Shown here: positions 1 through 53,085 of the stretch, one piece after another
Layout: every line of letters starts with the position of its first letter
How positions within the stretch are numbered: the stretch's first letter is position 1
NCBI GenBank assembly: GCA_964511175.1
Contig: CAZEEI010000004.1
Coordinates: 93,401 to 146,485 of the forward strand
DNA length: 53,085 nucleotides
Direction of reading: 5' to 3'
From: an uncultured Pseudomonadales bacterium
GTDB lineage: Bacteria; Patescibacteriota; Microgenomatia; UBA1400; UBA1396
Notes under the pieces: generated by a model
Database searches by the model: none
Told to the model about the DNA's origin: nothing
The model's input: only the letters and a program-made list of their open reading frames with translations
Translations under genes and position numbers: made by a program

Positions 1-730
1 TAGTTTTGCTCTCCAGCGCTCTCAAAGCACATCGGAAATTGCCGCGGCACTCACTAAAGGTACTAATGATGTTTGGGTCACTATTCCGGAGGGACTGCGA
101 GCCACGGAGATCGGCGCTATCTTCGCCAAAGACCTGCCCAACTTTGACTTAAACAGCGAAGCTTACCAAACCGAGTGTCTGGCCTACGAAGGTTATCTTT
201 TTCCGGAAACCTACCTCGTGCCGCGTCAGTATAGTACCGCTCAAGCTTGCCGCCTGTTACGACAAGAGTATGGCCGACAAGTTACCATGGACATGCGTGA
301 AACCATGCACCGCGCCGGACACACGGAAGAGGAGGTGATTACCTTGGCTTCAATCGTCCAACGAGAAGCTAAAAAAACGGCGGATATGAAAATTGTCGCT
401 GGCATTTTGTGGCAGCGATTATCGATCGGCATGGCTCTGCAAGTTGATGCTACCTTGCAGTACGCCCGCGGTTACGCCGAAGCCCAGCAAACTTGGTGGC
501 CAATCCCTAGCGCTGCGGATCGCCAACTGGATTCGCCCTACAATACCTACCAGCAGACTGGTTTGCCGCCAACCCCAATTGCCAGTCCTGGCATTGAGGC
601 CATTCGTGCCGCTATCTCGCCTACCGCCACCGATTACTTGTACTACATTTCTAACACGGATGGCACCCAAATGTACTACGCCACCACCTATGCCGAACAT
701 CAGCAAAATATTGCCCGTTACCTAAATTAA
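1..730 (+). CDS. mltG: Endolytic murein transglycosylase MltG/YceG family, C-terminal part (5' end lies upstream of the window)
   Basis: Frame 2 is open from nt 2. Translation of nt 2-217 (..TNDVWVTIPEGLRATEIG..LAYEGYLFPETY) runs straight into listed ORF 218-730 (..ASIVQREA..ILWQRL..LQVDATLQY..YNTYQQTGLPPTPIASPG). These are the YceG-domain motifs, so the GTG at 218 is an internal codon. Confidence 0.85.
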   Translation, partial: SFALQRSQSTSEIAAALTKGTNDVWVTIPEGLRATEIGAIFAKDLPNFDLNSEAYQTECLAYEGYLFPETYLVPRQYSTAQACRLLRQEYGRQVTMDMRETMHRAGHTEEEVITLASIVQREAKKTADMKIVAGILWQRLSIGMALQVDATLQYARGYAEAQQTWWPIPSAADRQLDSPYNTYQQTGLPPTPIASPGIEAIRAAISPTATDYLYYISNTDGTQMYYATTYAEHQQNIARYLN

Positions 731-1543
731 TTACCGTTTAGCCAAAGCCACTATCCCAAACATACCTAAAGAAAATAGAACAATCGTAGCGCCGGCTGGT
801 AAGTTACCGTAGTAAGCAACGACCAAACCAGCCACTACCGCTACTACTGCCAATAAAACCGCTAACCAAAGGCTTTGACGAAAACTTTTGGCTAACTGCA
901 TGGCAGTGACAACCGGCACTACCATTAGAGCGCCAATTAATAGCACACCCACGATTCGCATCGACAGCGTTACCGTAATGGCGGTCAGCACAATCAGCAC
1001 GGTATTAACCAGCATCACGCGCACGCCGCTAACCCGGGCACTTTCTTCATCAAAAGAGGTATACAGCAAGGGCTGGTACAACACCCGCACTACTGCGGCA
1101 ACGGTTAAGCCTAATCCTAAAATTAACCACAACTCGTCCGACCGAACCGTGGTAATACTACCAAAAAGATAACTAAAAAGATTCGCGTTAAAACCATTCG
1201 CTAAACTAATCAAGACTACGGCTATAGCCAGACCGCCTGGCAAAAACATGGCTAGAACGGCTTCGGCGGGCAGTTGGCGACGCGCCCGCAACCACTCAAT
1301 CATCAGCGCCGCTAGTGTAGTGAACAAAATAGTTACCGGCAGCGGTTGGATATTTAACAGCAGACCAATACCGATACCAGCTAAAGCAACGTGCGAGAGT
1401 GTATCGGCAATTAAGGAATACCGGCGAATCACTAGAAAACTACCAATTAGTGGCGCGATAATTGCCACCATCAAACCGGCCAAGCTGGCGTTAATCATGA
1501 AACTGTACTGCCAAATTTCGCCCATATTAATGGTGGTGAACAA
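731..1543 (-). CDS. znuB: Metal (Zn/Mn) ABC transporter permease, ABC-3 family
   Basis: Polytopic membrane protein with ..LAGLMVAIIAPLIGSFLVIRRYSLIADTLSHVALAGIG.. typical of ZnuB/TroC. Last gene of a three-gene minus-strand operon. An alternative ATG at 1525 (MGEIWQY..) would remove the 17-nt overlap with znuC. Confidence 0.85.
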   Translation of the reverse strand: MFTTINMGEIWQYSFMINASLAGLMVAIIAPLIGSFLVIRRYSLIADTLSHVALAGIGIGLLLNIQPLPVTILFTTLAALMIEWLRARRQLPAEAVLAMFLPGGLAIAVVLISLANGFNANLFSYLFGSITTVRSDELWLILGLGLTVAAVVRVLYQPLLYTSFDEESARVSGVRVMLVNTVLIVLTAITVTLSMRIVGVLLIGALMVVPVVTAMQLAKSFRQSLWLAVLLAVVAVVAGLVVAYYGNLPAGATIVLFSLGMFGIVALAKR

Positions 1544-2237
1544 AGCGCACGTTTTTCCCGTACAGCTTTTCCCGCACCCCCTCCGCTATATTTTGTGGTT
1601 GACCGTGGTAATAAACTTGGCAATTCAAACAGACAACGTGTTTAACTTCTTGCGCCACAACTTCAATATCGTGCGAAACCAAAATCAGCGTCAACTGGTG
1701 TTCCCGATTTAAACGGCGCAAAAGTTCATAAAATTGAGTTTGAGTTTCCTCATCCACGCCGACCGTCGGCTCATCCAGAATTAACAATTCCGGTTTAGTC
1801 GCCAACGCCCGGGCGATGAAAACGCGTTGTTGTTGGCCGCCGGAAAGTTCAGACAACAAACGGTGGCGCTGGTCTGCCAAGCCAACTGCCTGCAAAGCTG
1901 CCTCCACCGACCGCTTACCGCCCACCATGGTCACCACCTCTTCCACCGCGAGGGGAAACTTAAAAGCCGATTGGCTGGTGCGTTGGGGGACATAACCCAA
2001 AAGTGAGCGCTGGGCAAACTTTTGGATCGGGCAACCAAACAAGGTTACCTGGCCGGTAGTAGGAGCTAATAACCCCAACATTATCTTCAGGAGAGTAGTT
2101 TTGCCGCTGCCGTTGGGACCGATTAGTCCCAAAAAATCGCCGCGCGGCACGTCAAAGGAAATATGATCTAAAACCGGATCCTTAGCGTAGCGGAAACTAA
2201 CATCGGTAAGTTGGACAACCGGATTTTGTTTCATCAC
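1527..2237 (-). CDS. znuC: Metal ABC transporter ATP-binding protein
   Basis: Walker A GPNGSGKTT, ABC signature LSGGQQQR, Walker B LLILDEP. Overlaps the upstream znuA by 4 nt. Confidence 0.9.
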   Translation of the reverse strand: MMKQNPVVQLTDVSFRYAKDPVLDHISFDVPRGDFLGLIGPNGSGKTTLLKIMLGLLAPTTGQVTLFGCPIQKFAQRSLLGYVPQRTSQSAFKFPLAVEEVVTMVGGKRSVEAALQAVGLADQRHRLLSELSGGQQQRVFIARALATKPELLILDEPTVGVDEETQTQFYELLRRLNREHQLTLILVSHDIEVVAQEVKHVVCLNCQVYYHGQPQNIAEGVREKLYGKNVRFVHHH

Positions 2238-3133
2238 TCTTTACAGTCTAGCGCAATTTTAAGATTGGCTAAGTTTTGCTTTTGAATCGAAAAATAATCT
2301 TGGCCGGATTGTTGTTCGGCGGGCGTTAAGCCCTCTAATGGATTAAAAACCAATGTCTGCGCCCCAACCTCCCGCGCCAAAGTTTCGGCCAGGCGCGGAC
2401 TCACTAGTGTTTCCAAAAAAATGTAGTCGATCTTATTTTGACGCACAAAATCCGCGACGATTGCCAAATCACGAGGTGTAGGTTCCTCGTCCGGCGACAA
2501 CCCGGTGAGAGTAATTTGCTTTAAACCGTAGCGATCTGCTAGATAACCAAACGCAGCGTGCGAGGTAACAATATTTTTTTGCCGACAACTAGCTAGGCCG
2601 GTACGGAAAGCTTGATCTAAAGCACTGAGCCGCGCTGAAAGCGCTGTACTGTTTTGTTCATATTTCACCTGATGATCCGGATCAATGTTCACTAAAGCTT
2701 GGGTGATTTTCGCTACTTCCGCCTGAGCTAAAATCGGGTCTAACCAAACGTGGGGATCGGTGCTGGTATTTAATCCGGCAGCCGCTTCCAAAACAACCAC
2801 CGGCGAATTTCGTAGATTAGTAATTACCGACGTCGCCCATGGTTCTAAACCGATACCATTAAGTAAAAGTAAGTGGCTCCGCTCTATGGCCGCCAAATCA
2901 CGCGGGGTTGGCTCAAAATCGTGCGGTTCGGCTCCGGCTGGCGTCAGGTTGGTAACGATAATATGGTCACCACCAATTTCCTGGACAAAATAGGAGAGGG
3001 GATAAAAGGAGGCCACTACAGTAATTCGATCGCCAGCGCCTGGTCTAACCGGGGTAACTGGTTTTAACCGCCACCAAATTAAAACTGCACCAATCACTAA
3101 TACTGCTGAACAATACCAAAACGCACGTTTCAT
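2234..3133 (-). CDS. znuA: Metal ABC transporter substrate-binding protein (ZnuA/TroA family)
   Basis: ..VVASFYPLSYFVQEIGGD..EPHDFEPTPRD..DPHVWLDP.. motifs of cluster-9 solute-binding proteins. Start placed at MKRAFWYCSAVLVIGAVLIWW (signal anchor). The ORF is open up to 3187. Confidence 0.8.
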   Translation of the reverse strand: MKRAFWYCSAVLVIGAVLIWWRLKPVTPVRPGAGDRITVVASFYPLSYFVQEIGGDHIIVTNLTPAGAEPHDFEPTPRDLAAIERSHLLLLNGIGLEPWATSVITNLRNSPVVVLEAAAGLNTSTDPHVWLDPILAQAEVAKITQALVNIDPDHQVKYEQNSTALSARLSALDQAFRTGLASCRQKNIVTSHAAFGYLADRYGLKQITLTGLSPDEEPTPRDLAIVADFVRQNKIDYIFLETLVSPRLAETLAREVGAQTLVFNPLEGLTPAEQQSGQDYFSIQKQNLANLKIALDCKE

Positions 3134-3237
3134 TTTTTTATTGCAATTAAGTTGCTTTATTTTCGCAAAGCCCCGGATAATTGTCAATTACTTTTTACTA
3201 TGTACTAGTACACTAATACCTGACACAGTGGATTTAA

Positions 3238-3831
3238 ATGAAAGCCGTATTAAAAACTCTCCGCCAAGATCCGGTGATGCGCCAATTAATTCGGCGTTAT
3301 GGCATCATTGCCGCACCCAGTATTTCGGTTAATTTGTTGGCCGACATTTTGGAAACAGTTATTTCCCAACAACTTTCGCTTAAGGCAGCTAACACCATTT
3401 GGCACCGCTTACTAAACCTACTGCCGAATCGTTGGCAAACTACCGACGTTTTATCCCTAGGCGATCAACAACTGCGCGACGCCGGCATCTCTGGCAATAA
3501 AACTAAAACCATCAAAGGTATCTGTCAGGCAGTCCAAAGCGGCAACCTCTCCCTAGCCGAGCTAGCCACCCTAGACGATGCCACTTTAACCGAGCGCCTA
3601 TTGCAGTTGCACGGCATCGGCCCCTGGACGGTAGAAATGTTACTGATTTTTGCTTTGGGTCGCGAGGATATTTTTTCAGTAGGAGATCTGGGTCTGCGCA
3701 CTGCAATCCAGCGCCTATACGGAATCGACCGTAATGAGCTCCAACCAATCCAGCAATTGTCACTACGCTGGCAACCATATCGTTCGTATGCTTGCCGCTA
3801 TTTATGGAAAAGTCTCGATAATGCCAGCTGA
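3238..3831 (+). CDS. HhH-GPD superfamily DNA glycosylase (AlkA / 3-methyladenine glycosylase II-like)
   Basis: ..ISQQLSLKAANTIWHRL.., LLQLHGIGPWTVEMLLIFALGREDIFSVGDLGL (helix-hairpin-helix plus catalytic Asp), C-terminal WQPYRSYACRYLW. Confidence 0.75.
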   Translation: MKAVLKTLRQDPVMRQLIRRYGIIAAPSISVNLLADILETVISQQLSLKAANTIWHRLLNLLPNRWQTTDVLSLGDQQLRDAGISGNKTKTIKGICQAVQSGNLSLAELATLDDATLTERLLQLHGIGPWTVEMLLIFALGREDIFSVGDLGLRTAIQRLYGIDRNELQPIQQLSLRWQPYRSYACRYLWKSLDNAS

Positions 3832-3852
3832 ATACGGTAAGATACAAACCAT

Positions 3853-4179
3853 ATGAATAAAAAATACTTTTCCCCCTTGGCTCAACTTGGTTTTCTGCAG
3901 GCTGGCAGTGTAACCGTCTACTGTAGTTTGGTTGGGTTATTGTTTTGGCAAGGGGAGGCAATTTTTGGCAACATGCCTAGATATATCGGGCCGGTTATTT
4001 TCCTACTTTTATTTATTGTGTCGGCGCTGACTTGTGCTCTGCTAGTTTTTTACCGACCTTACCAGTTCTTCTTTGCTGGCAAGAAAAAGGAGGCTCTCGA
4101 TTTAGTTCTATACAGTACTGGCTGGTTGTTTGGTTTTTTTGTTCTGCTCCTGCTAACTGCAATTTTCTGGCGTGTTTAA
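3853..4179 (+). CDS. Small integral membrane protein, function unknown
   Basis: 108-aa ORF with about three hydrophobic segments. Co-directional and closely spaced with neighbours. No recognisable family. Confidence 0.45.
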   Translation: MNKKYFSPLAQLGFLQAGSVTVYCSLVGLLFWQGEAIFGNMPRYIGPVIFLLLFIVSALTCALLVFYRPYQFFFAGKKKEALDLVLYSTGWLFGFFVLLLLTAIFWRV

Positions 4180-4204
4180 TTATTAAATAAGGGGACAAAT
4201 TAAG

Positions 4205-5095
4205 ATGTCTCGTCGAGAAATATCAGCCACTGTAATTCCGGAAACAGATGCGCGTTTCCCGACTTTAGCACGCGTCTTTACCGATCGAATATTTGACCAC
4301 TTAAGCAAAACACCTGATAACAGCCAACGGATCTTAGTTTTAGATGTGGGCGCTTACCGCGGTACGCTTACCGAAATGATTCAGACTGCGGTCAACCAGC
4401 GCCTCAAAGAAAAAGGCCGTCGGCAGACCATTGAAATTATCCGTCTAGATCCCATTTATAACCGTAGTGAAGATGTGCGAACAAAATTATTAGTCGGCAA
4501 AGAACAGGGCCGCAACTACGTGGCCGCTAAGGGTGAAAGCTTACCTCTGGCCGACGGTAGTGTGCCCATCATTATGGCGGCTGATGTGATCCATCATTCA
4601 GAGCGTCCTTTTGGCGTTATTGAGGAGATGTACCGTGTTCTGCAACCAAACGGCTTAATGATTATTAAAGATCATGACCCAAATAACGCCTTACGGTTTA
4701 TGGAATCGGCTGTAGCGGATGTTATGGGGAACACCGCCAATTTTAAAGAGCAAATTCGGCAGTTTGGTCGAATAATAAGGGAAGTATTGAAGAAAAATGG
4801 GGTTAGTTCTCTGCAAGCCAAACCAAATAAGCCTGGCGATCAAACCCCGTCTCAATCACCTCTCACTTTAGTCGGCGGAAACGTTGGTGATGTGGGTATG
4901 ACTTTTAATTACTTATCAGCCAAACAGTGGCAAGAAATTGCGGCTGAGTTGGGCAAACAAGGGGCACAAGCTTATCCTCAACCGCGTTTTATTTATGATT
5001 ACATACCTCGCTTTTTACGAAAATTAGGTTTGGGTCGGATCGAACAGAACAATATTTTGTGGATTATGGAAAAACCGGGTAGAATACCGGCATGA
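4205..5095 (+). CDS. Class I SAM-dependent methyltransferase-like protein
   Basis: Motif I-like ILVLDVGAYRG, later GESLPLADGSVPIIMAADVIHH and LQPNGLMIIKD (post-I/II/III methyltransferase fold motifs). ATGA overlap with ychF. Confidence 0.6.
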   Translation: MSRREISATVIPETDARFPTLARVFTDRIFDHLSKTPDNSQRILVLDVGAYRGTLTEMIQTAVNQRLKEKGRRQTIEIIRLDPIYNRSEDVRTKLLVGKEQGRNYVAAKGESLPLADGSVPIIMAADVIHHSERPFGVIEEMYRVLQPNGLMIIKDHDPNNALRFMESAVADVMGNTANFKEQIRQFGRIIREVLKKNGVSSLQAKPNKPGDQTPSQSPLTLVGGNVGDVGMTFNYLSAKQWQEIAAELGKQGAQAYPQPRFIYDYIPRFLRKLGLGRIEQNNILWIMEKPGRIPA

Positions 5096-6174
5096 GTTTA
5101 TCCGTCGCCATCGTCGGTTTGCCTAACGTCGGTAAATCCACCCTGTTTAACGCCCTGCTCCAAAAACAGCAGGCTCTGGCGGCCAACTATCCGTTTGCCA
5201 CTATTGAGCCCAATGTGGGCGTGGTACCGGTACCAGACGACCGATTGCCCGTTCTAGCCAAGGTTGTACATACCAGTAAACAAGCGCCTGCTACCGTTGA
5301 GTTCATTGACATCGCCGGCTTGGTTGCCGGTGCGGCGCAGGGTGAGGGACTGGGTAATAAATTTTTGGCTCATATCCGCGAAACCAACCTAATCGCCCAC
5401 GTAGTACGTATTTTTGATGATCCCAATGTGGTTAAAGAAGGCAGTGTTGATCCGGTTACTGACTTCCAAGCCATTGAAACTGAACTAATGCTGGCTGATT
5501 TAGCCACACTGGACAAACAGATTGCTCCCAAACAAGGACAGGCTAAAGAACTGCATGACCGCTGGGCAGTGATTAGACGTTGGCGGGCGCAGCTTAATGC
5601 TGGCCAACCAATTATCAATAATATTACTGACGAACGGGAAATAACTCTTGCCCGCGAATTATCACTGCTGAGTGCTAAACCACGGGTAATCGTTGGTAAT
5701 TTAAGTGAGGGTCAGCTGGCTCAAGCCGAAGTCCTGCGCCAAGAGTATGCGGCCGTTTTGCAAGTACCACTCGCCGACATTGTACTAATTTCGGCTAAAC
5801 TTGAATCGGAACTAGCTGATTTAGATGACACGGAAAAGAAAGAATATCTTGATACTTTGGGCATTAAGTACTCTGGTTTAGAACTACTCATTCAGAAGGC
5901 CTACCAAAAATTAGGTCTCCAAAGTTTTTATACCGCCGGCGAGAAAGAGGCGCGGGCTTGGACTATTAGACAAGGCGCTACTGCCCCTATCGCAGCCGGT
6001 GTAATTCATACCGATTTTCAGAAAAACTTCATTAAGGCCATGGTTATTTCGTTTGCTGATTTTGTGCGGCTGGGCGGCTGGAAAGCGGCGCGGGAACAAG
6101 GTTTAGTACGTCAGGAAGGTAAGGGATACCAAATGCGGCCTGACGATGTCGTAGAATTCATGATCGGCAAATAG
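5092..6174 (+). CDS. ychF: Redox-regulated ATPase YchF (Obg-like GTPase family)
   Basis: N-terminal VAIVGLPNVGKSTLFNAL P-loop, FATIEPNVGVV, FIDIAGLV, C-terminal TGS-like ..FYTAGEKEARAWTI..GVIHTDF..FIKA. Confidence 0.95.
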   Translation: MSLSVAIVGLPNVGKSTLFNALLQKQQALAANYPFATIEPNVGVVPVPDDRLPVLAKVVHTSKQAPATVEFIDIAGLVAGAAQGEGLGNKFLAHIRETNLIAHVVRIFDDPNVVKEGSVDPVTDFQAIETELMLADLATLDKQIAPKQGQAKELHDRWAVIRRWRAQLNAGQPIINNITDEREITLARELSLLSAKPRVIVGNLSEGQLAQAEVLRQEYAAVLQVPLADIVLISAKLESELADLDDTEKKEYLDTLGIKYSGLELLIQKAYQKLGLQSFYTAGEKEARAWTIRQGATAPIAAGVIHTDFQKNFIKAMVISFADFVRLGGWKAAREQGLVRQEGKGYQMRPDDVVEFMIGK

Positions 6175-6219
6175 GGCTATCAGGAATTAACTACTTTAAT
6201 TTAGTCACCAAAGCATTGC

Positions 6220-6248
6220 TTGACACCCCCTCTTTAACCATTGATAAT
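6220..6248 (+). promoter_or_regulatory. Sigma-70-type promoter upstream of the histidine kinase gene
   Basis: TTGACA (6220-6225), exact 17-nt spacer, GATAAT (6243-6248), 32 nt before ATG 6281. Confidence 0.5.
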
Positions 6249-6280
6249 CAAAGGTAAACGGGGGTAATTCTAGTCGATAG

Positions 6281-7897
6281 ATGGGTATTTATTTTGTGGA
6301 CAATTACAATTCGGAGGCTTTTTATCAATCGATCTTTGATAATGCTCCTAGCGGGCTGGCTTATTGCCAAATGATTTTTGACCAACAAGGGAAACCCAGT
6401 GATTGTATTTACTTAAAAGCCAACCGCATTTTTGCCCAGCTTATGGGGCTGACGGCAGTAAATGGGGAAAAAGCGAGCGAAGCAAACCCGGCAATTAATG
6501 TCTCTAATCCAGAATTACTAATGCTTTACGGTCGTGTCGCCACAACCGGGAAAACAGAGAGTGTTGAAGCTTTTGTTAAACCACTAAACAAGTGGTTTTT
6601 TATTTATGCTTACAGTCAGAAAAAGAATTTTTTTGTAACCTTGTGGCTTGACATTAATGACCAAAAACAAATGGATAAAAGTGTCGCCGAAGCACAAACT
6701 GCCTGCCAAAATATGTTAAGGGATTTAAGTATTGAAAAGGCTAAGGTGGAGATAGCCGAGGCCAAAGAAAAAGCTGCATTAGCAGCAATTGGTGACGGAT
6801 TATTGTCTACCGATCAAGAAGGTAAGTTTGTCTTTATTAACAACGCGGCGGAAAAACTACTAGGTCTAAAAAATGAAGAAGTTATTGGAAAAAATTTCTG
6901 CGATGTTGTCTCACTTGAAAACGAGCCGGGCATACCAATTCCCTTAGCCCAACGACCCCTGAACTTGGTTCTATCCACCCAAGACGCTATTGTCGCCGCC
7001 ACCGATTCCGACTACTATTACGTACGAAAAGATAAAAGCAGATTTCCGGTGGCCATTAATGTGGCGCCCATCATCCTCAATGGCAAGGTGACCGGCACCA
7101 TTGAAATTTTTCGGGATGTTACTTTAGAAAAGGAAGTTAGTCAGGCCAAAACAGAGTTTGTTTCACTTGCTTCCCATCAGCTGCGAACACCTCTTTCCAC
7201 GATCGGCTGGTATTTGGAAATGTTACTGGGGGGTGATGTTGGTGAATTAAACGAGAAACAAAAGCAATATCTCGATGAGGCACACCATAGTGCTCAGCAC
7301 ATGATGGAGTTAGTTAACGCCTTGCTAAATGTTTCCCGTCTTGAACTAGGTATCTTTTCGATCGAAACTGAACCCAGTGATGTCGCCACACTGGTAGAAA
7401 AAGAAATTGACGAGCAAAGAGTGCAGATTGATGAGAAAAAAATAAAGATTATTCCCACAATTGCCAGGAATGTTCCCCTAATACCGATTGATGTCAAACT
7501 GTTGAGTATGGTTATCCAAAATATTTTGTCCAATGCCGTAAAATACACCCTAGAAGAGGGGGAAATTAAAGTTTCCTTACAATTGGCCAAATGTGGCGAA
7601 GCGGTTGGTCGTCAGACAATTAGTGAGGATAGTATTGTCATTACCATATCCGACACTGGTCGGGGAATACCAGCCGATCAACAAGACAAAATCTTTACTA
7701 AGTTTTTCCGGGCTGATAATGTGTCGCAAAAGGGTGATTCCGGAACCGGCCTTGGTCTTTACATTGCCAAATCGATTATCGACCATGCTGGCGGCACGAT
7801 TCGCTTTGAATCTAAAGAGGGAGAAGGCACCACCTTCTATGTTACGCTACCATTGACCGGTATGAGAAAAAAGCAAGGAACTAAGAAACTAAAGTAA
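6281..7897 (+). CDS. Cytoplasmic PAS-domain sensor histidine kinase
   Basis: PAS-like N-terminal regions, HisKA box FVSLASHQLRTPLSTI, HATPase N/G boxes (NILSNAVKYT, DTGRGIP, GTGLGLYIAKSII). No obvious transmembrane segment. Confidence 0.9.
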   Translation: MGIYFVDNYNSEAFYQSIFDNAPSGLAYCQMIFDQQGKPSDCIYLKANRIFAQLMGLTAVNGEKASEANPAINVSNPELLMLYGRVATTGKTESVEAFVKPLNKWFFIYAYSQKKNFFVTLWLDINDQKQMDKSVAEAQTACQNMLRDLSIEKAKVEIAEAKEKAALAAIGDGLLSTDQEGKFVFINNAAEKLLGLKNEEVIGKNFCDVVSLENEPGIPIPLAQRPLNLVLSTQDAIVAATDSDYYYVRKDKSRFPVAINVAPIILNGKVTGTIEIFRDVTLEKEVSQAKTEFVSLASHQLRTPLSTIGWYLEMLLGGDVGELNEKQKQYLDEAHHSAQHMMELVNALLNVSRLELGIFSIETEPSDVATLVEKEIDEQRVQIDEKKIKIIPTIARNVPLIPIDVKLLSMVIQNILSNAVKYTLEEGEIKVSLQLAKCGEAVGRQTISEDSIVITISDTGRGIPADQQDKIFTKFFRADNVSQKGDSGTGLGLYIAKSIIDHAGGTIRFESKEGEGTTFYVTLPLTGMRKKQGTKKLK

Positions 7898-7910
7898 TTA
7901 TTGGTAATGT

Positions 7911-8315
7911 ATGGAAAATGGTAAGAAAATTCTGGTGGTTGAGGACGATGTGCCTACGCGTACCGCTCTTTGCGATAAATTAACGCACGAAGGTTTTGTT
8001 GTTTTGGAAGCGAGAAACGGCGAAGAAGGATTATCAACGGCTCTTAGTCAACATCCTGATTTAATCTTGCTTGATCTCATCATGCCAGTCATGGATGGGA
8101 TGACGATGTTTAAGCAGCTGCGGGAATCAGACGAGTGGGGAGAAAAAGCATTGGTAATTATTTTGACCAATCTAAGTGGTGAAGAAGATAAAATTATTAA
8201 TAGTGTCGCTACGCTGGCCCCCTCTTATTACCTGGTTAAAGCCGATTGGCGATTGGATAGTCTGATGACTAGGATTAAAGAGGTCTTGGGTATCAATGCG
8301 ATAGCGGAAAGTTGA
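7911..8315 (+). CDS. Single-domain response regulator (receiver only)
   Basis: KILVVEDD.., LILLDLIMPVMDG (phospho-acceptor Asp), ILTNL, ..YLVKA. Only 134 aa, with no output domain. Confidence 0.85.
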   Translation: MENGKKILVVEDDVPTRTALCDKLTHEGFVVLEARNGEEGLSTALSQHPDLILLDLIMPVMDGMTMFKQLRESDEWGEKALVIILTNLSGEEDKIINSVATLAPSYYLVKADWRLDSLMTRIKEVLGINAIAES

Positions 8316-8390
8316 TTGTTTATCCGTTAAATTTGTTATTTTGGTCACCATTAGGTAATCTTTTTGTGGATACTAAAGTTATGACCAACA

Positions 8391-8463
8391 TGGTATACTA
8401 CCGCTCAGTCTCATTCGAGAAATCGATCCAGAGCGTGGTGAGACAACCAAAAGAAAGGAGCAT
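8391..8463 (+). promoter_or_regulatory. Extended -10 promoter and structured 5' leader of the rpsF operon
   Basis: TGgTATACT at 8391-8399. The leader contains GTCTCA (8408-8413) pairing with TGAGAC (8439-8444), enclosing TCGA-GAAA-TCGA (8415-8426). SD AAAGGAG at 8454-8460. Confidence 0.35.
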
Positions 8464-8799
8464 ATGACGCGTGCTTACCAAATAGCGGTGGTGATCAACC
8501 CCAAGTTGTCTGATGCAGAAATTGAGCGGGTCGGTCGTGCGTTTCAAGAATTAATTAAAAAATATGACGGCAAAATCACTGCCGAGGATATTTGGGGTCG
8601 TCAACCTACGGCTTACCAGTTAAAGGGTCATACTGAAGCCTTTTACGCTTTTTATACCGTAGAACTGAACCCAACTAAAGTTTTCCCGCTTGACCAGGAA
8701 ATTAAACTTACGGAACATGTTTTACGCCATCTGATTACGATAGCCGACGAAGAAGAAATTATTACTCCGGAAACTACTAAAGAAGAGGCATCTGCCTAG
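8464..8799 (+). CDS. rpsF: 30S ribosomal protein S6
   Basis: MTRAYQIAVVINP.. and ..WGRQPTAYQLKGHTEAFYAFY.. are typical S6. Conserved rpsF-ssb-rpsR order. Confidence 0.9.
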   Translation: MTRAYQIAVVINPKLSDAEIERVGRAFQELIKKYDGKITAEDIWGRQPTAYQLKGHTEAFYAFYTVELNPTKVFPLDQEIKLTEHVLRHLITIADEEEIITPETTKEEASA

Positions 8800-8819
8800 C
8801 AGGTGAGGAAGGGAAAACT

Positions 8820-9332
8820 ATGGCGAGTCGTTCGCTCAACAAAGTCTTACTGATTGGTAACGTTACCCGTGATCCGGAGTTACGTTACACCCCGCAAAAT
8901 ACCGCTGTTTGTAAATTTAGCGTGGCTACCAACCGCACTTGGACCAGTGGCGATGGTAATCAGCAAGAAAGCGTTGAGTTCACGAATGTCGTCACCTGGG
9001 GTAAATTAGCGGAGATCGCTAACCAGATTTTAAGCAAAGGACGGAAAGTTTACGTTGAAGGACGCTTGCAAACTCGTACTTGGGAAACCAAGGATGGTGA
9101 AAGTCGCAAAACCACCGAGGTTATCGCCGAACAGATGATTGCCTTGGATAGCCGCCCTGGTGCTGGCGGTGGCGGTAACAACGATGGAGATCAGGATTTT
9201 TCTTATCCGGAAGAAGAAAAGTCACCGGCCAAAGCTAAAAGTAAAACTAATAAAAAAGAAGCAGAGGAAGAATTAGCGGTTGATGACAGCGTGGGTAGCG
9301 TTGAAGATATCGCTGACGATATTCCGTTCTGA
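8820..9332 (+). CDS. ssb: Single-stranded DNA-binding protein
   Basis: LNKVLLIGNVTRDPELRYTP.. OB fold, Gly-rich linker, acidic C-terminal tip DDIPF. Confidence 0.95.
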   Translation: MASRSLNKVLLIGNVTRDPELRYTPQNTAVCKFSVATNRTWTSGDGNQQESVEFTNVVTWGKLAEIANQILSKGRKVYVEGRLQTRTWETKDGESRKTTEVIAEQMIALDSRPGAGGGGNNDGDQDFSYPEEEKSPAKAKSKTNKKEAEEELAVDDSVGSVEDIADDIPF

Positions 9333-9351
9333 AAACTAGGTAAAGGAAAAA

Positions 9352-9540
9352 ATGAGAAACGTTAAAATTGGTGAAATTAATTATAAAAATACGCGGTTGC
9401 TGAGCCGTTGGTTGACGCCATCCGGCAGTATTGTGGCACGTTCCCGCACCGGTCTAAGCGTCAAGTTACAGCGACGTTTGGCTCGCGAGATTAAGCGTGC
9501 GCGTCATTTAGCTTTATTGCCGTTTACCAGCACGCTCTAA
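9352..9540 (+). CDS. rpsR: 30S ribosomal protein S18
   Basis: ..[48 protein letters not shown]. Confidence 0.9.
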
Positions 9541-9564
9541 ATCTGCTATAGTCGGCTCTTAACT

Positions 9565-10815
9565 ATGCACATTAGCAAGAGCAAATTAGGTTTTAAGATT
9601 GTCACTTATTGTTTAGTGGCAATTTTGGCTGGCTTGATTGGCTTTCGCTTGGGAAAAGGCTTAACTTGGGAACAAATTTTACACCTCACTCGTCAGAGTG
9701 GTATTAGTCAATTAGCGCGTTTACGAGATACCGATCCAGCCATCAGCCAGGGGACTGTCGACTTTTCCCTTTTCTGGGAAGTTTGGTCACGTCTGGAAAG
9801 AGATTACGTTGACCCCTCCCAACTGGATGCCCAAAAAATGGTTTATGGTGCAATTGCCGGTATGACTAGCGCTTTAGGTGACCCCTATACCGTTTTCTTG
9901 CCGCCGGAAACCAAACAGCGCCTCACGGAAGACTTACAAGGAGCTTTTGATGGCGTCGGTATTCAACTAGGCTATCGTGACAATCAACTGGCGGTAATTG
10001 CCCCACTTAAAAATCATCCAGCGGAAAAAGCCGGGGTTAGAGCCGGTGATTATATTCTGCGCATCGTTGACCAGGCTAAGAGCATTGACCGCGACACGGT
10101 GGGGATGAGCGCTGAAGAAGCCGTCACTCTGATTCGTGGTCAAAAAGGCACGCCGGTAACTCTCACCCTCCTAGCTAGTGGCGGTGAGCCGCGAGACGTG
10201 ACTTTAGTGCGGGATGTAATCGAAATTCCCTCTGTGGAAGTAGAGTTTGTTAACCATAACGATCGTTCTTACGCCCTGATCACCTTGAGTCGTTTTGGCG
10301 ACAACACTTATGCGGAGTGGGAAAAAACCATACTGCAGATTCAACAGCAAAATCAAGTTGCCGGCATTATTCTTGACGTACGTAATAATCCGGGCGGCTA
10401 CCTGCAAACAGCCATTGATATTGCCAGCGACTTTATCGATGGCGGCGTAGTGGTATCACAAGTGGGGCGAGCCGCTTCGCAATCATTCACTACCACGCGC
10501 CAGCCACGACTGCAAAAATATCCGGTTGTAGTGCTGGTAAATAAGGGCAGTGCTTCAGCTTCCGAAATTGTGGCTGGCGCTATTCGGGATCGCCGTGAAA
10601 CTAGGTTGATCGGCGAAAAAACTTTCGGCAAAGGTACTGTCCAGGACGCCCAACAATTAATTAATGGTGCCGGACTAAACGTCACCATTGCCCGTTGGTT
10701 ACTACCCTCTGGAGATTCAATTAATCACGAGGGCTTAAACGTCGCCACAGAGGCTGTAGATAACCCGGATACACCAGAGGATGAAGCGCTGGCAATTGCT
10801 TTGCAGGCTTTTTAA
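9565..10815 (+). CDS. S41 family C-terminal processing peptidase
   Basis: N-terminal anchor, PDZ (..PAEKAGVRAGDYILRI..), catalytic VVLVNKGSASASEIVAGAIRD and GEKTFGKGTVQ. Confidence 0.9.
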   Translation: MHISKSKLGFKIVTYCLVAILAGLIGFRLGKGLTWEQILHLTRQSGISQLARLRDTDPAISQGTVDFSLFWEVWSRLERDYVDPSQLDAQKMVYGAIAGMTSALGDPYTVFLPPETKQRLTEDLQGAFDGVGIQLGYRDNQLAVIAPLKNHPAEKAGVRAGDYILRIVDQAKSIDRDTVGMSAEEAVTLIRGQKGTPVTLTLLASGGEPRDVTLVRDVIEIPSVEVEFVNHNDRSYALITLSRFGDNTYAEWEKTILQIQQQNQVAGIILDVRNNPGGYLQTAIDIASDFIDGGVVVSQVGRAASQSFTTTRQPRLQKYPVVVLVNKGSASASEIVAGAIRDRRETRLIGEKTFGKGTVQDAQQLINGAGLNVTIARWLLPSGDSINHEGLNVATEAVDNPDTPEDEALAIALQAF

Positions 10816-10824
10816 AATACGATT

Positions 10825-12003
10825 ATGACTACACCGCGTTGGCATTGGTCCAGTTTCGTCTTTGGCTTGGCCATATCGGTTCTGATCCTGATTTCCGCTC
10901 TAGGTGGAGCCGTCGCTGATCGTTTATTTGTGATTAAGCCGTTGGATCGTTTTTCGCCGCGCTACACTAGCTCTGCCCAACCAACTTTGCCCAACCCAGC
11001 CATTAATGTTGTCGAACCAACCATTAAAGTAGCCGAGTCCAGTCGTAACTCGGTGGTGACCATTGCCGCCAAACATACAGTTACTCCCCAGCCCTGGTCT
11101 TTTCTCTTCGCGCAACCCAATACGGAAACCAGTCAAACTGTGCAACAGGATATCGGTAGTGGTTTTTCGGTAGCCGAAAGCGACGGCCTGATCGTTACCA
11201 ACCGCCATGTAGTAGCCGATCCGCAGTCGGAGTACAGCGTTTTTGACGCCGCTGGCACTGAATACCAAGTCCAGCAAATTTATCGTGATCCGATCAATGA
11301 CCTCGCCATTTTAGCCACTTCCGCCCACTTGCCGGCTCTCAATATGGCTGACAGTGATCAAGTTAAGGTAGGCCAAACCGTTATTGCCATTGGCACCGCC
11401 TTAGGTGAGTTCCGCCAAACCGTTACCGCCGGCGTAATCTCCGGATTAGGAAGAGGTATTGAGGCTAGTGATGGTTTTTCTGCCGAAAAAATTGACAACT
11501 TAATTCAGACTGATGCCGCCATCAATCCGGGAAATTCGGGTGGTCCACTGCTTAACACTCAGGGTGAAGTGATTGGGGTAAACGTCGCCATGGCTCAAGC
11601 TCAAAATATCAGTTTTGCCCTACCGATTAACATTGTGAGTGATTCTTTGGCTAACTTTAACCAGACTGGTCGCTTTGATCGGCCGCTATTGGGAGTGGAA
11701 TATAAACTGATTCCAGCGGAAACAGCTGTACTCAACAATATACCCCAGGGAGCTTACATAGTAGCGGTTTTAGCCGACAGTACAGCAGCGACAATGAATG
11801 TCCAAGTGGGCGATATCCTGACTAAAATTAACGGTCAAGCCATTAAAGATCTCAGTGATGGTATTCCCGGTGTAATCAATCAGCAAAAAATTGGCGATCC
11901 CATTACGCTGGAAGTTTGGCGTAATCAACAAACCCAAACTTTGTCCGGCAGCCTAAAGTCAGCGGTTAGTTCCCCGGCCGGAGACGACCAAAAGCCGGCT
12001 TAA
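10825..12003 (+). CDS. HtrA/DegP-type trypsin-like serine protease with C-terminal PDZ
   Basis: Catalytic triad contexts TNRHVV, NDLAIL, GNSGGPLL. PDZ-like tail (..VQVGDILTKINGQAI..). N-terminal membrane anchor. Confidence 0.85.
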   Translation: MTTPRWHWSSFVFGLAISVLILISALGGAVADRLFVIKPLDRFSPRYTSSAQPTLPNPAINVVEPTIKVAESSRNSVVTIAAKHTVTPQPWSFLFAQPNTETSQTVQQDIGSGFSVAESDGLIVTNRHVVADPQSEYSVFDAAGTEYQVQQIYRDPINDLAILATSAHLPALNMADSDQVKVGQTVIAIGTALGEFRQTVTAGVISGLGRGIEASDGFSAEKIDNLIQTDAAINPGNSGGPLLNTQGEVIGVNVAMAQAQNISFALPINIVSDSLANFNQTGRFDRPLLGVEYKLIPAETAVLNNIPQGAYIVAVLADSTAATMNVQVGDILTKINGQAIKDLSDGIPGVINQQKIGDPITLEVWRNQQTQTLSGSLKSAVSSPAGDDQKPA

Positions 12004-13441
12004 CCAGTTGGTAGGCTTCGATTATTTGCGCCATTGCAATTTTAACTTCCGCTAAGTCGGCCAGCGTCTGGGCTACCCGCCACAGTTTTAGCCGCCGTCG
12101 CAAGGACCAAGATCGGATGAGGTGTGGTGGCAATGGTAGGCGAAAATTACAGCCCAATTTAACCAAATCTTCCTGAGAATATTGGCGGGCAAACTCCGGT
12201 AAACCTAACTTTTGCCGTGCTTCCTGCTGTCGCCTAACCCGGGTAATTGAACGCTGTAATTGTTGTAGCTGGTCAACTGACCAATCCGTCCGATCGGTGG
12301 TGATAACCCGCAGCTGCAGATCTAAACGGTCAAGTACTGGTCCGGATAGACGTTGAATGTATTTGGCAATCTCCTTAGATTGGCAGCGGCAGTGCTGCTC
12401 CCCGTAGTAACCGCAAGGGCAGGGGTTGGCGGTAGCAATCAAAGTGAATAAACAAGGCAAAGTCCAAGCCCCACTTTCCCGCACTAAAGTAATATTTTCT
12501 TCTTCTAATGGCTGGCGCAGTGCTTCTAGGCAGGAGCGGGAAAACTCCGGTAATTCGTCGCAAAAAAGCACACCGCGGTGCGCCCAAGAAACAGCTCCCG
12601 GCTTCACCATCCGCCCGCCACCCATTAGACCCGCCAAGGTAGCGGTATGATACGGCGCTATTAAACGGCGATCTGAGTATGGCTGGTTGTGCCAAATGCT
12701 GGCCTGGACGCGCCGTTCGTTTTGTTGTGCCGGTGTTTCGTCCGGCAATAACATTTCAGCCAGGTGTTTAGTGTAAGTTTTGCCCACACCGGGACTACCA
12801 AACAAAAGGAGATGGTGACCGCCAGCCAAAGCGATGCTTAAAACACGCAGCAGCTGCCGTGAAACACATTCCGGGTGGTAATGATGCGGCGTTGGGGGTA
12901 AAACTGGTTGCTGGCGATAACTAAACGGCAGTAAACAACTCGTTCCGGATAAACTTTGGTAAATTTCCGGCAAAGTATTGGCTAAAAATAATTTGGTTGA
13001 AGATAAGTTCAGTGGTAAAACCAAATTAGCGCAGTCGGCGGGCGCCAAGCACTTGCCGGGCGGTAAGCTACCCAGTAAACCGGTGTATTCCGACCCAGCG
13101 TGCAATTGACCGTCTAGACCCAATTCACCAATTGCCGCCCAATTATCCAGCGGTACCATTTTTTGCACCATTAAAATACCTAGTGCAATAGCCAAATCCA
13201 GGCTAGAACCACTTTTAGGCACTGCTACTGGCCGCAAACTAATGACTAGACGCTGGCGAGGTAATTTAAGGTTAAGACTACGCAGTGCCGAAAACACCCG
13301 GTCCCGGCTTTCCAAAATGGAGGCTTGGGGTAAACCGATTAAGGAAACCGTGGGTAGAGAGGTGTGGGAACTTTCCACTTCGACCACCACTGGTTGAATA
13401 GTCGGTCCAGACACTACGGCTGAAAAAACGCGGGCAAACAT
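11966..13441 (-). CDS. comM: YifB/ComM family Mg-chelatase-like AAA+ ATPase
   Basis: N-terminal Lon-protease-like ChlI region (..SGSSLDLAIALGIL..), Walker A GSPGVGKT, Cys cluster CPCGYYGEQHCRC. Convergent 38-nt overlap with the protease gene. Confidence 0.9.
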   Translation of the reverse strand: MFARVFSAVVSGPTIQPVVVEVESSHTSLPTVSLIGLPQASILESRDRVFSALRSLNLKLPRQRLVISLRPVAVPKSGSSLDLAIALGILMVQKMVPLDNWAAIGELGLDGQLHAGSEYTGLLGSLPPGKCLAPADCANLVLPLNLSSTKLFLANTLPEIYQSLSGTSCLLPFSYRQQPVLPPTPHHYHPECVSRQLLRVLSIALAGGHHLLLFGSPGVGKTYTKHLAEMLLPDETPAQQNERRVQASIWHNQPYSDRRLIAPYHTATLAGLMGGGRMVKPGAVSWAHRGVLFCDELPEFSRSCLEALRQPLEEENITLVRESGAWTLPCLFTLIATANPCPCGYYGEQHCRCQSKEIAKYIQRLSGPVLDRLDLQLRVITTDRTDWSVDQLQQLQRSITRVRRQQEARQKLGLPEFARQYSQEDLVKLGCNFRLPLPPHLIRSWSLRRRLKLWRVAQTLADLAEVKIAMAQIIEAYQLVKPAFGRLRPGN

Positions 13442-13450
13442 ACCTTCTAT

Positions 13451-14290
13451 TTAGACAAACAAAAATGACACAATACTGACCAAAACTAAGTACCAAGCAA
13501 AGATTTCCAGACGAGAATGCTTGATCGTATATTCCAATAAACGCAGCGCTAAAAAGCCCACTATGCCCGCTGTCACGGTAGCAATGGAGACCGCCATCCA
13601 CGGTACACTCTGCCAAGTACCCTCAGTTAGCAACTGCATCCCATCCAAACCAATAGCGCCTAATACAGCCGGCACACTCATAATAAAGGCAAACTCAAAG
13701 GCGGCCACCCGAGGCAAACCCACTAGTAAACCGGCAAAGAGAGTTGATCCGGAACGAGAAACTCCCGGCAAAATAGCGATAGCCTGAAAAAGACCAATTA
13801 GTAACGCCTGCAGGCGGTTGGGCGCCGGTAGTTTATAGCGCAACTTAAAGGTGTCGGCTAAATTAACTAAACATTCGCTGGTAATTTGCCAAATCCTACC
13901 CAACTGGTCTGTCTGATCTTCCTGGGACAGTAATCGGTCAGCAATAAACATATAAAAAGCCGACAAAAGGAACATTAAAGCTAAGACTGCCCCCGAAAAA
14001 CGGTTTTGGTCAAAATATGGCTTAAGTAAAAACCCAACGATCGCGGCTGGTACAGTGGCGATTACAATTTGAGTTAAGTATTTGCGCGACAAATGCAGAA
14101 TCTGGCGACGAAAATAGTAGAGCAGAGCAACGAGGGTGCCTAAGTTAACCATAATATCGAAAGAAAAAGGCACCGACACCTGCAACCAGTGCTCCAAAAC
14201 CGCTAAGTGGCCCGAACTGGAGACCGGCAGAAACTCGGTCAGACCCTGTACTGCTCCCAGTAAAACCGCTTTCCACCAAGGTAATTGCAT
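13451..14290 (-). CDS. uppP: Undecaprenyl-diphosphate phosphatase
   Basis: GLTEFLPVSSSGHL and PGVSRSGSTL signature motifs. Polytopic membrane protein. Confidence 0.9.
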   Translation of the reverse strand: MQLPWWKAVLLGAVQGLTEFLPVSSSGHLAVLEHWLQVSVPFSFDIMVNLGTLVALLYYFRRQILHLSRKYLTQIVIATVPAAIVGFLLKPYFDQNRFSGAVLALMFLLSAFYMFIADRLLSQEDQTDQLGRIWQITSECLVNLADTFKLRYKLPAPNRLQALLIGLFQAIAILPGVSRSGSTLFAGLLVGLPRVAAFEFAFIMSVPAVLGAIGLDGMQLLTEGTWQSVPWMAVSIATVTAGIVGFLALRLLEYTIKHSRLEIFAWYLVLVSIVSFLFV

Positions 14291-14293
14291 AGA

Positions 14294-15007
14294 TTAGTTA
14301 GAGCGGCGACGCTCTTTTTCCTCGCTAACCATCGAGGCCAGTGACTCGCACACCAAATCCTTGGCACCCAAACCGATGGCCAGGCCAATGGACAAGGCCG
14401 TAGCCAACACAAAACCGGCAAATAGAACCAAAATGAAGTCGCTGGCAATACCTAATTCGGACAAAGCAATTAGGCCAAAAATAGACAAAGTTAGATAGCT
14501 AGCTAACGTCCCAGCCAGTACGGCTTGCTGAGGAACTAAGCGCTTAAATTGTTTTTTCACTAACCGTTCAATCACCCCAGAAATTACAATGCCAAAACCA
14601 AAGACAATCAGCGCCGACAAGACCATGGGAAGATAACCTAAAATCAGCGTTACCAGGTTAGTAAACAGGGTAATACCCAGAATCTCACCAGCCACCGAAA
14701 GGAAAATCAGCATAATGATCCAAAAAATGAGGCTGGAAAAAACACCGGAGCCCTTCAACACTTGTGTAGTATCAAATAAAGCACCTAAAGGTGAATCCGC
14801 CACCGCCTTACGCCCAATTAAAGCTTTAGTGACGTGACGCACTGCAGCCGTAATGTGTCGAGCAAAAAAAACCCCTGCCAACAAAACCAGAATACTCAAA
14901 CTCAAACGCATTACCGATTCATATACGGCTACCATTTCCGTCGAATTAAGAGCAGTGGGAGAAAACCAAGTGGTTAACATAAAACCATTGTACAAACGTA
15001 TCGGCAA
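14294..15007 (-). CDS. Integral membrane protein, function unknown
   Basis: About five hydrophobic helices and a charged C-terminal tail. The ORF-track start at 15007 is a TTG. The first ATG is at 14980, directly preceded by TTGTACAAT. Confidence 0.5.
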   Translation of the reverse strand: MPIRLYNGFMLTTWFSPTALNSTEMVAVYESVMRLSLSILVLLAGVFFARHITAAVRHVTKALIGRKAVADSPLGALFDTTQVLKGSGVFSSLIFWIIMLIFLSVAGEILGITLFTNLVTLILGYLPMVLSALIVFGFGIVISGVIERLVKKQFKRLVPQQAVLAGTLASYLTLSIFGLIALSELGIASDFILVLFAGFVLATALSIGLAIGLGAKDLVCESLASMVSEEKERRRSN

Positions 15008-15021
15008 CTCGACAATAGTGA

Positions 15022-16824
15022 TTACGTAACTTGGTTAATTGCCGCACGTAGTTGAGTCCAAGTCAGGGTATTGATCACTGCCTCCGCTGGCAGCCACCCA
15101 CGCCGCGCCACCCAAACACCGTAACGCATAAAATCCAAATGAGCCACCGCGTGGGCATCGGTGTTAATAGCCAAACGGAGACCACGTTCCCGCGCTAAAC
15201 GAACCAAGGAATCGGGTAAATCCAAGCGCCAGGGCGAGGCGTTAATTTCAATAATTTTATGCTGGCGGGCACATACTTCCCAAATCTCTTCCCAATCAAA
15301 ACTCAAACCTTGCCGCTCCCGAATCAGACGACCGGTGGGGTGTCCCCAAATAGTCGCTTTAGGATGCTGAAGCGCTTGCTTGATACGACGGGTAGCGTCA
15401 CTTTTAGACTGATTAAAAGCCGAATGTATTGAAACAACCGTGTAATCCAATAAATCTAACGCTCGGTCTTCCAAAGCCAGAGAGCCATCTGGCCGAATAT
15501 CGACTTCTAAACCTTTTAGAACATAAAATTTCTTGCTGGGGTGTGTTGCTTGCCATTTTTCCAGAGCGCGGTCAATTTGTTCGTTGCGGCGTTGCACAAA
15601 CCGGTAGCGATCGGCGACAGATAAGCCAGTAGCTTTAGGTTGGTGATCGGAAATACCTAAATACTGATAACCCTTCGCCATAGCAGCGTCAAATAGCGCC
15701 GTCAACGAACTTTCACCAATGTCATGGCTGCTAGGCCAGTCCAAGTTGGAATGAAGGTGCAGGTCGCCTTTAATCATTGTTTCGTCTAACAACTGGGGCA
15801 ACTGGTGTTTTTGCGCTGCCTCAATTTCGCCAGCATCCTCCCTTAATTCCGGTGGGATGTAAGTCATACCGAGGGCTTGGTAAAAATCGGTCTCATCGGT
15901 AAAGTAATTTAAGCGCTCTCCCTTTTTGATACCATACTCGGAAAGGGAAAGACCTTTCTCTTTAGCTAAAGTACGTAAGTGAATGTTGTGTGCCTTAGAA
16001 CCGGTATAGTGCTGAAGCATACTGCCCCAACCCCGCGACTGGTGTATTTTAACGTCGACTTGTTTCCCTGAACGATGAATAAAGGAGGCGGTGTTTTCAC
16101 CTGATGCTATCCACCGCCGCACGTGATCAAACTTGTGGAGGTGAGCGAGTACAACTGCAGGATGTTCCGATTTCACACCAATATCGATATCGCCAACGGT
16201 GGCACTGCGGCGGCGCAAACTACCTAGCGCCGCTGTCTCCTTAACCGCCGGAATAGTTTGCAAAAAAGCCATTACGTCTTGAGCAATGGCGGCGGCGTCC
16301 GGTAAAAAGAGTCGCTCTTCCTCCTGAGCCGAGTGTTTTTGGGTTAGAACGCTCATTAACATTGCGGCTGTTTTGGGGCCAATTCCTTCAATTTCTGCCA
16401 ATCGACCCTGGCGCGCCGCGGTTAATAACTTTGACCGAGCCGAACGCGCTGTAGTTAGTTTTAATTCTTTGGCTAATTTAAAAGCGGTTTTGGGACCAAC
16501 CTCTGGCAAACCCAACAAAGCAAACATACCTGCCGGCAACTTTTTCTTTACTTGGTCAAAGTGTTTAACTTTACCAGTGCGGAACAACTCGTCCAAGTGG
16601 CTAGTTAGGCTTTCACCTAAACCAGCGACCTCATCCAAACGGTTCTGTTCCCACAGGTCACTTAAGTTAGCGCCCAAGTGGTCGATACTCTCCGCTGCAT
16701 TCTGGTAGGCGCGTACCCGAAAAAAATCAGCACCTTCGACCTCATAGGCAGCGGCCATATGGCGTAACTGGTCGGCTACCTGGGCGTTGGTGAAATTATG
16801 CTGGTGCGGCATAAGTATTTTCAT
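15022..16824 (-). CDS. polX: Family X DNA polymerase with C-terminal PHP phosphoesterase domain (PolX)
   Basis: N-terminal HhH repeats (..LPEVGPKTAFKL.., ..IEGIGPKTAAML..), nucleotidyltransferase GDIDI, PHP motifs (GDLHLHSNLDW, ISDH, INTDAH). Confidence 0.9.
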   Translation of the reverse strand: MKILMPHQHNFTNAQVADQLRHMAAAYEVEGADFFRVRAYQNAAESIDHLGANLSDLWEQNRLDEVAGLGESLTSHLDELFRTGKVKHFDQVKKKLPAGMFALLGLPEVGPKTAFKLAKELKLTTARSARSKLLTAARQGRLAEIEGIGPKTAAMLMSVLTQKHSAQEEERLFLPDAAAIAQDVMAFLQTIPAVKETAALGSLRRRSATVGDIDIGVKSEHPAVVLAHLHKFDHVRRWIASGENTASFIHRSGKQVDVKIHQSRGWGSMLQHYTGSKAHNIHLRTLAKEKGLSLSEYGIKKGERLNYFTDETDFYQALGMTYIPPELREDAGEIEAAQKHQLPQLLDETMIKGDLHLHSNLDWPSSHDIGESSLTALFDAAMAKGYQYLGISDHQPKATGLSVADRYRFVQRRNEQIDRALEKWQATHPSKKFYVLKGLEVDIRPDGSLALEDRALDLLDYTVVSIHSAFNQSKSDATRRIKQALQHPKATIWGHPTGRLIRERQGLSFDWEEIWEVCARQHKIIEINASPWRLDLPDSLVRLARERGLRLAINTDAHAVAHLDFMRYGVWVARRGWLPAEAVINTLTWTQLRAAINQVT

Positions 16825-16854
16825 TGTAGCTGATCATGAGCTGGACACATACTT

Positions 16855-16900
16855 CAAAACCGCCAAAACCAACAGTTGTACAATTATGATCTGGTAGAGC
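16855..16900. repeat. Copy of the TTGTACAA-centred intergenic element (between the rnpB terminator and the polX start)
   Basis: CAAAACCGCCAAAACCAACAG-TTGTACAA-TTATGATCTGGTAGAGC. The left arm matches 44181-44201. The right arm matches the reverse complement of 44240-44256. Confidence 0.6.
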
Positions 16901-16917
16901 GTTTCTCGAATACCAAA

Positions 16918-16940
16918 GCGCCGCCCGGTTAGGGCGGCGC
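16918..16940 (-). terminator. Intrinsic terminator hairpin following rnpB
   Basis: Perfect 9-bp GC stem GCGCCGCCC / GGGCGGCGC with a 5-nt loop. On the minus strand it is followed by TTTGGTATT. Confidence 0.5.
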
Positions 16941-16945
16941 GATGT

Positions 16946-17252
16946 TGTTGCTATCCCGGTAAGCCGGATTCTGTTTAGGTGTTCATTTCTCTAGGCCCGC
17001 AGCTTGATCACCCGGACCGAAGTCCAAAGGGAACGCTTCCATTATGGTGAAGGTCGGCGGTTGCGACGGAGAGGATTGCCCCCACGCGAGCGTGGTCCAC
17101 TTGGCGTTTCACCCGGCGTTACCCGGCTCGTCTCTGTGGCTCTAACTGTACCCCGATTGCTCGGGGCCCTGGCTTTGGGCCAGCATCCTGCGTTCAGTCG
17201 TCCGGACTTTCCTCACTCTGCACTAGGCAGAGCGCGAACACTTCGGGACAGC
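16946..17252 (-). ncRNA. rnpB: RNase P RNA, bacterial type A, compact (about 305 nt)
   Basis: The minus strand reads GCUGUCCC..GAGGAAAGUCCGGAC..CCACAGAGA..GGGUGAAA..GGGCCUAGAGAAAUGAAC..ACAGAAUCCGGCUUACCGGGAUAGC. These are universal P4 strands (AGGAAAGUCCGG / ACAGAAUCCGGCUUA). P1 forms between GCUGUCCC (17252-17245) and GGGAUAGC (16957-16950). Confidence 0.9.
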
Positions 17253-17258
17253 TAGAAC

Positions 17259-17264
17259 ATTATA
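17259..17264 (-). promoter_or_regulatory. -10 box of rnpB
   Basis: Minus-strand TATAAT sits 6 nt upstream of the first P1 nucleotide (G at 17252). No convincing -35. Confidence 0.45.
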
Positions 17265-17273
17265 CTACAAGTC

Positions 17274-18323
17274 CTATAACAATTTAGAGTAATCAACAAA
17301 GGGCCCTTTGTCCGGCCAAAGTTCTTTTACTATGGAGCGCACTGTAATGTAAAATGGAATAACCAATAGGGCACCCATCACTCCCAGCAAACGGAAACCA
17401 GCCAACATTAGCAAAATAGTCGTAACTGGTTTGACATCCACTGCGTCCCGCATAATCTTGGGTACAATAAAGTTGTTTTCCAACTGCTGAACTAAGATCG
17501 ACAGCAATAGTACGGCCAAACCAGCCCAGGGACTAACCAAGAAGAAAGCTACTAGCACCGCCGGTATGGCGGCAATCGTGGGACCTAGATTGGGTAGAAT
17601 CTCCAGTAAACCAGCCAGAATGGCCAATGGCAAAGCGTAGGGAATGCCCAGTAAAAACAGGCCTACTTGGGTCATCAAACCAATCACAAACATTAAGGTC
17701 AATTCGCCCCGCACCCAACTGCCCAACTGATCCTGCACTTTATGGAGCAGGAGATAAGCCTGGGTTACTTGTTCTTTTTTACTACCGGGCAAAAGCCAAG
17801 CAAATGAACCAGCCAATTCATCAAAAGAAAGTAAAAGATAAAAAGTTAAAACTAGGGTAGTAGCAAAAACAAAGAAGAAAGAAAAGGTAGAAAAAACAAT
17901 ACTCAGTAAAGTAGTAATTGAACCAGTCACCTGGCTAATAACCGAATTGTAGTCGCGGAAAGAAGTAGCTACCGTCCCCAAGTCCAATTTGGCAAAACCG
18001 TCCAGCTGGAATTCGCCAACACCAACCAAAGCAGATAGACGGGTGATTAGGAGGGCGGTCTCACCCACCAGCGGCGGAATTACTACGGAAAAGAAAACTC
18101 CCAAAACTACTAAAACCAGAATATATAAAGTAGCAATGGTAATCGGCTGAGGCACATGCCGTTTACTGGCCCAAACTACCATTGGCCGAAATGCGGAGGC
18201 CAAGATCAAACTGATAAAAAACAGCATTACCAGACCGCGTAATTGCCAGACTAAGGCAATTCCGCCAACCACACCGATCGTGGCCAAAAGGGGGGTTATA
18301 ATGGAAGCCAAGCGTAATGACAT
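17274..18323 (-). CDS. AI-2E family transporter (PerM/YhhT-like permease)
   Basis: Eight-helix permease pattern with ..LGSWVRGELTLMFVIGLMT..LLEILPNLGPTIAAIPAVLVAF.. Start placed at MSLRLASIITP (18323). The ORF is open to 18425 but that would overlap trmD. Confidence 0.75.
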   Translation of the reverse strand: MSLRLASIITPLLATIGVVGGIALVWQLRGLVMLFFISLILASAFRPMVVWASKRHVPQPITIATLYILVLVVLGVFFSVVIPPLVGETALLITRLSALVGVGEFQLDGFAKLDLGTVATSFRDYNSVISQVTGSITTLLSIVFSTFSFFFVFATTLVLTFYLLLSFDELAGSFAWLLPGSKKEQVTQAYLLLHKVQDQLGSWVRGELTLMFVIGLMTQVGLFLLGIPYALPLAILAGLLEILPNLGPTIAAIPAVLVAFFLVSPWAGLAVLLLSILVQQLENNFIVPKIMRDAVDVKPVTTILLMLAGFRLLGVMGALLVIPFYITVRSIVKELWPDKGPFVDYSKLL

Positions 18324-18339
18324 AGGATCAGTATACAAC

Positions 18340-18996
18340 ATGTTACAAATTGATATTATCACCCTTTTTCCCGAATATTTTGCCAGCCAACTATCGACCA
18401 GTCTGCTGGGCAAAGCAATCACCAACCAAAAAGTAGCGGTTGCCGTGCATGGCTTGCGGGAGTTCGGCGTGGGTAAACATCAATTAACTGATGACCGCCC
18501 GTTTGGCGGCGGTGCCGGCATGGTCATGCTTGTAGAACCTATCGATCAGGCTTTAAGTAGTCTGGGCTATCAAGTCGGCACTAAAAATGAATTGATTTGG
18601 CTAACCTCAGCTAAGGGCCAACTTTTTACCCAAGATCAGGCGCGGCAGGCCGCTAACTTACAACGTCTCTGCTTAATTTGTGGTCATTATGAAGGTGTTG
18701 ATGAACGAGTTGCTCAGTATTTGGTCGATGCGGAAGTGCGGATTGGCGATTATGTTCTTACTGGTGGTGAACCAGCGGCAGCCGTGATCACGGATGCAGT
18801 TGCCCGTCTACAACCAGGTGTGCTGGGCAATGCCAGCAGTCTTCAAGGTGAATCCCATCAGCAACCGGGTGAGTTAGGACACGCCCAATACTCGCGGCCG
18901 GCACAGTACCACGGCTGGACAGTACCGGAAATTTTACTAAGCGGCGATCACACGGCGATCACGGACTTTCGCCAAAAACAACACCGTTCCAGTTAG
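18340..18996 (+). CDS. trmD: tRNA (guanine37-N1)-methyltransferase
   Basis: MLQIDIITLFPEYF.., DDRPFGGGAGMVM, ICGHYEGVDERV, IGDYVLTGGE. The ORF-track start at 18280 adds 20 non-homologous residues. Confidence 0.9.
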   Translation: MLQIDIITLFPEYFASQLSTSLLGKAITNQKVAVAVHGLREFGVGKHQLTDDRPFGGGAGMVMLVEPIDQALSSLGYQVGTKNELIWLTSAKGQLFTQDQARQAANLQRLCLICGHYEGVDERVAQYLVDAEVRIGDYVLTGGEPAAAVITDAVARLQPGVLGNASSLQGESHQQPGELGHAQYSRPAQYHGWTVPEILLSGDHTAITDFRQKQHRSS

Positions 18997-19409
18997 CGCC
19001 GATTCTGTTCTTGAAGTACGGTAGCATCCTGCAAATCCAGAGTGAAATCGACTGGTGGAAAAGAAAGTTCGGTTTGGCCAGGATCGGCCAATTCGATGTC
19101 GGCTTGAAGTAAAGCAAAGCGCCGCTCCAACTCACTAACTACCAGTGGTGAAGGGGATGGCGTCGGCGTAGCTAAAACCTGCGCTTGTTTATCGGTGCTG
19201 CGGTTGATTAACATCAACCCTACTACCGCCAAAATTAACAAGAGGGCAATCAGTCCCGACAGAACTTTAATCCACCGCGGCGGCGCTGGTTTGACTGCGG
19301 TAGTGGCCTCGGCCGAAACCGAAGTAGAAGGTAAAACCACCGACTCTTCACCAAAAAAAGTTTGGTCTAGGTCTTCTACAGCCGGTATTTGAGGATTAGT
19401 TTGTTTCAT
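18993..19409 (-). CDS. Membrane-anchored protein, function unknown
   Basis: 138 aa with one central TM helix (WIKVLSGLIALLLILAVVGLMLI). 4-nt overlaps with the upstream gene and with trmD's end. Confidence 0.5.
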   Translation of the reverse strand: MKQTNPQIPAVEDLDQTFFGEESVVLPSTSVSAEATTAVKPAPPRWIKVLSGLIALLLILAVVGLMLINRSTDKQAQVLATPTPSPSPLVVSELERRFALLQADIELADPGQTELSFPPVDFTLDLQDATVLQEQNRR

Positions 19410-20257
19410 AAACCCTTCGCTGTCTCCTGCAAAAATGAATCAGCTTGGCGCAACTCCAGATAAACCGGTTCTACCTCACTTTGAAAAGAACGATAATTCT
19501 GGTCGGTTAGAGAACCGCGATCCACTAACTGGCGGTATTTAACTAAGGCTACGTTTAAACTATCGGCAGCGTTCTGTAAAAGACGATCTGCCTCCTGTAA
19601 ACCCCGTTGTTTAATTGCCCGGTCGGCAGCGGAAATCTGAGCTGTCTCAACCATGGTTGCCAAGTCTTTTTGCAGGAGATTGGCAGTATCGATCGCCGTT
19701 TGTAATTGGCCAATCTTCACAATCTCGAGGGAGGCGTAGGCCGTGGTAAGAAAAGTACCTTTGGCGTCATTAAGCAGCACCAAGTGATCATTAATAGCGG
19801 CACGCGTATCCAATCCCGGAATTTGCTCTTGGTAAGTGGTTAGTTGGGAGAGAAGCCCGGCCACTAAATTCAGCACTCTTTCTTTGTCGACCAACTCGGC
19901 GCCCCTAATTTGTAAAACCGAAAGATGCAGGTAAGTAAGGTAGATCCGCAGTAATTCAGCACGGGCAGTCATCACGTCTTTACCACGGCGAATCGCTTCA
20001 TCTTGGGCGGCTAACGTATTCAATTGATAGTAAGTTTGTTGGGCAATAAGATATTTTTCCACGCTATCGCGGTAGGTCTCTACGGCGGCAAAATATTGGC
20101 GGGTAGTTTGCTCCACTAAGGTTGAATCAACGGTAATATCACTTACTACTGGGGTGGCTTCCTGCGTGGGTGATTGCGCCCGTACCAAACCTGACTCAGA
20201 TAAAACGAGTGGTAAAAACAAAAAGGCACCAATTAGCCAACCAGCAAAACGACGCAT
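19406..20257 (-). CDS. Secreted alpha-helical protein, function unknown
   Basis: Signal peptide MRRFAGWLIGAFLFLPLVLSESGLVRAQ followed by heptad-like helical sequence. Confidence 0.55.
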   Translation of the reverse strand: MRRFAGWLIGAFLFLPLVLSESGLVRAQSPTQEATPVVSDITVDSTLVEQTTRQYFAAVETYRDSVEKYLIAQQTYYQLNTLAAQDEAIRRGKDVMTARAELLRIYLTYLHLSVLQIRGAELVDKERVLNLVAGLLSQLTTYQEQIPGLDTRAAINDHLVLLNDAKGTFLTTAYASLEIVKIGQLQTAIDTANLLQKDLATMVETAQISAADRAIKQRGLQEADRLLQNAADSLNVALVKYRQLVDRGSLTDQNYRSFQSEVEPVYLELRQADSFLQETAKGL

Positions 20258-20332
20258 ATTAATCTGAGTTTAGCAAATAAAAATATCTGGTACCAGCCGC
20301 CGTCTTTGTTATAATACAGTTCGATATATTAA

Positions 20333-20551
20333 GTGAGATTAAATAAAAATATGGTTGTCTCTACACTCGAATTAACCCGCGCTTTAATTGATCAAACTGA
20401 AACTAAAACAAAGGAAATGGCGGCTCTACCAACCATTAACTGCCACTCCTTTACTCTAACGATTGGTTTGTGCCACCTTGATTTGCCGTGGATCCAGCGG
20501 TCAGATGAAATTAAATTAGCTATCTTCAACATCATTTATTCAGAGTGGTAA
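20333..20551 (+). CDS. Small hypothetical protein
   Basis: 72-aa ORF (GTG 20333, or ATG 20351) downstream of TATAAT at 20310-20315. No homology recognised. Confidence 0.3.
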   Translation: MRLNKNMVVSTLELTRALIDQTETKTKEMAALPTINCHSFTLTIGLCHLDLPWIQRSDEIKLAIFNIIYSEW

Positions 20552-20952
20552 AACAATACAGCGTTCCATTGAGTTCGACAGAACAATGTCTGAGCGCGTT
20601 AATTTTAATGCTAAAGGAAAATAAGCTTATTTCTTTTCACGTCATGGAGGGTTCACTACCAAATGCCGAGTGCTTGCATTCCGGTTTAATCGCCCCTCAG
20701 GAGTTACAGCTGGAATCTGCCGATATTGATTCTCTGCGTGTTTTGGAGAGAGAGGCCTCCAGCAATTATGCCGCCCATCATCGCGATTTTTCCTGCCAAG
20801 TTGGGTATCGAACCTTAGCGAGAGCTGTGACTTATTATCGTAACCGATATAAGGATAACTGTTATTTACGTTATCTAGTGTGGAACCAAAGTGTCAAAAA
20901 ATATTTCGTTTTTCAGCAGGCAAACCTAAGTCAGTTTTTAAACCAGCGTTAG
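20545..20952 (+). CDS. Hypothetical protein
   Basis: 135-aa ORF with a GTG start overlapping the upstream stop by 7 nt. No homology recognised. Confidence 0.4.
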
Positions 20953-21674
20953 TGATCCACCCGCAAAGCCCGTTCCCGCGCAAAAACGGTGGCTTCAAAC
21001 AGAGACTCAAAAGTACCGGTATCCAACCAGCGACCTGGTACCTGTGCTACGTCCAGTAAACCTTCCTGCAGATAAAGCAGGTTTAGATCAGTAATTTCCA
21101 GCTCGCCGCGCGGCGAAGGCTGTAGTGATCCGGCACGCTGAACCACCGTATTGTCATAGATGTAGAGACCAGTTACGGCAAAATTAGAGGTCGGGTGTTC
21201 TGGTTTCTCCACAATCGAAATGGCACGGTTATGCTCATCAAACTCCACTACCCCAAAGCGTTCTGGATCCGGCACTTTCTTAGCAAAAACACGAGCACCG
21301 CTCTGGAAAGATTGAATGGCTTCCTTAAAGTTATCTTCAAATAAATTATCGCCTAAAATCATGGTTACCGGATCATCACCAATAAAGTTGCGTCCCACCA
21401 GGAAAGCTTGAGCCAAGCCCTCTGGTTTATCCTGGATTTCGTAAGTAAACTTGCAATCAAATTCCTTGCCGCTACCCAGTAGTTTCAAAAAATCGCCAGC
21501 GTGGTCAGGAGCAACAATCACTAAAATGTCCCTTATTCCCGCCTGCCGCAGGGTATTGAGCGGATAATAAATCATGGGTTGATTGTAAATCGGCAACAAT
21601 TGCTTACTGGTAACACTGGTTAGGGGCCGCAGGCGGGAACCGGAACCACCGGCCAAAATAATACCTTTCATCAT
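20949..21674 (-). CDS. rfbA: Glucose-1-phosphate thymidylyltransferase (short form)
   Basis: [52 protein letters not shown] is the canonical RmlA N-terminus. Start moved to 21674, because the ORF extension to 21806 overlaps the upstream gene. Confidence 0.9.
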
Positions 21675-21688
21675 ATGCGTTAAGGTTA

Positions 21689-23089
21689 TCACAAAACCGA
21701 CGGTTGCCAAGGAGTCCCCTGATTTTGTCCAAGATTGGAACGCCAAAAACGGGTCACCGCCAAACAGGCAGGGGAATCGATTGCACAGGTTGACCAGTTG
21801 GACCAATCATCGCCAGGTAGATTAAGGTGTAGGCGTTGAGCGGCAGCGCGTTTTTGCAATACAGCGTCATTGCGGCCGGCCTGCCAGCTACCGGCCGGGG
21901 TATGGTCCAACTCCACCCCATTTTGGGCGCGCAGTACCAACTCAGCTTGGTCATTATTTAGCGATAATGAACTAGTGACCCAATCTGCATCGCGCGCCAA
22001 CTGAGTCTTATTACCGGCTAACCGGCCGATCACCACGTAGCCATATGGTTCAATTACCAGCTCGACGTTAATCAATAAGGTGTTGCCGCCCATAACGGCG
22101 TGTTCTATTTTGGCGCCGCGCAGGTTGAAACGCTGGTTAGTTGGATTGGCCAACTCCAACCATTCGTCGTTACTAACACTTTGTTCGCCATTAAAACTGC
22201 CGGCCCACATTACTTCCGAAATTACTACCTCGCCGGCCTGGGTCGGTTTAACGGCGGGCGGCAAACTGAGCGGTGTCAACGTGTCATTAGGGTAAAGGGC
22301 AAATAAGTTCTGACCGGTTAAGGCGCGGACCGGCCAGTAGCGCTGTTGACCCGGCAGTTGCCAACAACGACTTGAGGGCTGAGTAAAAAATAAATCAGCC
22401 ATAGCCAAACAATCAGCCAGCGGTTTAGTTTGGGTAGGCGTTGGTTGCGACCCTGAGCTTATCCGGTACTCAAATCCCACCGATTCAGTAGAGGTTGGCA
22501 ACAATGCTGTTAACACGTCACCCCAACTATCAAGATCAACCAAATCTAAACCGATGGTGGTCAACCAGGGACTAGTTTGCGCTGAACCTAACCGAACGGT
22601 ATCACCAGCTGAGGGCAGTAGAAACCGCAGTTCGATCGGTTCGCGTCCAGATGATAAAAATAAATCGAGGTTAGCATCGGCTGCCGCTAAATTGGCACCT
22701 ACCACGCCACCCACTCTGGCCAGCACTAATGGTTTTTCCGCAAAAGTACTGTCACGCGTTATTATCCAGCGAATATTTGTCTCCGGATCACAGTCCGGTA
22801 AAACCAACCAAGATGCTAAGACCGAATCATCTTCCGCCGTAATTCTGGCCGCCTCCGTCTCGGCCGAAACCGTGGCTTGGTTAGTTATAGCCAATTGGTA
22901 CATCGCTAGGCGGCGGCAACGTGATTGATCGGCGAGAGGCAAATCTAGGATCCAGCCAGGAGTAGAAAACACCACATTACCGATAGCACCGCTGTTCAAA
23001 CTAGCGCCGCGCACTCGTTGCCAACTTAGACAAAAGAAACAGGCAGCAGCCGTCCAAATGAACCACCACAGCCAACGCGTCTCACTCAT
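21689..23089 (-). CDS. Secreted protein with C-terminal lamin-tail domain (LTD)
   Basis: N-terminal signal/anchor. C-terminal ..[37 protein letters not shown].. matches the LTD pattern (ISEV..DEW[IL]EL.NP...[DN]L.G). Confidence 0.65.
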
Positions 23090-23090
23090 T

Positions 23091-23327
23091 TTACCGCCGC
23101 GCCAGCAATTGTTGCCAATTAATCAATTCCCACCAGGTAAAAATTAGGAGCGGTAAGGCCACTAGAGAAATAAAACCCGCCGGTGTTGAACCAGTGAGAG
23201 CCAGCCAGTGTACTAGTGGGAGTAGCGCCGCGGGCGGTACCGCCCGCGGCGCGATCAACAAACCACAAACCGCAATCACGTACAGCCAAAGCAGGATTTT
23301 AAGGATTGTCACTAACAACTGAACCAT
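23091..23327 (-). CDS. Small two-TM membrane protein
   Basis: 78 aa, hydrophobic, lying between two secreted-protein genes with 1-11 nt gaps. Confidence 0.45.
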   Translation of the reverse strand: MVQLLVTILKILLWLYVIAVCGLLIAPRAVPPAALLPLVHWLALTGSTPAGFISLVALPLLIFTWWELINWQQLLARR

Positions 23328-23338
23328 ATTCTTTAACC

Positions 23339-23956
23339 CTAGAAGTCTGCCACCACCTCACCAGTAATTAGGTAGTTGGCGGTTGTACTTTTACCCATCG
23401 CTTCATTACCAACCGGGCCGTCCATCACTAAAGGGCCATCACCGTCGGGGTCAACCGGGTAGTTTGCCGGCATTAAATACTGTATTTCGATTTGTGCCTT
23501 CTCATTAGGTGATAGCGGCGGCACGGGCATTGGCCAAGGCATACTTTCCAGTTCGCCCACCGTATACCAACCACCCTCCATACCATGAGTTAAATCGGTT
23601 AAATTAATTTGGATGGCATACTTTAAGCTGTCCCAATCCTGGTCGCCACCGTGAAAAGTGCTACGTAACTGCAGGCGTTGGTAAGTGTCGGAGTCATTAA
23701 GAATCCAAAATTTTTCCCGAACCGGCGTCATACCAGGATACATTTTGTCTGCACCCAGTAAACTAATCGTGTCGCCGAATGATTCCCGCGGGGGATCGGC
23801 GGCCGGATCAACCGATAATTTCAGGGAATGGCTGGCAGTCCGGAAAGTCAATGCTCCTGCCTGAGCCTGCGGCGTAAACATCGCCAGCACAGTGGTGGCA
23901 GCCAAAGTATAGGCAGTCAATAAAGCGGCAACCCCAACCATCATTCTTTTCTGCAT
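23339..23956 (-). CDS. Secreted protein, weakly TasA/camelysin-like
   Basis: Signal peptide MQKRMMVGVAALLTAYTLAATTVLAMFTPQAQA. Mature part has ..LLGADKMYPGMTPVREKFWILNDSD.., reminiscent of the PGD..N.G motif of the TasA/CalY fold. The resemblance is judged by eye only. Confidence 0.45.
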   Translation of the reverse strand: MQKRMMVGVAALLTAYTLAATTVLAMFTPQAQAGALTFRTASHSLKLSVDPAADPPRESFGDTISLLGADKMYPGMTPVREKFWILNDSDTYQRLQLRSTFHGGDQDWDSLKYAIQINLTDLTHGMEGGWYTVGELESMPWPMPVPPLSPNEKAQIEIQYLMPANYPVDPDGDGPLVMDGPVGNEAMGKSTTANYLITGEVVADF

Positions 23957-24020
23957 ACCGTTCCTTTCGTTATTTGGAATCAGCATGCACCTCAAATCTG
24001 ACCACATTCTGACTGAAAGA

Positions 24021-24049
24021 TTGAGTTTTCAGGGGTAGTCGGCTATAAT
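24021..24049 (+). promoter_or_regulatory. Sigma-70 promoter of tRNA-Glu
   Basis: TTGAGT (24021-24026), 17-nt spacer, TATAAT (24044-24049), 12 nt before the tRNA 5' end. Confidence 0.6.
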
Positions 24050-24061
24050 TCTGCTTGGTTT

Positions 24062-24134
24062 GGCCCCATCGTCTAGAGGCCTAGGACGGCAGGTTCTCAT
24101 CCTGCAAACCGCGATTCGAATTCGCGTGGGGTCA
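24062..24134 (+). tRNA. tRNA-Glu (anticodon CUC)
   Basis: Cloverleaf folded by hand. Acceptor GGCCCCA/TGGGGTC, D-arm GTCT..GGAC, anticodon stem GCAGG/CCTGC with loop TTCTCAT, T-arm CGCGA-TTCGAAT-TCGCG, discriminator A. CCA is not encoded. Confidence 0.9.
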
Positions 24135-24198
24135 CATTTGAGATGTTTTGTCCTGCATTTTCATCCTAAATCCGCGCTAATATTCTTGTTTCCCGCGG

Positions 24199-25428
24199 AT
24201 GGCTATAATACATCCCATGTTGGCTCGCTTGCTTCATTCAGAAAAACGCAATATCTACCTATTTTGGATTCTCACAGCCACAATGAATTGCTGGTTTATT
24301 GCCAGTAACTGGATCTACTTTTGGACCAAGTACATGACGTATGGACAGCTCGGCTGGATCGATGCGCTTGGATTCGGGTTTGGTATGCTACTGGAAATCC
24401 CTTCAGGGGCTGTTGCCGATCTTCTTGGTAAACGAAAAACTATTCTGTTCGGCTTACTTTCTGGTGCAATGGGTGTAGTACTGATCACCTTCTCAGGAAG
24501 CCTTACCGGAATTTTTATTGGCTGGCTTATCACCCAAATCTGTTTTGCATTCTATTCAGGAGCCGCAGAAGCCCTGGCTTACGACACGCTGGTTGACCTG
24601 AAAAAAGAACATGAATATGACCGAATCATTTCCCGCAATAGTGAGATCGAAAGTTACACCGGAGCAATTACCACATTTCTGGGTGGTTTCCTCTATGTAG
24701 TTAATTTCCGTCTTCCCCATATGTTTTGGGGATTAAGTTTCTTGGTTGGCGCAATATTTGCTTACTTTTTAATAGAACCAAAAGTTGATACGGAAAAGTT
24801 TTCCGGCAAAAAATATTTTCGTCAACTTGGCGTCGGATTTATGGAACTCACTCAACCCGCTTTACGCAAATACATTGGCTTCTTTTTTGCACTTATTGGC
24901 GTATATTTTCTGTATTCATGGGGATTTATTCGTCCAGCCATGGCCACTAGTTTCGGTTTCTTCGCCGAATACCAGGCAGTGATTTTACCCTTATTAGCTT
25001 TGTTAGGAGCGCTGGTTGTTCGTACGATTCCTTGGCTTAAACCTAGAATCTCGGAATTTAAGGGGCTGCTGGTACTTTCTCTAATAATGGTGGTGGGCTT
25101 TTTCGCTGCCTCATTTCCGATCGGGTACTTTGGCATTATTCCGATGATTTTGATTGCCATAGCAGGATACCTGGCTACACCCTGGGTCTCGATCATTGTG
25201 AACAAAAACATTCAGTCCAGATATCGGGCCACAACACTCTCCACGCTAGCTCTTATAACCAAAATTCCGTATGTCCTGATAGCTGTTCTGGCAGGAAAAC
25301 TTATTGAGGAGGGGAGATTGGCAACATTCACCCTTTCAACTTCCGGAATTATCCTGTTTGTCGCTGTGGTTAGTACACTCTATGTAATCTTCAGCAAAAA
25401 GAGTAAGGTAAGAAAACTGTCATATTAA
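24199..25428 (+). CDS. MFS transporter
   Basis: About 12 hydrophobic helices with the loop 2-3 motif GAVADLLGKRKT. Confidence 0.8.
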   Translation: MAIIHPMLARLLHSEKRNIYLFWILTATMNCWFIASNWIYFWTKYMTYGQLGWIDALGFGFGMLLEIPSGAVADLLGKRKTILFGLLSGAMGVVLITFSGSLTGIFIGWLITQICFAFYSGAAEALAYDTLVDLKKEHEYDRIISRNSEIESYTGAITTFLGGFLYVVNFRLPHMFWGLSFLVGAIFAYFLIEPKVDTEKFSGKKYFRQLGVGFMELTQPALRKYIGFFFALIGVYFLYSWGFIRPAMATSFGFFAEYQAVILPLLALLGALVVRTIPWLKPRISEFKGLLVLSLIMVVGFFAASFPIGYFGIIPMILIAIAGYLATPWVSIIVNKNIQSRYRATTLSTLALITKIPYVLIAVLAGKLIEEGRLATFTLSTSGIILFVAVVSTLYVIFSKKSKVRKLSY

Positions 25429-25441
25429 GAAAATAGGCTTC

Positions 25442-26596
25442 ATGCTTCATTCGAATATAAAAGTTCTTACTTGGTTTAATTTCTTCACCGACTTTAAACT
25501 TTACGCGCCGATTGCGGTTATCTATTTCTCCCAGGTAACGTCTTCTTTCGCCCTCGGAATGAGTATTTTCTCTATCGCCATGATTGCCGCCGCGCTTTTT
25601 GAAATTCCTACCGGTGTTTTTTCTGACCGAATAGGCAGGCGAAAGACGGTAATATTAGGGGCCTTTGCCGCGGTTCTTTGTTCCATTTTTTATGCCATCG
25701 GCCAATCATTTTGGATACTCGCCGTCGGTGCTGTTCTGGAAGGACTGTCCCGCTCCTTTTACAGCGGCAACAATGACGCATTACTTCACGACACCCTCGC
25801 TCAGACCAACGAAAAGCATCAATATAGCGAGTTTCTGGGGCGGGTGAGTGCTATGTTCCAAGCCGCGCTGGCAGTCTCAGCCATCTTGGGCGGTATATTG
25901 GCGACTTGGTCATTTTCCCTAATCATGTGGCTGTCGGTAATACCGCAATTAATTTGTTTCTTTTTAGCATTTAGACTCATCGAACCCACGCTTCGCTCCA
26001 GGCAAAGCGGCAATATCTACCAACACTTGCGGACTGCCTACCAAAATTTTCTGACTAATAGAAAGCTCAGACTACTGAGTACGGCCTCTATTGCGGGGTA
26101 TGCCTTTGGCGAGTCAGCCTATCAATTTCAGGCCGCTTTTTATAACACGGTGTGGCCGGTGTGGGCGATCGGTATTGCCAAAACCTTGTCCAACCTGGGG
26201 GCAGCAACCAGTTTTCATTTTAGCGGCAGACTGATGAAAAAGTATAACCCTCTAAAAATTTTGATCGTCGACAACATTTACAGTCGAATCATCAACACCT
26301 TCGCCACTGCTTTCCCCACCGTCTTATCTCCCTTACTAATGTCCTCAACGTCAGTGTTTTTTGGCGTAACCAGCGTGGCCAAAAACTCTCTTTTACAAAA
26401 AGAGTTTGCTCATGAACAGAGGGCAACGATGAGCTCCTTGAATTCTTTTGCCGGAAGTATTGTCTTCGGCATTATTGCCTTTGCTCTAGGATTCCTGGCT
26501 GACCAAATATCTCCCGCCCACGCCTTGGTCGTACTGCAGATTTTCCAACTAGGGAACTTATGGTTATATTGGCGAGTCTTTAAAAATAGGGAATAA
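25442..26596 (+). CDS. MFS transporter (paralogous to upstream gene)
   Basis: About 12 helices with the loop 2-3 motif GVFSDRIGRRKT. Lies 13 nt after the first MFS gene. Confidence 0.8.
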   Translation: MLHSNIKVLTWFNFFTDFKLYAPIAVIYFSQVTSSFALGMSIFSIAMIAAALFEIPTGVFSDRIGRRKTVILGAFAAVLCSIFYAIGQSFWILAVGAVLEGLSRSFYSGNNDALLHDTLAQTNEKHQYSEFLGRVSAMFQAALAVSAILGGILATWSFSLIMWLSVIPQLICFFLAFRLIEPTLRSRQSGNIYQHLRTAYQNFLTNRKLRLLSTASIAGYAFGESAYQFQAAFYNTVWPVWAIGIAKTLSNLGAATSFHFSGRLMKKYNPLKILIVDNIYSRIINTFATAFPTVLSPLLMSSTSVFFGVTSVAKNSLLQKEFAHEQRATMSSLNSFAGSIVFGIIAFALGFLADQISPAHALVVLQIFQLGNLWLYWRVFKNRE

Positions 26597-26652
26597 TTAT
26601 CGATTACACAAGTCCAATTGACCCGAAAACTTATCTAAAACTAATATGCCGC

Positions 26653-26955
26653 TTATTTTCTAGAATATTTGGATCGAAACATCTCGCCAAGCCGCTCCTG
26701 GTCTTCCTGCGCTTCCCGCTTCATGTCTTGCAAAAAGGCTTCTCCTTGCGTTAGCGCCTCACCGCGGTCAGACCAAACAAATGTACTTCTGCTTGAGAAT
26801 TCCGTTTTAACAGTAGCCATCCAGCCAGTTTGGGATGGATCAAAACGGCCCTCAACACGTTGTAGAAAAACACGATAGCGCCCATCTGTTACAGCCGGCA
26901 TGGGATCTTCCATGATAACCCGTATTCCACCCCCACGTATTTCAATTCTTGACAT
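26653..26955 (-). CDS. Hypothetical protein (100 aa)
   Basis: Start set at the ATG preceded by GAAGGGAG (SD). Last gene of the NrtR-headed gene string. Confidence 0.45.
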   Translation of the reverse strand: MSRIEIRGGGIRVIMEDPMPAVTDGRYRVFLQRVEGRFDPSQTGWMATVKTEFSSRSTFVWSDRGEALTQGEAFLQDMKREAQEDQERLGEMFRSKYSRK

Positions 26956-27001
26956 ATTACTCCCTTCATTATCTTTGCAATTGTACCAAACGTATAAACT
27001 T

Positions 27002-27628
27002 TTACGGTTCAATACCTATTTTTCTCGCCAACTCTTGTGCCGACTGGTCCGGTGCAGTCGGATCATATAGAAAAGTTTGCCAACCTCTTTTTTGCGGTAC
27101 AACCAAATTCTCTTCCATGTTATCAATGAACAGTATTTCACCAGGATCTACCTGAGCCTTTTGTTCGGCCAGCGTATATATGGCCTCATCCGGTTTGCAG
27201 TAGCCCACCACACTGGAATCAACTACCGCATTCCAGGCAAATTGCGGCAGTAAATTATGCTCACTAATTCTACTTAACATCCGGGGATACATATTGGTTA
27301 GTAAACCAAGTTGATATGAGCCACCCAGCAAACTAATCAGCTTGGCGAGGTGGGGATTAGGTTCAAAACGATTAACAAAATCCATTAACAGCGAATAATC
27401 CTCAGACAAATGAGCATTGGCATTTTCATTTAAGACTTGGACAAAATTATCGATATCATAATCAAGACTAACCCGTGTGGTATGTTTTTCCCAAAGTGAA
27501 TCAAAAAGGTGAATGGTTTCATCCGTAAAACCTAGATCCCTCTTCATTTCACGCCATTTATTATTTCCCGAAAAATCGGCAATCAGTACGCCGCCGACAT
27601 CAAAATAAATAAATTGCAAATTTGGCAT
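27002..27628 (-). CDS. HAD superfamily hydrolase (subfamily IA-like)
   Basis: Motif I variant IYFDVGGVLI, motif II LLTNM, motif IV ILFIDNMEENL. Confidence 0.75.
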   Translation of the reverse strand: MPNLQFIYFDVGGVLIADFSGNNKWREMKRDLGFTDETIHLFDSLWEKHTTRVSLDYDIDNFVQVLNENANAHLSEDYSLLMDFVNRFEPNPHLAKLISLLGGSYQLGLLTNMYPRMLSRISEHNLLPQFAWNAVVDSSVVGYCKPDEAIYTLAEQKAQVDPGEILFIDNMEENLVVPQKRGWQTFLYDPTAPDQSAQELARKIGIEP

Positions 27629-27641
27629 ATCGATAACCTAA

Positions 27642-27941
27642 TTACCGAATTCTCTCCGCTTCGTCGGCCAGAACAAAGTCTGCAAAGTTTTGCCTATTTG
27701 ATTCTAAAAAGGTTGGTCTTTCTAAAAGAAGACAAAAAATCAAACGGTGTAACCACCATTTTTCTGCTTTAAGAGATTGGAATACTGGTGCTTCCCAGCG
27801 TATCGTTTGGCGAAGTTCGGCCTCCTCAAGATCAATTTGAATAAGTCTATCTTTAATTCGGGCAATGACGGCTTGTCTTTCTGCCGTATTCCATTCACTG
27901 CTAACTACCACTCTTTTATCTTCGGAATTTGGTTCTGCCAT
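27642..27941 (-). CDS. Hypothetical protein (99 aa)
   Basis: Co-directional ORF 13 nt upstream of the HAD gene. No family recognised. Confidence 0.45.
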   Translation of the reverse strand: MAEPNSEDKRVVVSSEWNTAERQAVIARIKDRLIQIDLEEAELRQTIRWEAPVFQSLKAEKWWLHRLIFCLLLERPTFLESNRQNFADFVLADEAERIR

Positions 27942-28004
27942 ATGATTTTCCCTTTTCTTGAGGTGGATTGTAACACAAGCTAATAAGCTCTAATTTATTA
28001 GTGC

Positions 28005-28862
28005 TCAAATTCTTCTAATTATTACTGTAGGAATTTCCATGCTTTTAATAGAACGCTCAGCCTTAGTTGTCGCGCTTTCATAATCTGGCCTCAGTAATAC
28101 GTCAGTGGCCAATTTTGATAAAAATTCTCGTGGGTTTTTCTCCAGCATAGCCAGTGCCTGCCCAACAACTCTCTCATCATTGAGGAAAATCTTGATTGCT
28201 ATACCCCCAATTATATTAACTGAATCAAGGGCAACATTTCCAGTTATGATAATAGTCGTTGATCCATTAGATTGCCGAGATTCCTCTTGAAAAACCCCTA
28301 CGAACAGCACGTGACTTTTGTTAGAACGATAGTAAGTGCCTGATTTTTCGAATAAATCCGAAATTGAAAAAAGACTACGGAATTTTCTCCAAGCATCATC
28401 TTTATAATCTTCCGGCACCATATTCAGGTTGTCTTCTCTAGAAGTAAGAAGGTGCCTTCTTTCTGATGCGTACCATATTTGCTTATCTTTGATTGTTTCT
28501 AGCCTCCCATCTTCTCCCGGCTCAACTGCGGATGGATTCCCATTTTGGAACCAGTCGGCTGTACCATATACGGTATGTGCTTTGATAGCCGTTATTAATT
28601 CATCAAGCGAAGGTTCTGTTTCTGGCACACCACTATTTTCATCCCGACGCACGTTTTTTGAAGAAGACATTATCATCGCTCTAAGTTTGGCTTTTAATGA
28701 TTCCACCACGTTCTCGCCGGGATCATTTCTTTGTTTAATCTTGCCCCATTCTTCATGAAGGCGCCCGCTGACAAAAGTCGGACTACTATAACTAATAGCT
28801 TCTCGGTAAAGTTTTTTGAGTTCAGAATTAATCAGCGATGGTTTTGCTTCAATATTCACCAT
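28005..28862 (-). CDS. Hypothetical protein (285 aa)
   Basis: Long ORF whose ATG directly abuts the stop of the Nudix gene (0-nt gap). No family recognised. Confidence 0.6.
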   Translation of the reverse strand: MVNIEAKPSLINSELKKLYREAISYSSPTFVSGRLHEEWGKIKQRNDPGENVVESLKAKLRAMIMSSSKNVRRDENSGVPETEPSLDELITAIKAHTVYGTADWFQNGNPSAVEPGEDGRLETIKDKQIWYASERRHLLTSREDNLNMVPEDYKDDAWRKFRSLFSISDLFEKSGTYYRSNKSHVLFVGVFQEESRQSNGSTTIIITGNVALDSVNIIGGIAIKIFLNDERVVGQALAMLEKNPREFLSKLATDVLLRPDYESATTKAERSIKSMEIPTVIIRRI

Positions 28863-29351
28863 TTATTCCTCAATCTGTAAATCGATCAGTTCGTTGCCTT
28901 TTTCGTAGACAGCTCGATAGGAAATAATCCTTTTGTTGTCTGAAAAAAGATGGGGGATAATTTCCTTAATCTCCGCCAACATATTTTCTTTTTCCAACAT
29001 TTCTGCCGGAGATAACCAAACCAGTTCGCCGTCCTCCGGTTCCGGCATGACTTCGCCGCCAGCATAATCGGCTTCCACAAAATGGAAGAAAAATTCTTGA
29101 TCGAGGTCTTGCAGATAAGCGTTGCCCGTGGCTATCACTCTCAGGTTTTTAATATCCAAACCAGTTTCTTCTTTAATTTCCCTGCGGGCGCAAGCAAATA
29201 ATCCCTCATTAAACTCCCGGTGTCCGCCTGGAGCCATCCATACGTCCGGCATAATTCTTTTGCCGGGGTTGCGATGTAACATAAGGTACTTGCCGTCCTT
29301 TTTCACAAAACATTCCAGGGTTACGGCGATATTTCTTTTCTTGGTAGCCAT
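28863..29351 (-). CDS. NUDIX hydrolase with intact Nudix box
   Basis: GGHREFNEGLFACARREIKEETGL fits GX5EX7REUXEEXGU exactly. Start set at MATKKRNIAV.. (SD-like AAAGGGA upstream), avoiding overlap with the upstream gene. Confidence 0.85.
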   Translation of the reverse strand: MATKKRNIAVTLECFVKKDGKYLMLHRNPGKRIMPDVWMAPGGHREFNEGLFACARREIKEETGLDIKNLRVIATGNAYLQDLDQEFFFHFVEADYAGGEVMPEPEDGELVWLSPAEMLEKENMLAEIKEIIPHLFSDNKRIISYRAVYEKGNELIDLQIEE

Positions 29352-29373
29352 AGTCCCTTTATACAGCATTTCT

Positions 29374-30006
29374 TTACTTAATTTCCACATACCGGTACAA
29401 AGCGGCGGGGCGATGCGAGACATTCTTCTGAATCCTAGCTACTTTTTTCACCACTCCGGAATCTAAAATCTTCTTACGGAAATTCCGATTATCCATCTTC
29501 TCTTGCTTAATTACTTCATATACCATCTGCAGGTTATTCAAAGTAAAGTAACGCGGCAAAAATTGCTTAGCAAACTGGTGATCTAAATTTTGCTGTAGAT
29601 AGACAAAAGCCAGATCGATAATTTCTTGGTGATCGAATGCTAATTTTGGCAACTGCCCGATTTCCTGAAAATTGGCGACGTTGGTCACTTTATCTTCCGG
29701 AAGCAAGGCAATGAAAGCGATTGATACTGTTCTCATCCGCGGATCGCGTCGGGGATTAGTGAAGGTATAAAACTGCTCAAAAAAGACATCGCTCATGCCG
29801 GTTACATCCCGCAGTTTCCTGGACAATGTCTCTTCCGCCGTTTCTTGCGCCAGCAATAAACCGCCGGGAAGTTCGGCCAAACCCTGGTAGGGCTCTTTTT
29901 CTCTCGTGTTTAAGTAAACCAATAATTTTCGGTCTTTGATGGTAAAAATGACGGCGTCCACGGCAATTCGTCCTTTTTCGTAATTAGGCTGGTGAGAATT
30001 TGGCAT
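29374..30006 (-). CDS. NrtR-like Nudix-related transcriptional regulator (degenerate Nudix domain plus C-terminal winged helix)
   Basis: The Nudix box is degenerate (GGLLLAQETAEETLSRKLRDVTGM: RE becomes RK, EE becomes DV). The C-terminus FTLNNLQMVYEVIKQEKMDNRNFRKKILDSG..SHRPAALYRY matches the NrtR wHTH signature (FTL..LQ..YE.I....D.RNFR.K...HRPA.LY). Confidence 0.75.
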   Translation of the reverse strand: MPNSHQPNYEKGRIAVDAVIFTIKDRKLLVYLNTREKEPYQGLAELPGGLLLAQETAEETLSRKLRDVTGMSDVFFEQFYTFTNPRRDPRMRTVSIAFIALLPEDKVTNVANFQEIGQLPKLAFDHQEIIDLAFVYLQQNLDHQFAKQFLPRYFTLNNLQMVYEVIKQEKMDNRNFRKKILDSGVVKKVARIQKNVSHRPAALYRYVEIK

Positions 30007-30014
30007 ATCCCGTT

Positions 30015-30023
30015 ATTGTAGCA
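30015..30023 (-). promoter_or_regulatory. Extended -10 element (TGcTACAAT) 8 nt upstream of the NrtR-like ATG
   Basis: Minus strand TGCTACAAT-aacgggat-ATG. There is no room for a Shine-Dalgarno sequence, which implies a leaderless or near-leaderless mRNA. Confidence 0.45.
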
Positions 30024-30046
30024 CACTTAACGTATAAAACACGCTA

Positions 30047-30074
30047 TTGACAAGCGGGGTGACATTGGTACGAT
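30047..30074 (+). promoter_or_regulatory. Sigma-70 promoter for the divergent gene at 30120
   Basis: TTGACA (30047-30052), 16-nt spacer, TACGAT (30069-30074). SD AAAGGTGG precedes ATG 30120. Confidence 0.5.
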
Positions 30075-30119
30075 TACCTTGCTTAACGTAATAAATAAGC
30101 TAAGTAAGAAAGGTGGTTT

Positions 30120-30449
30120 ATGTCAGCAGAAAGGGTGCAACCGATCAGCCCCAAGGAAGTAATCGATAAAAAGCTTAGTAGTATTCCCAGCGAAGCCATC
30201 GAAGCATTCAATGAGCTTATTGCGCAAAATACCGGCCGCGCCAATATTGTAGTTAAACAAGAAGAGGTAGTAGCCCTGATGGTGAAAAAAGGTTTGCACC
30301 GGGAACAAATCTTTAAAAATGGCTGGCTGGATATCGAAGATATTTACCGCAAGGCGGGCTGGCGGGTGGAGTATGATAAGCCTGGTTATAATGAAGATTA
30401 CGAGCCGACTTTCACTTTCCGGCCGGCCAAAGGCCAAACATTAAGATAG
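30120..30449 (+). CDS. Hypothetical protein (109 aa), divergent from the NrtR-like gene
   Basis: Has its own promoter and SD. An almost fully overlapping antisense ORF (30123-30437) lacks both. Confidence 0.6.
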   Translation: MSAERVQPISPKEVIDKKLSSIPSEAIEAFNELIAQNTGRANIVVKQEEVVALMVKKGLHREQIFKNGWLDIEDIYRKAGWRVEYDKPGYNEDYEPTFTFRPAKGQTLR

Positions 30450-30511
30450 TAGGGTTTCACATCTTAAATGATACAATATGGCGAAAGATTAAAGACGCAA
30501 GGAGTCTATAC

Positions 30512-30682
30512 ATGACCGAACAAGACGAACATTCCGCAGCAGCAACTGCCGCTCATTTAGAACAATTAGATTATCAACAAAGAGCTGATATCCTCAATCC
30601 TTTTCTGTTTACTGTACTTGAACTGGAGAGAATAATTGCTAGCTGTACGAATAACCTAGACAGAGTTTTTTTTTCAACATAA
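30512..30682 (+). CDS. Candidate small protein (56 aa), below the ORF-track length cutoff
   Basis: ATG 30512 is preceded by AAGGAG (30499-30504) at 7-nt spacing. Translation is MTEQDEHSAAATAAHLEQLDYQQRADILNPFLFTVLELERIIASCTNNLDRVFFST. Confidence 0.35.
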   Translation: MTEQDEHSAAATAAHLEQLDYQQRADILNPFLFTVLELERIIASCTNNLDRVFFST

Positions 30683-30783
30683 ACTTGACGAGGCAAAAAG
30701 AAATGGTGGAATTACGGGCGTAGGCCGCTTGACTAGTAATTAGGGTGGCTGGGTAAGCACATATGCTAGAGAAGAGTGCATAA

Positions 30784-31383
30784 ATGGTCGCTCGTCCAAC
30801 CTACAAAAACCAACTTTTTCCTCCTGAGGCCTTAGCTGGTGAAAATTACTCAGAAGCTACCTTTACCAACTGCCGCTTTACCGGCACTAGTTTAAAACTT
30901 ACTTCCTTTAAAAAGTGCCGTTTCAAAAATTGCGATTTCACCGGCGTCTGGTTAGAAATGACCGGTTTTTACGATTGCCACTTTTCCGAATGCAAGTTAA
31001 GCAACCTTGATTTTGCAGAAGTGGAGTTTAAAACCGGCACGTTCGAAAAATGTTTAATTAAAAACTCGATCTTTCAAACTTTTAAAGCCGGTGATAAAAA
31101 TGTTCGCGCTAAGTGCAACTTAAAACAAAGTCGATTTGCCGAATGTGATCTCACTGATTCAATATTCGTATCGTGTGATTTGACCGACACCAACTTTGCA
31201 AAAACAATGTTACTAAGAGTCCAGTTTGAGAGATGTCGGCTGGTTCGTACTAATTTTGTTGGCGCTGATCTCCAGCAGGCTAACTTTAACGAATCAACTA
31301 TTAATCAAGCCGTCTTAGACTTGGCCGGTTTTATTGCCTTCGGCCTATCCAAGGGTTTTATCCTGAGCGAGAGCAACTTTTAA
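30784..31383 (+). CDS. Pentapeptide repeat protein
   Basis: Continuous A(D/N)LXX-type pentapeptide periodicity (..CRFTGTSLKLTSFKKCRFKNCDFTGVWLEMTGFYDCHFSECKLSNLDF..). Confidence 0.85.
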   Translation: MVARPTYKNQLFPPEALAGENYSEATFTNCRFTGTSLKLTSFKKCRFKNCDFTGVWLEMTGFYDCHFSECKLSNLDFAEVEFKTGTFEKCLIKNSIFQTFKAGDKNVRAKCNLKQSRFAECDLTDSIFVSCDLTDTNFAKTMLLRVQFERCRLVRTNFVGADLQQANFNESTINQAVLDLAGFIAFGLSKGFILSESNF

Positions 31384-32301
31384 AGTGTGTTCCACCGCTT
31401 CCTGTACCGCTGGCCAATCTTTTTTAAACGCGTTATAAGCAATCCATCCCAAACCGATGTGAAGTTGGTAGCAAAACAGTCTGGCTGACAAATTGGCAGT
31501 ATTAGCCGCTGTAGTAACAAAATGAGCAATTATTTTTTGACAAAGTTGAACCTCGGCGAATTGAGGATACCAGGGTGCATAAAAAACAAACCAGGCAACA
31601 TCATACAAAGAGTCCCCATATAGGGAACACTGCCAATCAAGTACCGCACTTATTTTGGCATCCGCAACCAATAAATTGTAGTTGAGTAAGTCCGAATGAA
31701 TTAGCTCCCTTATTTCCGGACACTGATCTACTAAAGATGCTAGTTGGGCGTAGAGTTGGTCAAAAACTTTTGTCCCTAACGGGGAACTTAATAAGTTGGC
31801 ATACCAACCATGGGTGATACTTTCACTACGGTCATTTTTGACATCCAGAAGATACTCTCGCCAACTTTGACTACTTCCCATGCCATTTTTACCCCAACTA
31901 CCATAACCGGTCGATTCGGTTAGATCGATATTTCTGAGAGTGTCAAATAGTCTCAATAGAGCCGGTAGCGTTTTCGCCAATTCAACCGAATCAAGAGTGT
32001 CAATGAACTTGCCACTAGCAAACTCAGAGATTGCAAAGTATTGGTCAAGTTTTTTGCCGATATCGATAATTTTAGGAACCGGCATAATTTTAGAGTTAAA
32101 TGTAGCGGCAAAGGCATCCTTGGCAAAAGCTTCATCCGAGTTACCCCAGCGCAGGACATACTTTTGACGATCATAAACAAAAGAGTAGGCTTGTGACCAT
32201 TCACCACCGCTCAGCAAAGTGAGTTCGGAAACTTCTGAACCGAACTTCGCCTGAAGAAAATGGATAGTATTGGTGATCGAAATCTGGGGTTTTTGGGACA
32301 T
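31345..32301 (-). CDS. Aminoglycoside/choline-kinase-type phosphotransferase (APH family)
   Basis: Catalytic loop IHSDLLNYNLLV (HxDxxxxN) and VLDWQCSLYGDSLYDVA (DW..GD..YD). Confidence 0.8.
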   Translation of the reverse strand: MSQKPQISITNTIHFLQAKFGSEVSELTLLSGGEWSQAYSFVYDRQKYVLRWGNSDEAFAKDAFAATFNSKIMPVPKIIDIGKKLDQYFAISEFASGKFIDTLDSVELAKTLPALLRLFDTLRNIDLTESTGYGSWGKNGMGSSQSWREYLLDVKNDRSESITHGWYANLLSSPLGTKVFDQLYAQLASLVDQCPEIRELIHSDLLNYNLLVADAKISAVLDWQCSLYGDSLYDVAWFVFYAPWYPQFAEVQLCQKIIAHFVTTAANTANLSARLFCYQLHIGLGWIAYNAFKKDWPAVQEAVEHTLKVALAQDKTLG

Positions 32302-32387
32302 AAAAGGATTCTAATTCACTCTTTTAATTCCTACCACCTCCCAATTTTAGCATTCGCTTGCCTTGACCATGTTAAAATCATCCCAAT

Positions 32388-32798
32388 ATGTCTACTTCTG
32401 CCACCCCCGAAGTTCGCTACATTATTATTGAAGACTCGGCCAGTTCGCGCCGATTACTAGAGATAGTTATGGCGCAATTTGGCTGGGTCTTGGTATCTGT
32501 GGCGACAACTTTCGCTGAAGCGCGGAAATTAGTTGATCAAGTTGGCGGTAAAAATATTCATGCCGCTTTTGTTGATGGTAATTTGAGTCCAGAAGCAGCG
32601 TCTGCTGAGGAAGGGATGCTCATCAACGAGGCATTGAAACAAAAGGCGCCACACATCACCCGTATTGCTTTTTCAACGCAAGACGATCTTCCCCTTGGCC
32701 ATGACCTGCCTTTTGGTAAAAAGCCGATCAGTAATTGGGATAAGTCAGTTATGGCCAAGCTGGATCAGCAAGTGCGTTGTATCCATCACTTATCCTAA
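32388..32798 (+). CDS. Receiver-domain (CheY-like) protein, stand-alone
   Basis: IIIEDS acidic pocket, AAFVDGNL candidate phospho-acceptor, RIAFST, GKKP (Lys-Pro). Confidence 0.55.
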   Translation: MSTSATPEVRYIIIEDSASSRRLLEIVMAQFGWVLVSVATTFAEARKLVDQVGGKNIHAAFVDGNLSPEAASAEEGMLINEALKQKAPHITRIAFSTQDDLPLGHDLPFGKKPISNWDKSVMAKLDQQVRCIHHLS

Positions 32799-32818
32799 AG
32801 TAGCTGTAGAATACACCC

Positions 32819-33802
32819 GTGGCTCACCAAAACTATTTTGTCTTCCAAGCTGACTCTAATTACGACCTAGGCTACCGCATGGGCATTGAGTTTGCCCAAG
32901 AAGCTCAGAGCTCTCTCCAACACGCTAAAACCAAAAATTGGACATCCCGATACGCTACTAGCCAAAAGATTTTAGCAATTACCCAATTACATTTCCCGCA
33001 ATATATCGAAGAAATGCAGGGTTATGCGGCCGGGGCAAAAGTTGATTTTTACGATTTGTGGGTATTGAGTATTGAGTCCGATGCCGAAATAAATCGCGCT
33101 AGTGCTAAATGTACTAACGTAATCACTAACAGTGGCAAGCTCATCGGCCATAATGAAGATGCTTTGGAACCAGGAATGGCCGATACGGTTTGTGTGGTTA
33201 AGAAAACGATCAAGGACCTAACCACCTTAGAAATTTGTTACTACAACACGCTGGGAGGGAACTCGGTTGGCATCAGCTCTTACGGTTATATACACGCCTT
33301 AAACACTCTATTATTCACTGATAACCAGATTGGTATCCCGAAAAACGTTATCGCTCGTTATCTATTGGACAGCCAAAATCCAGATGAAGCAATCCGTACC
33401 ATTCTCGCTTTACCCAGGGCTTCTGGTTACAACCACAACATTGTGAGTCGAAATGGCCAGATTTGGAATTTGGAACTCACCGCTAACGATGGAATCGTGA
33501 CGCATCCTCAACTGCCTTTTGTCCACACCAATCACTGCCTTAATCTGCCGTCAGACTTTAACGACGACCACGGCACTATTAGTCGGTTGGAGTTTGCGCG
33601 CCAGCATGTTCAGGACCGTATGAGCGTGGATCAACTCCAGCAGTTACAAGAAGATGTCTCCCAAGGGCCGAACAATAGTGTGTTTAACGAAAGAACCATT
33701 GGCAAAATAATAGTCGATTTCACAGCGATGACCGCCTACATTTGGCTGCTAAGGGAAAAGCAGCTAGGCTGGGTAAGCTATCCGCTGGATTTTATTGTTT
33801 AA
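32819..33802 (+). CDS. Peptidase C45 family acyltransferase/hydrolase (Ntn-type)
   Basis: ..SAKCTNVITNSGKLIGHNEDA.. (nucleophile Cys context and N.D motif) and ..GYNHNI.., at a length typical of the family. GTG start. Confidence 0.6.
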   Translation: MAHQNYFVFQADSNYDLGYRMGIEFAQEAQSSLQHAKTKNWTSRYATSQKILAITQLHFPQYIEEMQGYAAGAKVDFYDLWVLSIESDAEINRASAKCTNVITNSGKLIGHNEDALEPGMADTVCVVKKTIKDLTTLEICYYNTLGGNSVGISSYGYIHALNTLLFTDNQIGIPKNVIARYLLDSQNPDEAIRTILALPRASGYNHNIVSRNGQIWNLELTANDGIVTHPQLPFVHTNHCLNLPSDFNDDHGTISRLEFARQHVQDRMSVDQLQQLQEDVSQGPNNSVFNERTIGKIIVDFTAMTAYIWLLREKQLGWVSYPLDFIV

Positions 33803-34226
33803 TTAACTTTTTCGCAAAATAGAATAACGCATTTCCTTCTGGAAAATCACTCAGCTTACCATACGGTTGGTATCCCAATTTGGCGTAAAAACCCGGCGCT
33901 TGCCAGGTAAAAGTATCGGTATAAGCAATGGTACAGCCTCTCTTAATGGCTTCTGCTTCTACTTTAGCCATCAACTTTTGCCCCCAACCTTGTTGACGGA
34001 TCGACTCATCAACCCACAGCGAATCGATGTGCATACCATTCCAGAGAAAAGAAACAATCACTCCACCCAAAACTTTATCGTTCTGGTCTTTAAGAAAAAT
34101 CGAAAATACTTCGGTATGACGCGGATGTCCTTGATTGGCGTGGTAAGCCAACAGACCCTTAACCAGTGTCTCCTTATCTTGGGGATTGGGTTCGCCGGTC
34201 GTTTCTTCTAAGTGCAGATCAGTCAT
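33792..34226 (-). CDS. GNAT family N-acetyltransferase
   Basis: Acetyl-CoA motif A VDESIRQQGWGQKLMAKVEAEA and C-terminal FYAKLGY. Confidence 0.85.
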   Translation of the reverse strand: MTDLHLEETTGEPNPQDKETLVKGLLAYHANQGHPRHTEVFSIFLKDQNDKVLGGVIVSFLWNGMHIDSLWVDESIRQQGWGQKLMAKVEAEAIKRGCTIAYTDTFTWQAPGFYAKLGYQPYGKLSDFPEGNALFYFAKKLIKQ

Positions 34227-34242
34227 AAAGTAAAGCGCGCAC

Positions 34243-34485
34243 CTACCTTAGTTCATACACATCTTGATCATTGCCAAATCTAAGAATACGACCATCAGGC
34301 AACATGGCTTCGTGCCTATCAAGCTCCGGATCAACAACTGGGACCTGAACGGTTCCTACCTCCAAACCATAACGCCTCATTTCATCTTGGTTTAAAGTCA
34401 GATAAATAAAACTCATGTCTGTTAAGTCGGCTTGTTCTTCGCGTGATACCTCGCTTTGTTCAAATAATTCTATAAGTGACGGCAC
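34243..34485 (-). CDS. Hypothetical protein (80 aa)
   Basis: ORF 16 nt upstream of the GNAT gene on the same strand. No family recognised. Confidence 0.4.
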   Translation of the reverse strand: MPSLIELFEQSEVSREEQADLTDMSFIYLTLNQDEMRRYGLEVGTVQVPVVDPELDRHEAMLPDGRILRFGNDQDVYELR

Positions 34486-35002
34486 AACTTGCTCCTCTTA
34501 ACTGCTTTTAAACCGCATTCTAGCATAGCTGTAATGATCGAAATAGTTAAATCCCGTGTTACAATCCCCAGCGATATACGATTTATGACTTCGTCCGAAA
34601 CACCAACCTCTAATTCTCAACCAGAGCTACCGGATGAGCTTTTCTGGCGCAGAATATTTATCATGAAAGCCTTAGCGCGACATCTGGGCTGGCCTGGTCG
34701 GTGGGCACTGATTAAGAAGGAACGAGCCGAAAAAGCGCAACCAACCAAAAAGTTGCGTTAAGTTGGCCACTGATTGTATTATTAAGAAAGATGGTTCCCA
34801 ACCCCAACCCACCGCCTACCTTTATACCACCGGTTGCCAAATCAACACCGACCAACCATTCTGTGCTTCCTGACGATCCTAAGAAAAAACCGCCCCATCA
34901 GCAGATTATTACCTTTATTACCCGCTTTTGGCGGGGGAGAACGGTAAGATAACCATCAGCATTCGACTAGTCGGCATTTTCAAATCAGGTTAAGATAGGT
35001 TT

Positions 35003-37642
35003 ATGCGTTTTTTACGTCGCCCAAAAAGAAGGTCGCCAGAACCGGAAGCCACTCCTGGTGTTAAGCGCATGCCTCGTCGTGAGTTTTTGCGGCTATTGTG
35101 GGAAGGTGGACAAACCTTGGCTTTTGCCCCACTTCTCGATTTTTCCTCTGATCTGGACGGTAAACAACTTGGTTTCACTGATTCACTGGAAGGTGATCCG
35201 GTGATTATCGCCGAGCGCCTTACCTCGCCGGAAACATTACACCCCTCAACTGATAATTTGCCCTTCTTCACCGAGCCATCCCCTAGCCACCTACAAAACA
35301 TTCAACCATTGGGAACTTTACCCACCAAACACCTAGCTGCCGTTGAACCAACCGAGTGGGCTCAACAATTGTCCGAATCCTCTTTGGGTTCTTTGGGTAA
35401 CAATATTAACTTCACCCTCAATACAGGAGAACCTACTCCTGCCAACCTGGTACGATCCTTAAATTGTAGTGTGTCTCACCCAGCTGTGGGTACTGAAAAT
35501 TTGACTCAACATTTTGGCCGGCATAATCCAGCTTTGTATGGTGATTGGTTCGGTGGAACTCATACCGGCACTGATTATCTTGGCGAATTTCCCTACACCG
35601 CCCCCTTCGAGGCGGAAGTGGTGGCCATTGGCTCTGGTTTTGATCAAGATGAACATAAGGGGTTAGGACCTAATGCCATCTTCTTACGTTCTTTGCACCC
35701 GGTTGGTCACGACGGTGAAGGCCACAATCTTTATCTTTATGCAGTATATGGACACGGCCAGTCAGTAGTACCCAATTTAGTGGTTGGTGATGTAGTTAGG
35801 CCAGGCGAAATTCTGGGCTTGACTGGCGCACTGGGTAACACTACCGAAACTCATCTGCATTTTGAAACCGCGCTTGGTCCTCATAACGCCCTAAACCAAA
35901 CTGAACAATTTATTACCTGGAAAGATCCCTCAAGAATAATCTATTTTGACAGTTCTAGTGTTTGGAATCACCAACTGCGTCGCCAATTAAACAACACAGC
36001 TACCGAGGATAATTTGGTTAAACAAATGGTTACTCACTTTCCCGAGCCAGACGAACACTTCGATCGTACCGGCTACCATGCCGACCCTAAAGAATATGGC
36101 TCCGGCCAGTTAAATATTGAAAACCTGCCAGCCCAGCTAAATGATGTTACCTATGTAATAACCGTTAACATCAATGATGGCTCATTGGGTTTATGGCAAA
36201 TGGGAGAGGCAAGCCAGCCACGAAAAGTTTTTGATACTAAGGTTTTAGTAGGTCAGAAGTTAAAAAGGGATTATGTTCTATCGGGGTCGTATGCCATCAC
36301 TGATCACGCTCAAGACGGTAGTTATGTTGATGGTCAGCGCGGTGTTCATTACAACCACCGTGGTATACCACGCGATACCTTAACTCCCCCTATGATCGCT
36401 CGCGTTAACGGTTTTGCCCAGATACAAAACTTTGCCCACGTAGACGATCTTACCTCGATTGCTGACATCAGCGCCTTACGCGAAGATGGCTCATTTGACC
36501 CCGATAGATCGCAATATACTATTAACCAAATCCCACCGGTACAACAATATGCTAACCGAGAACAAGCCCTGCTCGCTAGACTGTCAGATGTAGGATGTAA
36601 TTTTTCTACGGGCTGTGTCAATGTGGCCACCCGAGACTGGCAACGCCTGCTAGAGAACTGGCTCTCGCCAGCAATTAACGAGGGTAAAAAAGTTTATGTT
36701 ATTTTTTCTTATCCCGGCATCGACCACCAACAATTGCTTTTACCGACTGACTATGAAGTTAACCGCGATGATCCTTTCCTGGCGGGTGGTTTAGATAATT
36801 GGTATAACCGCACCAATAAAGTCAGTTTCCGCGAATGGGCCGCTGCCCGACCAGAGGAAGCATCTCAACTGATCAATAATTTTAACGATTTAGCCAAAAC
36901 GGTCATCCAAACTTATTTAGACCAATGCTATGCCGGTGTCGACCAGCCGGCATTTGCCCAAGCAATTAACTTTTGGCAGGAATGTTTTCCAGAAGGGAAA
37001 GATCAACGCCTCACTACTGAACCCGCTTTGACAGTTAAACAGCAAACAGCGTTTAATATTATTAACGGCTGGAAAGATAAAACTTTACCAGCATTGGCAA
37101 CTGTTAATACCACTGGTTGGGATCCTGCCAGTGATGTAGTTTTCTTCTCTGCATCCAGTGACACAGCTTTTAACAGCTGGATGAATAGTGAGCTGGGTCC
37201 ACTTGGTAATCTTGACATGAGTCTAGAATCACTATCATATTTTGAAACATTTCTTGGCAAGGCCGGTTATTCTATTGATCGTCCGGTCGAAATTCCCCGC
37301 TCAACTTTTTTGGCAGCGGAAGTGCTGTGGCGATTAGCCTCTAATAATCGCAGTATCGATCTCACTACGGCTCTAACCACCAAAAGAGCCTGGGCTGATC
37401 AGTTAGCTGCCGCCCTTTATAGCAATAGCCAGCCGCAACTACTACGAAATTGGAATCGCTTTTTCCAAGAGACCTATTATCTCAATCTAGTAACTGTACC
37501 GCTTACCAACCAGTTATCACAACCTACCCCCTACGACGGCGTTATTGACATTATGCATCGTTTACTTAATAACCAAACAGTTAACCAGGCTGAGATTAAC
37601 CAAGTACAGGAAGCTTTTCAGGATTGGCAAATCAATAAATAA
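35003..37642 (+). CDS. Large secreted M23 metallopeptidase-domain protein with long uncharacterised C-terminal region
   Basis: M23 motifs HTGTDY (HxxxD) and TETHLHFE (HxH). The N-terminus has MPRREFLRLLWEGGQTLAFAPLL (twin-arginine-like). A later STGCVNVATRDWQRL resembles the YkuD catalytic motif. Confidence 0.8.
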   Translation: MRFLRRPKRRSPEPEATPGVKRMPRREFLRLLWEGGQTLAFAPLLDFSSDLDGKQLGFTDSLEGDPVIIAERLTSPETLHPSTDNLPFFTEPSPSHLQNIQPLGTLPTKHLAAVEPTEWAQQLSESSLGSLGNNINFTLNTGEPTPANLVRSLNCSVSHPAVGTENLTQHFGRHNPALYGDWFGGTHTGTDYLGEFPYTAPFEAEVVAIGSGFDQDEHKGLGPNAIFLRSLHPVGHDGEGHNLYLYAVYGHGQSVVPNLVVGDVVRPGEILGLTGALGNTTETHLHFETALGPHNALNQTEQFITWKDPSRIIYFDSSSVWNHQLRRQLNNTATEDNLVKQMVTHFPEPDEHFDRTGYHADPKEYGSGQLNIENLPAQLNDVTYVITVNINDGSLGLWQMGEASQPRKVFDTKVLVGQKLKRDYVLSGSYAITDHAQDGSYVDGQRGVHYNHRGIPRDTLTPPMIARVNGFAQIQNFAHVDDLTSIADISALREDGSFDPDRSQYTINQIPPVQQYANREQALLARLSDVGCNFSTGCVNVATRDWQRLLENWLSPAINEGKKVYVIFSYPGIDHQQLLLPTDYEVNRDDPFLAGGLDNWYNRTNKVSFREWAAARPEEASQLINNFNDLAKTVIQTYLDQCYAGVDQPAFAQAINFWQECFPEGKDQRLTTEPALTVKQQTAFNIINGWKDKTLPALATVNTTGWDPASDVVFFSASSDTAFNSWMNSELGPLGNLDMSLESLSYFETFLGKAGYSIDRPVEIPRSTFLAAEVLWRLASNNRSIDLTTALTTKRAWADQLAAALYSNSQPQLLRNWNRFFQETYYLNLVTVPLTNQLSQPTPYDGVIDIMHRLLNNQTVNQAEINQVQEAFQDWQINK

Positions 37643-37861
37643 TTATAGGTGTAAAAAGCCCAATAGCTGGTAAACCACCCAACCGGGCCAGGTGAGCGCC
37701 TTAAAAATAGCGACTAATTTATCACTCGCCATGGCCGGCGAATTTTGCCAAAAATAAACTAGGGCACCCAACAGTCCTAAACCATAAACCGCGTCGCTGC
37801 CATGACTGCCACAACCGCGCCAGTCGTGACACGGCATTTTATCTTGAGACTTCATACACAC
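37643..37861 (-). CDS. Small Cys/His-rich membrane protein (72 aa)
   Basis: MCMKSQDKMPCHDWRGCGSHGSD followed by two hydrophobic helices. Its stop codon directly abuts the stop of the convergent M23 gene. Confidence 0.4.
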   Translation of the reverse strand: MCMKSQDKMPCHDWRGCGSHGSDAVYGLGLLGALVYFWQNSPAMASDKLVAIFKALTWPGWVVYQLLGFLHL

Positions 37862-37935
37862 TGCCCTTCCATATACTGGTAGTGTAGTACATAGTTTAGA
37901 GTTCTACCACTAATCAAAATCACTAAAATTGGTAA

Positions 37936-38008
37936 TTGTACAAAAGGGCCACTTGTTTTGTACAAAAACACCCGTCAAATTGTACAACTTTCGATTTTGC
38001 GGTTTTTG
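37936..38008. promoter_or_regulatory. Array of three TTGTACAA palindromes at exact 22-bp spacing, plus a conserved arm
   Basis: Cores at 37936-37943, 37958-37965 and 37980-37987. 37980-38008 (TTGTACAACTTTCGATTTTGCGGTTTTTG) is a reverse-complement copy of the arm seen at 44181-44209 and 16855-16883. Confidence 0.5.
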
Positions 38009-38044
38009 ATACACGCGGAGAGGGGGGTGAAGAGTCGAATAACC

Positions 38045-38722
38045 CTATTGGTTCACAACTTTTTCCAAAGTTTTTTGCGGTGTGGACGACACATTGCGCT
38101 GTTTCCAGTATTCATAAATCATCGGCAAAACCGAAATCAACACAATGGCAATAACCACCAAGCCAAAATTTTCCTTCACGGCCGGGATATTGCCAAAGAA
38201 AAAGCCGGCTAAAGTAAACAGGCTCACCCACAATAAACCGCCAATCACGTTAAACAACAAAAAAGTTTGGTAATGCATTTTGCCCACCCCAGCCACAAAA
38301 GGGGCAAACGTGCGCACGATGGGTACAAAGCGAGCCAAAATAATGGTTTTGCCGCCATGCTTGCGGTAGAAAGCTTCGGTTTTATCAATATGCTCCTGAT
38401 TAATAAAAGTAATTTTGGGGTTATCGACAATTTTCTGGCCAAACAAACTGCCAATCCAGTAATTAGCCGAGTCACCGGCAATAGCGGCGGCGTAAAGCAA
38501 AACAAGCAGTGCGGACAAATGCAGCGAGCCAAGCGCACTGATGGCTCCAGCCGCAAAAAGCAGGGAGTCGCCTGGCAGGAAAGGCGTCACTACCAAACCA
38601 GTTTCGGCAAAAATTATCAAGAATAAGATAGCGTAGGTGAGCACACCATAGGCTTGAATAATTTCCACCAGATGAACGTCGATATGCAAAACAAACTCAA
38701 TGAGGGTAACGATAATATTCAT
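38045..38722 (-). CDS. dedA: DedA family membrane protein
   Basis: ..FAETGLVVTPFLPGDSLLFAAG.. and ..ARFVPIVRTFAPFVAGV.. signature motifs. Confidence 0.9.
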   Translation of the reverse strand: MNIIVTLIEFVLHIDVHLVEIIQAYGVLTYAILFLIIFAETGLVVTPFLPGDSLLFAAGAISALGSLHLSALLVLLYAAAIAGDSANYWIGSLFGQKIVDNPKITFINQEHIDKTEAFYRKHGGKTIILARFVPIVRTFAPFVAGVGKMHYQTFLLFNVIGGLLWVSLFTLAGFFFGNIPAVKENFGLVVIAIVLISVLPMIYEYWKQRNVSSTPQKTLEKVVNQ

Positions 38723-38767
38723 AGACCATCATGGTACCAAATAATCGAGTTCTGTGTTGGGGAGATA

Positions 38768-38801
38768 GTGGAAACCCGGCCAGAGGCCGGGTTGTTTCCA
38801 C
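38768..38801 (-). terminator. Hairpin downstream of the RRM protein gene
   Basis: GTGGAAAC-CCGGCC / GGCCGG-GTT-GTTTCCAC long GC-rich stem. No clear U-tract on the minus strand. Confidence 0.4.
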
Positions 38802-38821
38802 TCTTAATGACTAAGGGTTAC

Positions 38822-39208
38822 TTAGTGATCACGTCGGTAGCTAGGCTTGTTGCCGTAACCACCGCGTCCACCACCGAAGCCGCCGCGGCTACCGCCGCCA
38901 AAGCCACCACGATCACCACCGCCAAATTGGCGAGGTGCTGGGGGACGAGCCACGTTGACGACTAAAGCGCGGCCGTCTAATTCGACACCGTTAACCGCTT
39001 CGATCGCCTTCTGGGCGTCTTCTTCATTAACAAACTCGACAAAGGCGATGCCTTTGGAACGACCGGTAACCCGATCGATAATGAGTTTGATCTCACGAAT
39101 CTCGCCGTGAGGGGCGAACAGCTCTTCCAGCTGTTGTTCCGTGGCACTGTACGGCAGGTTGCCGACAAACAGTTTACGCGGATTAGGTTGGGAACCGGTT
39201 TGGTCCAT
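38822..39208 (-). CDS. RRM-type RNA-binding protein with Gly/Arg-rich tail
   Basis: RNP2 LFVGNLPY, RNP1 KGIAFVEF, C-terminal GGGDRGGFGGGSRGGFGGGRGG. Confidence 0.9.
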   Translation of the reverse strand: MDQTGSQPNPRKLFVGNLPYSATEQQLEELFAPHGEIREIKLIIDRVTGRSKGIAFVEFVNEEDAQKAIEAVNGVELDGRALVVNVARPPAPRQFGGGDRGGFGGGSRGGFGGGRGGYGNKPSYRRDH

Positions 39209-39351
39209 ACTTCTCCCTAGTTTCTCCCGGAATGTCCGGGTCTTTTTATGGTTTTTAGCTTAGAAACAACCACGTAATCCAGGGAGCCTGTAACCAAGGG
39301 TTTAAATTTTGGACAGACCCGTACTACAGAAATGTTCTAAAACTAAGCAGT

Positions 39352-39357
39352 ATTATA
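39352..39357 (-). promoter_or_regulatory. -10 box for the RRM protein gene
   Basis: Minus-strand TATAAT lies about 140 nt upstream of the ATG, with a weak -35 (TTAGTG) at 17-nt spacing. Confidence 0.35.
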
Positions 39358-39376
39358 GCACGCCAACGTTAAAACA

Positions 39377-40528
39377 CTAAGCTTTAGTCGAATTTGGCCA
39401 AGTAAATTGAGTTCCCTTAAAGTCGCGGAAACCTTTATTAAAATCAACCCACCAAGCATTGCCCTCCGGTATGGGAATCTTGCCATAACCCTGCGGCACA
39501 TCAATTACAAATCTGGCAGTGGCCGCCACACCAGACAAACGCGGCCGGAGTTTGCGCCAAATCTTAACCGCTCGTTTCAAAGGGACCGTAAAATGTTTAG
39601 CCCAGCAGACATCGTCGTTTTGGAAAACGTAGTAAGGACGGATGCCCTCCTTGGCCAAGGTTTGAAAAAGTGTGTAAAGCACCTGTTCATTATCGTTAAC
39701 TCCCTTAAGCAGTACCGTTTGAGTCAAGACCGCAGCCAGTGATTCGCGGCGAAAACGATTGAGCACAGCCAAGGCTTGCTCGGTTAGCTCAGCGGGATGG
39801 TTAACGTGCACCATTAGATAAGGATTGCGCAGTAATCCGACGGCACGGTAGTGCCAATCTTTAATACCAATCGGATTATGAATTGGGAAACGCGAACCAA
39901 TCCGGACAATATCTAGTTTACCGTCGGCCTGGCGTTTGGCCAGTCGGGACAAAATTTTCGTGAGATACGGCTCAGGCGTGGTGAGGGGATCACCGCCGGA
40001 AAGAATAATTTCGTTAATCTCGTTGTGTTTATCTAAATAAGCTTCAACCTGATCTAAATCCGCATCAGAAAGATAGGCCTTGCGCGCTAAAGCCGCACTC
40101 TGGTTTAGCGCCCCAGCACCGGTGTAACCTACTTCCCGTCCCCGCGTGCAAAACCGGCAATAACTGGAACAAAAACGGGTAACGGTCCAAAGAGCCCGAC
40201 CATAAGTGATTACCGAGCCGTCTTTACGCCGGCGGCCGCGATATTTATAAACCAAACCAGGAGCTTCCTCATGATGATCCTCATTGAGGGGATCCATAGT
40301 TTGGCGACTAAAGTATTTTCTCTCCAAGTTGGGACGCGCCACAAATTGGCGGCCAATGGGGCCATCCACTCCGCCGGTTTTAGTGATTAGTTCCCGCAAG
40401 TACAGCGAGTAAACCTCTGGCAAACCGCCATGCGGCAAACTAACCGCGGGACCACGCGGAATCAATTTGGCTTTTGGCAGCTGAGCTAAAGGAGGTTCGT
40501 CAGAACTAGCAGTTGAATCAGATTCCAT
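39377..40528 (-). CDS. KamA family radical SAM protein (lysine 2,3-aminomutase / EpmB-like)
   Basis: CSSYCRFCTRG (CxxxCxxC), ..ILSGGDPL.., ..VHVNHPAEL.., ..TVLLKGVND.. family motifs. Confidence 0.85.
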   Translation of the reverse strand: MESDSTASSDEPPLAQLPKAKLIPRGPAVSLPHGGLPEVYSLYLRELITKTGGVDGPIGRQFVARPNLERKYFSRQTMDPLNEDHHEEAPGLVYKYRGRRRKDGSVITYGRALWTVTRFCSSYCRFCTRGREVGYTGAGALNQSAALARKAYLSDADLDQVEAYLDKHNEINEIILSGGDPLTTPEPYLTKILSRLAKRQADGKLDIVRIGSRFPIHNPIGIKDWHYRAVGLLRNPYLMVHVNHPAELTEQALAVLNRFRRESLAAVLTQTVLLKGVNDNEQVLYTLFQTLAKEGIRPYYVFQNDDVCWAKHFTVPLKRAVKIWRKLRPRLSGVAATARFVIDVPQGYGKIPIPEGNAWWVDFNKGFRDFKGTQFTWPNSTKA

Positions 40529-40631
40529 ATTTATTTTGGTTCCAGTACTAAATTAACGCGTCAACTATTATTGCAAATTGACAGCAATGTACAAGTAGTA
40601 AAAATAACGACAACGAAAATTATTTGATCTT

Positions 40632-40640
40632 TGCTACAAT
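40632..40640 (+). promoter_or_regulatory. Extended -10 element (TGcTACAAT) 9 nt upstream of the rfbC ATG
   Basis: TGCTACAAT-gggcgcaat-ATG, with no SD possible. Confidence 0.45.
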
Positions 40641-40649
40641 GGGCGCAAT

Positions 40650-41204
40650 ATGCAGCACGATTTTCAGTTTCAACCCACCCCTTTAGCCGGTTTAACCCTC
40701 ATCCAGCCCAAGTTGGCCAAAGACGAGCGGGGATTTTTCTTAGAAGACTATCACCGCCAAATTTTTGCCGACCACGGCATCGACGCTACCTTTGTGCAGG
40801 ATAACCACTCCCATTCCAGCCGTGGTGTTTTGCGCGGTTTGCACTTTCAGCGTGCACCCATGGCTCAGGATAAACTGATTCGGGTAGTTGGCGGCGAAGC
40901 CTATGACGTGGTGGTTGATATCCGGCCAGATTCACCCACTTACGGTCAATCATTTGGTGTACATCTTTCGGCCGAGAACAAACAAATGATGTTTATCCCT
41001 CAAGGTTTTGCCCACGGCTTCTTGGTACTGAGCGACACGGTCGATTTCCTCTATAAGGTAAGCAATTATTATTCGCCCGAACATGAGGCTGGCTTGTTGT
41101 GGAATGACCCCGACCTGAATATTAACTGGCCCATTGCCGAGCCGCTACTTTCGGCCAAGGATCAACGTCATCCCCGTCTGCGTGAACTAAACCGAAAGGA
41201 GTAA
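40650..41204 (+). CDS. rfbC: dTDP-4-dehydrorhamnose 3,5-epimerase
   Basis: ..DERGFFLE..FVQDNHSHSSRGVLRGLHFQ..KLIRVVGGEAYDVVVDIR..IPQGFAHGF.. canonical RmlC. Confidence 0.9.
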   Translation: MQHDFQFQPTPLAGLTLIQPKLAKDERGFFLEDYHRQIFADHGIDATFVQDNHSHSSRGVLRGLHFQRAPMAQDKLIRVVGGEAYDVVVDIRPDSPTYGQSFGVHLSAENKQMMFIPQGFAHGFLVLSDTVDFLYKVSNYYSPEHEAGLLWNDPDLNINWPIAEPLLSAKDQRHPRLRELNRKE

Positions 41205-41205
41205 G

Positions 41206-41508
41206 ATGAATCTCATCTTCCAATCGCGTCACGTCGAGCTCACCCCGGAGCTCCAGGAGTTTGTGACTAAGCAGCTTGAGGAACTGGAGCGGCACCAGTA
41301 CCGGCTAGATGGAGTCACGGTCACTACAGACCGTATTGAGAAAAAAAAGAATGATCCCGGCGCTAACCAAGTTACCCTCCTGGCTGATGTACCCGGTGAA
41401 AATGTGGTTATTACTTACCGCGCGGTAGACCTTAAGACGGCTCTCACTGGGGCAGTGGAGCGGTTGGACCGAGCACTACGCAAAACCAAAGAAAAGCGGT
41501 TGCCTTAG
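41206..41508 (+). CDS. hpf: Ribosome hibernation promoting factor / RaiA family (short form)
   Basis: 100 aa, MNLIFQSRHVELTPELQEFVTKQLEELER.. S30AE-type beta-alpha-beta-beta-beta-alpha pattern. Confidence 0.75.
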   Translation: MNLIFQSRHVELTPELQEFVTKQLEELERHQYRLDGVTVTTDRIEKKKNDPGANQVTLLADVPGENVVITYRAVDLKTALTGAVERLDRALRKTKEKRLP

Positions 41509-41544
41509 TCTGAGATCCGCTCTCAATTAAGATATAATGACGAC

Positions 41545-42663
41545 ATGGAAAATGAGCTTTTACCCAGGCGTTTGAGTATTCGCCGTGTGGTGGTTTCGAT
41601 TGCCTTGGGCGTGACCATGTTTGTGTTTGGTTTTGGTCTGCGCGGCCTAATCACTAAATCTGCCACCAGCTACCAATTGCTAACGCCACTAGGAGAAAAA
41701 ACACCAGAGGCACCGGCCAATCCCTATTTGCCTTTTCGCTTCAGCGCATTGCGTTCGCTGATTTTGTCACCGGAACCAATCACTATTTTGGGGGTGCTGG
41801 ATCAGTCACAGCCCAGTTACCACTCCTTCCTGGTTGCCTGGGATGTACCTAATTTAGAAACCAAACAAAAGGACCGCGTTACCGGTCAGTTGAATATTCC
41901 CACGGGTGAGGGTCCCTTTCCCGCCATCGTGATGCTACGCGGCTACGTGGAGCGGGAAGAGTACCGTACCGGCACCGGCACCCGCAATGCGGCGGCGGCA
42001 TTCGCCCAGAATGGTTTTGTGACGATCGCGCCGGATTTTTTGGGCTACGGCGGTAGCGACGCCGAGTCTAGTGACGTCCTAATCGCCCGTTTTGCTAAAC
42101 CACTGACAGTTCTCCAATTATTGACTGACCTCAAGTCCGGCGAACTACAACTTGATCCTGACCTGACTGCCGATCCTCTGCCGACCGTACGCAACATTAT
42201 CGACCAGTCCCGGCTTGGTTTGTGGGCTCACAGTAACGGCGGTCAAATTGCCTTATCCGTGCTGGAAATAACCAGCCAAGTTTTGCCGACCAGTCTCTGG
42301 GCACCGGTTTCCCAATCTTTCCCTTACAACGTGCTCTACTACAGCAACGATGCCGAGGATCAGGGTCGATACCTACGACAACAATTAGCCAATTTTGAGT
42401 TCACGCTGGACAATGATCCCGCCGAGTGGTCAGCCCTTACCGAACCTAGCCGTATTCTGGCTCCCCTCCAAATCCACCAAGGCGGACGTGACGACGCCGT
42501 GCCATTAGCTTGGTCGGAGCAATTGACCGCCAAACTGGAGGCCGCCACGGTCTCGGCTAAGTTGTATACTTACCCCCAAGCCGATCACAATCTCCAACCA
42601 GATTGGTCGACGGCTGTCCAACGTGACCTGCAATTTTTTGCGCGCCACCTCAAAAATAATTAA
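41545..42663 (+). CDS. Alpha/beta hydrolase, S9 prolyl-oligopeptidase-like, membrane anchored
   Basis: N-terminal TM helix, nucleophile elbow GLWAHSNGG, ..HQGGRDDAVP.. (Asp), ..ADHNL (His). Confidence 0.7.
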   Translation: MENELLPRRLSIRRVVVSIALGVTMFVFGFGLRGLITKSATSYQLLTPLGEKTPEAPANPYLPFRFSALRSLILSPEPITILGVLDQSQPSYHSFLVAWDVPNLETKQKDRVTGQLNIPTGEGPFPAIVMLRGYVEREEYRTGTGTRNAAAAFAQNGFVTIAPDFLGYGGSDAESSDVLIARFAKPLTVLQLLTDLKSGELQLDPDLTADPLPTVRNIIDQSRLGLWAHSNGGQIALSVLEITSQVLPTSLWAPVSQSFPYNVLYYSNDAEDQGRYLRQQLANFEFTLDNDPAEWSALTEPSRILAPLQIHQGGRDDAVPLAWSEQLTAKLEAATVSAKLYTYPQADHNLQPDWSTAVQRDLQFFARHLKNN

Positions 42664-42675
42664 GTTAAGGAACCT

Positions 42676-43746
42676 ATGACCGATCCTCGCTACACCAGGC
42701 TAGCCGAAATCCTGGTTCAGCAATGTATGGCTGTTAAACCGAATGAACACATTTGGCTACGGGCCACTTCGCCAGCTGCCCTGCCGCTCAGTCGGGAAGT
42801 ATATAAACAAATTGTTTTGGTTGGCGCCCACCCACTTTATGACTTAGCCGATGACCAGGTGACTGCTTTTTTCTATAAACACGCTACGCCTGCGCAATTA
42901 AACCACCACCCGGACATCATGGAGTTCACGGCCAACCTGGCCGACAAAACCATTACGATTGTTGGCGAACAAAATAAGCGCGAACTAGCCGGTGCGGATC
43001 CTAAGAAACTGCTGGAGCGTTCGCGGCTCCTGAAAAGCGTCAAAGATATTATTATGGCCAAGCCTTGGGTCTTAACCTATGTACCCACCCACGGCATGGC
43101 CCAAGACGCTAATCTTTCCTTGGATGAATTTGAGGAATTTTATTTTGGCGCCACCAACCGCGATTGGCAGGAAATCGAGACCCGGATGCAAAAACTGGCG
43201 GACCGCCTTAACCAGGCTAAAACCCTGCGCATCCAGGGTGTGAAAACCGATCTCACCCTGTCGGTGGCCGGCCACCACTGGATTGCCGACGACTGGAAAG
43301 CTAATATGCCAGGTGGTGAAGTTTTTACCTCGCCGACGGCCGATTCGGTGGAAGGGGAGGTGTACTTTAACTTCCCACTCCTACATGACGGTAAATTAAT
43401 GCGCGATATCCACTTGTTCTTTGAACGCGGCAGGGTAGTGAAGGCTACCGCCAGTGAAAACGAGGCCTACCTTAACCACTTGTTAGATACCGATGAAGAT
43501 GCGCGTCACTTGGGTGAAGTTGCTTTTGGCGGCAACCCAGGCATTACCAACTACATGCTCAATATGCTGTTTGACGAAAAAATGGCTGGCACGATGCATT
43601 TAGCACTGGGTCAAGGATTTGCCGAATGCGGCGGGGAAACCTCCTCGGCTCTGCACTTGGATATCGTCAAGGACATGAGTGCGCCGGGATCCAAAGTTAC
43701 TTTGGATGGGGAAGACTTTCTGGATGAGGGAAAGTTCGTGATCTGA
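42676..43746 (+). CDS. M29 family aminopeptidase (AmpS/PepS-like)
   Basis: Length and motifs (..PGGEVFTSP.., ..GEVAFGGNPGI.., ..HLALGQGF.., ..HLDIV) typical of thermophilic metalloprotease M29. Confidence 0.8.
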   Translation: MTDPRYTRLAEILVQQCMAVKPNEHIWLRATSPAALPLSREVYKQIVLVGAHPLYDLADDQVTAFFYKHATPAQLNHHPDIMEFTANLADKTITIVGEQNKRELAGADPKKLLERSRLLKSVKDIIMAKPWVLTYVPTHGMAQDANLSLDEFEEFYFGATNRDWQEIETRMQKLADRLNQAKTLRIQGVKTDLTLSVAGHHWIADDWKANMPGGEVFTSPTADSVEGEVYFNFPLLHDGKLMRDIHLFFERGRVVKATASENEAYLNHLLDTDEDARHLGEVAFGGNPGITNYMLNMLFDEKMAGTMHLALGQGFAECGGETSSALHLDIVKDMSAPGSKVTLDGEDFLDEGKFVI

Positions 43747-43751
43747 CTCAG

Positions 43752-44141
43752 TTAGCTTAAAAAAAGTAGTTTCGTACCAGGAAAATGCGTATCCAAAAAC
43801 TTAAACGTTTCTTCACCTTCCGAAAAATCACTTTTTGCGTAGTAAAAAATCCCTCGTTTGTAATGGAGTCGGCCAAACTCGATAACGGGCTCAACTCCAT
43901 TCCTGACAGATATGCCCCGCCAGGCGGTTGGTAAAATGTCGGAGTGGGTGTAAATATCAGAATCACCGAAAGCTAGCTGTGTCTCAACACCATTAGTGAC
44001 CAAAGCAAAACGCCAAACCACATCTTCGTCCTGAAGCATGCCGATCGTTTGATGATTGAGTAAACGGATCTGTCCAGCATTCTGCTCAGCTCTATCAACT
44101 AAAGAAACGTGCGTCTCTAAAGGTTCAGCTACACGCGACAT
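43752..44141 (-). CDS. Hypothetical protein (129 aa)
   Basis: ORF preceded by an extended -10. No family recognised. Confidence 0.45.
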   Translation of the reverse strand: MSRVAEPLETHVSLVDRAEQNAGQIRLLNHQTIGMLQDEDVVWRFALVTNGVETQLAFGDSDIYTHSDILPTAWRGISVRNGVEPVIEFGRLHYKRGIFYYAKSDFSEGEETFKFLDTHFPGTKLLFLS

Positions 44142-44150
44142 ATAGGCGAA

Positions 44151-44159
44151 ATTCTAGCA
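44151..44159 (-). promoter_or_regulatory. Extended -10 element (TGcTAGAAT) 9 nt upstream of ATG 44141
   Basis: Minus strand TGCTAGAAT-ttcgcctat-ATG, with no SD possible. Confidence 0.4.
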
Positions 44160-44180
44160 TATGCCGAGGTGGCGATATAT

Positions 44181-44276
44181 CAAAAACCGTAAAACCAACA
44201 GTTGTACAACTTACCTCAAGTACAGTCTCAACCGAAAAGGCTCCACCAGATCATAGTTGTACAACTATCGGTTTTG
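44181..44276. repeat. Inverted pair of TTGTACAA-centred elements
   Basis: CAAAAACCGTAAAACCAACAGTTGTACAAC (44181-44210) and GTTGTACAACTATCGGTTTTG (44256-44276) face each other. Both cores are the perfect 12-mer AGTTGTACAACT, 55 bp centre to centre. Confidence 0.55.
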
Positions 44277-44299
44277 ACCATTTGGATACACCACGCCAC

Positions 44300-44533
44300 C
44301 TACCAGAAACGCCAAACCAAAAACAGTAAAAGCAACACAATGGTCAGCGCCAAAAACGTCCGCCGCAAATCGCGCTTTAAATAAACCAGCTCTTGTTGAT
44401 TGGGCTCTACCGATATTTTAGTCTGTTTAGCCACCTGAACTGGTATCTCGACCTGTGGCTGCCAAGAAAAAGTCGTCTGGCTGCGCCGTAATTGGGATTT
44501 TAATTTATCTGCTCGTGTGCGGCGTACAGCCAT
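44300..44533 (-). CDS. Small tail-anchored membrane protein (77 aa)
   Basis: Basic N-terminus with a single C-terminal TM helix (FLALTIVLLLLFLVWRFW). Confidence 0.4.
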   Translation of the reverse strand: MAVRRTRADKLKSQLRRSQTTFSWQPQVEIPVQVAKQTKISVEPNQQELVYLKRDLRRTFLALTIVLLLLFLVWRFW

Positions 44534-44606
44534 ATAACTTGCCCCTATACCGATTTTGGTTCAACCGTTATTATATTAGGGTTCACCCGAAATAAGGATA
44601 ACCAAT

Positions 44607-45791
44607 ATGATGAAAAAAAACTTGTTAATTTTGGCCCTGGTAGTTTATTTAGCAACTGCCGGGATTGCGTTTGCCGGCTTCCGCGTTCTTTTGGCTAGCT
44701 CGTTGGCTTCTTCTGTTTCCGGCGACCAACCCAGCCGCTTTGCCAAATTAATTTCGCCTCTCGTACCTAAGGCCGGTAAGGGTAAGGCTAGTGTGGCGGA
44801 AAACGCTCCTAAAACCGAGCCTTGTCCGCTCAACGGCCAAATGTACACTAAATCTGAACGGGAAGCTTGGGAAACCCGCACGCCTTTAGCGGTGATGATT
44901 GAGAACCACCCCGACGCCCGCCCGCAATCCGGGCTCAGTCGGGCTGACGTGGTTTTTGAAGCCGTCGCCGAGGGTGGTATTACCCGCTTTATGGGCGTCT
45001 TCTACTGTGCCGTTCAATCGCAGGATATTATCGTGGCACCAGTACGTTCGGCCCGCACCTATTTTATTGATTGGGCTTCCAGCTACCAAGAACCGCTTTA
45101 CGCCCACGTGGGCGGCGCCAACCTGCCTGGCCCCACTGACGCCTTAGGCCAAATCGAAGATTACGGCTGGGGCGGCCAAAATGACCTTAACCAGTTTTCA
45201 ATTGGTTTCCCCACCTTTGTGCGCAATTATGACCGGGTTGCGCTAAGTGACGGCCGTGAATTGGCCACCGAACATACTATGGAAAGCTCCACCGAACGCC
45301 TTTGGGACTACGCCAAGGATTCACGCGGCATTACTAAGTGGGAAGGTGAGCCTAATTTTAAGCCCTGGCAATTTAAAGATGACGCCAAAGAGTTGGGTGA
45401 TACCGTCAAAATCGCTCATGATTTTTGGGACGGCTACCAAGACTTCAGTGTAGAGTGGAACTTTGACACCGCCACCGATTCCTACCTCCGCACTATGGGT
45501 GGTTCAGCTCACATTGATATTAATAACAACGAACAGATTCGCGCCAAAAATGTCGTGATTTTGTTCACTACGGAAAAGGGTCCGGTCAACGAAAATAAAC
45601 ATATGCTTTACGGCACAGTTGGTAACGGTAAGGCTCTTATTTTTCAAGATGGTAAAGTCGTCCAAGCCACCTGGCAAAAAGCTTCCCGGACCGCCCCACT
45701 GCAATTCCTAGTTGGCGGCAAGCCTGTTCAGTTCAACCGCGGCTCAATCTGGATCGCCGCTTTGGCTAACAATACCGAGATTGAGTACTAA
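44607..45791 (+). CDS. DUF3048 (YerB-like) secreted protein
   Basis: Signal anchor, then ..PLAVMIENHPDARPQSGLSRADVVFEAVAEGGITRFMGVFY.. characteristic of DUF3048. Confidence 0.75.
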   Translation: MMKKNLLILALVVYLATAGIAFAGFRVLLASSLASSVSGDQPSRFAKLISPLVPKAGKGKASVAENAPKTEPCPLNGQMYTKSEREAWETRTPLAVMIENHPDARPQSGLSRADVVFEAVAEGGITRFMGVFYCAVQSQDIIVAPVRSARTYFIDWASSYQEPLYAHVGGANLPGPTDALGQIEDYGWGGQNDLNQFSIGFPTFVRNYDRVALSDGRELATEHTMESSTERLWDYAKDSRGITKWEGEPNFKPWQFKDDAKELGDTVKIAHDFWDGYQDFSVEWNFDTATDSYLRTMGGSAHIDINNNEQIRAKNVVILFTTEKGPVNENKHMLYGTVGNGKALIFQDGKVVQATWQKASRTAPLQFLVGGKPVQFNRGSIWIAALANNTEIEY

Positions 45792-45832
45792 AAGCCTTCA
45801 ATTAACAGCCCAACTGCGCTATACTGTTAAGT

Positions 45833-46429
45833 GTGGCCAAATTAACTGACTTCATGATTTCCAAAGTACGGGTCAAGATGTTGGCTTTATTTTTCCGCGA
45901 CCCCAACGAAATCTACTACGTCCGCCAGATTACCCGAGAAATAGGCGAGGAAATTAACGCCGTCCGCCGTGAACTGGAACGGATGAGTAAAAACGGCATT
46001 CTCAAAAGCGAAAAGCGGGGCAATCGCCTATATTACTTCTTAAATCGGCAGTACGATTACTACCCGGAATTACTGCGCCTGCTGGCTAAAGCTACTGGCT
46101 TAGGACAGGCTATTAAGAAAAACCGTCAGGCTCTTGGCAATCCTAAGTTTGTGATGTTTTCCGGCAAGTTTGCCCAACACCGCAATCGGGCTTTGGATGA
46201 GGTTGACATTCTGTTAGTCGGTGAAATTAAAATGAAGGAATTGGAGCCGCTGATTAAGGAAGAAGAAAAAAAGCGGGGACATGAAATTAATTACACCCTC
46301 ATGGGCACCGATGAGTTTGAGTTCCGTAAAGCCCGACACGACCCTTTTATTAACGAAGCTTTGTCCGGCGGCCGAATCATGATTGTTGGTGACGAAGATC
46401 TTCTGGTGGAACACAAGCCGGAGCGGTAA
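45833..46429 (+). CDS. Winged-helix DNA-binding protein (ArsR/MarR-like N-terminus) with uncharacterised C-terminal domain
   Basis: ..YYVRQITREIGEEINAVRRELERMSKNGILKSEKRGNRLYY.. wHTH pattern. GTG start. Confidence 0.55.
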   Translation: MAKLTDFMISKVRVKMLALFFRDPNEIYYVRQITREIGEEINAVRRELERMSKNGILKSEKRGNRLYYFLNRQYDYYPELLRLLAKATGLGQAIKKNRQALGNPKFVMFSGKFAQHRNRALDEVDILLVGEIKMKELEPLIKEEEKKRGHEINYTLMGTDEFEFRKARHDPFINEALSGGRIMIVGDEDLLVEHKPER

Positions 46430-46438
46430 ACTACCGCT

Positions 46439-47881
46439 GTGGCTAAGATCCGTTTGCGCCTACGCTGGCGTGTTAACCGCGAGTACGTTCAGTTTTTTCT
46501 CACCACTTTGGTGATTGCTTTGGGACTAATGCTGGCTCTACCAACCCGGTTTGTTTTGCCTTTGTCGCCGTTAAAACAATTGGCCGCTCAGCTGCCGGTA
46601 TCTGATATTAGCGCTTGGCCTAACGCCCTAGCTATTGAAAAAACCGTAATTGACCTGACTCTCTACGGCATACCTTTTACTACCGATTTGCCGCTCAAGC
46701 AGGGACTCGATATTGTGGGCGGCACCCAAGTAACGTTGGCAGCCGATATGGCTAATATCCCTAGTAGTGAACGCACCACCGCCTTGGCTAGTGTGGAAGA
46801 GGTAATGCGCCGCCGCGTTGATCTCTATGGCGTCAGCGAGCCGCGGATCCGCTCTACCGTATGGGGTGATAACTACCAGCTAATAATTGAGTTGCCAGGG
46901 TTAAACCAACCAGAGCAAGCACTCGCTCTGATTGGCCAAACCGCCCAGCTTCAATTTCGCGAAACGGTGGCTGATGCCAGTGTAGCTTCCCGTTCGGCGG
47001 AACAATATCTTAATTCTTTCCAACCCACCGGTTTAGACGGCAACCAACTGCAGCGGGCGGGTGTCCAGTTTGATCAAACCGGTGAGCCAGTGGTATCGCT
47101 GGAGTTTAATAGCGAAGGAGCCAAGCTGTTCGGCGAAATTACGGCGCGCAATGTTGGCAAACCAGTGGCTATTTATTTGGACGATACACCAGTCTCCCTG
47201 CCGATAGTGAATGGCGCCATTTATGGCGGCACAGCACAAATATCGGGTGGTTTTTCCTTGGAAGAGGCTAAAACTTTGGCTACCCAGCTTAACGCCGGCG
47301 CTCTGCCGGTATCAATCAAGGTGGTTGGTCAAAAAACAGTGGGTCCAACTTTAGGACAGCAATCGCTACAGCTATCCATTCGGGCTGGGGCAGTGGGTCT
47401 AGTACTGGTAACTCTATTTATGATTTTGCTCTATGGCAGCCTGGGCGTGGCGGCGGTAGTGGGCCTGATCGCTTACGGCATTCTGACCATTGCGCTTTAT
47501 AAGTTGATTCCGGTTACTTTGTCACTGCCGGGAATTGCCGGTTTAATTCTTTCGATCGGCATGGCGGTGGATGCTAATATTCTAACTTTTGAACGGATTA
47601 AGGAAGAGTGGCGGGCTGATAAGTCTTGGGAACAGGCTTTACAGCTGGGTTTTGGCCGATCCTGGGACAGTATTAAAAGCGCTAACCTAGCTACCTTGGC
47701 CATTTGTTTTATTCTGTTTAATCCGCTGGACTGGGGTTGGTTAAATACGAGCGGACCCATCCGCGGCTTCGCTTTAACCTTAGCTCTAGGTATTGCCGTC
47801 AGCCTCTTCACCGGTGTGTTTTACTCGCGGCTACTAGTGCGCTTATTCCTGACAGCGCCTAAACGAAAGGGGACAGGATGA
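46439..47881 (+). CDS. secD: Protein translocase subunit SecD
   Basis: ..LKQGLDIVGG..VMRRRVDLYGVSEP..LPGL..GQTAQLQFRE.. and C-terminal six-helix bundle. Confidence 0.9.
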   Translation: MAKIRLRLRWRVNREYVQFFLTTLVIALGLMLALPTRFVLPLSPLKQLAAQLPVSDISAWPNALAIEKTVIDLTLYGIPFTTDLPLKQGLDIVGGTQVTLAADMANIPSSERTTALASVEEVMRRRVDLYGVSEPRIRSTVWGDNYQLIIELPGLNQPEQALALIGQTAQLQFRETVADASVASRSAEQYLNSFQPTGLDGNQLQRAGVQFDQTGEPVVSLEFNSEGAKLFGEITARNVGKPVAIYLDDTPVSLPIVNGAIYGGTAQISGGFSLEEAKTLATQLNAGALPVSIKVVGQKTVGPTLGQQSLQLSIRAGAVGLVLVTLFMILLYGSLGVAAVVGLIAYGILTIALYKLIPVTLSLPGIAGLILSIGMAVDANILTFERIKEEWRADKSWEQALQLGFGRSWDSIKSANLATLAICFILFNPLDWGWLNTSGPIRGFALTLALGIAVSLFTGVFYSRLLVRLFLTAPKRKGTG

Positions 47882-48768
47882 TCGTTGCCTGGCTGCGTCA
47901 CCGCCGTTGGTATTACTTATTATCCGGCACGCTGATTCTGCTCAGTATCGTTGCCCTTTTACTAGGCGGCTTAAAACCAGCCATCGAGTTTACCGGCGGC
48001 ACCCAGCTGGCAATTCAAGTGGTGAACAGCCAAGCTAATCAGCTAATTGAGGCTGGCCAGCGAGTAGCTCAAACGCAAAGTCTGAACTTGGCTACGGTAA
48101 TACCCCTGGCCAATAATGAATTTGAGTTAACTTTTTCGGCTTTGGACAGCCAGCAAAAAACCACTTTTCTCCAATCCCTGCAAACCGAGTTGCCTCAAAA
48201 CCAAGTAAGCGAAACCCGCTTTGAGACGGTGGGTCCTTCCGTTGGCCAAGAGTTAGTGCGTAAAACCCTGATTGGTATTGCTTTGGCGGTCGGCATCATT
48301 CTGGCTTATTTGTGGCTGCAATTCCGGGACTGGCGTTTTGGCTTGGCGGGAATACTAGCCATGCTGCACGACACGATTATTTTAACCGGCAGTTTTGCCT
48401 GGCTAGGTTTGCTGCGCGGCACAACTGTTGACGTATTGTTTGTCACGGCAGTCCTGACTACTTTGTCCTTCTCTGTGCACGACACGATCGTTATTTTTGA
48501 CCGCGTACGGGAACTGCGCCGCGCCAGTCGGCGCACCACCACGGCCGTGGAACTAGCCGATCTAGCCATTAGTCAAACCTTAACCCGGTCGCTCAATAAC
48601 TCCATCACAATCCTGCTCATGTTGTTAACTCTGTTTCTACTGGGCGGCGACACGCTGCGTCCTTTTGTGCTGGCTCTACTGATTGGCACCGTAGTAGGAA
48701 CCTATTCCAGTTCATTTTGCGCTCTGCCGCTTTATGCGGATTTGGTACGGTGGGAGGGAAACTCCTAG
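47878..48768 (+). CDS. secF: Protein translocase subunit SecF
   Basis: ..GLKPAIEFTGGTQL.., ..HDTIILTG.., ..SVHDTIVIFDRVRE... 4-nt overlap with secD. Confidence 0.9.
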   Translation: MIVAWLRHRRWYYLLSGTLILLSIVALLLGGLKPAIEFTGGTQLAIQVVNSQANQLIEAGQRVAQTQSLNLATVIPLANNEFELTFSALDSQQKTTFLQSLQTELPQNQVSETRFETVGPSVGQELVRKTLIGIALAVGIILAYLWLQFRDWRFGLAGILAMLHDTIILTGSFAWLGLLRGTTVDVLFVTAVLTTLSFSVHDTIVIFDRVRELRRASRRTTTAVELADLAISQTLTRSLNNSITILLMLLTLFLLGGDTLRPFVLALLIGTVVGTYSSSFCALPLYADLVRWEGNS

Positions 48769-48782
48769 ATAGTTGACTAGGA

Positions 48783-50357
48783 TTGATGTTTCGGGTATTA
48801 TTCGAATCCATGCACTTTGATAAGGTTGAAAAAAATCACAAGCATTATTTAGGCAGTTGGGGAGAGAAGTTACTAGCCTCCGAACACCGAGTTGGTGTTT
48901 TAACACCATTGCTGGTAATTTTGCTAGCCGCGGTGGGGGCTCGCGCTGCTGCTGCTCAAGATGGTGGAAGTGGAAATATTGCGCCAGGACTGCCAGCCGA
49001 AGTCATGCCGGAAGATTTGGATACTACACCGGGATTACTTCCTTATACTAATAACACTCCAATACACAGTGCTACCGAATTGCGAGATTTACTCAAAAGT
49101 GTTTGGGCTCTTTACGCCGAAAACCAAAATGATCCTGCCGCTTTAGAGCGTGCTCAAGCTAATTATATTTTGGAACAAATTTTAACCGGTCCGCTAACTA
49201 CAGGACCACGTAATGACTTAAGGGTTGAAAAACTCGGTTTAGGATTTACACCAGCTGTGATCAATGGCTTTAATTGGATGGACAAATACGGAGCACAGCT
49301 ATTTACCGAATCCAGTCTTCGTCAAACCGAAGATAATTTTGATGTCAAACCTTTAATATTTAATGGCAATCCCGCCGATAACTTTAATGTAGTTAGTATA
49401 TTGACTCCCGAAGTCACTCCCGATGGTAAATTTGCTCATGGTTTACAAGTCTTTGATTCATTCGATAATGTTTATGAAGTAACCCTTGCCCACGCTTTAG
49501 CCACTCTTTATCAAATTAGGGTGGGTGATGAGATACTATGGACTCGTCTAACACCTGAAGAACGCTTAAACTGGGCCATCGATTTAACTAACGCTTGGCT
49601 TAATCAACGGGTAAATGGTCCGGCTTTATGGGGACAACGCACGGTTAATTACTGGGACGGTCAAAAGAATGTACCACTATTCACGGTTATGAACGGCGAA
49701 GGTGGTTGGGCAACGTGTCGCGTTGAAGCCGCTCCGGCAACCTCCCAACAGCGTGTTGATCAATTCCTCACGACTAGGGGCATTCTTATTAAGGATCAAG
49801 ATGACGACACTAATGTGGAAACCCCCTTTGACAAAGGGAGCCGTAACAGTCATTTCGCTGTCGCTATTGCCCTAGACATTAATGCTCTCAACCAAATAGC
49901 CAGGGAGACTAATGGTAATTTAGCAGCGATCCGACAAGCCATTCTGAAATCGGCGGGTGCTTACGAAATTATCGATTTAGATACTGGTTTTAATGGTGAA
50001 GCTTCGCCAGAAAATCCGTGGACTCGCAATGTTATACCCACTGCTTATGAAGTGGGTGGTTTAACTTTTGGCGAAGAGTCTTTTGGGGAGGGGGACTTTA
50101 CTTCCTTGCTACGTTTCTGTGGCCCAGCCGCGCCAGCTCAAATAGAATCGACTCCCGCTAATGCAGCAGTATTGCCAGCAACCGGTAATGATTCTCCTCC
50201 TGGCGAAGAGCAACCACCAGAAGTTATACCACCCAGTAATCCTCCCAAACTCGACCCCGGTAATACTAACCGAAACGGCACTCTGCCAGATGAAATGCCG
50301 GATGAGGCCCCTGAGGGTGATACCGATTCTGATGAGGCCAACGAAAGCCCTCTGTAA
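48783..50357 (+). CDS. Secreted protein of unknown function with acidic Pro-rich C-terminus
   Basis: Hydrophobic signal VGVLTPLLVILLAAVGARAAAAQ about 40 aa in, so the true start may be a downstream ATG. Low-complexity tail PPGEEQPPEVIPPSNPP..DEAPEGDTDSDE. Confidence 0.55.
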   Translation: MMFRVLFESMHFDKVEKNHKHYLGSWGEKLLASEHRVGVLTPLLVILLAAVGARAAAAQDGGSGNIAPGLPAEVMPEDLDTTPGLLPYTNNTPIHSATELRDLLKSVWALYAENQNDPAALERAQANYILEQILTGPLTTGPRNDLRVEKLGLGFTPAVINGFNWMDKYGAQLFTESSLRQTEDNFDVKPLIFNGNPADNFNVVSILTPEVTPDGKFAHGLQVFDSFDNVYEVTLAHALATLYQIRVGDEILWTRLTPEERLNWAIDLTNAWLNQRVNGPALWGQRTVNYWDGQKNVPLFTVMNGEGGWATCRVEAAPATSQQRVDQFLTTRGILIKDQDDDTNVETPFDKGSRNSHFAVAIALDINALNQIARETNGNLAAIRQAILKSAGAYEIIDLDTGFNGEASPENPWTRNVIPTAYEVGGLTFGEESFGEGDFTSLLRFCGPAAPAQIESTPANAAVLPATGNDSPPGEEQPPEVIPPSNPPKLDPGNTNRNGTLPDEMPDEAPEGDTDSDEANESPL

Positions 50358-50377
50358 AAAAATAAACTAAAGAAAAT

Positions 50378-52138
50378 ATGATTTGGTCTAAACTCACTAA
50401 CCTCAAAACTAAACTCCTAACCGGCAGTACTGCCTTCTTATTGGGCGTGGTGGTTTTGGCTTTAGCGGTCAGTTTCGGCTGGCTCTTTTTCTCTTCCCGC
50501 GCCGCGGCTACCCAGCAACCACGCTTTGGCGTTTGGTTTAAACAATTAAACGGCGGTAGCGGCGAGTATGTTCAAGATTTACCAGCCCTAGCGGTTGGTG
50601 ACAAAATTCGGGTACAACTACTGGTCATCAATGATCAACCGGATAACCTCATTGACCGTTTGCAGTATTATTCTGCTTACGGCCACGACGGTGTTTTTAG
50701 TTGGATTATCGCCGATAATCTGCCCAAATATGGCACGGCCAATGCTGATTACACTATTCCAGCTGGTGCCCATATGCAGTATGTTACTGGTTCTACTTCC
50801 TATGCCACTAAAGTTCAGCCGGATGGTTCGATTGGTGATTGGATCATTGAAAACATCGCTGATCAAGGTAGTGAGAGTCCGTTATTCTTCAACAGCCCGG
50901 ATCCGGCGCAAGGGGGAGTTTTCCGTTCCAATTTACCCAGCGGCGACAGTGATGATTATAGCTACCGCATGTATTACGACTTAGAAGTGGTTAACGGCAA
51001 CAATCCAGTTTTTAACGAGCATCCGCAAGATCAACCCACCTTCCAAGTCCGCCGTTTGGGTGAAACCAATTGGCACACTTCTTTAGACGGTTTGGCACCA
51101 GACGACATGCTGGAGTTCAAACTCTACGCCCACAATAATCCCCGCGGCACCTTGGCTCATGATGTGCACGTTGGCGTTAGCAACTGGACCGCCAATCTGA
51201 CCGCTAATTTAACCCTCACCGGTTTCGTTTCCGCCGCTAATGCCGCGACCAAAACTAGTAACGTTGGTCTCACCGACGATCAGGAGTTTTCGCTGGACTA
51301 CATCGAAGGTTCCACGCGTTTCCAAGGTCGACCCACTTTGGGTGCTGACCCTTACGATCCGAACACTGCTCAACCAGATGGGGTAATCGAACCAACTGGT
51401 ATCCAGATTGGCACACTAGGGGACTTGGAAGGTTGCTGGGACTTTCTCATGACCGTGGTTTTCCGGGCTAAAGTAGAACAAGAACCGGTTCCAACTCCTA
51501 CGCCAACTCCTACGCCAACTCCTACGCCAACTCCTACGCCAACTCCTACACCTACACCTACACCTACACCTACACCTACACCTACACCAACTCCTACACC
51601 TACTCCGACACCAACTCCGACGCCTACGCCGACTCCTACACCTACGCCCACGCCCACGCCGACTCCTACACCTACTCCGACACCAGAAGGCGAGTACACC
51701 GGTTTCGCTATCGAAAAATATGAAGATCAGGATGGCGATGGTTCACGTGACAGCGGCGAAGGCGGCTTGGATTGGAAGTTCGAATGGGACCGCAACCATG
51801 ACGAGAATTGGCGCCAGTATGAAACTTACGACGATCACAACGGCCGTGGCGGCACGGTGGGTGACTTACACCAAGACGACGTGATTAGAATCCGCGAAAA
51901 AGGCCAGGATGGTTGGCACGCCACCACCAACACGGAAGTAACACTTACTATGAGTAAAAACCAAATCAAGATCGCCGTCTTTGGTAACCGCCGGACTAAA
52001 CCCAGCGCTACTGCCGCTCCCACGCCTAAACAGTTACCTAAAACCGGCGCCGACGCCACTGCGGGTTTATTCACTGCTTTCGGCTTTGGTTCGCTCAGCT
52101 TGGGTCTGAAGCTACTCAGCCGCCGTCTACGCCCCTAA
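50378..52138 (+). CDS. LPXTG-anchored surface protein with Pro/Thr linker and SdrD/Cna-B-like domain
   Basis: N-terminal signal anchor. C-terminal sorting signal LPKTG plus hydrophobic stretch plus RRLRP. After the TP linker, ..[20 protein letters not shown].. is SdrD-B-like. Confidence 0.85.
51491..51685 (+). repeat. In-frame tandem repeat encoding 65 alternating Pro/Thr codons
   Basis: Four perfect tandem 12-mers CCAACTCCTACG (51491-51538), six perfect tandem 6-mers CCTACA (51551-51586), then degenerate CCN-ACN units to 51685. Confidence 0.95.
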
Positions 52139-52162
52139 AATAGGCTCTGGAGAAAATCTAAC

Positions 52163-53085
52163 ATGTCATCTTCCTGCACGGTCATCCCCCGCGATTTGCC
52201 GGCTTTGGCGACTGGCTGGTTTTACGCTGAGTTGTCGGTAACGTCGCTACTGAAACAATGGCGACAACAGTCGACCCAGCAACCGGTAGTTTTACTTGAT
52301 TTCACCAGTTTGCGAGCGCAACGGTTAGCCACTGCCCAACAAAATGTTGCCGCTAACTTGGCGGTTGAACTAGCTCACCACCCGCTAACATATTTAACTT
52401 TACCGATTATTGCTTGGCCGGAAATAACCGTATCGCTTTCCTTACCAAAAGTGGTACTACCGCGGCATACCTTGGCCGCCACTGCCGACTTAGCCAGCCA
52501 TTTCACTTTAGCTTTTGCTGTGGCTTTAGCCTTGCTGTTTGCCGGACCAATTGCTGTCCTCGAAACCCAATCGATCATTAGCCGCGCCACCAGTAATTTT
52601 GACCATTACCAAACTGTTTCTGAACCAAACTTAGTCCCCAGCGTGACGCCCACCCCCACACCTGAACCTACACCTAGTATTACTTCGCCGCGCGATGTTT
52701 TTTCGCTCAGCATTCCGGAACTAGGCATTGAGAGTACGATTACTCCTAACGTCAATCCCGCTCAACCCCAACAGTACCAAAAAGCCCTGCAGGAGGGAAT
52801 TGCCCACGCCGCTGGTTCCGGCCTGCCGGACCAGTTAGACGTTAGTAAGACCATTTATCTTTTTGCTCACTCTACCGACGCGGAGTGGAACATTGCCCGT
52901 TACAATGCGGAGTTCTACGGCCTAAAAGATGCAGCTATTGGTCAAAAAATTACCCTACGATTTTGGGGGCAAGATTACCAATACGAAATTACCGATAAAC
53001 AAATTGTTCCCGCCGACGATACCACTTGGTTGATGCCGCAGTGGGATCAAGAACAGTTGGTACTGCAAACCTGTTATCCACCCGG
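52163..53085 (+). CDS. Sortase family transpeptidase, 3' end beyond the window
   Basis: Absent from the ORF track because no stop is reached. My translation gives ..FTLAFAVALALLFAGPIAVL (TM)..FSLSIPELGIESTI..GIAHAAGSGLP..IYLFAHS..EQLVLQTCYPP (TLxTC-type catalytic Cys). The true start may be internal. Confidence 0.8.
   Translation, partial: MSSSCTVIPRDLPALATGWFYAELSVTSLLKQWRQQSTQQPVVLLDFTSLRAQRLATAQQNVAANLAVELAHHPLTYLTLPIIAWPEITVSLSLPKVVLPRHTLAATADLASHFTLAFAVALALLFAGPIAVLETQSIISRATSNFDHYQTVSEPNLVPSVTPTPTPEPTPSITSPRDVFSLSIPELGIESTITPNVNPAQPQQYQKALQEGIAHAAGSGLPDQLDVSKTIYLFAHSTDAEWNIARYNAEFYGLKDAAIGQKITLRFWGQDYQYEITDKQIVPADDTTWLMPQWDQEQLVLQTCYPP

Follow-up and report, generated by a model that had tools for sequence, protein, structure and literature searches.

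CPR/Patescibacteria genomes are tiny, gene-dense and almost repeat-free, and to our knowledge next to nothing has been described of their cis-regulatory DNA or of their non-autonomous mobile elements. In the phased operator arrays of small dimeric repressors, repeats at whole helical turns serve cooperative binding. Palindromes with a TGTACA core are proven operators of the dimeric repressor YefM, the E. coli L repeat being TCATTGTACAATGA, and in the YefM-YoeB/Axe-Txe operators the palindromes overlap the -10 box and lie no more than 80 bp from the antitoxin start, spaced 12 bp from centre to centre (PMC1802561). Din-family invertases act on a 26-bp site in which two 12-bp inverted half-sites flank a 2-bp core (PMC3241671), and TIGR-Tas arrays are built of ∼36-nt tandem units with UG...CCA boxes beside a Nop-domain Tas gene (PMC12045711). 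Here we describe a repeat family from 53 kb of one genome, that of a Microgenomates (CPR) bacterium; this whole stretch is called the window. The family is real, small, private to one CPR bacterium and intergenic, and it is built on a perfectly conserved palindrome, AGTTGTACAACT (Table 1). From its sequence it is most likely a putative protein-binding site that was copied into several gene-upstream spacers.

Table 1. Members of the repeat family and associated sites, in window coordinates.
Feature	Position	Strand	Remarks
Sigma-70 promoter	14987-15015	-	TTGTCG, 17-nt spacer, TACAAT; not a family member
PolX -10 box TACAAT	16823-16828	-	Near-leaderless start
Unit c1	16846-16913	+	Between RNase P RNA terminator and PolX -10 box; arm CAAAACCGCCAAAACCAACAG (16855-16875), core AGTTGTACAATT (16874-16885), second arm TATGATCTGGTAGAGC (16885-16900 and beyond)
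Two bare TTGTACAA cores	37936-37965	.	37936-37943 and 37958-37965
Unit c3	37976-38017	-	Just 3' of the DedA stop codon; core AATTGTACAACT (37978-37989), arm 37990-38017 (reverse complement GTGTATCAAAAACCGCAAAATCGAAAG)
Orphan ORF, 129 aa	43752-44141	-	Directly downstream of the doublet
Promoter-like sites for orphan ORF (putative)	44151-44183	-	TTGATA (c2 arm end), 16-nt spacer, TATGCT
Inverted doublet c2+c4	44168-44300	.	∼133 nt; arms 34-45 nt; cores 55 bp apart
Unit c2	44168-44213	+	Left half of doublet; AGGTGGCGATATATCAAAAACCGTAAAACCAACAGTTGTACAACT
Unit c4	44227-44300	-	Right half of doublet; second arm, core (44255-44266), diverged arm

The window contains seven exact copies of the core TTGTACAA, whose full palindromic form is AGTTGTACAACT, against 1.31 expected, and none of 100 shuffles reached seven. 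They lie at 14988, 16876, 37936, 37958, 37980, 44202, and 44257, exactly where the preliminary description had placed them by eye. All seven are intergenic on our own gene map, in which intergenic DNA makes up 6.4% of the window. With one mismatch allowed the count is 24 against 28.4 expected, which is chance level, and the enrichment is therefore confined to the exact core. Six cores (all except 14988) are spread over three spacers, each between same-strand genes: one unit is found 5' of PolX, three cores 5' of a 70-aa gene, and the inverted doublet 5' of the orphan ORF.

The conservation of the flanks, noticed earlier, is borne out. The 21-nt motif AAAAYCRAHAGTTGTACAAYT, with up to 3 mismatches, occurs four times (16865+, 44191+, 44255-, and 37978-) against 0.00 expected, and the second arm TATGATCTGGTRGAGC is present in the window only at 16885+ and 44240-. 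Units carrying the 21-nt motif measure 35-60 nt and are 76-86% alike. Their homology is a mosaic: the second arm links c1 with c4 (51 nt at 82% identity, 16854-16904 vs 44236-44286), the arm links c2 with c3 (35 nt at 86%, 37977-38011 vs 44178-44212), the distal AGGTGGCG is common to c2 and c4, and two further pairwise alignments extend over 32 nt at 81% and 34 nt at 76%. These alignments are the longest non-coding repeats of the window, and an nhmmer profile made from the four units recovers just those four (E-values 1e-8 to 1e-10). Such mosaic homology argues for copying and against convergent site evolution, and the units are evidently related by descent. Conservation is maximal at the internal core, where the 10-nt AGTTGTACAA is identical in 4/4 units, and falls off gradually outward into arms that are ∼75-85% identical; the core is under tighter constraint than its flanks.

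Comparison with related genomes places the units in extra DNA. The stretch that separates PolX from the end of the RNase P RNA measures 131 nt in the window and ∼55-64 nt, with no motif, in two relatives (L042 and L043). The gap between M29 and a converging small gene is 553 nt long in the window, where it contains the orphan ORF and the doublet, and ranges from an overlap up to 165 nt in four relatives. Both comparable loci (PolX and M29/small gene) thus have their units in the extra DNA, with the reservation that the relatives are distant (61-85% amino-acid identity) and precise empty sites are undefinable. The four-unit profile finds no match in the relatives, no dispersed repeat of comparable kind occurs in 79 kb of their DNA, and none of the genome, metagenome, viral, plasmid, phage or Rfam collections scanned contains a family match. 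By this comparison the units are lineage-specific. The 53 kb hold four units, and contig breaks point to at least one other: in two assemblies made independently for this organism, contig ends bracket exactly the 50 nt at 44227-44276, a de Bruijn signature that likely reflects a second identical copy elsewhere. The repeat thereby disrupts short-read assemblies at the doublet locus in two public datasets. In one relative, L059, the orthologous M29/small-gene gap holds TGTACATATGTACA; it has otherwise no homology to the units.

The two bare cores and the c3 core form a three-site array with an exact 22-bp spacing (37936, 37958, and 37980) in which the 8-mer is perfect; its neighbors are an M23 peptidase, the 70-aa protein (a small membrane protein encoded downstream of the array), and DedA. 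The 14-nt spacers of the array are mutually unrelated and random-like, with 1-4 of 14 positions identical. Perfect cores between random-like spacers indicate that the array is no recent tandem duplication and that core and phase are individually maintained. The site spacings of 22, 22, and 55 bp put the sites on one helix face, and they are helically phased. Core invariance, random-like spacers and helical phasing together point to a putative dimeric DNA-binding protein, and the long mosaic homology points to spread by duplication or mobilization. Our best reading, to which we give somewhat less than an even chance, combines the two: operator-like modules, each with a site for a dimeric protein, that spread in the manner of MITEs, are phased and act on downstream genes. 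TTGTACAA (full AGTTGTACAACT) would be the recognition site, carried on a module of ∼35-65 nt in which the core is accompanied by an A-tract arm (TATCAAAAACCGYAAAAYCRAHAG) and, optionally, by a second arm. By duplication or mobilization, copies of this module would have reached at least three intergenic spacers; they stand in both orientations, and in one spacer two of them form an inverted doublet. Since each spacer separates two same-strand genes, the sites come to stand ∼45-120 bp 5' of the -10 boxes that would serve PolX, the 70-aa membrane protein and the orphan ORF; the transcription starts are guesses. The center of the c1 core would lie ∼63 bp upstream of the presumed PolX transcription start, and a box matching the PolX -10 element precedes PolX in both relatives (TACAAT in L042, TTCAAT in L043). 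The bound protein may modulate transcription of these genes or act as an insulator between them and the upstream gene.

Two properties of an operator set were found, namely intergenic enrichment with a core more conserved than its flanks, and helical phasing. A third, conservation at orthologous promoters, which the preliminary description had named as a comparison to make, failed to appear: there is no motif 5' of PolX in L042 or L043. Other points also count against operators. Units c3 and c4 adjoin gene 3' ends, the diverged arm of c4 extending to the stop codon of a 77-aa gene; the units do not face the downstream gene in a consistent orientation; homology over ≥50 nt far exceeds a normal operator footprint; and the downstream genes (PolX, small membrane protein and orphan ORF) form no coherent regulon. 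A Pfam search of ∼45 window ORFs for a cognate regulator gave only an NrtR-like protein, a PaaX-like wHTH protein and receiver-only response regulators. Neither the NrtR-like gene (29374-30006) nor the wHTH gene (45854-46429) shows a link to the sites. The wHTH protein had been suggested (at 45833) as a candidate regulator; it is 75-85% conserved in relatives without elements, and nothing ties it to them.

The chief alternative takes the family for a non-autonomous miniature element that is purely selfish, either MITE-like or a REPIN-like doublet with solo halves; its core would be bound by a transposase or recombinase whose gene lies elsewhere in the genome, and effects on neighboring genes would be incidental. 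We consider it unlikely. In its favor, the doublet has imperfect inverted arms (34 nt at 76%, extendable to ∼45 nt, with 43 nt between) and could form a long hairpin of -44.3 kcal/mol (z -6.3) on the plus strand and -64.3 kcal/mol (z -6.95) on the minus strand. The inverted repeats around a short non-coding body and the presence/absence pattern against relatives are those of a MITE, and the long-hairpin inverted doublet is that of a REPIN. The mosaic homology, the extra DNA at both comparable loci, the bracketed 50-nt segment, the placement in either orientation and beside gene 3' ends, and the lack of family members in relatives and in every public collection scanned speak for mobility as well. 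So does the arm end GGTTTTTGATA (c2 and c3), which agrees with the Hin hix right half-site GGTTTTTGATAA at 11 of 12 positions (PMC3241671). Against selfishness, the window ORFs include neither a transposase nor a recombinase, and conservation is highest at the internal core and seems to fade away from it rather than stop at sharp conserved termini. No convincing target-site duplication was seen (a 4-nt ATAC at c1 and nothing around the doublet), and the bare cores with random spacers and an exact 22-bp phase are unlike decaying MITE copies. The window holds one full-length copy only. Loci other than the doublet have half units only, and the stem-loop that each REP unit should have was not found: the palindrome is just 12 nt long and the single-unit regions (c1, c3 and bare cores) show no folding beyond that of shuffled sequences (z -1.2 to -2.2).

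Of the three explanations offered in the preliminary description, the operator set and the REP/MITE-like repeat are supported in combination, on the basis of an invariant, intergenic, 22-bp-phased core together with 35-60-nt mosaic homology, lineage-specific insertion at two loci and absence in relatives, and the small RNA is not supported. A bolder form of the operator reading, which we regard as improbable, is that a mobile CPR module hands out ready-made sites for a dimer recognizing TGTACA, maybe a Phd/YefM-like or RHH-type protein from a toxin-antitoxin or mobile-element context, and rewires promoters such as that of PolX in real time.

A second alternative is that the cores are promoter hexamers of this lineage, with TTGTACAAT holding the -10 box TACAAT and TTGTAC a weak -35 box, so that the family would consist of duplicated promoter regions. 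The copy at 14988 fits exactly. Its TACAAT is separated by 6 nt from the leaderless ATG that follows, at 14980, in an MS-channel-like gene, and the geometry (TGTACAAT, 6-nt gap, ATG) is kept in L042 at 11816 and in L043 at 13059, the latter with TTGTAC, a 17-nt spacer and TACAAT. We rejected this copy as a family member, TTGTACAA there being a -10 region conserved in two relatives; the earlier claim that sigma-70 geometry does not suit the elements is wrong for 14988 and uncertain for the other cores. A promoter consensus scan also gave TGTACA-18-TACAAT from 37964 to 37935 and TTGATA-16-TATGCT from 44183 to 44156, and the latter promoter-like site overlaps TGCTAGAAT, a putative extended -10 box. 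Judged as a TAnAAT -10 box by -35 distance, gene start and orthologue conservation, however, 14988 stands alone, and the four extended units fail. In 2 of 4 units the would-be -10 box is TACAAC, without the critical final T, and AAAAAC or AAAACC occupies the place 16-18 nt 5' of the core where no unit has a -35-like hexamer. Promoters in c1 and c2 would point away from any gene, these regions have no more promoter-like sites than shuffles lead one to expect, and the perfect 12-nt palindrome and the conserved A-tract arm are left unexplained. We therefore find duplicated promoters distinctly improbable.

Least probable is that the elements act as RNA (a terminator, an mRNA-stabilizing 3' hairpin or a small RNA from the units): the minus-strand doublet hairpin is very stable and begins at the stop codon with which the conserved 77-aa gene ends, c3 comes after that of DedA and the L059 sequence is hairpin-capable and 3' of the orthologous small gene, but the latter folds no better than shuffles (z -0.5), the core palindrome alone makes a 4-bp stem only, c1, c3 and the bare cores lack a significant fold, no U-tract follows the doublet hairpin, a scan found no terminator-like site, and Rfam matches are nil. 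With Rfam 15 covariance models only RNase P RNA reached the gathering score in the window, with no match at E ≤ 1 at the doublet (locus B) or locus C and noise only at locus A. The small RNA of the preliminary description has the inconsistent orientation to neighboring genes against it as well.

The biology is of a familiar type and overturns no current ideas. If this private and recently copied family is one of binding sites, it would provide a rare handle on transcription regulation in an uncultivated lineage, with a site sharp enough for DAP-seq or pull-down; if the family is mobile, it is evidence of active miniature mobile DNA in a CPR lineage. Should a mobile module indeed rewire promoters, this would be an active case of regulon growth by transposition in an ultra-small, otherwise repeat-poor genome.

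Among known systems, a TIGR-Tas array was rejected for the three-site array, which has a period of 22 nt, three units, no box motifs, and the M23 peptidase, 70-aa and DedA neighbors. For Din-family invertase sites the likeness goes beyond hix, in that CATTTGGATAC, which takes the place of the arm end in c4, is similar to the gix half-site GGTTTTGGATAA (PMC3241671). A hix/gix site was nevertheless rejected: there is no 12-2-12 inverted full site, the neighboring sequence is a direct T-tract repeat with no central AA/GA in context, the window has no serine recombinase/resolvase domain, and the 43-nt inter-unit segment is far too short for synapse. The YefM-YoeB/Axe-Txe operators have the same core (L repeat TCATTGTACAATGA; here AGTTGTACAACT or AATTGTACAA) and multiple adjacent palindromes, whereas the present spacings are 22 and 55 bp with sites ∼45-120 bp upstream; a YefM/Phd toxin-antitoxin operator was rejected on these spacings, the core hexamer being present and the window ORFs having no Phd/YefM/YoeB domain. 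MetJ metboxes and Arc/CopG-type RHH operators likewise consist of 8-12-bp perfect palindromes at whole helical turns; here no RHH gene was found, the sites are spread across unrelated genes, and the homologous flanks are long. Compared with MITEs, ERIC, Correia and BIME-REPIN elements, the present family has its conservation peak at an internal 12-nt palindrome and not at the termini, no clear target-site duplication, no cognate transposase/RAYT gene in the window, single units without a REP-type stem-loop, and a bare-core array with unrelated spacers. Like them, it is short (∼35-150 nt), strictly intergenic, dispersed and lineage-specific, occurs in either orientation as solo halves or hairpin-forming inverted doublets, and sits in gene spacers, where such elements can contribute parts of promoters or terminators as well as binding sites for proteins.

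The palindrome TTGTACAA occurs seven times in the window against 1.31 expected, and none of 100 dinucleotide-preserving shuffles reached seven. The preliminary description had picked out these copies by eye, and a pattern search recovered the exact palindrome at every position. With one mismatch permitted the count is at chance level (24 observed, 28.4 expected), so the over-representation is confined to the exact sequence. A gene map combining listed ORFs, Pfam hits and the gene calls of matching public contigs gives 6.4% of the window as intergenic, and all seven copies lie in that part. Conservation beyond the core, also proposed earlier, was borne out: the 21-nt motif AAAAYCRAHAGTTGTACAAYT is common to four copies (16865+, 44191+, 44255-, and 37978-; expected 0.00), and a second arm, TATGATCTGGTRGAGC, is common to two sites (16885+ and 44240-). 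No non-coding repeat in the window is longer than the four units, which align over 51 nt (82%), 35 nt (86%), 32 nt (81%) and 34 nt (76%), and a profile built from them matched the same four only, in the window and ~60 kb of DNA from relatives. A possible fifth member at 32911-32945 (66%, within a coding region) was judged a chance match, and TGTACA at 40588 and other intergenic GTAC palindromes were rejected as having no flanks in common with the family. We concluded that this is a genuine family with solid statistical support, specific to its lineage. The host is a Microgenomates (CPR/Patescibacteria) bacterium; homologues of its PolX do not exceed 61% identity, and those with a name (~50%) come from Chisholmbacteria or Woesebacteria.

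Features of the window discussed in the text
Feature	Position	Strand	Description
Core site			AGTTGTACAACT, containing GTAC, arm not counted
Locus A			Upstream, RNase P RNA and terminator; unit c1; downstream, PolX
Locus B			Upstream, conserved 77-aa membrane protein; inverted doublet c4 and c2; downstream, orphan 129-aa ORF
Locus C			Upstream, DedA; unit c3 and two bare cores; downstream, 70-aa membrane protein
Unit c1	16846-16913	+
Unit c2	44168-44213	+
Unit c3	37976-38017	-
Unit c4	44227-44300	-
RNase P RNA	16944-17254	-	Rfam match
NrtR-like regulator	29374-30006	-	Nudix and NrtR winged-helix domain
wHTH protein	45854-46429	+	Weak PaaX-like match
znuA (ZnuABC transporter)	731-3187	-
Orphan ORF	43752-44141	-	129 aa
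77-aa protein gene	44300-44533	-	Basic N-terminus, C-terminal transmembrane helix
Near-perfect palindrome	3196-3213		TATGTACTAGTACACTA, core GTACTAGTAC
Tandem repeat	51455-51718		12-nt period; Pro-Thr-rich linker in a 586-aa gene
Gap without called gene	30450-30783		334 nt
Gap without called gene	34486-35002		517 nt

The units follow the consensus (GGYGGCG)...TRTATCMAAAnssnYAAAAYCRAHAG-TTGTACAA-YT, in which 10 nt, AGTTGTACAA, are invariant between units and the arm is 75-85% conserved. Similarity declines gradually outward with no sharp end, and the homology is a mosaic: c1 and c4 have ~30 nt in common on the other side of the core, the arm is closest between c2 and c3, and the distal AGGTGGCG is common to c2 and c4. 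The second arm is present in two units only and is thus not required for any common function, so its 82% conservation means common descent by copying. Its CTGGTAGAGCG stretch presumably resembles a tRNA D-arm; origin from a tRNA fragment was rejected, as no tRNA-like fold was found and ARAGORN gave only tRNA-Glu at 24062. At locus C three cores are spaced exactly 22 bp apart, and the 14-nt spacers between them are random-like (1-4 of 14 positions identical), so the array did not arise by recent tandem duplication. Both the 8-mer and its two-turn phase are being preserved, and this is the strongest sign that the core serves as a protein-recognition site, occupied cooperatively on one helix face. 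At locus B the cores lie 55 bp apart (about five turns). All three element-bearing spacers are flanked by minus-strand genes on both sides.

The copy at 14988 had been listed with the family as a core shortly before an ATG; the core match stands and the membership does not. Its minus strand reads TTGTCG, a 17-nt spacer, TACAAT, GGTTTT and ATG, family flanks are missing at this site, and TGTACAAT with a 6-nt gap and ATG is also found before the orthologous MS-channel-like genes of two relatives (L042 11816 and L043 13059). By its sequence it is an ordinary conserved sigma-70 promoter, with the -10 box 6 nt before a leaderless start of the MS-channel-like gene. The arrangement TACAAT-6 nt-ATG is found in three genomes (window 14978-15015 (-), L042 11816-11832, L043 13039-13075), and the L043 gene call begins ~170 nt too far upstream of the conserved ATG. 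There are also -10 boxes 9-11 nt before the starts of PolX and the orphan ORF; such close spacing at the three genes suggests that the lineage commonly makes mRNAs with little or no leader.

Comparison with relatives showed that the units at loci A and B sit in extra DNA. The order TrmD, AI-2E transporter, RNase P RNA, PolX, MS channel, UppP, and ComM is kept in L042 and L043, where the RNase P terminator directly abuts the PolX -10 box TTTTTGGATACAATGGTTTCATG. The distance from the RNase P end to the PolX start is at most 64 nt in these two loci versus 131 nt in the window, and the extra DNA contains unit c1; at this orthologous position, a comparison called for in the preliminary description, c1 is absent between RNase P and PolX in both. 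(The window RNase P RNA, class A, scores 109.3 bits versus a gathering score of 100, and that of L042 is under the Rfam threshold, although by eye its homology is clear; RNase P RNAs of CPR bacteria lie at the edge of the Rfam model.) At locus B, three relatives (L058, L059, and L061) keep the order hydrolase, M29 peptidase, converging small gene, DUF3048, wHTH, and SecDF; a fourth, L065, differs in that M29 is further upstream and the hydrolase adjoins the small gene. The gap before the small gene ranges from an overlap to 165 nt in these four relatives versus 553 nt in the window, where it holds the doublet and the homologue-less ORF.

This orphan ORF had no homologues among 5.8 billion proteins, and gave only weak phmmer matches to repeats in large beta-helix proteins; four relatives lack it at the syntenic position. 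Either the gene is very young or the ORF is spurious and lies within inserted DNA. The neighboring 77-aa protein is conserved in relatives (76-90 aa), its gene is always divergent from the DUF3048 gene, and it is a real, uncharacterised small gene. In L059 the locus B gap carries a palindrome, TGTACATATGTACA, a weak hint that TGTACA palindromes may matter in the clade; the gap has no homology to the window loci beyond the hexamer, and its fold was not significant. No dispersed repeat of the family's sort was found in 79 kb of relatives' DNA. In the 21-kb locus L043, four of five TGTACA hexamers appear non-coding when read against the gene calls, and two intrinsic terminators (805-840 and 9941-9967) have GTACAA in their loops (GCCCTTGTACAAACGAGGGC and GCCCTCGTACAACCGAGGGC). 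L058 contains an 18-nt-period repeat (15635-15808) homologous to the Pro-Thr linker repeat of the window.

Among contigs of 185,579 species-representative genomes the 21-mer had 15 single matches, and among JGI metagenome contigs it had 24; flanks were inspected for these two sets, and all were unrelated, so the matches are due to chance. A looser pattern gave 10 single matches in viral contigs. The doublet had no blastn match in plasmid and phage collections, and Rfam had none at the three element loci. Judged by these searches, the family is confined to the host's lineage. The Logan assemblies of two runs contain the window's organism at 100% identity; the left-hand contig stops at 44256 in both, and the right-hand contig begins at 44247. 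With k = 31, the missing k-mers are exactly those within 44227-44276, from which we infer another occurrence of this 50-nt segment, CTCAACCGAAAAGGCTCCACCAGATCATAGTTGTACAACTATCGGTTTTG, between different flanks in the sample. Identity of unit c1 to the segment is only ~76%, so the other copy would lie outside the window; a co-occurring strain differing on both sides would give the same contig breaks. The contigs are unbroken across loci A and C. An inversion switch between the doublet cores was rejected, since the break coordinates misfit inversion geometry and the 43-nt spacer is too short. A Logan contig of this organism also terminates at ~51501, inside the 12-nt-period repeat.

Our preferred, tentative reading is that a dimeric DNA-binding protein would bind the core, that the 35-65-nt module carrying it would have spread by MITE-like copying to spacers in front of a few genes, and that phased binding there would modulate or insulate transcription. 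The main rival, a purely selfish MITE or REPIN-like element, would suit units that sit in inserted DNA, the strong folds of the inverted doublet (-44 kcal/mol with z -6.3, and -64 kcal/mol with z -6.95) and the putative additional identical copy, but we consider it rather unlikely: conservation is centred on the core, clear termini and target-site duplications are missing, the window contains no transposase, and the array of bare cores does not fit.

With the likely PolX start deduced from TACAAT (16828-16823), the c1 core centre falls at ~-63; with TGCTAGAAT or TATGCT at 44161-44151 as the putative promoter site of the orphan ORF, the c2 core would fall between about -56 and -62, and the c4 core between about -112 and -117. 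Consensus scans matched TTGATA, at the end of the c2 arm, to TATGCT across a 16-nt spacer (locus B) and paired adjacent cores as TGTACA-18-TACAAT (locus C), all these counts being within shuffle expectation. In c3 and c4 the arm is directed away from the downstream gene, so the orientation is inconsistent, and both units adjoin the upstream gene's stop codon. That the elements are promoters and nothing else is improbable, and a role at the RNA level is the least probable of these readings; each accounts for parts of the data at best.

As for the binding protein of the preferred reading, the wHTH protein proposed in the preliminary description showed no tie to the sites and is 75-85% conserved in relatives without the elements. 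It is very conserved among Microgenomates (57-85% identity, >2,500 relatives), its C-terminal domain is labeled nucleotidyltransferase in some sources, and its gene is directly upstream of secD-secF in the window and all relatives' loci fetched. The orphan ORF was rejected as regulator or transposase because of its lack of homologues, its weak beta-helix-repeat matches and an unusable AlphaFold2 model (pLDDT 36). The NrtR-like protein showed no tie to the family sites in the window; within 28863-30119 its gene adjoins a Nudix hydrolase gene, and the spacer upstream of it contains CTTAACGTA twice as a direct repeat (~30027 and ~30090). The near-perfect palindrome of the table lies in the 50-nt spacer that separates znuA from a divergent HhH-GPD glycosylase gene and is a candidate operator of the Zur type. 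Both gaps listed in the table are unusually long for this genome; the first has an extended -10 box, TGATACAAT, and a candidate ~57-aa small ORF after AAGGAG, and the second has a listed ORF at 34489-34761.

To our knowledge, none of the motifs of LexA, CRP/FNR, NrtR (GT-N7-AC), EbfC (GTnAC), SlmA, DnaA-box, IHF, sigma-54 or ECF-sigma fits the family, as judged by reading the sequence. TIGR arrays were ruled out by period and gene content. In sequence, the precedent nearest to the core is the operator of YefM-YoeB, with paired TGTACA palindromes and the L repeat TCATTGTACAATGA (PMC1802561), but its defining 12-bp spacing and adjacent antitoxin operon are both missing here. The arm end GGTTTTTGATA matches the Hin hix half-site at 11 of 12 positions (PMC3241671), whereas the family has neither an inverted partner half-site nor an invertase gene. 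Among known classes, the family is best described as short dispersed intergenic repeats with a predicted protein-binding palindrome.

Follow-up and report, generated by a model that had tools for sequence, protein, structure and literature searches.

The window analyzed here is a 53-kb stretch (53,085 nucleotides) of a contig from an uncultured bacterium, probably of the Patescibacteria (CPR) lineage. A sequence-only reading of this DNA had described six co-directional genes on the minus strand, here termed G1 to G6, separated by gaps of 22, 0, 63, 13, and 46 nt, and the open reading frame (ORF) list confirmed their positions and, with the start codons of that reading, the gaps. G1 (29374 to 30006) encodes a 210-amino-acid (aa) protein assigned to the NrtR (Nudix-related transcriptional regulator) family. 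This protein joins a winged helix of the NrtR type to a degenerate Nudix domain. G1 is followed by G2 (28863 to 29351), a predicted 162-aa Nudix hydrolase whose Nudix box is intact; G3 (28005 to 28862), a near-orphan protein of 285 aa; G4 (27642 to 27941), an orphan ORF of 99 aa; G5 (27002 to 27628), a predicted HAD-fold protein of 208 aa with the motif I DVGGV; and G6 (26653 to 26955), an orphan ORF of 100 aa. The 22-nt and 46-nt gaps hinge on internal ATGs chosen for G2 and G6. The G2 ORF runs to 29423 (28863 to 29423, 186 aa) and yields 162 aa from Met25 at 29351, a form from which the record in the protein collection differs; the G6 ORF spans 26653 to 27012 (119 aa), and its 100-aa form, from the ATG at 26955, matches the form on record. 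By codon usage, each of the six ORFs scored positive in the frame assigned to it and negative in the five alternative frames, and the scores of G3, G4, and G6 (0.106 to 0.154 bits/codon; 0.130 for G4 and 0.154 for G6) lay above the 0.096 of the highest-scoring shadow ORF among 21. Clear Shine-Dalgarno (SD)-like motifs precede G2, G3, G4, and G6 (GAAGGGAG in the case of G6), and a weak one precedes G5. From this spacing, co-transcription of G1 to G6 is plausible. On the plus strand and divergent from G1 lies G0 (30120 to 30449), which encodes a conserved partner of 109 aa and predicted target of the regulator, with a strong SD sequence, AAGGTGG, ahead of its ATG. The sequence-only reading missed G0 and the two operators beside it, which belong to the conserved unit.

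Domain assignments computed with Pfam bore out the description of G1 as NrtR-like with a degenerate Nudix box, with matches to NrtR_WHD (PF21906; 5.5e-21, 74.9 bits, where the cut-off is 27) and to NUDIX (2.6e-7, residues 13 to 119). The box reads G-x5-E-x7-R-K-L-R-D-V-T-G-M; since R-K-L-R-D-V replaces R-E-U-x-E-E, the glutamates of the REUxEE signature are gone, and a degenerate Nudix signature is common, although not universal, in the NrtR family. G1 aligns over its full length, Nudix domains included, to its closest structures, which are BtAraR (PDB 5bs6; 3e-30) and then SoNrtR (3gz5; 6e-20), and all 41 members of the aligned family share DNRNFRK, the motif of the recognition helix. G1 shares with NrtR of Shewanella oneidensis, and with the family described by Rodionov et al. 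(2008), a degenerate Nudix domain joined to a winged helix at the C terminus; palindromic operators built around a GT-N7-AC core and a divergon layout with predicted autoregulation are further points in common. Judged by its sequence, G1 is a member of the NrtR family, with both domains and with predicted operators of the family type. Unlike NrtR, it falls below the cut-off of the NCBIfam equivalog NF050029 (ADPR-responsive repressor NtrR; 108.1 bits and E=4.7e-31, against a cut-off of 400), and by this comparison the two belong to the same superfamily and to different orthologous groups. The lineage of its host and the presence of homologues at ~50 to 55% identity in DPANN archaea also set it apart, as does its conserved target, a 109-aa protein of no named family.

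A further difference from the NrtR family lies in the predicted regulon, which, like the whole 53-kb window, has no recognized nadV, prs, pncAB, nadDE, nadABC, niaP, or pnuC gene. No NAD synthesis, salvage, or PRPP gene was found for the G1 regulon in the cluster or in the window; the missing NAD genes of the cluster had already been pointed out, and no recognized NAD biosynthesis gene was present among the proteins scanned in either. Searches of the window with phage NadM and NadV by tblastn also gave no match. This lack had been regarded as unusual for an NrtR, a view that does not hold, since, among 62 nrtR genes that the founding paper covers, 20 are not linked to NAD genes (PMC2330246). 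The same paper lists 'nrtR<#>nrtX-nrtY' divergons of Streptomyces, Frankia, Proteus, and Hahella with the function '?' (PMC2330246). These resemble the pair G1-G0 in that an NrtR is divergent from uncharacterized genes across a shared operator region, with the difference that G0 is a single small gene and nrtX-nrtY a pair, as compared by layout.

The predicted ligand pocket of G1 was compared with those of both solved relatives. The ADPR contacts R41, R98, and F15 of SoNrtR correspond to R35, R90, and Y9 of G1; R35, R87, R90, and H126 are invariant in the G1 family, and conservation is at least 90% at Y9 and K37. K37 occupies the position of SoNrtR N43, and the SoNrtR contact K76 is not conserved, being Val in G1. 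This last substitution would fit a regulator of AraR type, responsive to a sugar or a ribose-phosphate and not an ADPR sensor, with an NAD link that is only historical. BtAraR (BT0354 of Bacteroides thetaiotaomicron), an L-arabinose-responsive repressor, is the closest solved structure of G1 by sequence; the recognition helices are a close match (DKRNFRKR in BtAraR and DNRNFRKK in G1), R34/R35, R86/R87, and H131/H126 are conserved between the two, and recruitment of NrtR-family members to pentose pathways has been described (PMC2330246, PMC4666351). However, the Phe and Gly of BtAraR fill the phosphate site and close that of the nucleotide (PMC4666351), and where BtAraR carries Phe36 and Gly89 of this arabinose pocket, G1 carries Lys37 and the invariant Arg90, the equivalent of SoNrtR Arg98. 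The AraR-type pocket was thus not found in G1, no ara or other sugar-utilization genes were found nearby, and the conserved target G0 associates with nadV and nadM, so that we regard a sugar-responsive G1 as improbable. The closer overall relationship of G1 to the arabinose-sensing BtAraR than to SoNrtR is nevertheless counted against the explanation that we prefer, namely an NrtR repressor with a probably NAD-linked regulon.

Next, the control region between G1 and G0 was analyzed. Its 113 nt hold two 23-bp palindromes of the form CTTAACGT-N7-ACGTTAAG with the NrtR 'GT-N7-AC' core, a core described for NrtR operators as part of a roughly 21-bp palindrome (PMC2330246). Predicted operator A (30082 to 30104; CTTAACGTAATAAATAAGCTAAG) is an imperfect palindrome with 2 mismatches to this form, and predicted operator B (30026 to 30048; CTTAACGTATAAAACACGCTATT) has 3 mismatches. 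A position weight matrix (PWM) built only from orthologous loci, with the window's own sites left out, scored them at 25.8 and 25.7 bits, respectively, and found exactly these two sites in the 53 kb; the next-best site outside the control region reached 10.8 bits, and the shuffle maximum was 16.6. The only operator-linked genes in the window are hence G0 and the G1 operon. The position of operator A is conserved in seven orthologous loci (L002, L003, L006, L011, L053, L054, and L055), and that of operator B likewise in orthologous loci, so that, counting the window and 7 loci as 8 independent contexts, the two operators keep their places while the remaining spacer diverges. The consensus is nTTAaCGT-N7-ACGyTAAs, and ACGT-N7-ACGT palindromes were also observed upstream of the archaeal homologues.

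Both operators lie close to predicted promoters. The G0 promoter (30047 to 30074, plus strand) is predicted from TTGACA, a 16-nt spacer, and TACGAT, with TG upstream of the -10 box; it agrees with the consensus at 10 of 12 positions, and in 26300 to 30800 it shares first place among the promoter-like sites found. Operator A begins 8 nt downstream of this -10 box and would therefore cover the predicted transcription start of G0. The G1 promoter (30015 to 30023, minus strand) is predicted from the extended -10 element TGCTACAAT, which is separated by just 8 nt from the G1 start codon (ATG at 30006), suggesting a leaderless or near-leaderless mRNA, and TGnTAnAAT occurs 6 to 10 nt from the nrtR ATG in all orthologues. 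Operator B abuts this extended -10 element and overlaps the G0 -35 box by 2 nt; since it sits at G1's own promoter, G1 would be autoregulated.

To what extent the neighbors of G1 belong with it was evaluated from the surroundings of homologues. Divergent G0 homologues, 48 to 67% identical, adjoin every G1 orthologue examined (7 of 7 orthologous contexts outside the window). In contrast, homologues of G2 to G6 were absent near all 10 NrtR homologues examined, and the gene downstream of nrtR varied by context (GNAT, YceG, an unknown, MBL-fold, and PMT_2). The only other copy of the G1-G6 block came from L001, which is this contig in another assembly. The six-gene arrangement is peculiar to one uncultured bacterium; the conserved unit is the divergon, consisting of G1, the 113-nt two-operator region, and G0. 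The sequence-only reading had proposed a dedicated ADPR/NAD-metabolite or defense module, a proposal that it had made dependent on the six genes being co-conserved elsewhere. As they are not, and as relatives of G3 and G5 were found in unrelated contexts, the proposal was not sustained. G2 to G6 are probably strain-specific passengers forming no conserved functional module, because the downstream gene differs between contexts, their homologues are absent there, and the third-position GC content (GC3) of G3 to G5 is low (0.31 to 0.37, compared with 0.47 +/- 0.06 and a minimum of 0.35 across 26 long window genes).

The downstream genes, taken one by one, bear on how far G1 to G6 may still act as one operon for the processing of, or signaling by, ADPR or another NAD-derived metabolite, maybe in phage/host conflict. 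G2 would then cleave a nucleotide diphosphate, G5 would dephosphorylate the product, and the three unknowns would be accessory. The co-directional genes with gaps of 0 to 63 nt, the SD-like motifs, and the lack of any terminator-like site in the intergenic gaps (scan of 26300 to 30800) fit a functional operon and also count against our explanation, and the ADPR-type appearance of the G1 pocket agrees with the proposal that NrtR-like Nudix-HTH factors regulate ADPR-centered conflict systems (PMC9503650). A Nudix enzyme and a HAD protein are also a chemically sensible pair, which we counted against the passenger reading.

The enzymes themselves, however, do not match such a pathway well. G2 was correctly recognized as a Nudix hydrolase (Pfam NUDIX, 2.1e-17); its box, GGHREFNEGLFACARREIKEETGL, is a perfect fit to GX5EX7REUXEEXGU, and it looks catalytically intact. 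ADPRase-type Nudix enzymes carry a conserved proline ~15 to 16 residues after the Nudix box. This proline is not present in G2, which reads Y-L-Q-D at positions +14 to +17 past the box, and its best PDB relatives are of the MutT, NUDT1, and NudJ type, which argues against an ADPRase. For G5, matches to Pfam Hydrolase (7.6e-9) and to NCBIfam TIGR02247 (7.8e-19, below the cut-off of that model) support the HAD fold, in agreement with the sequence-only reading. Its motif I, D10-V-G-G-V, keeps the nucleophile Asp and has Gly in place of the second catalytic Asp (Asp+2), departing from the DxDx(T/V) of HAD phosphatases, whose two aspartates act as nucleophile and acid/base. DVGGV is shared by a 43%-identical relative in L052, whose neighbors differ, and the PDB match of G5, 3cnh, has DIGGV. 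G3, G4, and G6 had been described as being without a recognizable family, and they gave no match in Pfam, NCBIfam, PADLOC, PHROGs, or PDB sequences. Among 1.84 billion representatives, G3 has only two remote relatives (E=1e-8 and 5e-6), both in unrelated, housekeeping-type contexts, and its AlphaFold2 (AF2) single-sequence model reached a pLDDT of 40; G4, G5, and G6 are singleton clusters. A role in defense found no backing either: with PADLOC, G1 and G2 matched no model other than PDC-S07, a generic Nudix one, and G3 to G6 matched nothing, and PHROGs gave no specific match, only generic Nudix/HAD ones. Together with the 10 of 10 loci lacking G2 to G6 and a compositional break between G2 (GC3 0.49) and G3 (0.33), this makes a single metabolite-processing operon quite unlikely.

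That break could also mark G3 to G6 (or G4 to G6) as an island of orphan genes, either gained recently or evolving fast, with weak promoter(s) of its own and outside NrtR control, leaving only G1 and G2 in the nrtR unit. GC3 values below those of all 26 long window genes in G3 and G4 (0.31) and of 0.37 in G5, the lowest GC of the window (0.40) at 27 to 29 kb, the 63-nt and 46-nt gaps before G4 and G6, and the orphan status of the genes point in this direction. Nevertheless, the G2 stop abuts the G3 ATG, so there is no room for a G3 promoter outside G2; no terminator-like site follows G2 or G3; and a consensus scan, whose consensus may not suit the promoters of this organism, found no promoter-like site in the 63-nt and 46-nt gaps. 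We therefore consider an independent island unlikely and favor passengers that would be read through from the nrtR promoter.

Since the regulon that is conserved comprises G1 and G0, the nature of G0 was also explored. Neither Pfam nor PADLOC gave a match, and its family of ~105-aa proteins forms ~120 clusters, none of them named. The AF2 model on an alignment of 61 sequences reached a pLDDT of 90.8; the only structure that it matched significantly belongs to a phage protein without a name, and the PDB matches are winged-helix-like and weak (E ~0.05, TM ~0.45 to 0.5), so that no mechanism can be read from the fold. G0 relatives were found in 201 viral contigs and 5 roseophages, and in the latter nadM-Nudix and nadV flank G0. 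Among neighbor families, NadV is shared most widely; NadV/NadM lie within 5 kb in 9 to 10 of 80 viral G0 loci (~6 distinct groups), where G0 is usually immediately upstream of nadV, and are absent from that distance in ~88%. In 4 Patescibacteria loci, NMNAT-like or NadR-like genes lie 1 to 3.5 kb from G0, and among GTDB species representatives an adjacent NrtR was seen at only 2 to 3 of ~40 G0 loci. The link between G0 and NAD, which the sequence-only reading missed, is thus an enrichment and not a rule.

The phage arrangement recalls NAD+ reconstitution pathway 2 of phages (NARP2; Nampt/NadV plus Nmnat/NadM-Nudix), known from Vibrio phage KVP40, as G0 homologues lie between or next to both genes in roseophages, where gp110-gp111-gp112 of DSS3P8 are NARP2-type genes with a G0 homologue, and in several uncultivated viral contigs. 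NARP2 has been described as a two-enzyme pathway, with no third component mentioned in the available portion of that source (10.1101/2024.02.11.579819). Unlike NARP2 loci, our window has neither NadV nor NadM, and most G0 homologues are not beside such genes. Since the G0 family sits inside phage nadM-nadV clusters, G0 is probably an accessory factor of nicotinamide/NAD salvage, and this location, along with the Patescibacteria NMNAT-like and NadR-like genes, makes the regulon probably NAD-linked through G0.

Overall, these observations can be joined in a regulatory scheme derived in silico. A dimer of G1, acting as an NrtR-family repressor, would bind the two palindromic operators, with operator B set against the extended -10 element of its own probably leaderless promoter and operator A over the predicted start of G0. 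Release may follow when a small ligand, for which ADP-ribose or a closely related phospho-ribosyl nucleotide is the likeliest candidate, occupies the inactive Nudix pocket, while G2 to G6 would lie downstream by chance in this genome. We consider it reasonably likely that this locus encodes an NrtR repressor with a conserved and probably NAD-linked G0 regulon, to which G2 to G6 are passengers.

Two parts of this region behave differently in comparison. The six co-directional minus-strand ORFs proposed by the sequence-only reading are all present in the ORF list: G1 (29374-30006, 210 aa), G2 (28863-29351, 162 aa when counted from Met25 of an ORF reaching up to 29423), G3 (28005-28862, 285 aa), G4 (27642-27941, 99 aa), G5 (27002-27628, 208 aa) and G6 (26653-26955, 100 aa, in an ORF up to 27012). 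Counted from these start codons, the intergenic gaps of 22, 0, 63, 13 and 46 nt were reproduced. The description of G1 as an NrtR-like protein with a degenerate Nudix domain was borne out by Pfam (NrtR_WHD, 5.5e-21; NUDIX, 2.6e-7), and the catalytic glutamates are missing from its Nudix box, G-x5-E-x7-RKLRDVTGM. G2 was likewise recognized as a Nudix hydrolase (Pfam NUDIX, 2.1e-17) with the perfect box GGHREFNEGLFACARREIKEETGL; its best relatives among PDB sequences are MutT/NUDT1/NudJ-type enzymes rather than ADPRases. For G5, the HAD-like assignment is supported by the Pfam HAD Hydrolase family (7.6e-9) and by NCBIfam, and the protein carries DVGGV where DxDxV is expected. None of the proteins of the cluster scored above an NCBIfam equivalog cut-off, and G3, G4 and G6 indeed belong to no recognizable family, with zero matches in Pfam, NCBIfam, PADLOC, PHROGs and PDB sequences.

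The coding status of the six ORFs was evaluated from codon usage, using log-odds scores learned from 25 long window genes. All six scored above zero in their own frame and below zero in the other five frames. The values for G3, G4 and G6 (0.106, 0.130 and 0.154 bits/codon) exceed the 0.096 of the best of 21 shadow ORFs but lie below the mean of real genes, 0.262 bits/codon. Shine-Dalgarno-like motifs precede G2, G3, G4 and G6, and a weak one precedes G5. Overall, G4 and G6 are probable, not proven, coding sequences. The base composition of the block is uneven: GC3 is 0.49-0.50 for G0 (a small plus-strand gene divergent from G1), G1 and G2, and then 0.33 for G3, 0.31 for G4, 0.37 for G5 and 0.41 for G6. 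Among 26 long window genes the mean was 0.47 +/- 0.06 and the minimum 0.35, and G3 and G4 fall below every one of them. The break is sharp and coincides with the 0-nt G2/G3 junction; the stretch from 27002 to 29000 has the lowest GC in the window (0.40).

Several other features of the window were noted. On the plus strand, two tandem transporter-like genes (24199-25428 and 25442-26596) point toward the end of G6 in a convergent arrangement; the second matches MFS_1 at 9.7e-27, and the first is MFS_1 according to the Logan contig annotation of the same contig in a second assembly (L001). Beyond G0, a plus-strand pentapeptide-repeat ORF (30784-31383), Qnr/MfpA-like but below all cut-offs, converges with a 39-nt overlap on a minus-strand APH(4)-like phosphotransferase ORF (31345-32301; E=3e-38 to APH(4)-Ia, well short of its cut-off). 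The window also encodes PolX, a tRNA-Glu(CTC) gene (24062-24135, plus strand) and a class A bacterial RNase P RNA of 311 nt (16944-17254, minus strand; 109 bits vs a gathering score of 100). Judged by these chromosomal markers and by the closest homologues of its genes, the window probably belongs to a Microgenomates-like member of the Patescibacteria. Two long plus-strand ORFs, 35003-37642 (879 aa) and 48783-50357 (524 aa), had no Pfam match at E <= 1e-5.

The sequence-only reading raised the possibility that G1 to G6 form one dedicated module, and the comparative data argue against this view. A word-indexed search of 5.8 billion proteins with G3 returned only G3 itself, and a full HMMER search over 1.84 billion representatives returned two remote relatives (E=1e-8 and 5e-6). 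One of these, encoded near rpoBC on an 841-kb contig, is flanked by yceG and ruvX, and the second adjoins a FemAB gene; Nudix, NrtR and HAD genes are absent from the neighborhoods of both. A scan of viral contigs for G3 gave zero matches, as did a profile of the three G3 sequences against the PDB, and the single-sequence AF2 model of G3 (pLDDT 40) was unusable. For G5, a metagenome scan found one relative, 43% identical, with unrelated neighbors. G4, G5 and G6 are singletons at 90% clustering, and G4 and G6 had no matches in four HMM libraries and the PDB; that these two are orphans is defined by the 90%-identity clustering and by their absence from all fetched loci. The G1 family, by comparison, is large, with 807 matches below 1e-10, and ranges from Patescibacteria (Woesebacteria, Microgenomates) to DPANN archaea at about 50-55% identity. 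Ten G1-homologue loci were compared, drawn from protein look-ups (L002, L003-L005, L006, L053, L054 and L055), a genome scan (L007 and L011) and archaea (L058 and L059), and by tblastn homologues of G2 to G6 were absent from all ten. The gene downstream of nrtR varies with context and encodes a GNAT acetyltransferase, YceG, an unknown protein, an MBL-fold hydrolase or a PMT_2 glycosyltransferase. Because the relatives of G3 and G5 sit in unrelated contexts and G2 to G6 are missing from the ten loci, the six genes are co-conserved in none of the other loci compared, an outcome that the sequence-only reading had itself named as refuting the module. A role of the cluster in phage or host interaction had also been suggested; PADLOC and PHROGs gave generic matches only, and a defense or phage origin of G2 to G6 was rejected on the same grounds. 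The six-gene cluster is a local curiosity, with no new system to promote, and nothing ties G3, G4 and G6 to anything.

What is conserved lies on the other side of G1. Every orthologous nrtR locus has a homologue of G0 divergently upstream, a gene that the earlier reading had not included. G0 (30120-30449, plus strand) encodes 109 aa, and these homologues are 48-67% identical to it. When the nrtR-G0 intergenic regions were aligned, two 23-bp palindromes with the consensus nTTAaCGT-N7-ACGyTAAs were found at fixed positions, and the remaining spacer diverges. The predicted operator A (30082-30104) starts 8 nt past the -10 of a promoter-like site for G0 (30047-30074, plus strand; TTGACA-16-TACGAT with an upstream TG), the best such site in the region, and hence covers the predicted G0 transcription start. 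The predicted operator B (30026-30048) abuts the minus-strand extended -10 of G1, TGCTACAAT (30023-30015), which is 8 nt from the G1 ATG. Since TGnTAnAAT occurs 6-10 nt from the nrtR ATG in all orthologues, the G1 mRNA is probably leaderless, and its true start is probably the ATG at 30006 and not the GTG of the gene caller. The public protein record of G1, P0002 (195 aa), begins at a GTG 15 codons downstream of that ATG and is probably too short.

A search with the operator pattern gave three matches in the window vs 0.31 expected. With a position weight matrix built from other loci only, leaving the window sites out, operators A and B scored 25.8 and 25.7 bits, against 10.8 bits for the runner-up in the 53 kb and a maximum of 16.6 bits over 50 shuffles. 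The third pattern match, at 41414, is missing from the top matrix hits and was set aside as a chance occurrence. Described NrtR operators are palindromes of about 21 bp with a conserved GT-N7-AC core (PMC2330246), and both operators share this core. Rfam detected no RNA family, riboswitches included, in the cluster region.

In the archaeal loci, ACGT-N7-ACGT palindromes also lie upstream of the G1 homologues (L058 5860-6010; L059 5860-6010), followed by a TATA-like box, TTTATAAAT. This conservation is consistent with the recognition helix DNRNFRK, which is invariant in the G1 family, and one regulator-operator pair seems common to ultra-small bacteria and archaea. The two archaeal homologues, both from DPANN, are 52-55% identical to G1, and neither has a G0 neighbor in L058 or L059; the L059 contig also encodes TFIIB.

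To evaluate the possible effector of G1, its ligand pocket was compared with those of solved relatives. The closest structure is the arabinose-sensing BtAraR of Bacteroides thetaiotaomicron (5bs6; 3e-30, or 3e-46 with the family profile), followed by the ADPR-sensing SoNrtR of Shewanella oneidensis (3gz5; 6e-20, or 4e-33 with the profile). Residues were matched through these alignments, with roles taken from PMC4666351 and conservation assessed over 41 family members. Invariant in the family are R35, equivalent to the phosphate-contacting R41 of SoNrtR; R90, equivalent to the ADPR-contacting R98, where BtAraR has Gly89; and R87 and H126, equivalent to the ligand contacts R86 and H131 of BtAraR, both spatially conserved in SoNrtR. 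Conserved in at least 90% are K37, at the position of N43 of SoNrtR, which contacts the alpha-phosphate and whose site is filled by Phe36 in BtAraR, and Y9, at the position of the adenine-stacking F15. K76 of SoNrtR is not conserved, and G1 has Val68 there. Given these aligned contact residues, the pocket looks less suited to a free pentose than to a ribosyl nucleotide carrying phosphate, such as ADPR. One Microgenomates genome has genes for an ADP-ribosylglycohydrolase and a CYTH-domain protein (L054 3853-5357) at a distance of 2-3 kb from its NrtR-G0 divergon, which again hints at ADPR chemistry around the regulator.

In the mechanism we propose, G1 dimers would occupy operators A and B. Bound G1 would block the transcription start of G0 and, by covering the stretch immediately 5' of the extended -10, would also repress its own operon. 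Upon NAD breakdown, ADPR or a related ligand would accumulate and enter the dead Nudix pocket of G1, and the ligand-bound repressor would leave the DNA, allowing G0 and G1 to be expressed. Transcription from the G1 promoter probably continues through G2 to G6, since the gaps are short and no terminator-like site lies between the genes; the region has three such sites vs 4.9 expected, all inside ORFs. The products of G2 to G6 may still be useful to the organism. A Nudix and a HAD-type enzyme acting one after the other could plausibly clean up nucleotides, but G2 is closer to MutT/NUDT1/NudJ-type enzymes than to ADPRases, and G5 has the altered DVGGV motif.

The G0 family comprises proteins of about 105 aa with the motif GW-x-V-x-YDKPGYNE. 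G0 had no Pfam, NCBIfam, PADLOC or PHROG match, and a word search returned about 120 clusters, all unnamed. Its AF2 model, based on a 61-sequence alignment, reached a pLDDT of 90.8. Assignment to a known fold was rejected, as Foldseek against the PDB gave weak winged-helix-like matches (RepE, CodY; E >= 0.05, TM about 0.45-0.5), and the G0 profile found nothing below E=0.17 among PDB sequences. Among predicted viral structures the model had one clear homologue, A0A7S5KPP2 (44% identity, TM 0.83), and tblastn against GenBank phages identified five roseophages. In two of them, DSS3P8 and MD18, the G0 homologue gp111 lies between a bifunctional NadM-Nudix protein (NMN adenylyltransferase/ADPR pyrophosphatase) and NadV (nicotinamide phosphoribosyltransferase), and its start overlaps the nadM stop codon.

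The family is common in large uncultivated phage genomes, and IMG/VR holds a G0 relative in 201 viral loci. In several unrelated phages the gene adjoins nadV and/or nadM-Nudix; the viral loci noted for the family are L056 (5010-5324), L057 (5004-5300), L077-L080, L105, L112, L113, L130 and L132. NadV and/or NadM were found within 5 kb of G0 in 9-10 of the 80 viral loci fetched, from about six distinct groups, and in these loci G0 is usually directly upstream of nadV. No other neighbor family is shared by as many viral G0 loci as NadV; the remaining large neighbor clusters derive from groups of contigs that are close relatives of one another. As NadV occurs in 22-33% of large phages (PMC9503650), the background expectation is not negligible, at perhaps 1-2% within 5 kb by our rough estimate. 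About 88% of viral G0 loci, and most bacterial ones, have no NAD gene within reach, so the link between G0 and NAD is an enrichment, not a rule.

Among GTDB species representatives, 41 G0 loci were identified, nearly all labelled Patescibacteria. Most of the other Patescibacteria loci have neither an adjacent NrtR nor the operator, and G0 was therefore rejected as a universal NrtR partner. Among those without NrtR, a 172-aa NMNAT-like gene (three loci) or a NadR-like NMNAT/kinase gene (one locus) lies 1-3.5 kb away. Other loci have a TrmB-like or an HTH-Nudix protein upstream of G0: a TrmB-like regulator in four without NrtR (L023, L024, L038 and L039, about 5150-5910), and an HTH-plus-active-Nudix protein in L029 (3225-3884) and L017 (5173-5865), with a downstream counterpart in L040 (6959-7663). 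G0 may be under different dedicated regulators by lineage. Nine GTDB records titled 'uncultured Gammaproteobacteria' or 'uncultured Pseudomonadales' (L007, L009, L011, L015, L018, L020, L030, L036 and L037) contain Patescibacteria-type G0 or G0-NrtR; their titles look unreliable, or the bins look mixed.

Two independent contexts, the bacterial NrtR operator and the phage nadM-nadV embedding, tie G0 to NAD turnover. A tentative proposal, which we hold with considerable doubt, is that the G0 family is an unrecognized component of nicotinamide-based NAD+ salvage and reconstitution, either partnering or regulating NadV/NadM or binding NAD, ADPR or nicotinamide. [quoted passage not shown]

G1 has the features of the NrtR family, namely both domains, the degenerate Nudix box and the matching operator type, whereas its predicted regulon has no recognized NAD gene and its score against the NCBIfam NrtR equivalog is 108 bits against a threshold of 400. 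The sequence-only reading had called an NrtR without NAD genes unusual. The absence of a recognized NAD gene stands, but the situation is a known one, since the founding paper includes such members, among them 'nrtR<#>nrtX-nrtY' divergons whose function is listed as unknown and pentose-pathway recruits (PMC2330246). The conserved NrtR-operator-G0 divergon is a variant of this known regulatory kind. New here are the occurrence in Patescibacteria, with homologues in DPANN archaea, the particular operator, and G0 as a target family that is associated with nadM/nadV in phages. NARP2 has been described as a two-enzyme pathway of NadV plus Nmnat (10.1101/2024.02.11.579819). A third, unannotated gene within NARP2-type clusters, as in gp110-gp111-gp112 of DSS3P8 (NadM, the G0 homologue and NadV), would make the G0 family of experimental interest.

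Patescibacteria generally lack complete cofactor pathways, and few of their regulators have known targets. For this group, the NrtR-G0 divergon offers a concrete and testable prediction of both the operator and the target of an NrtR-type regulator. Phage NAD+ reconstitution is a current topic of anti-defense research, and G0 is a worthwhile lead for research into NAD salvage and phage counter-defense.
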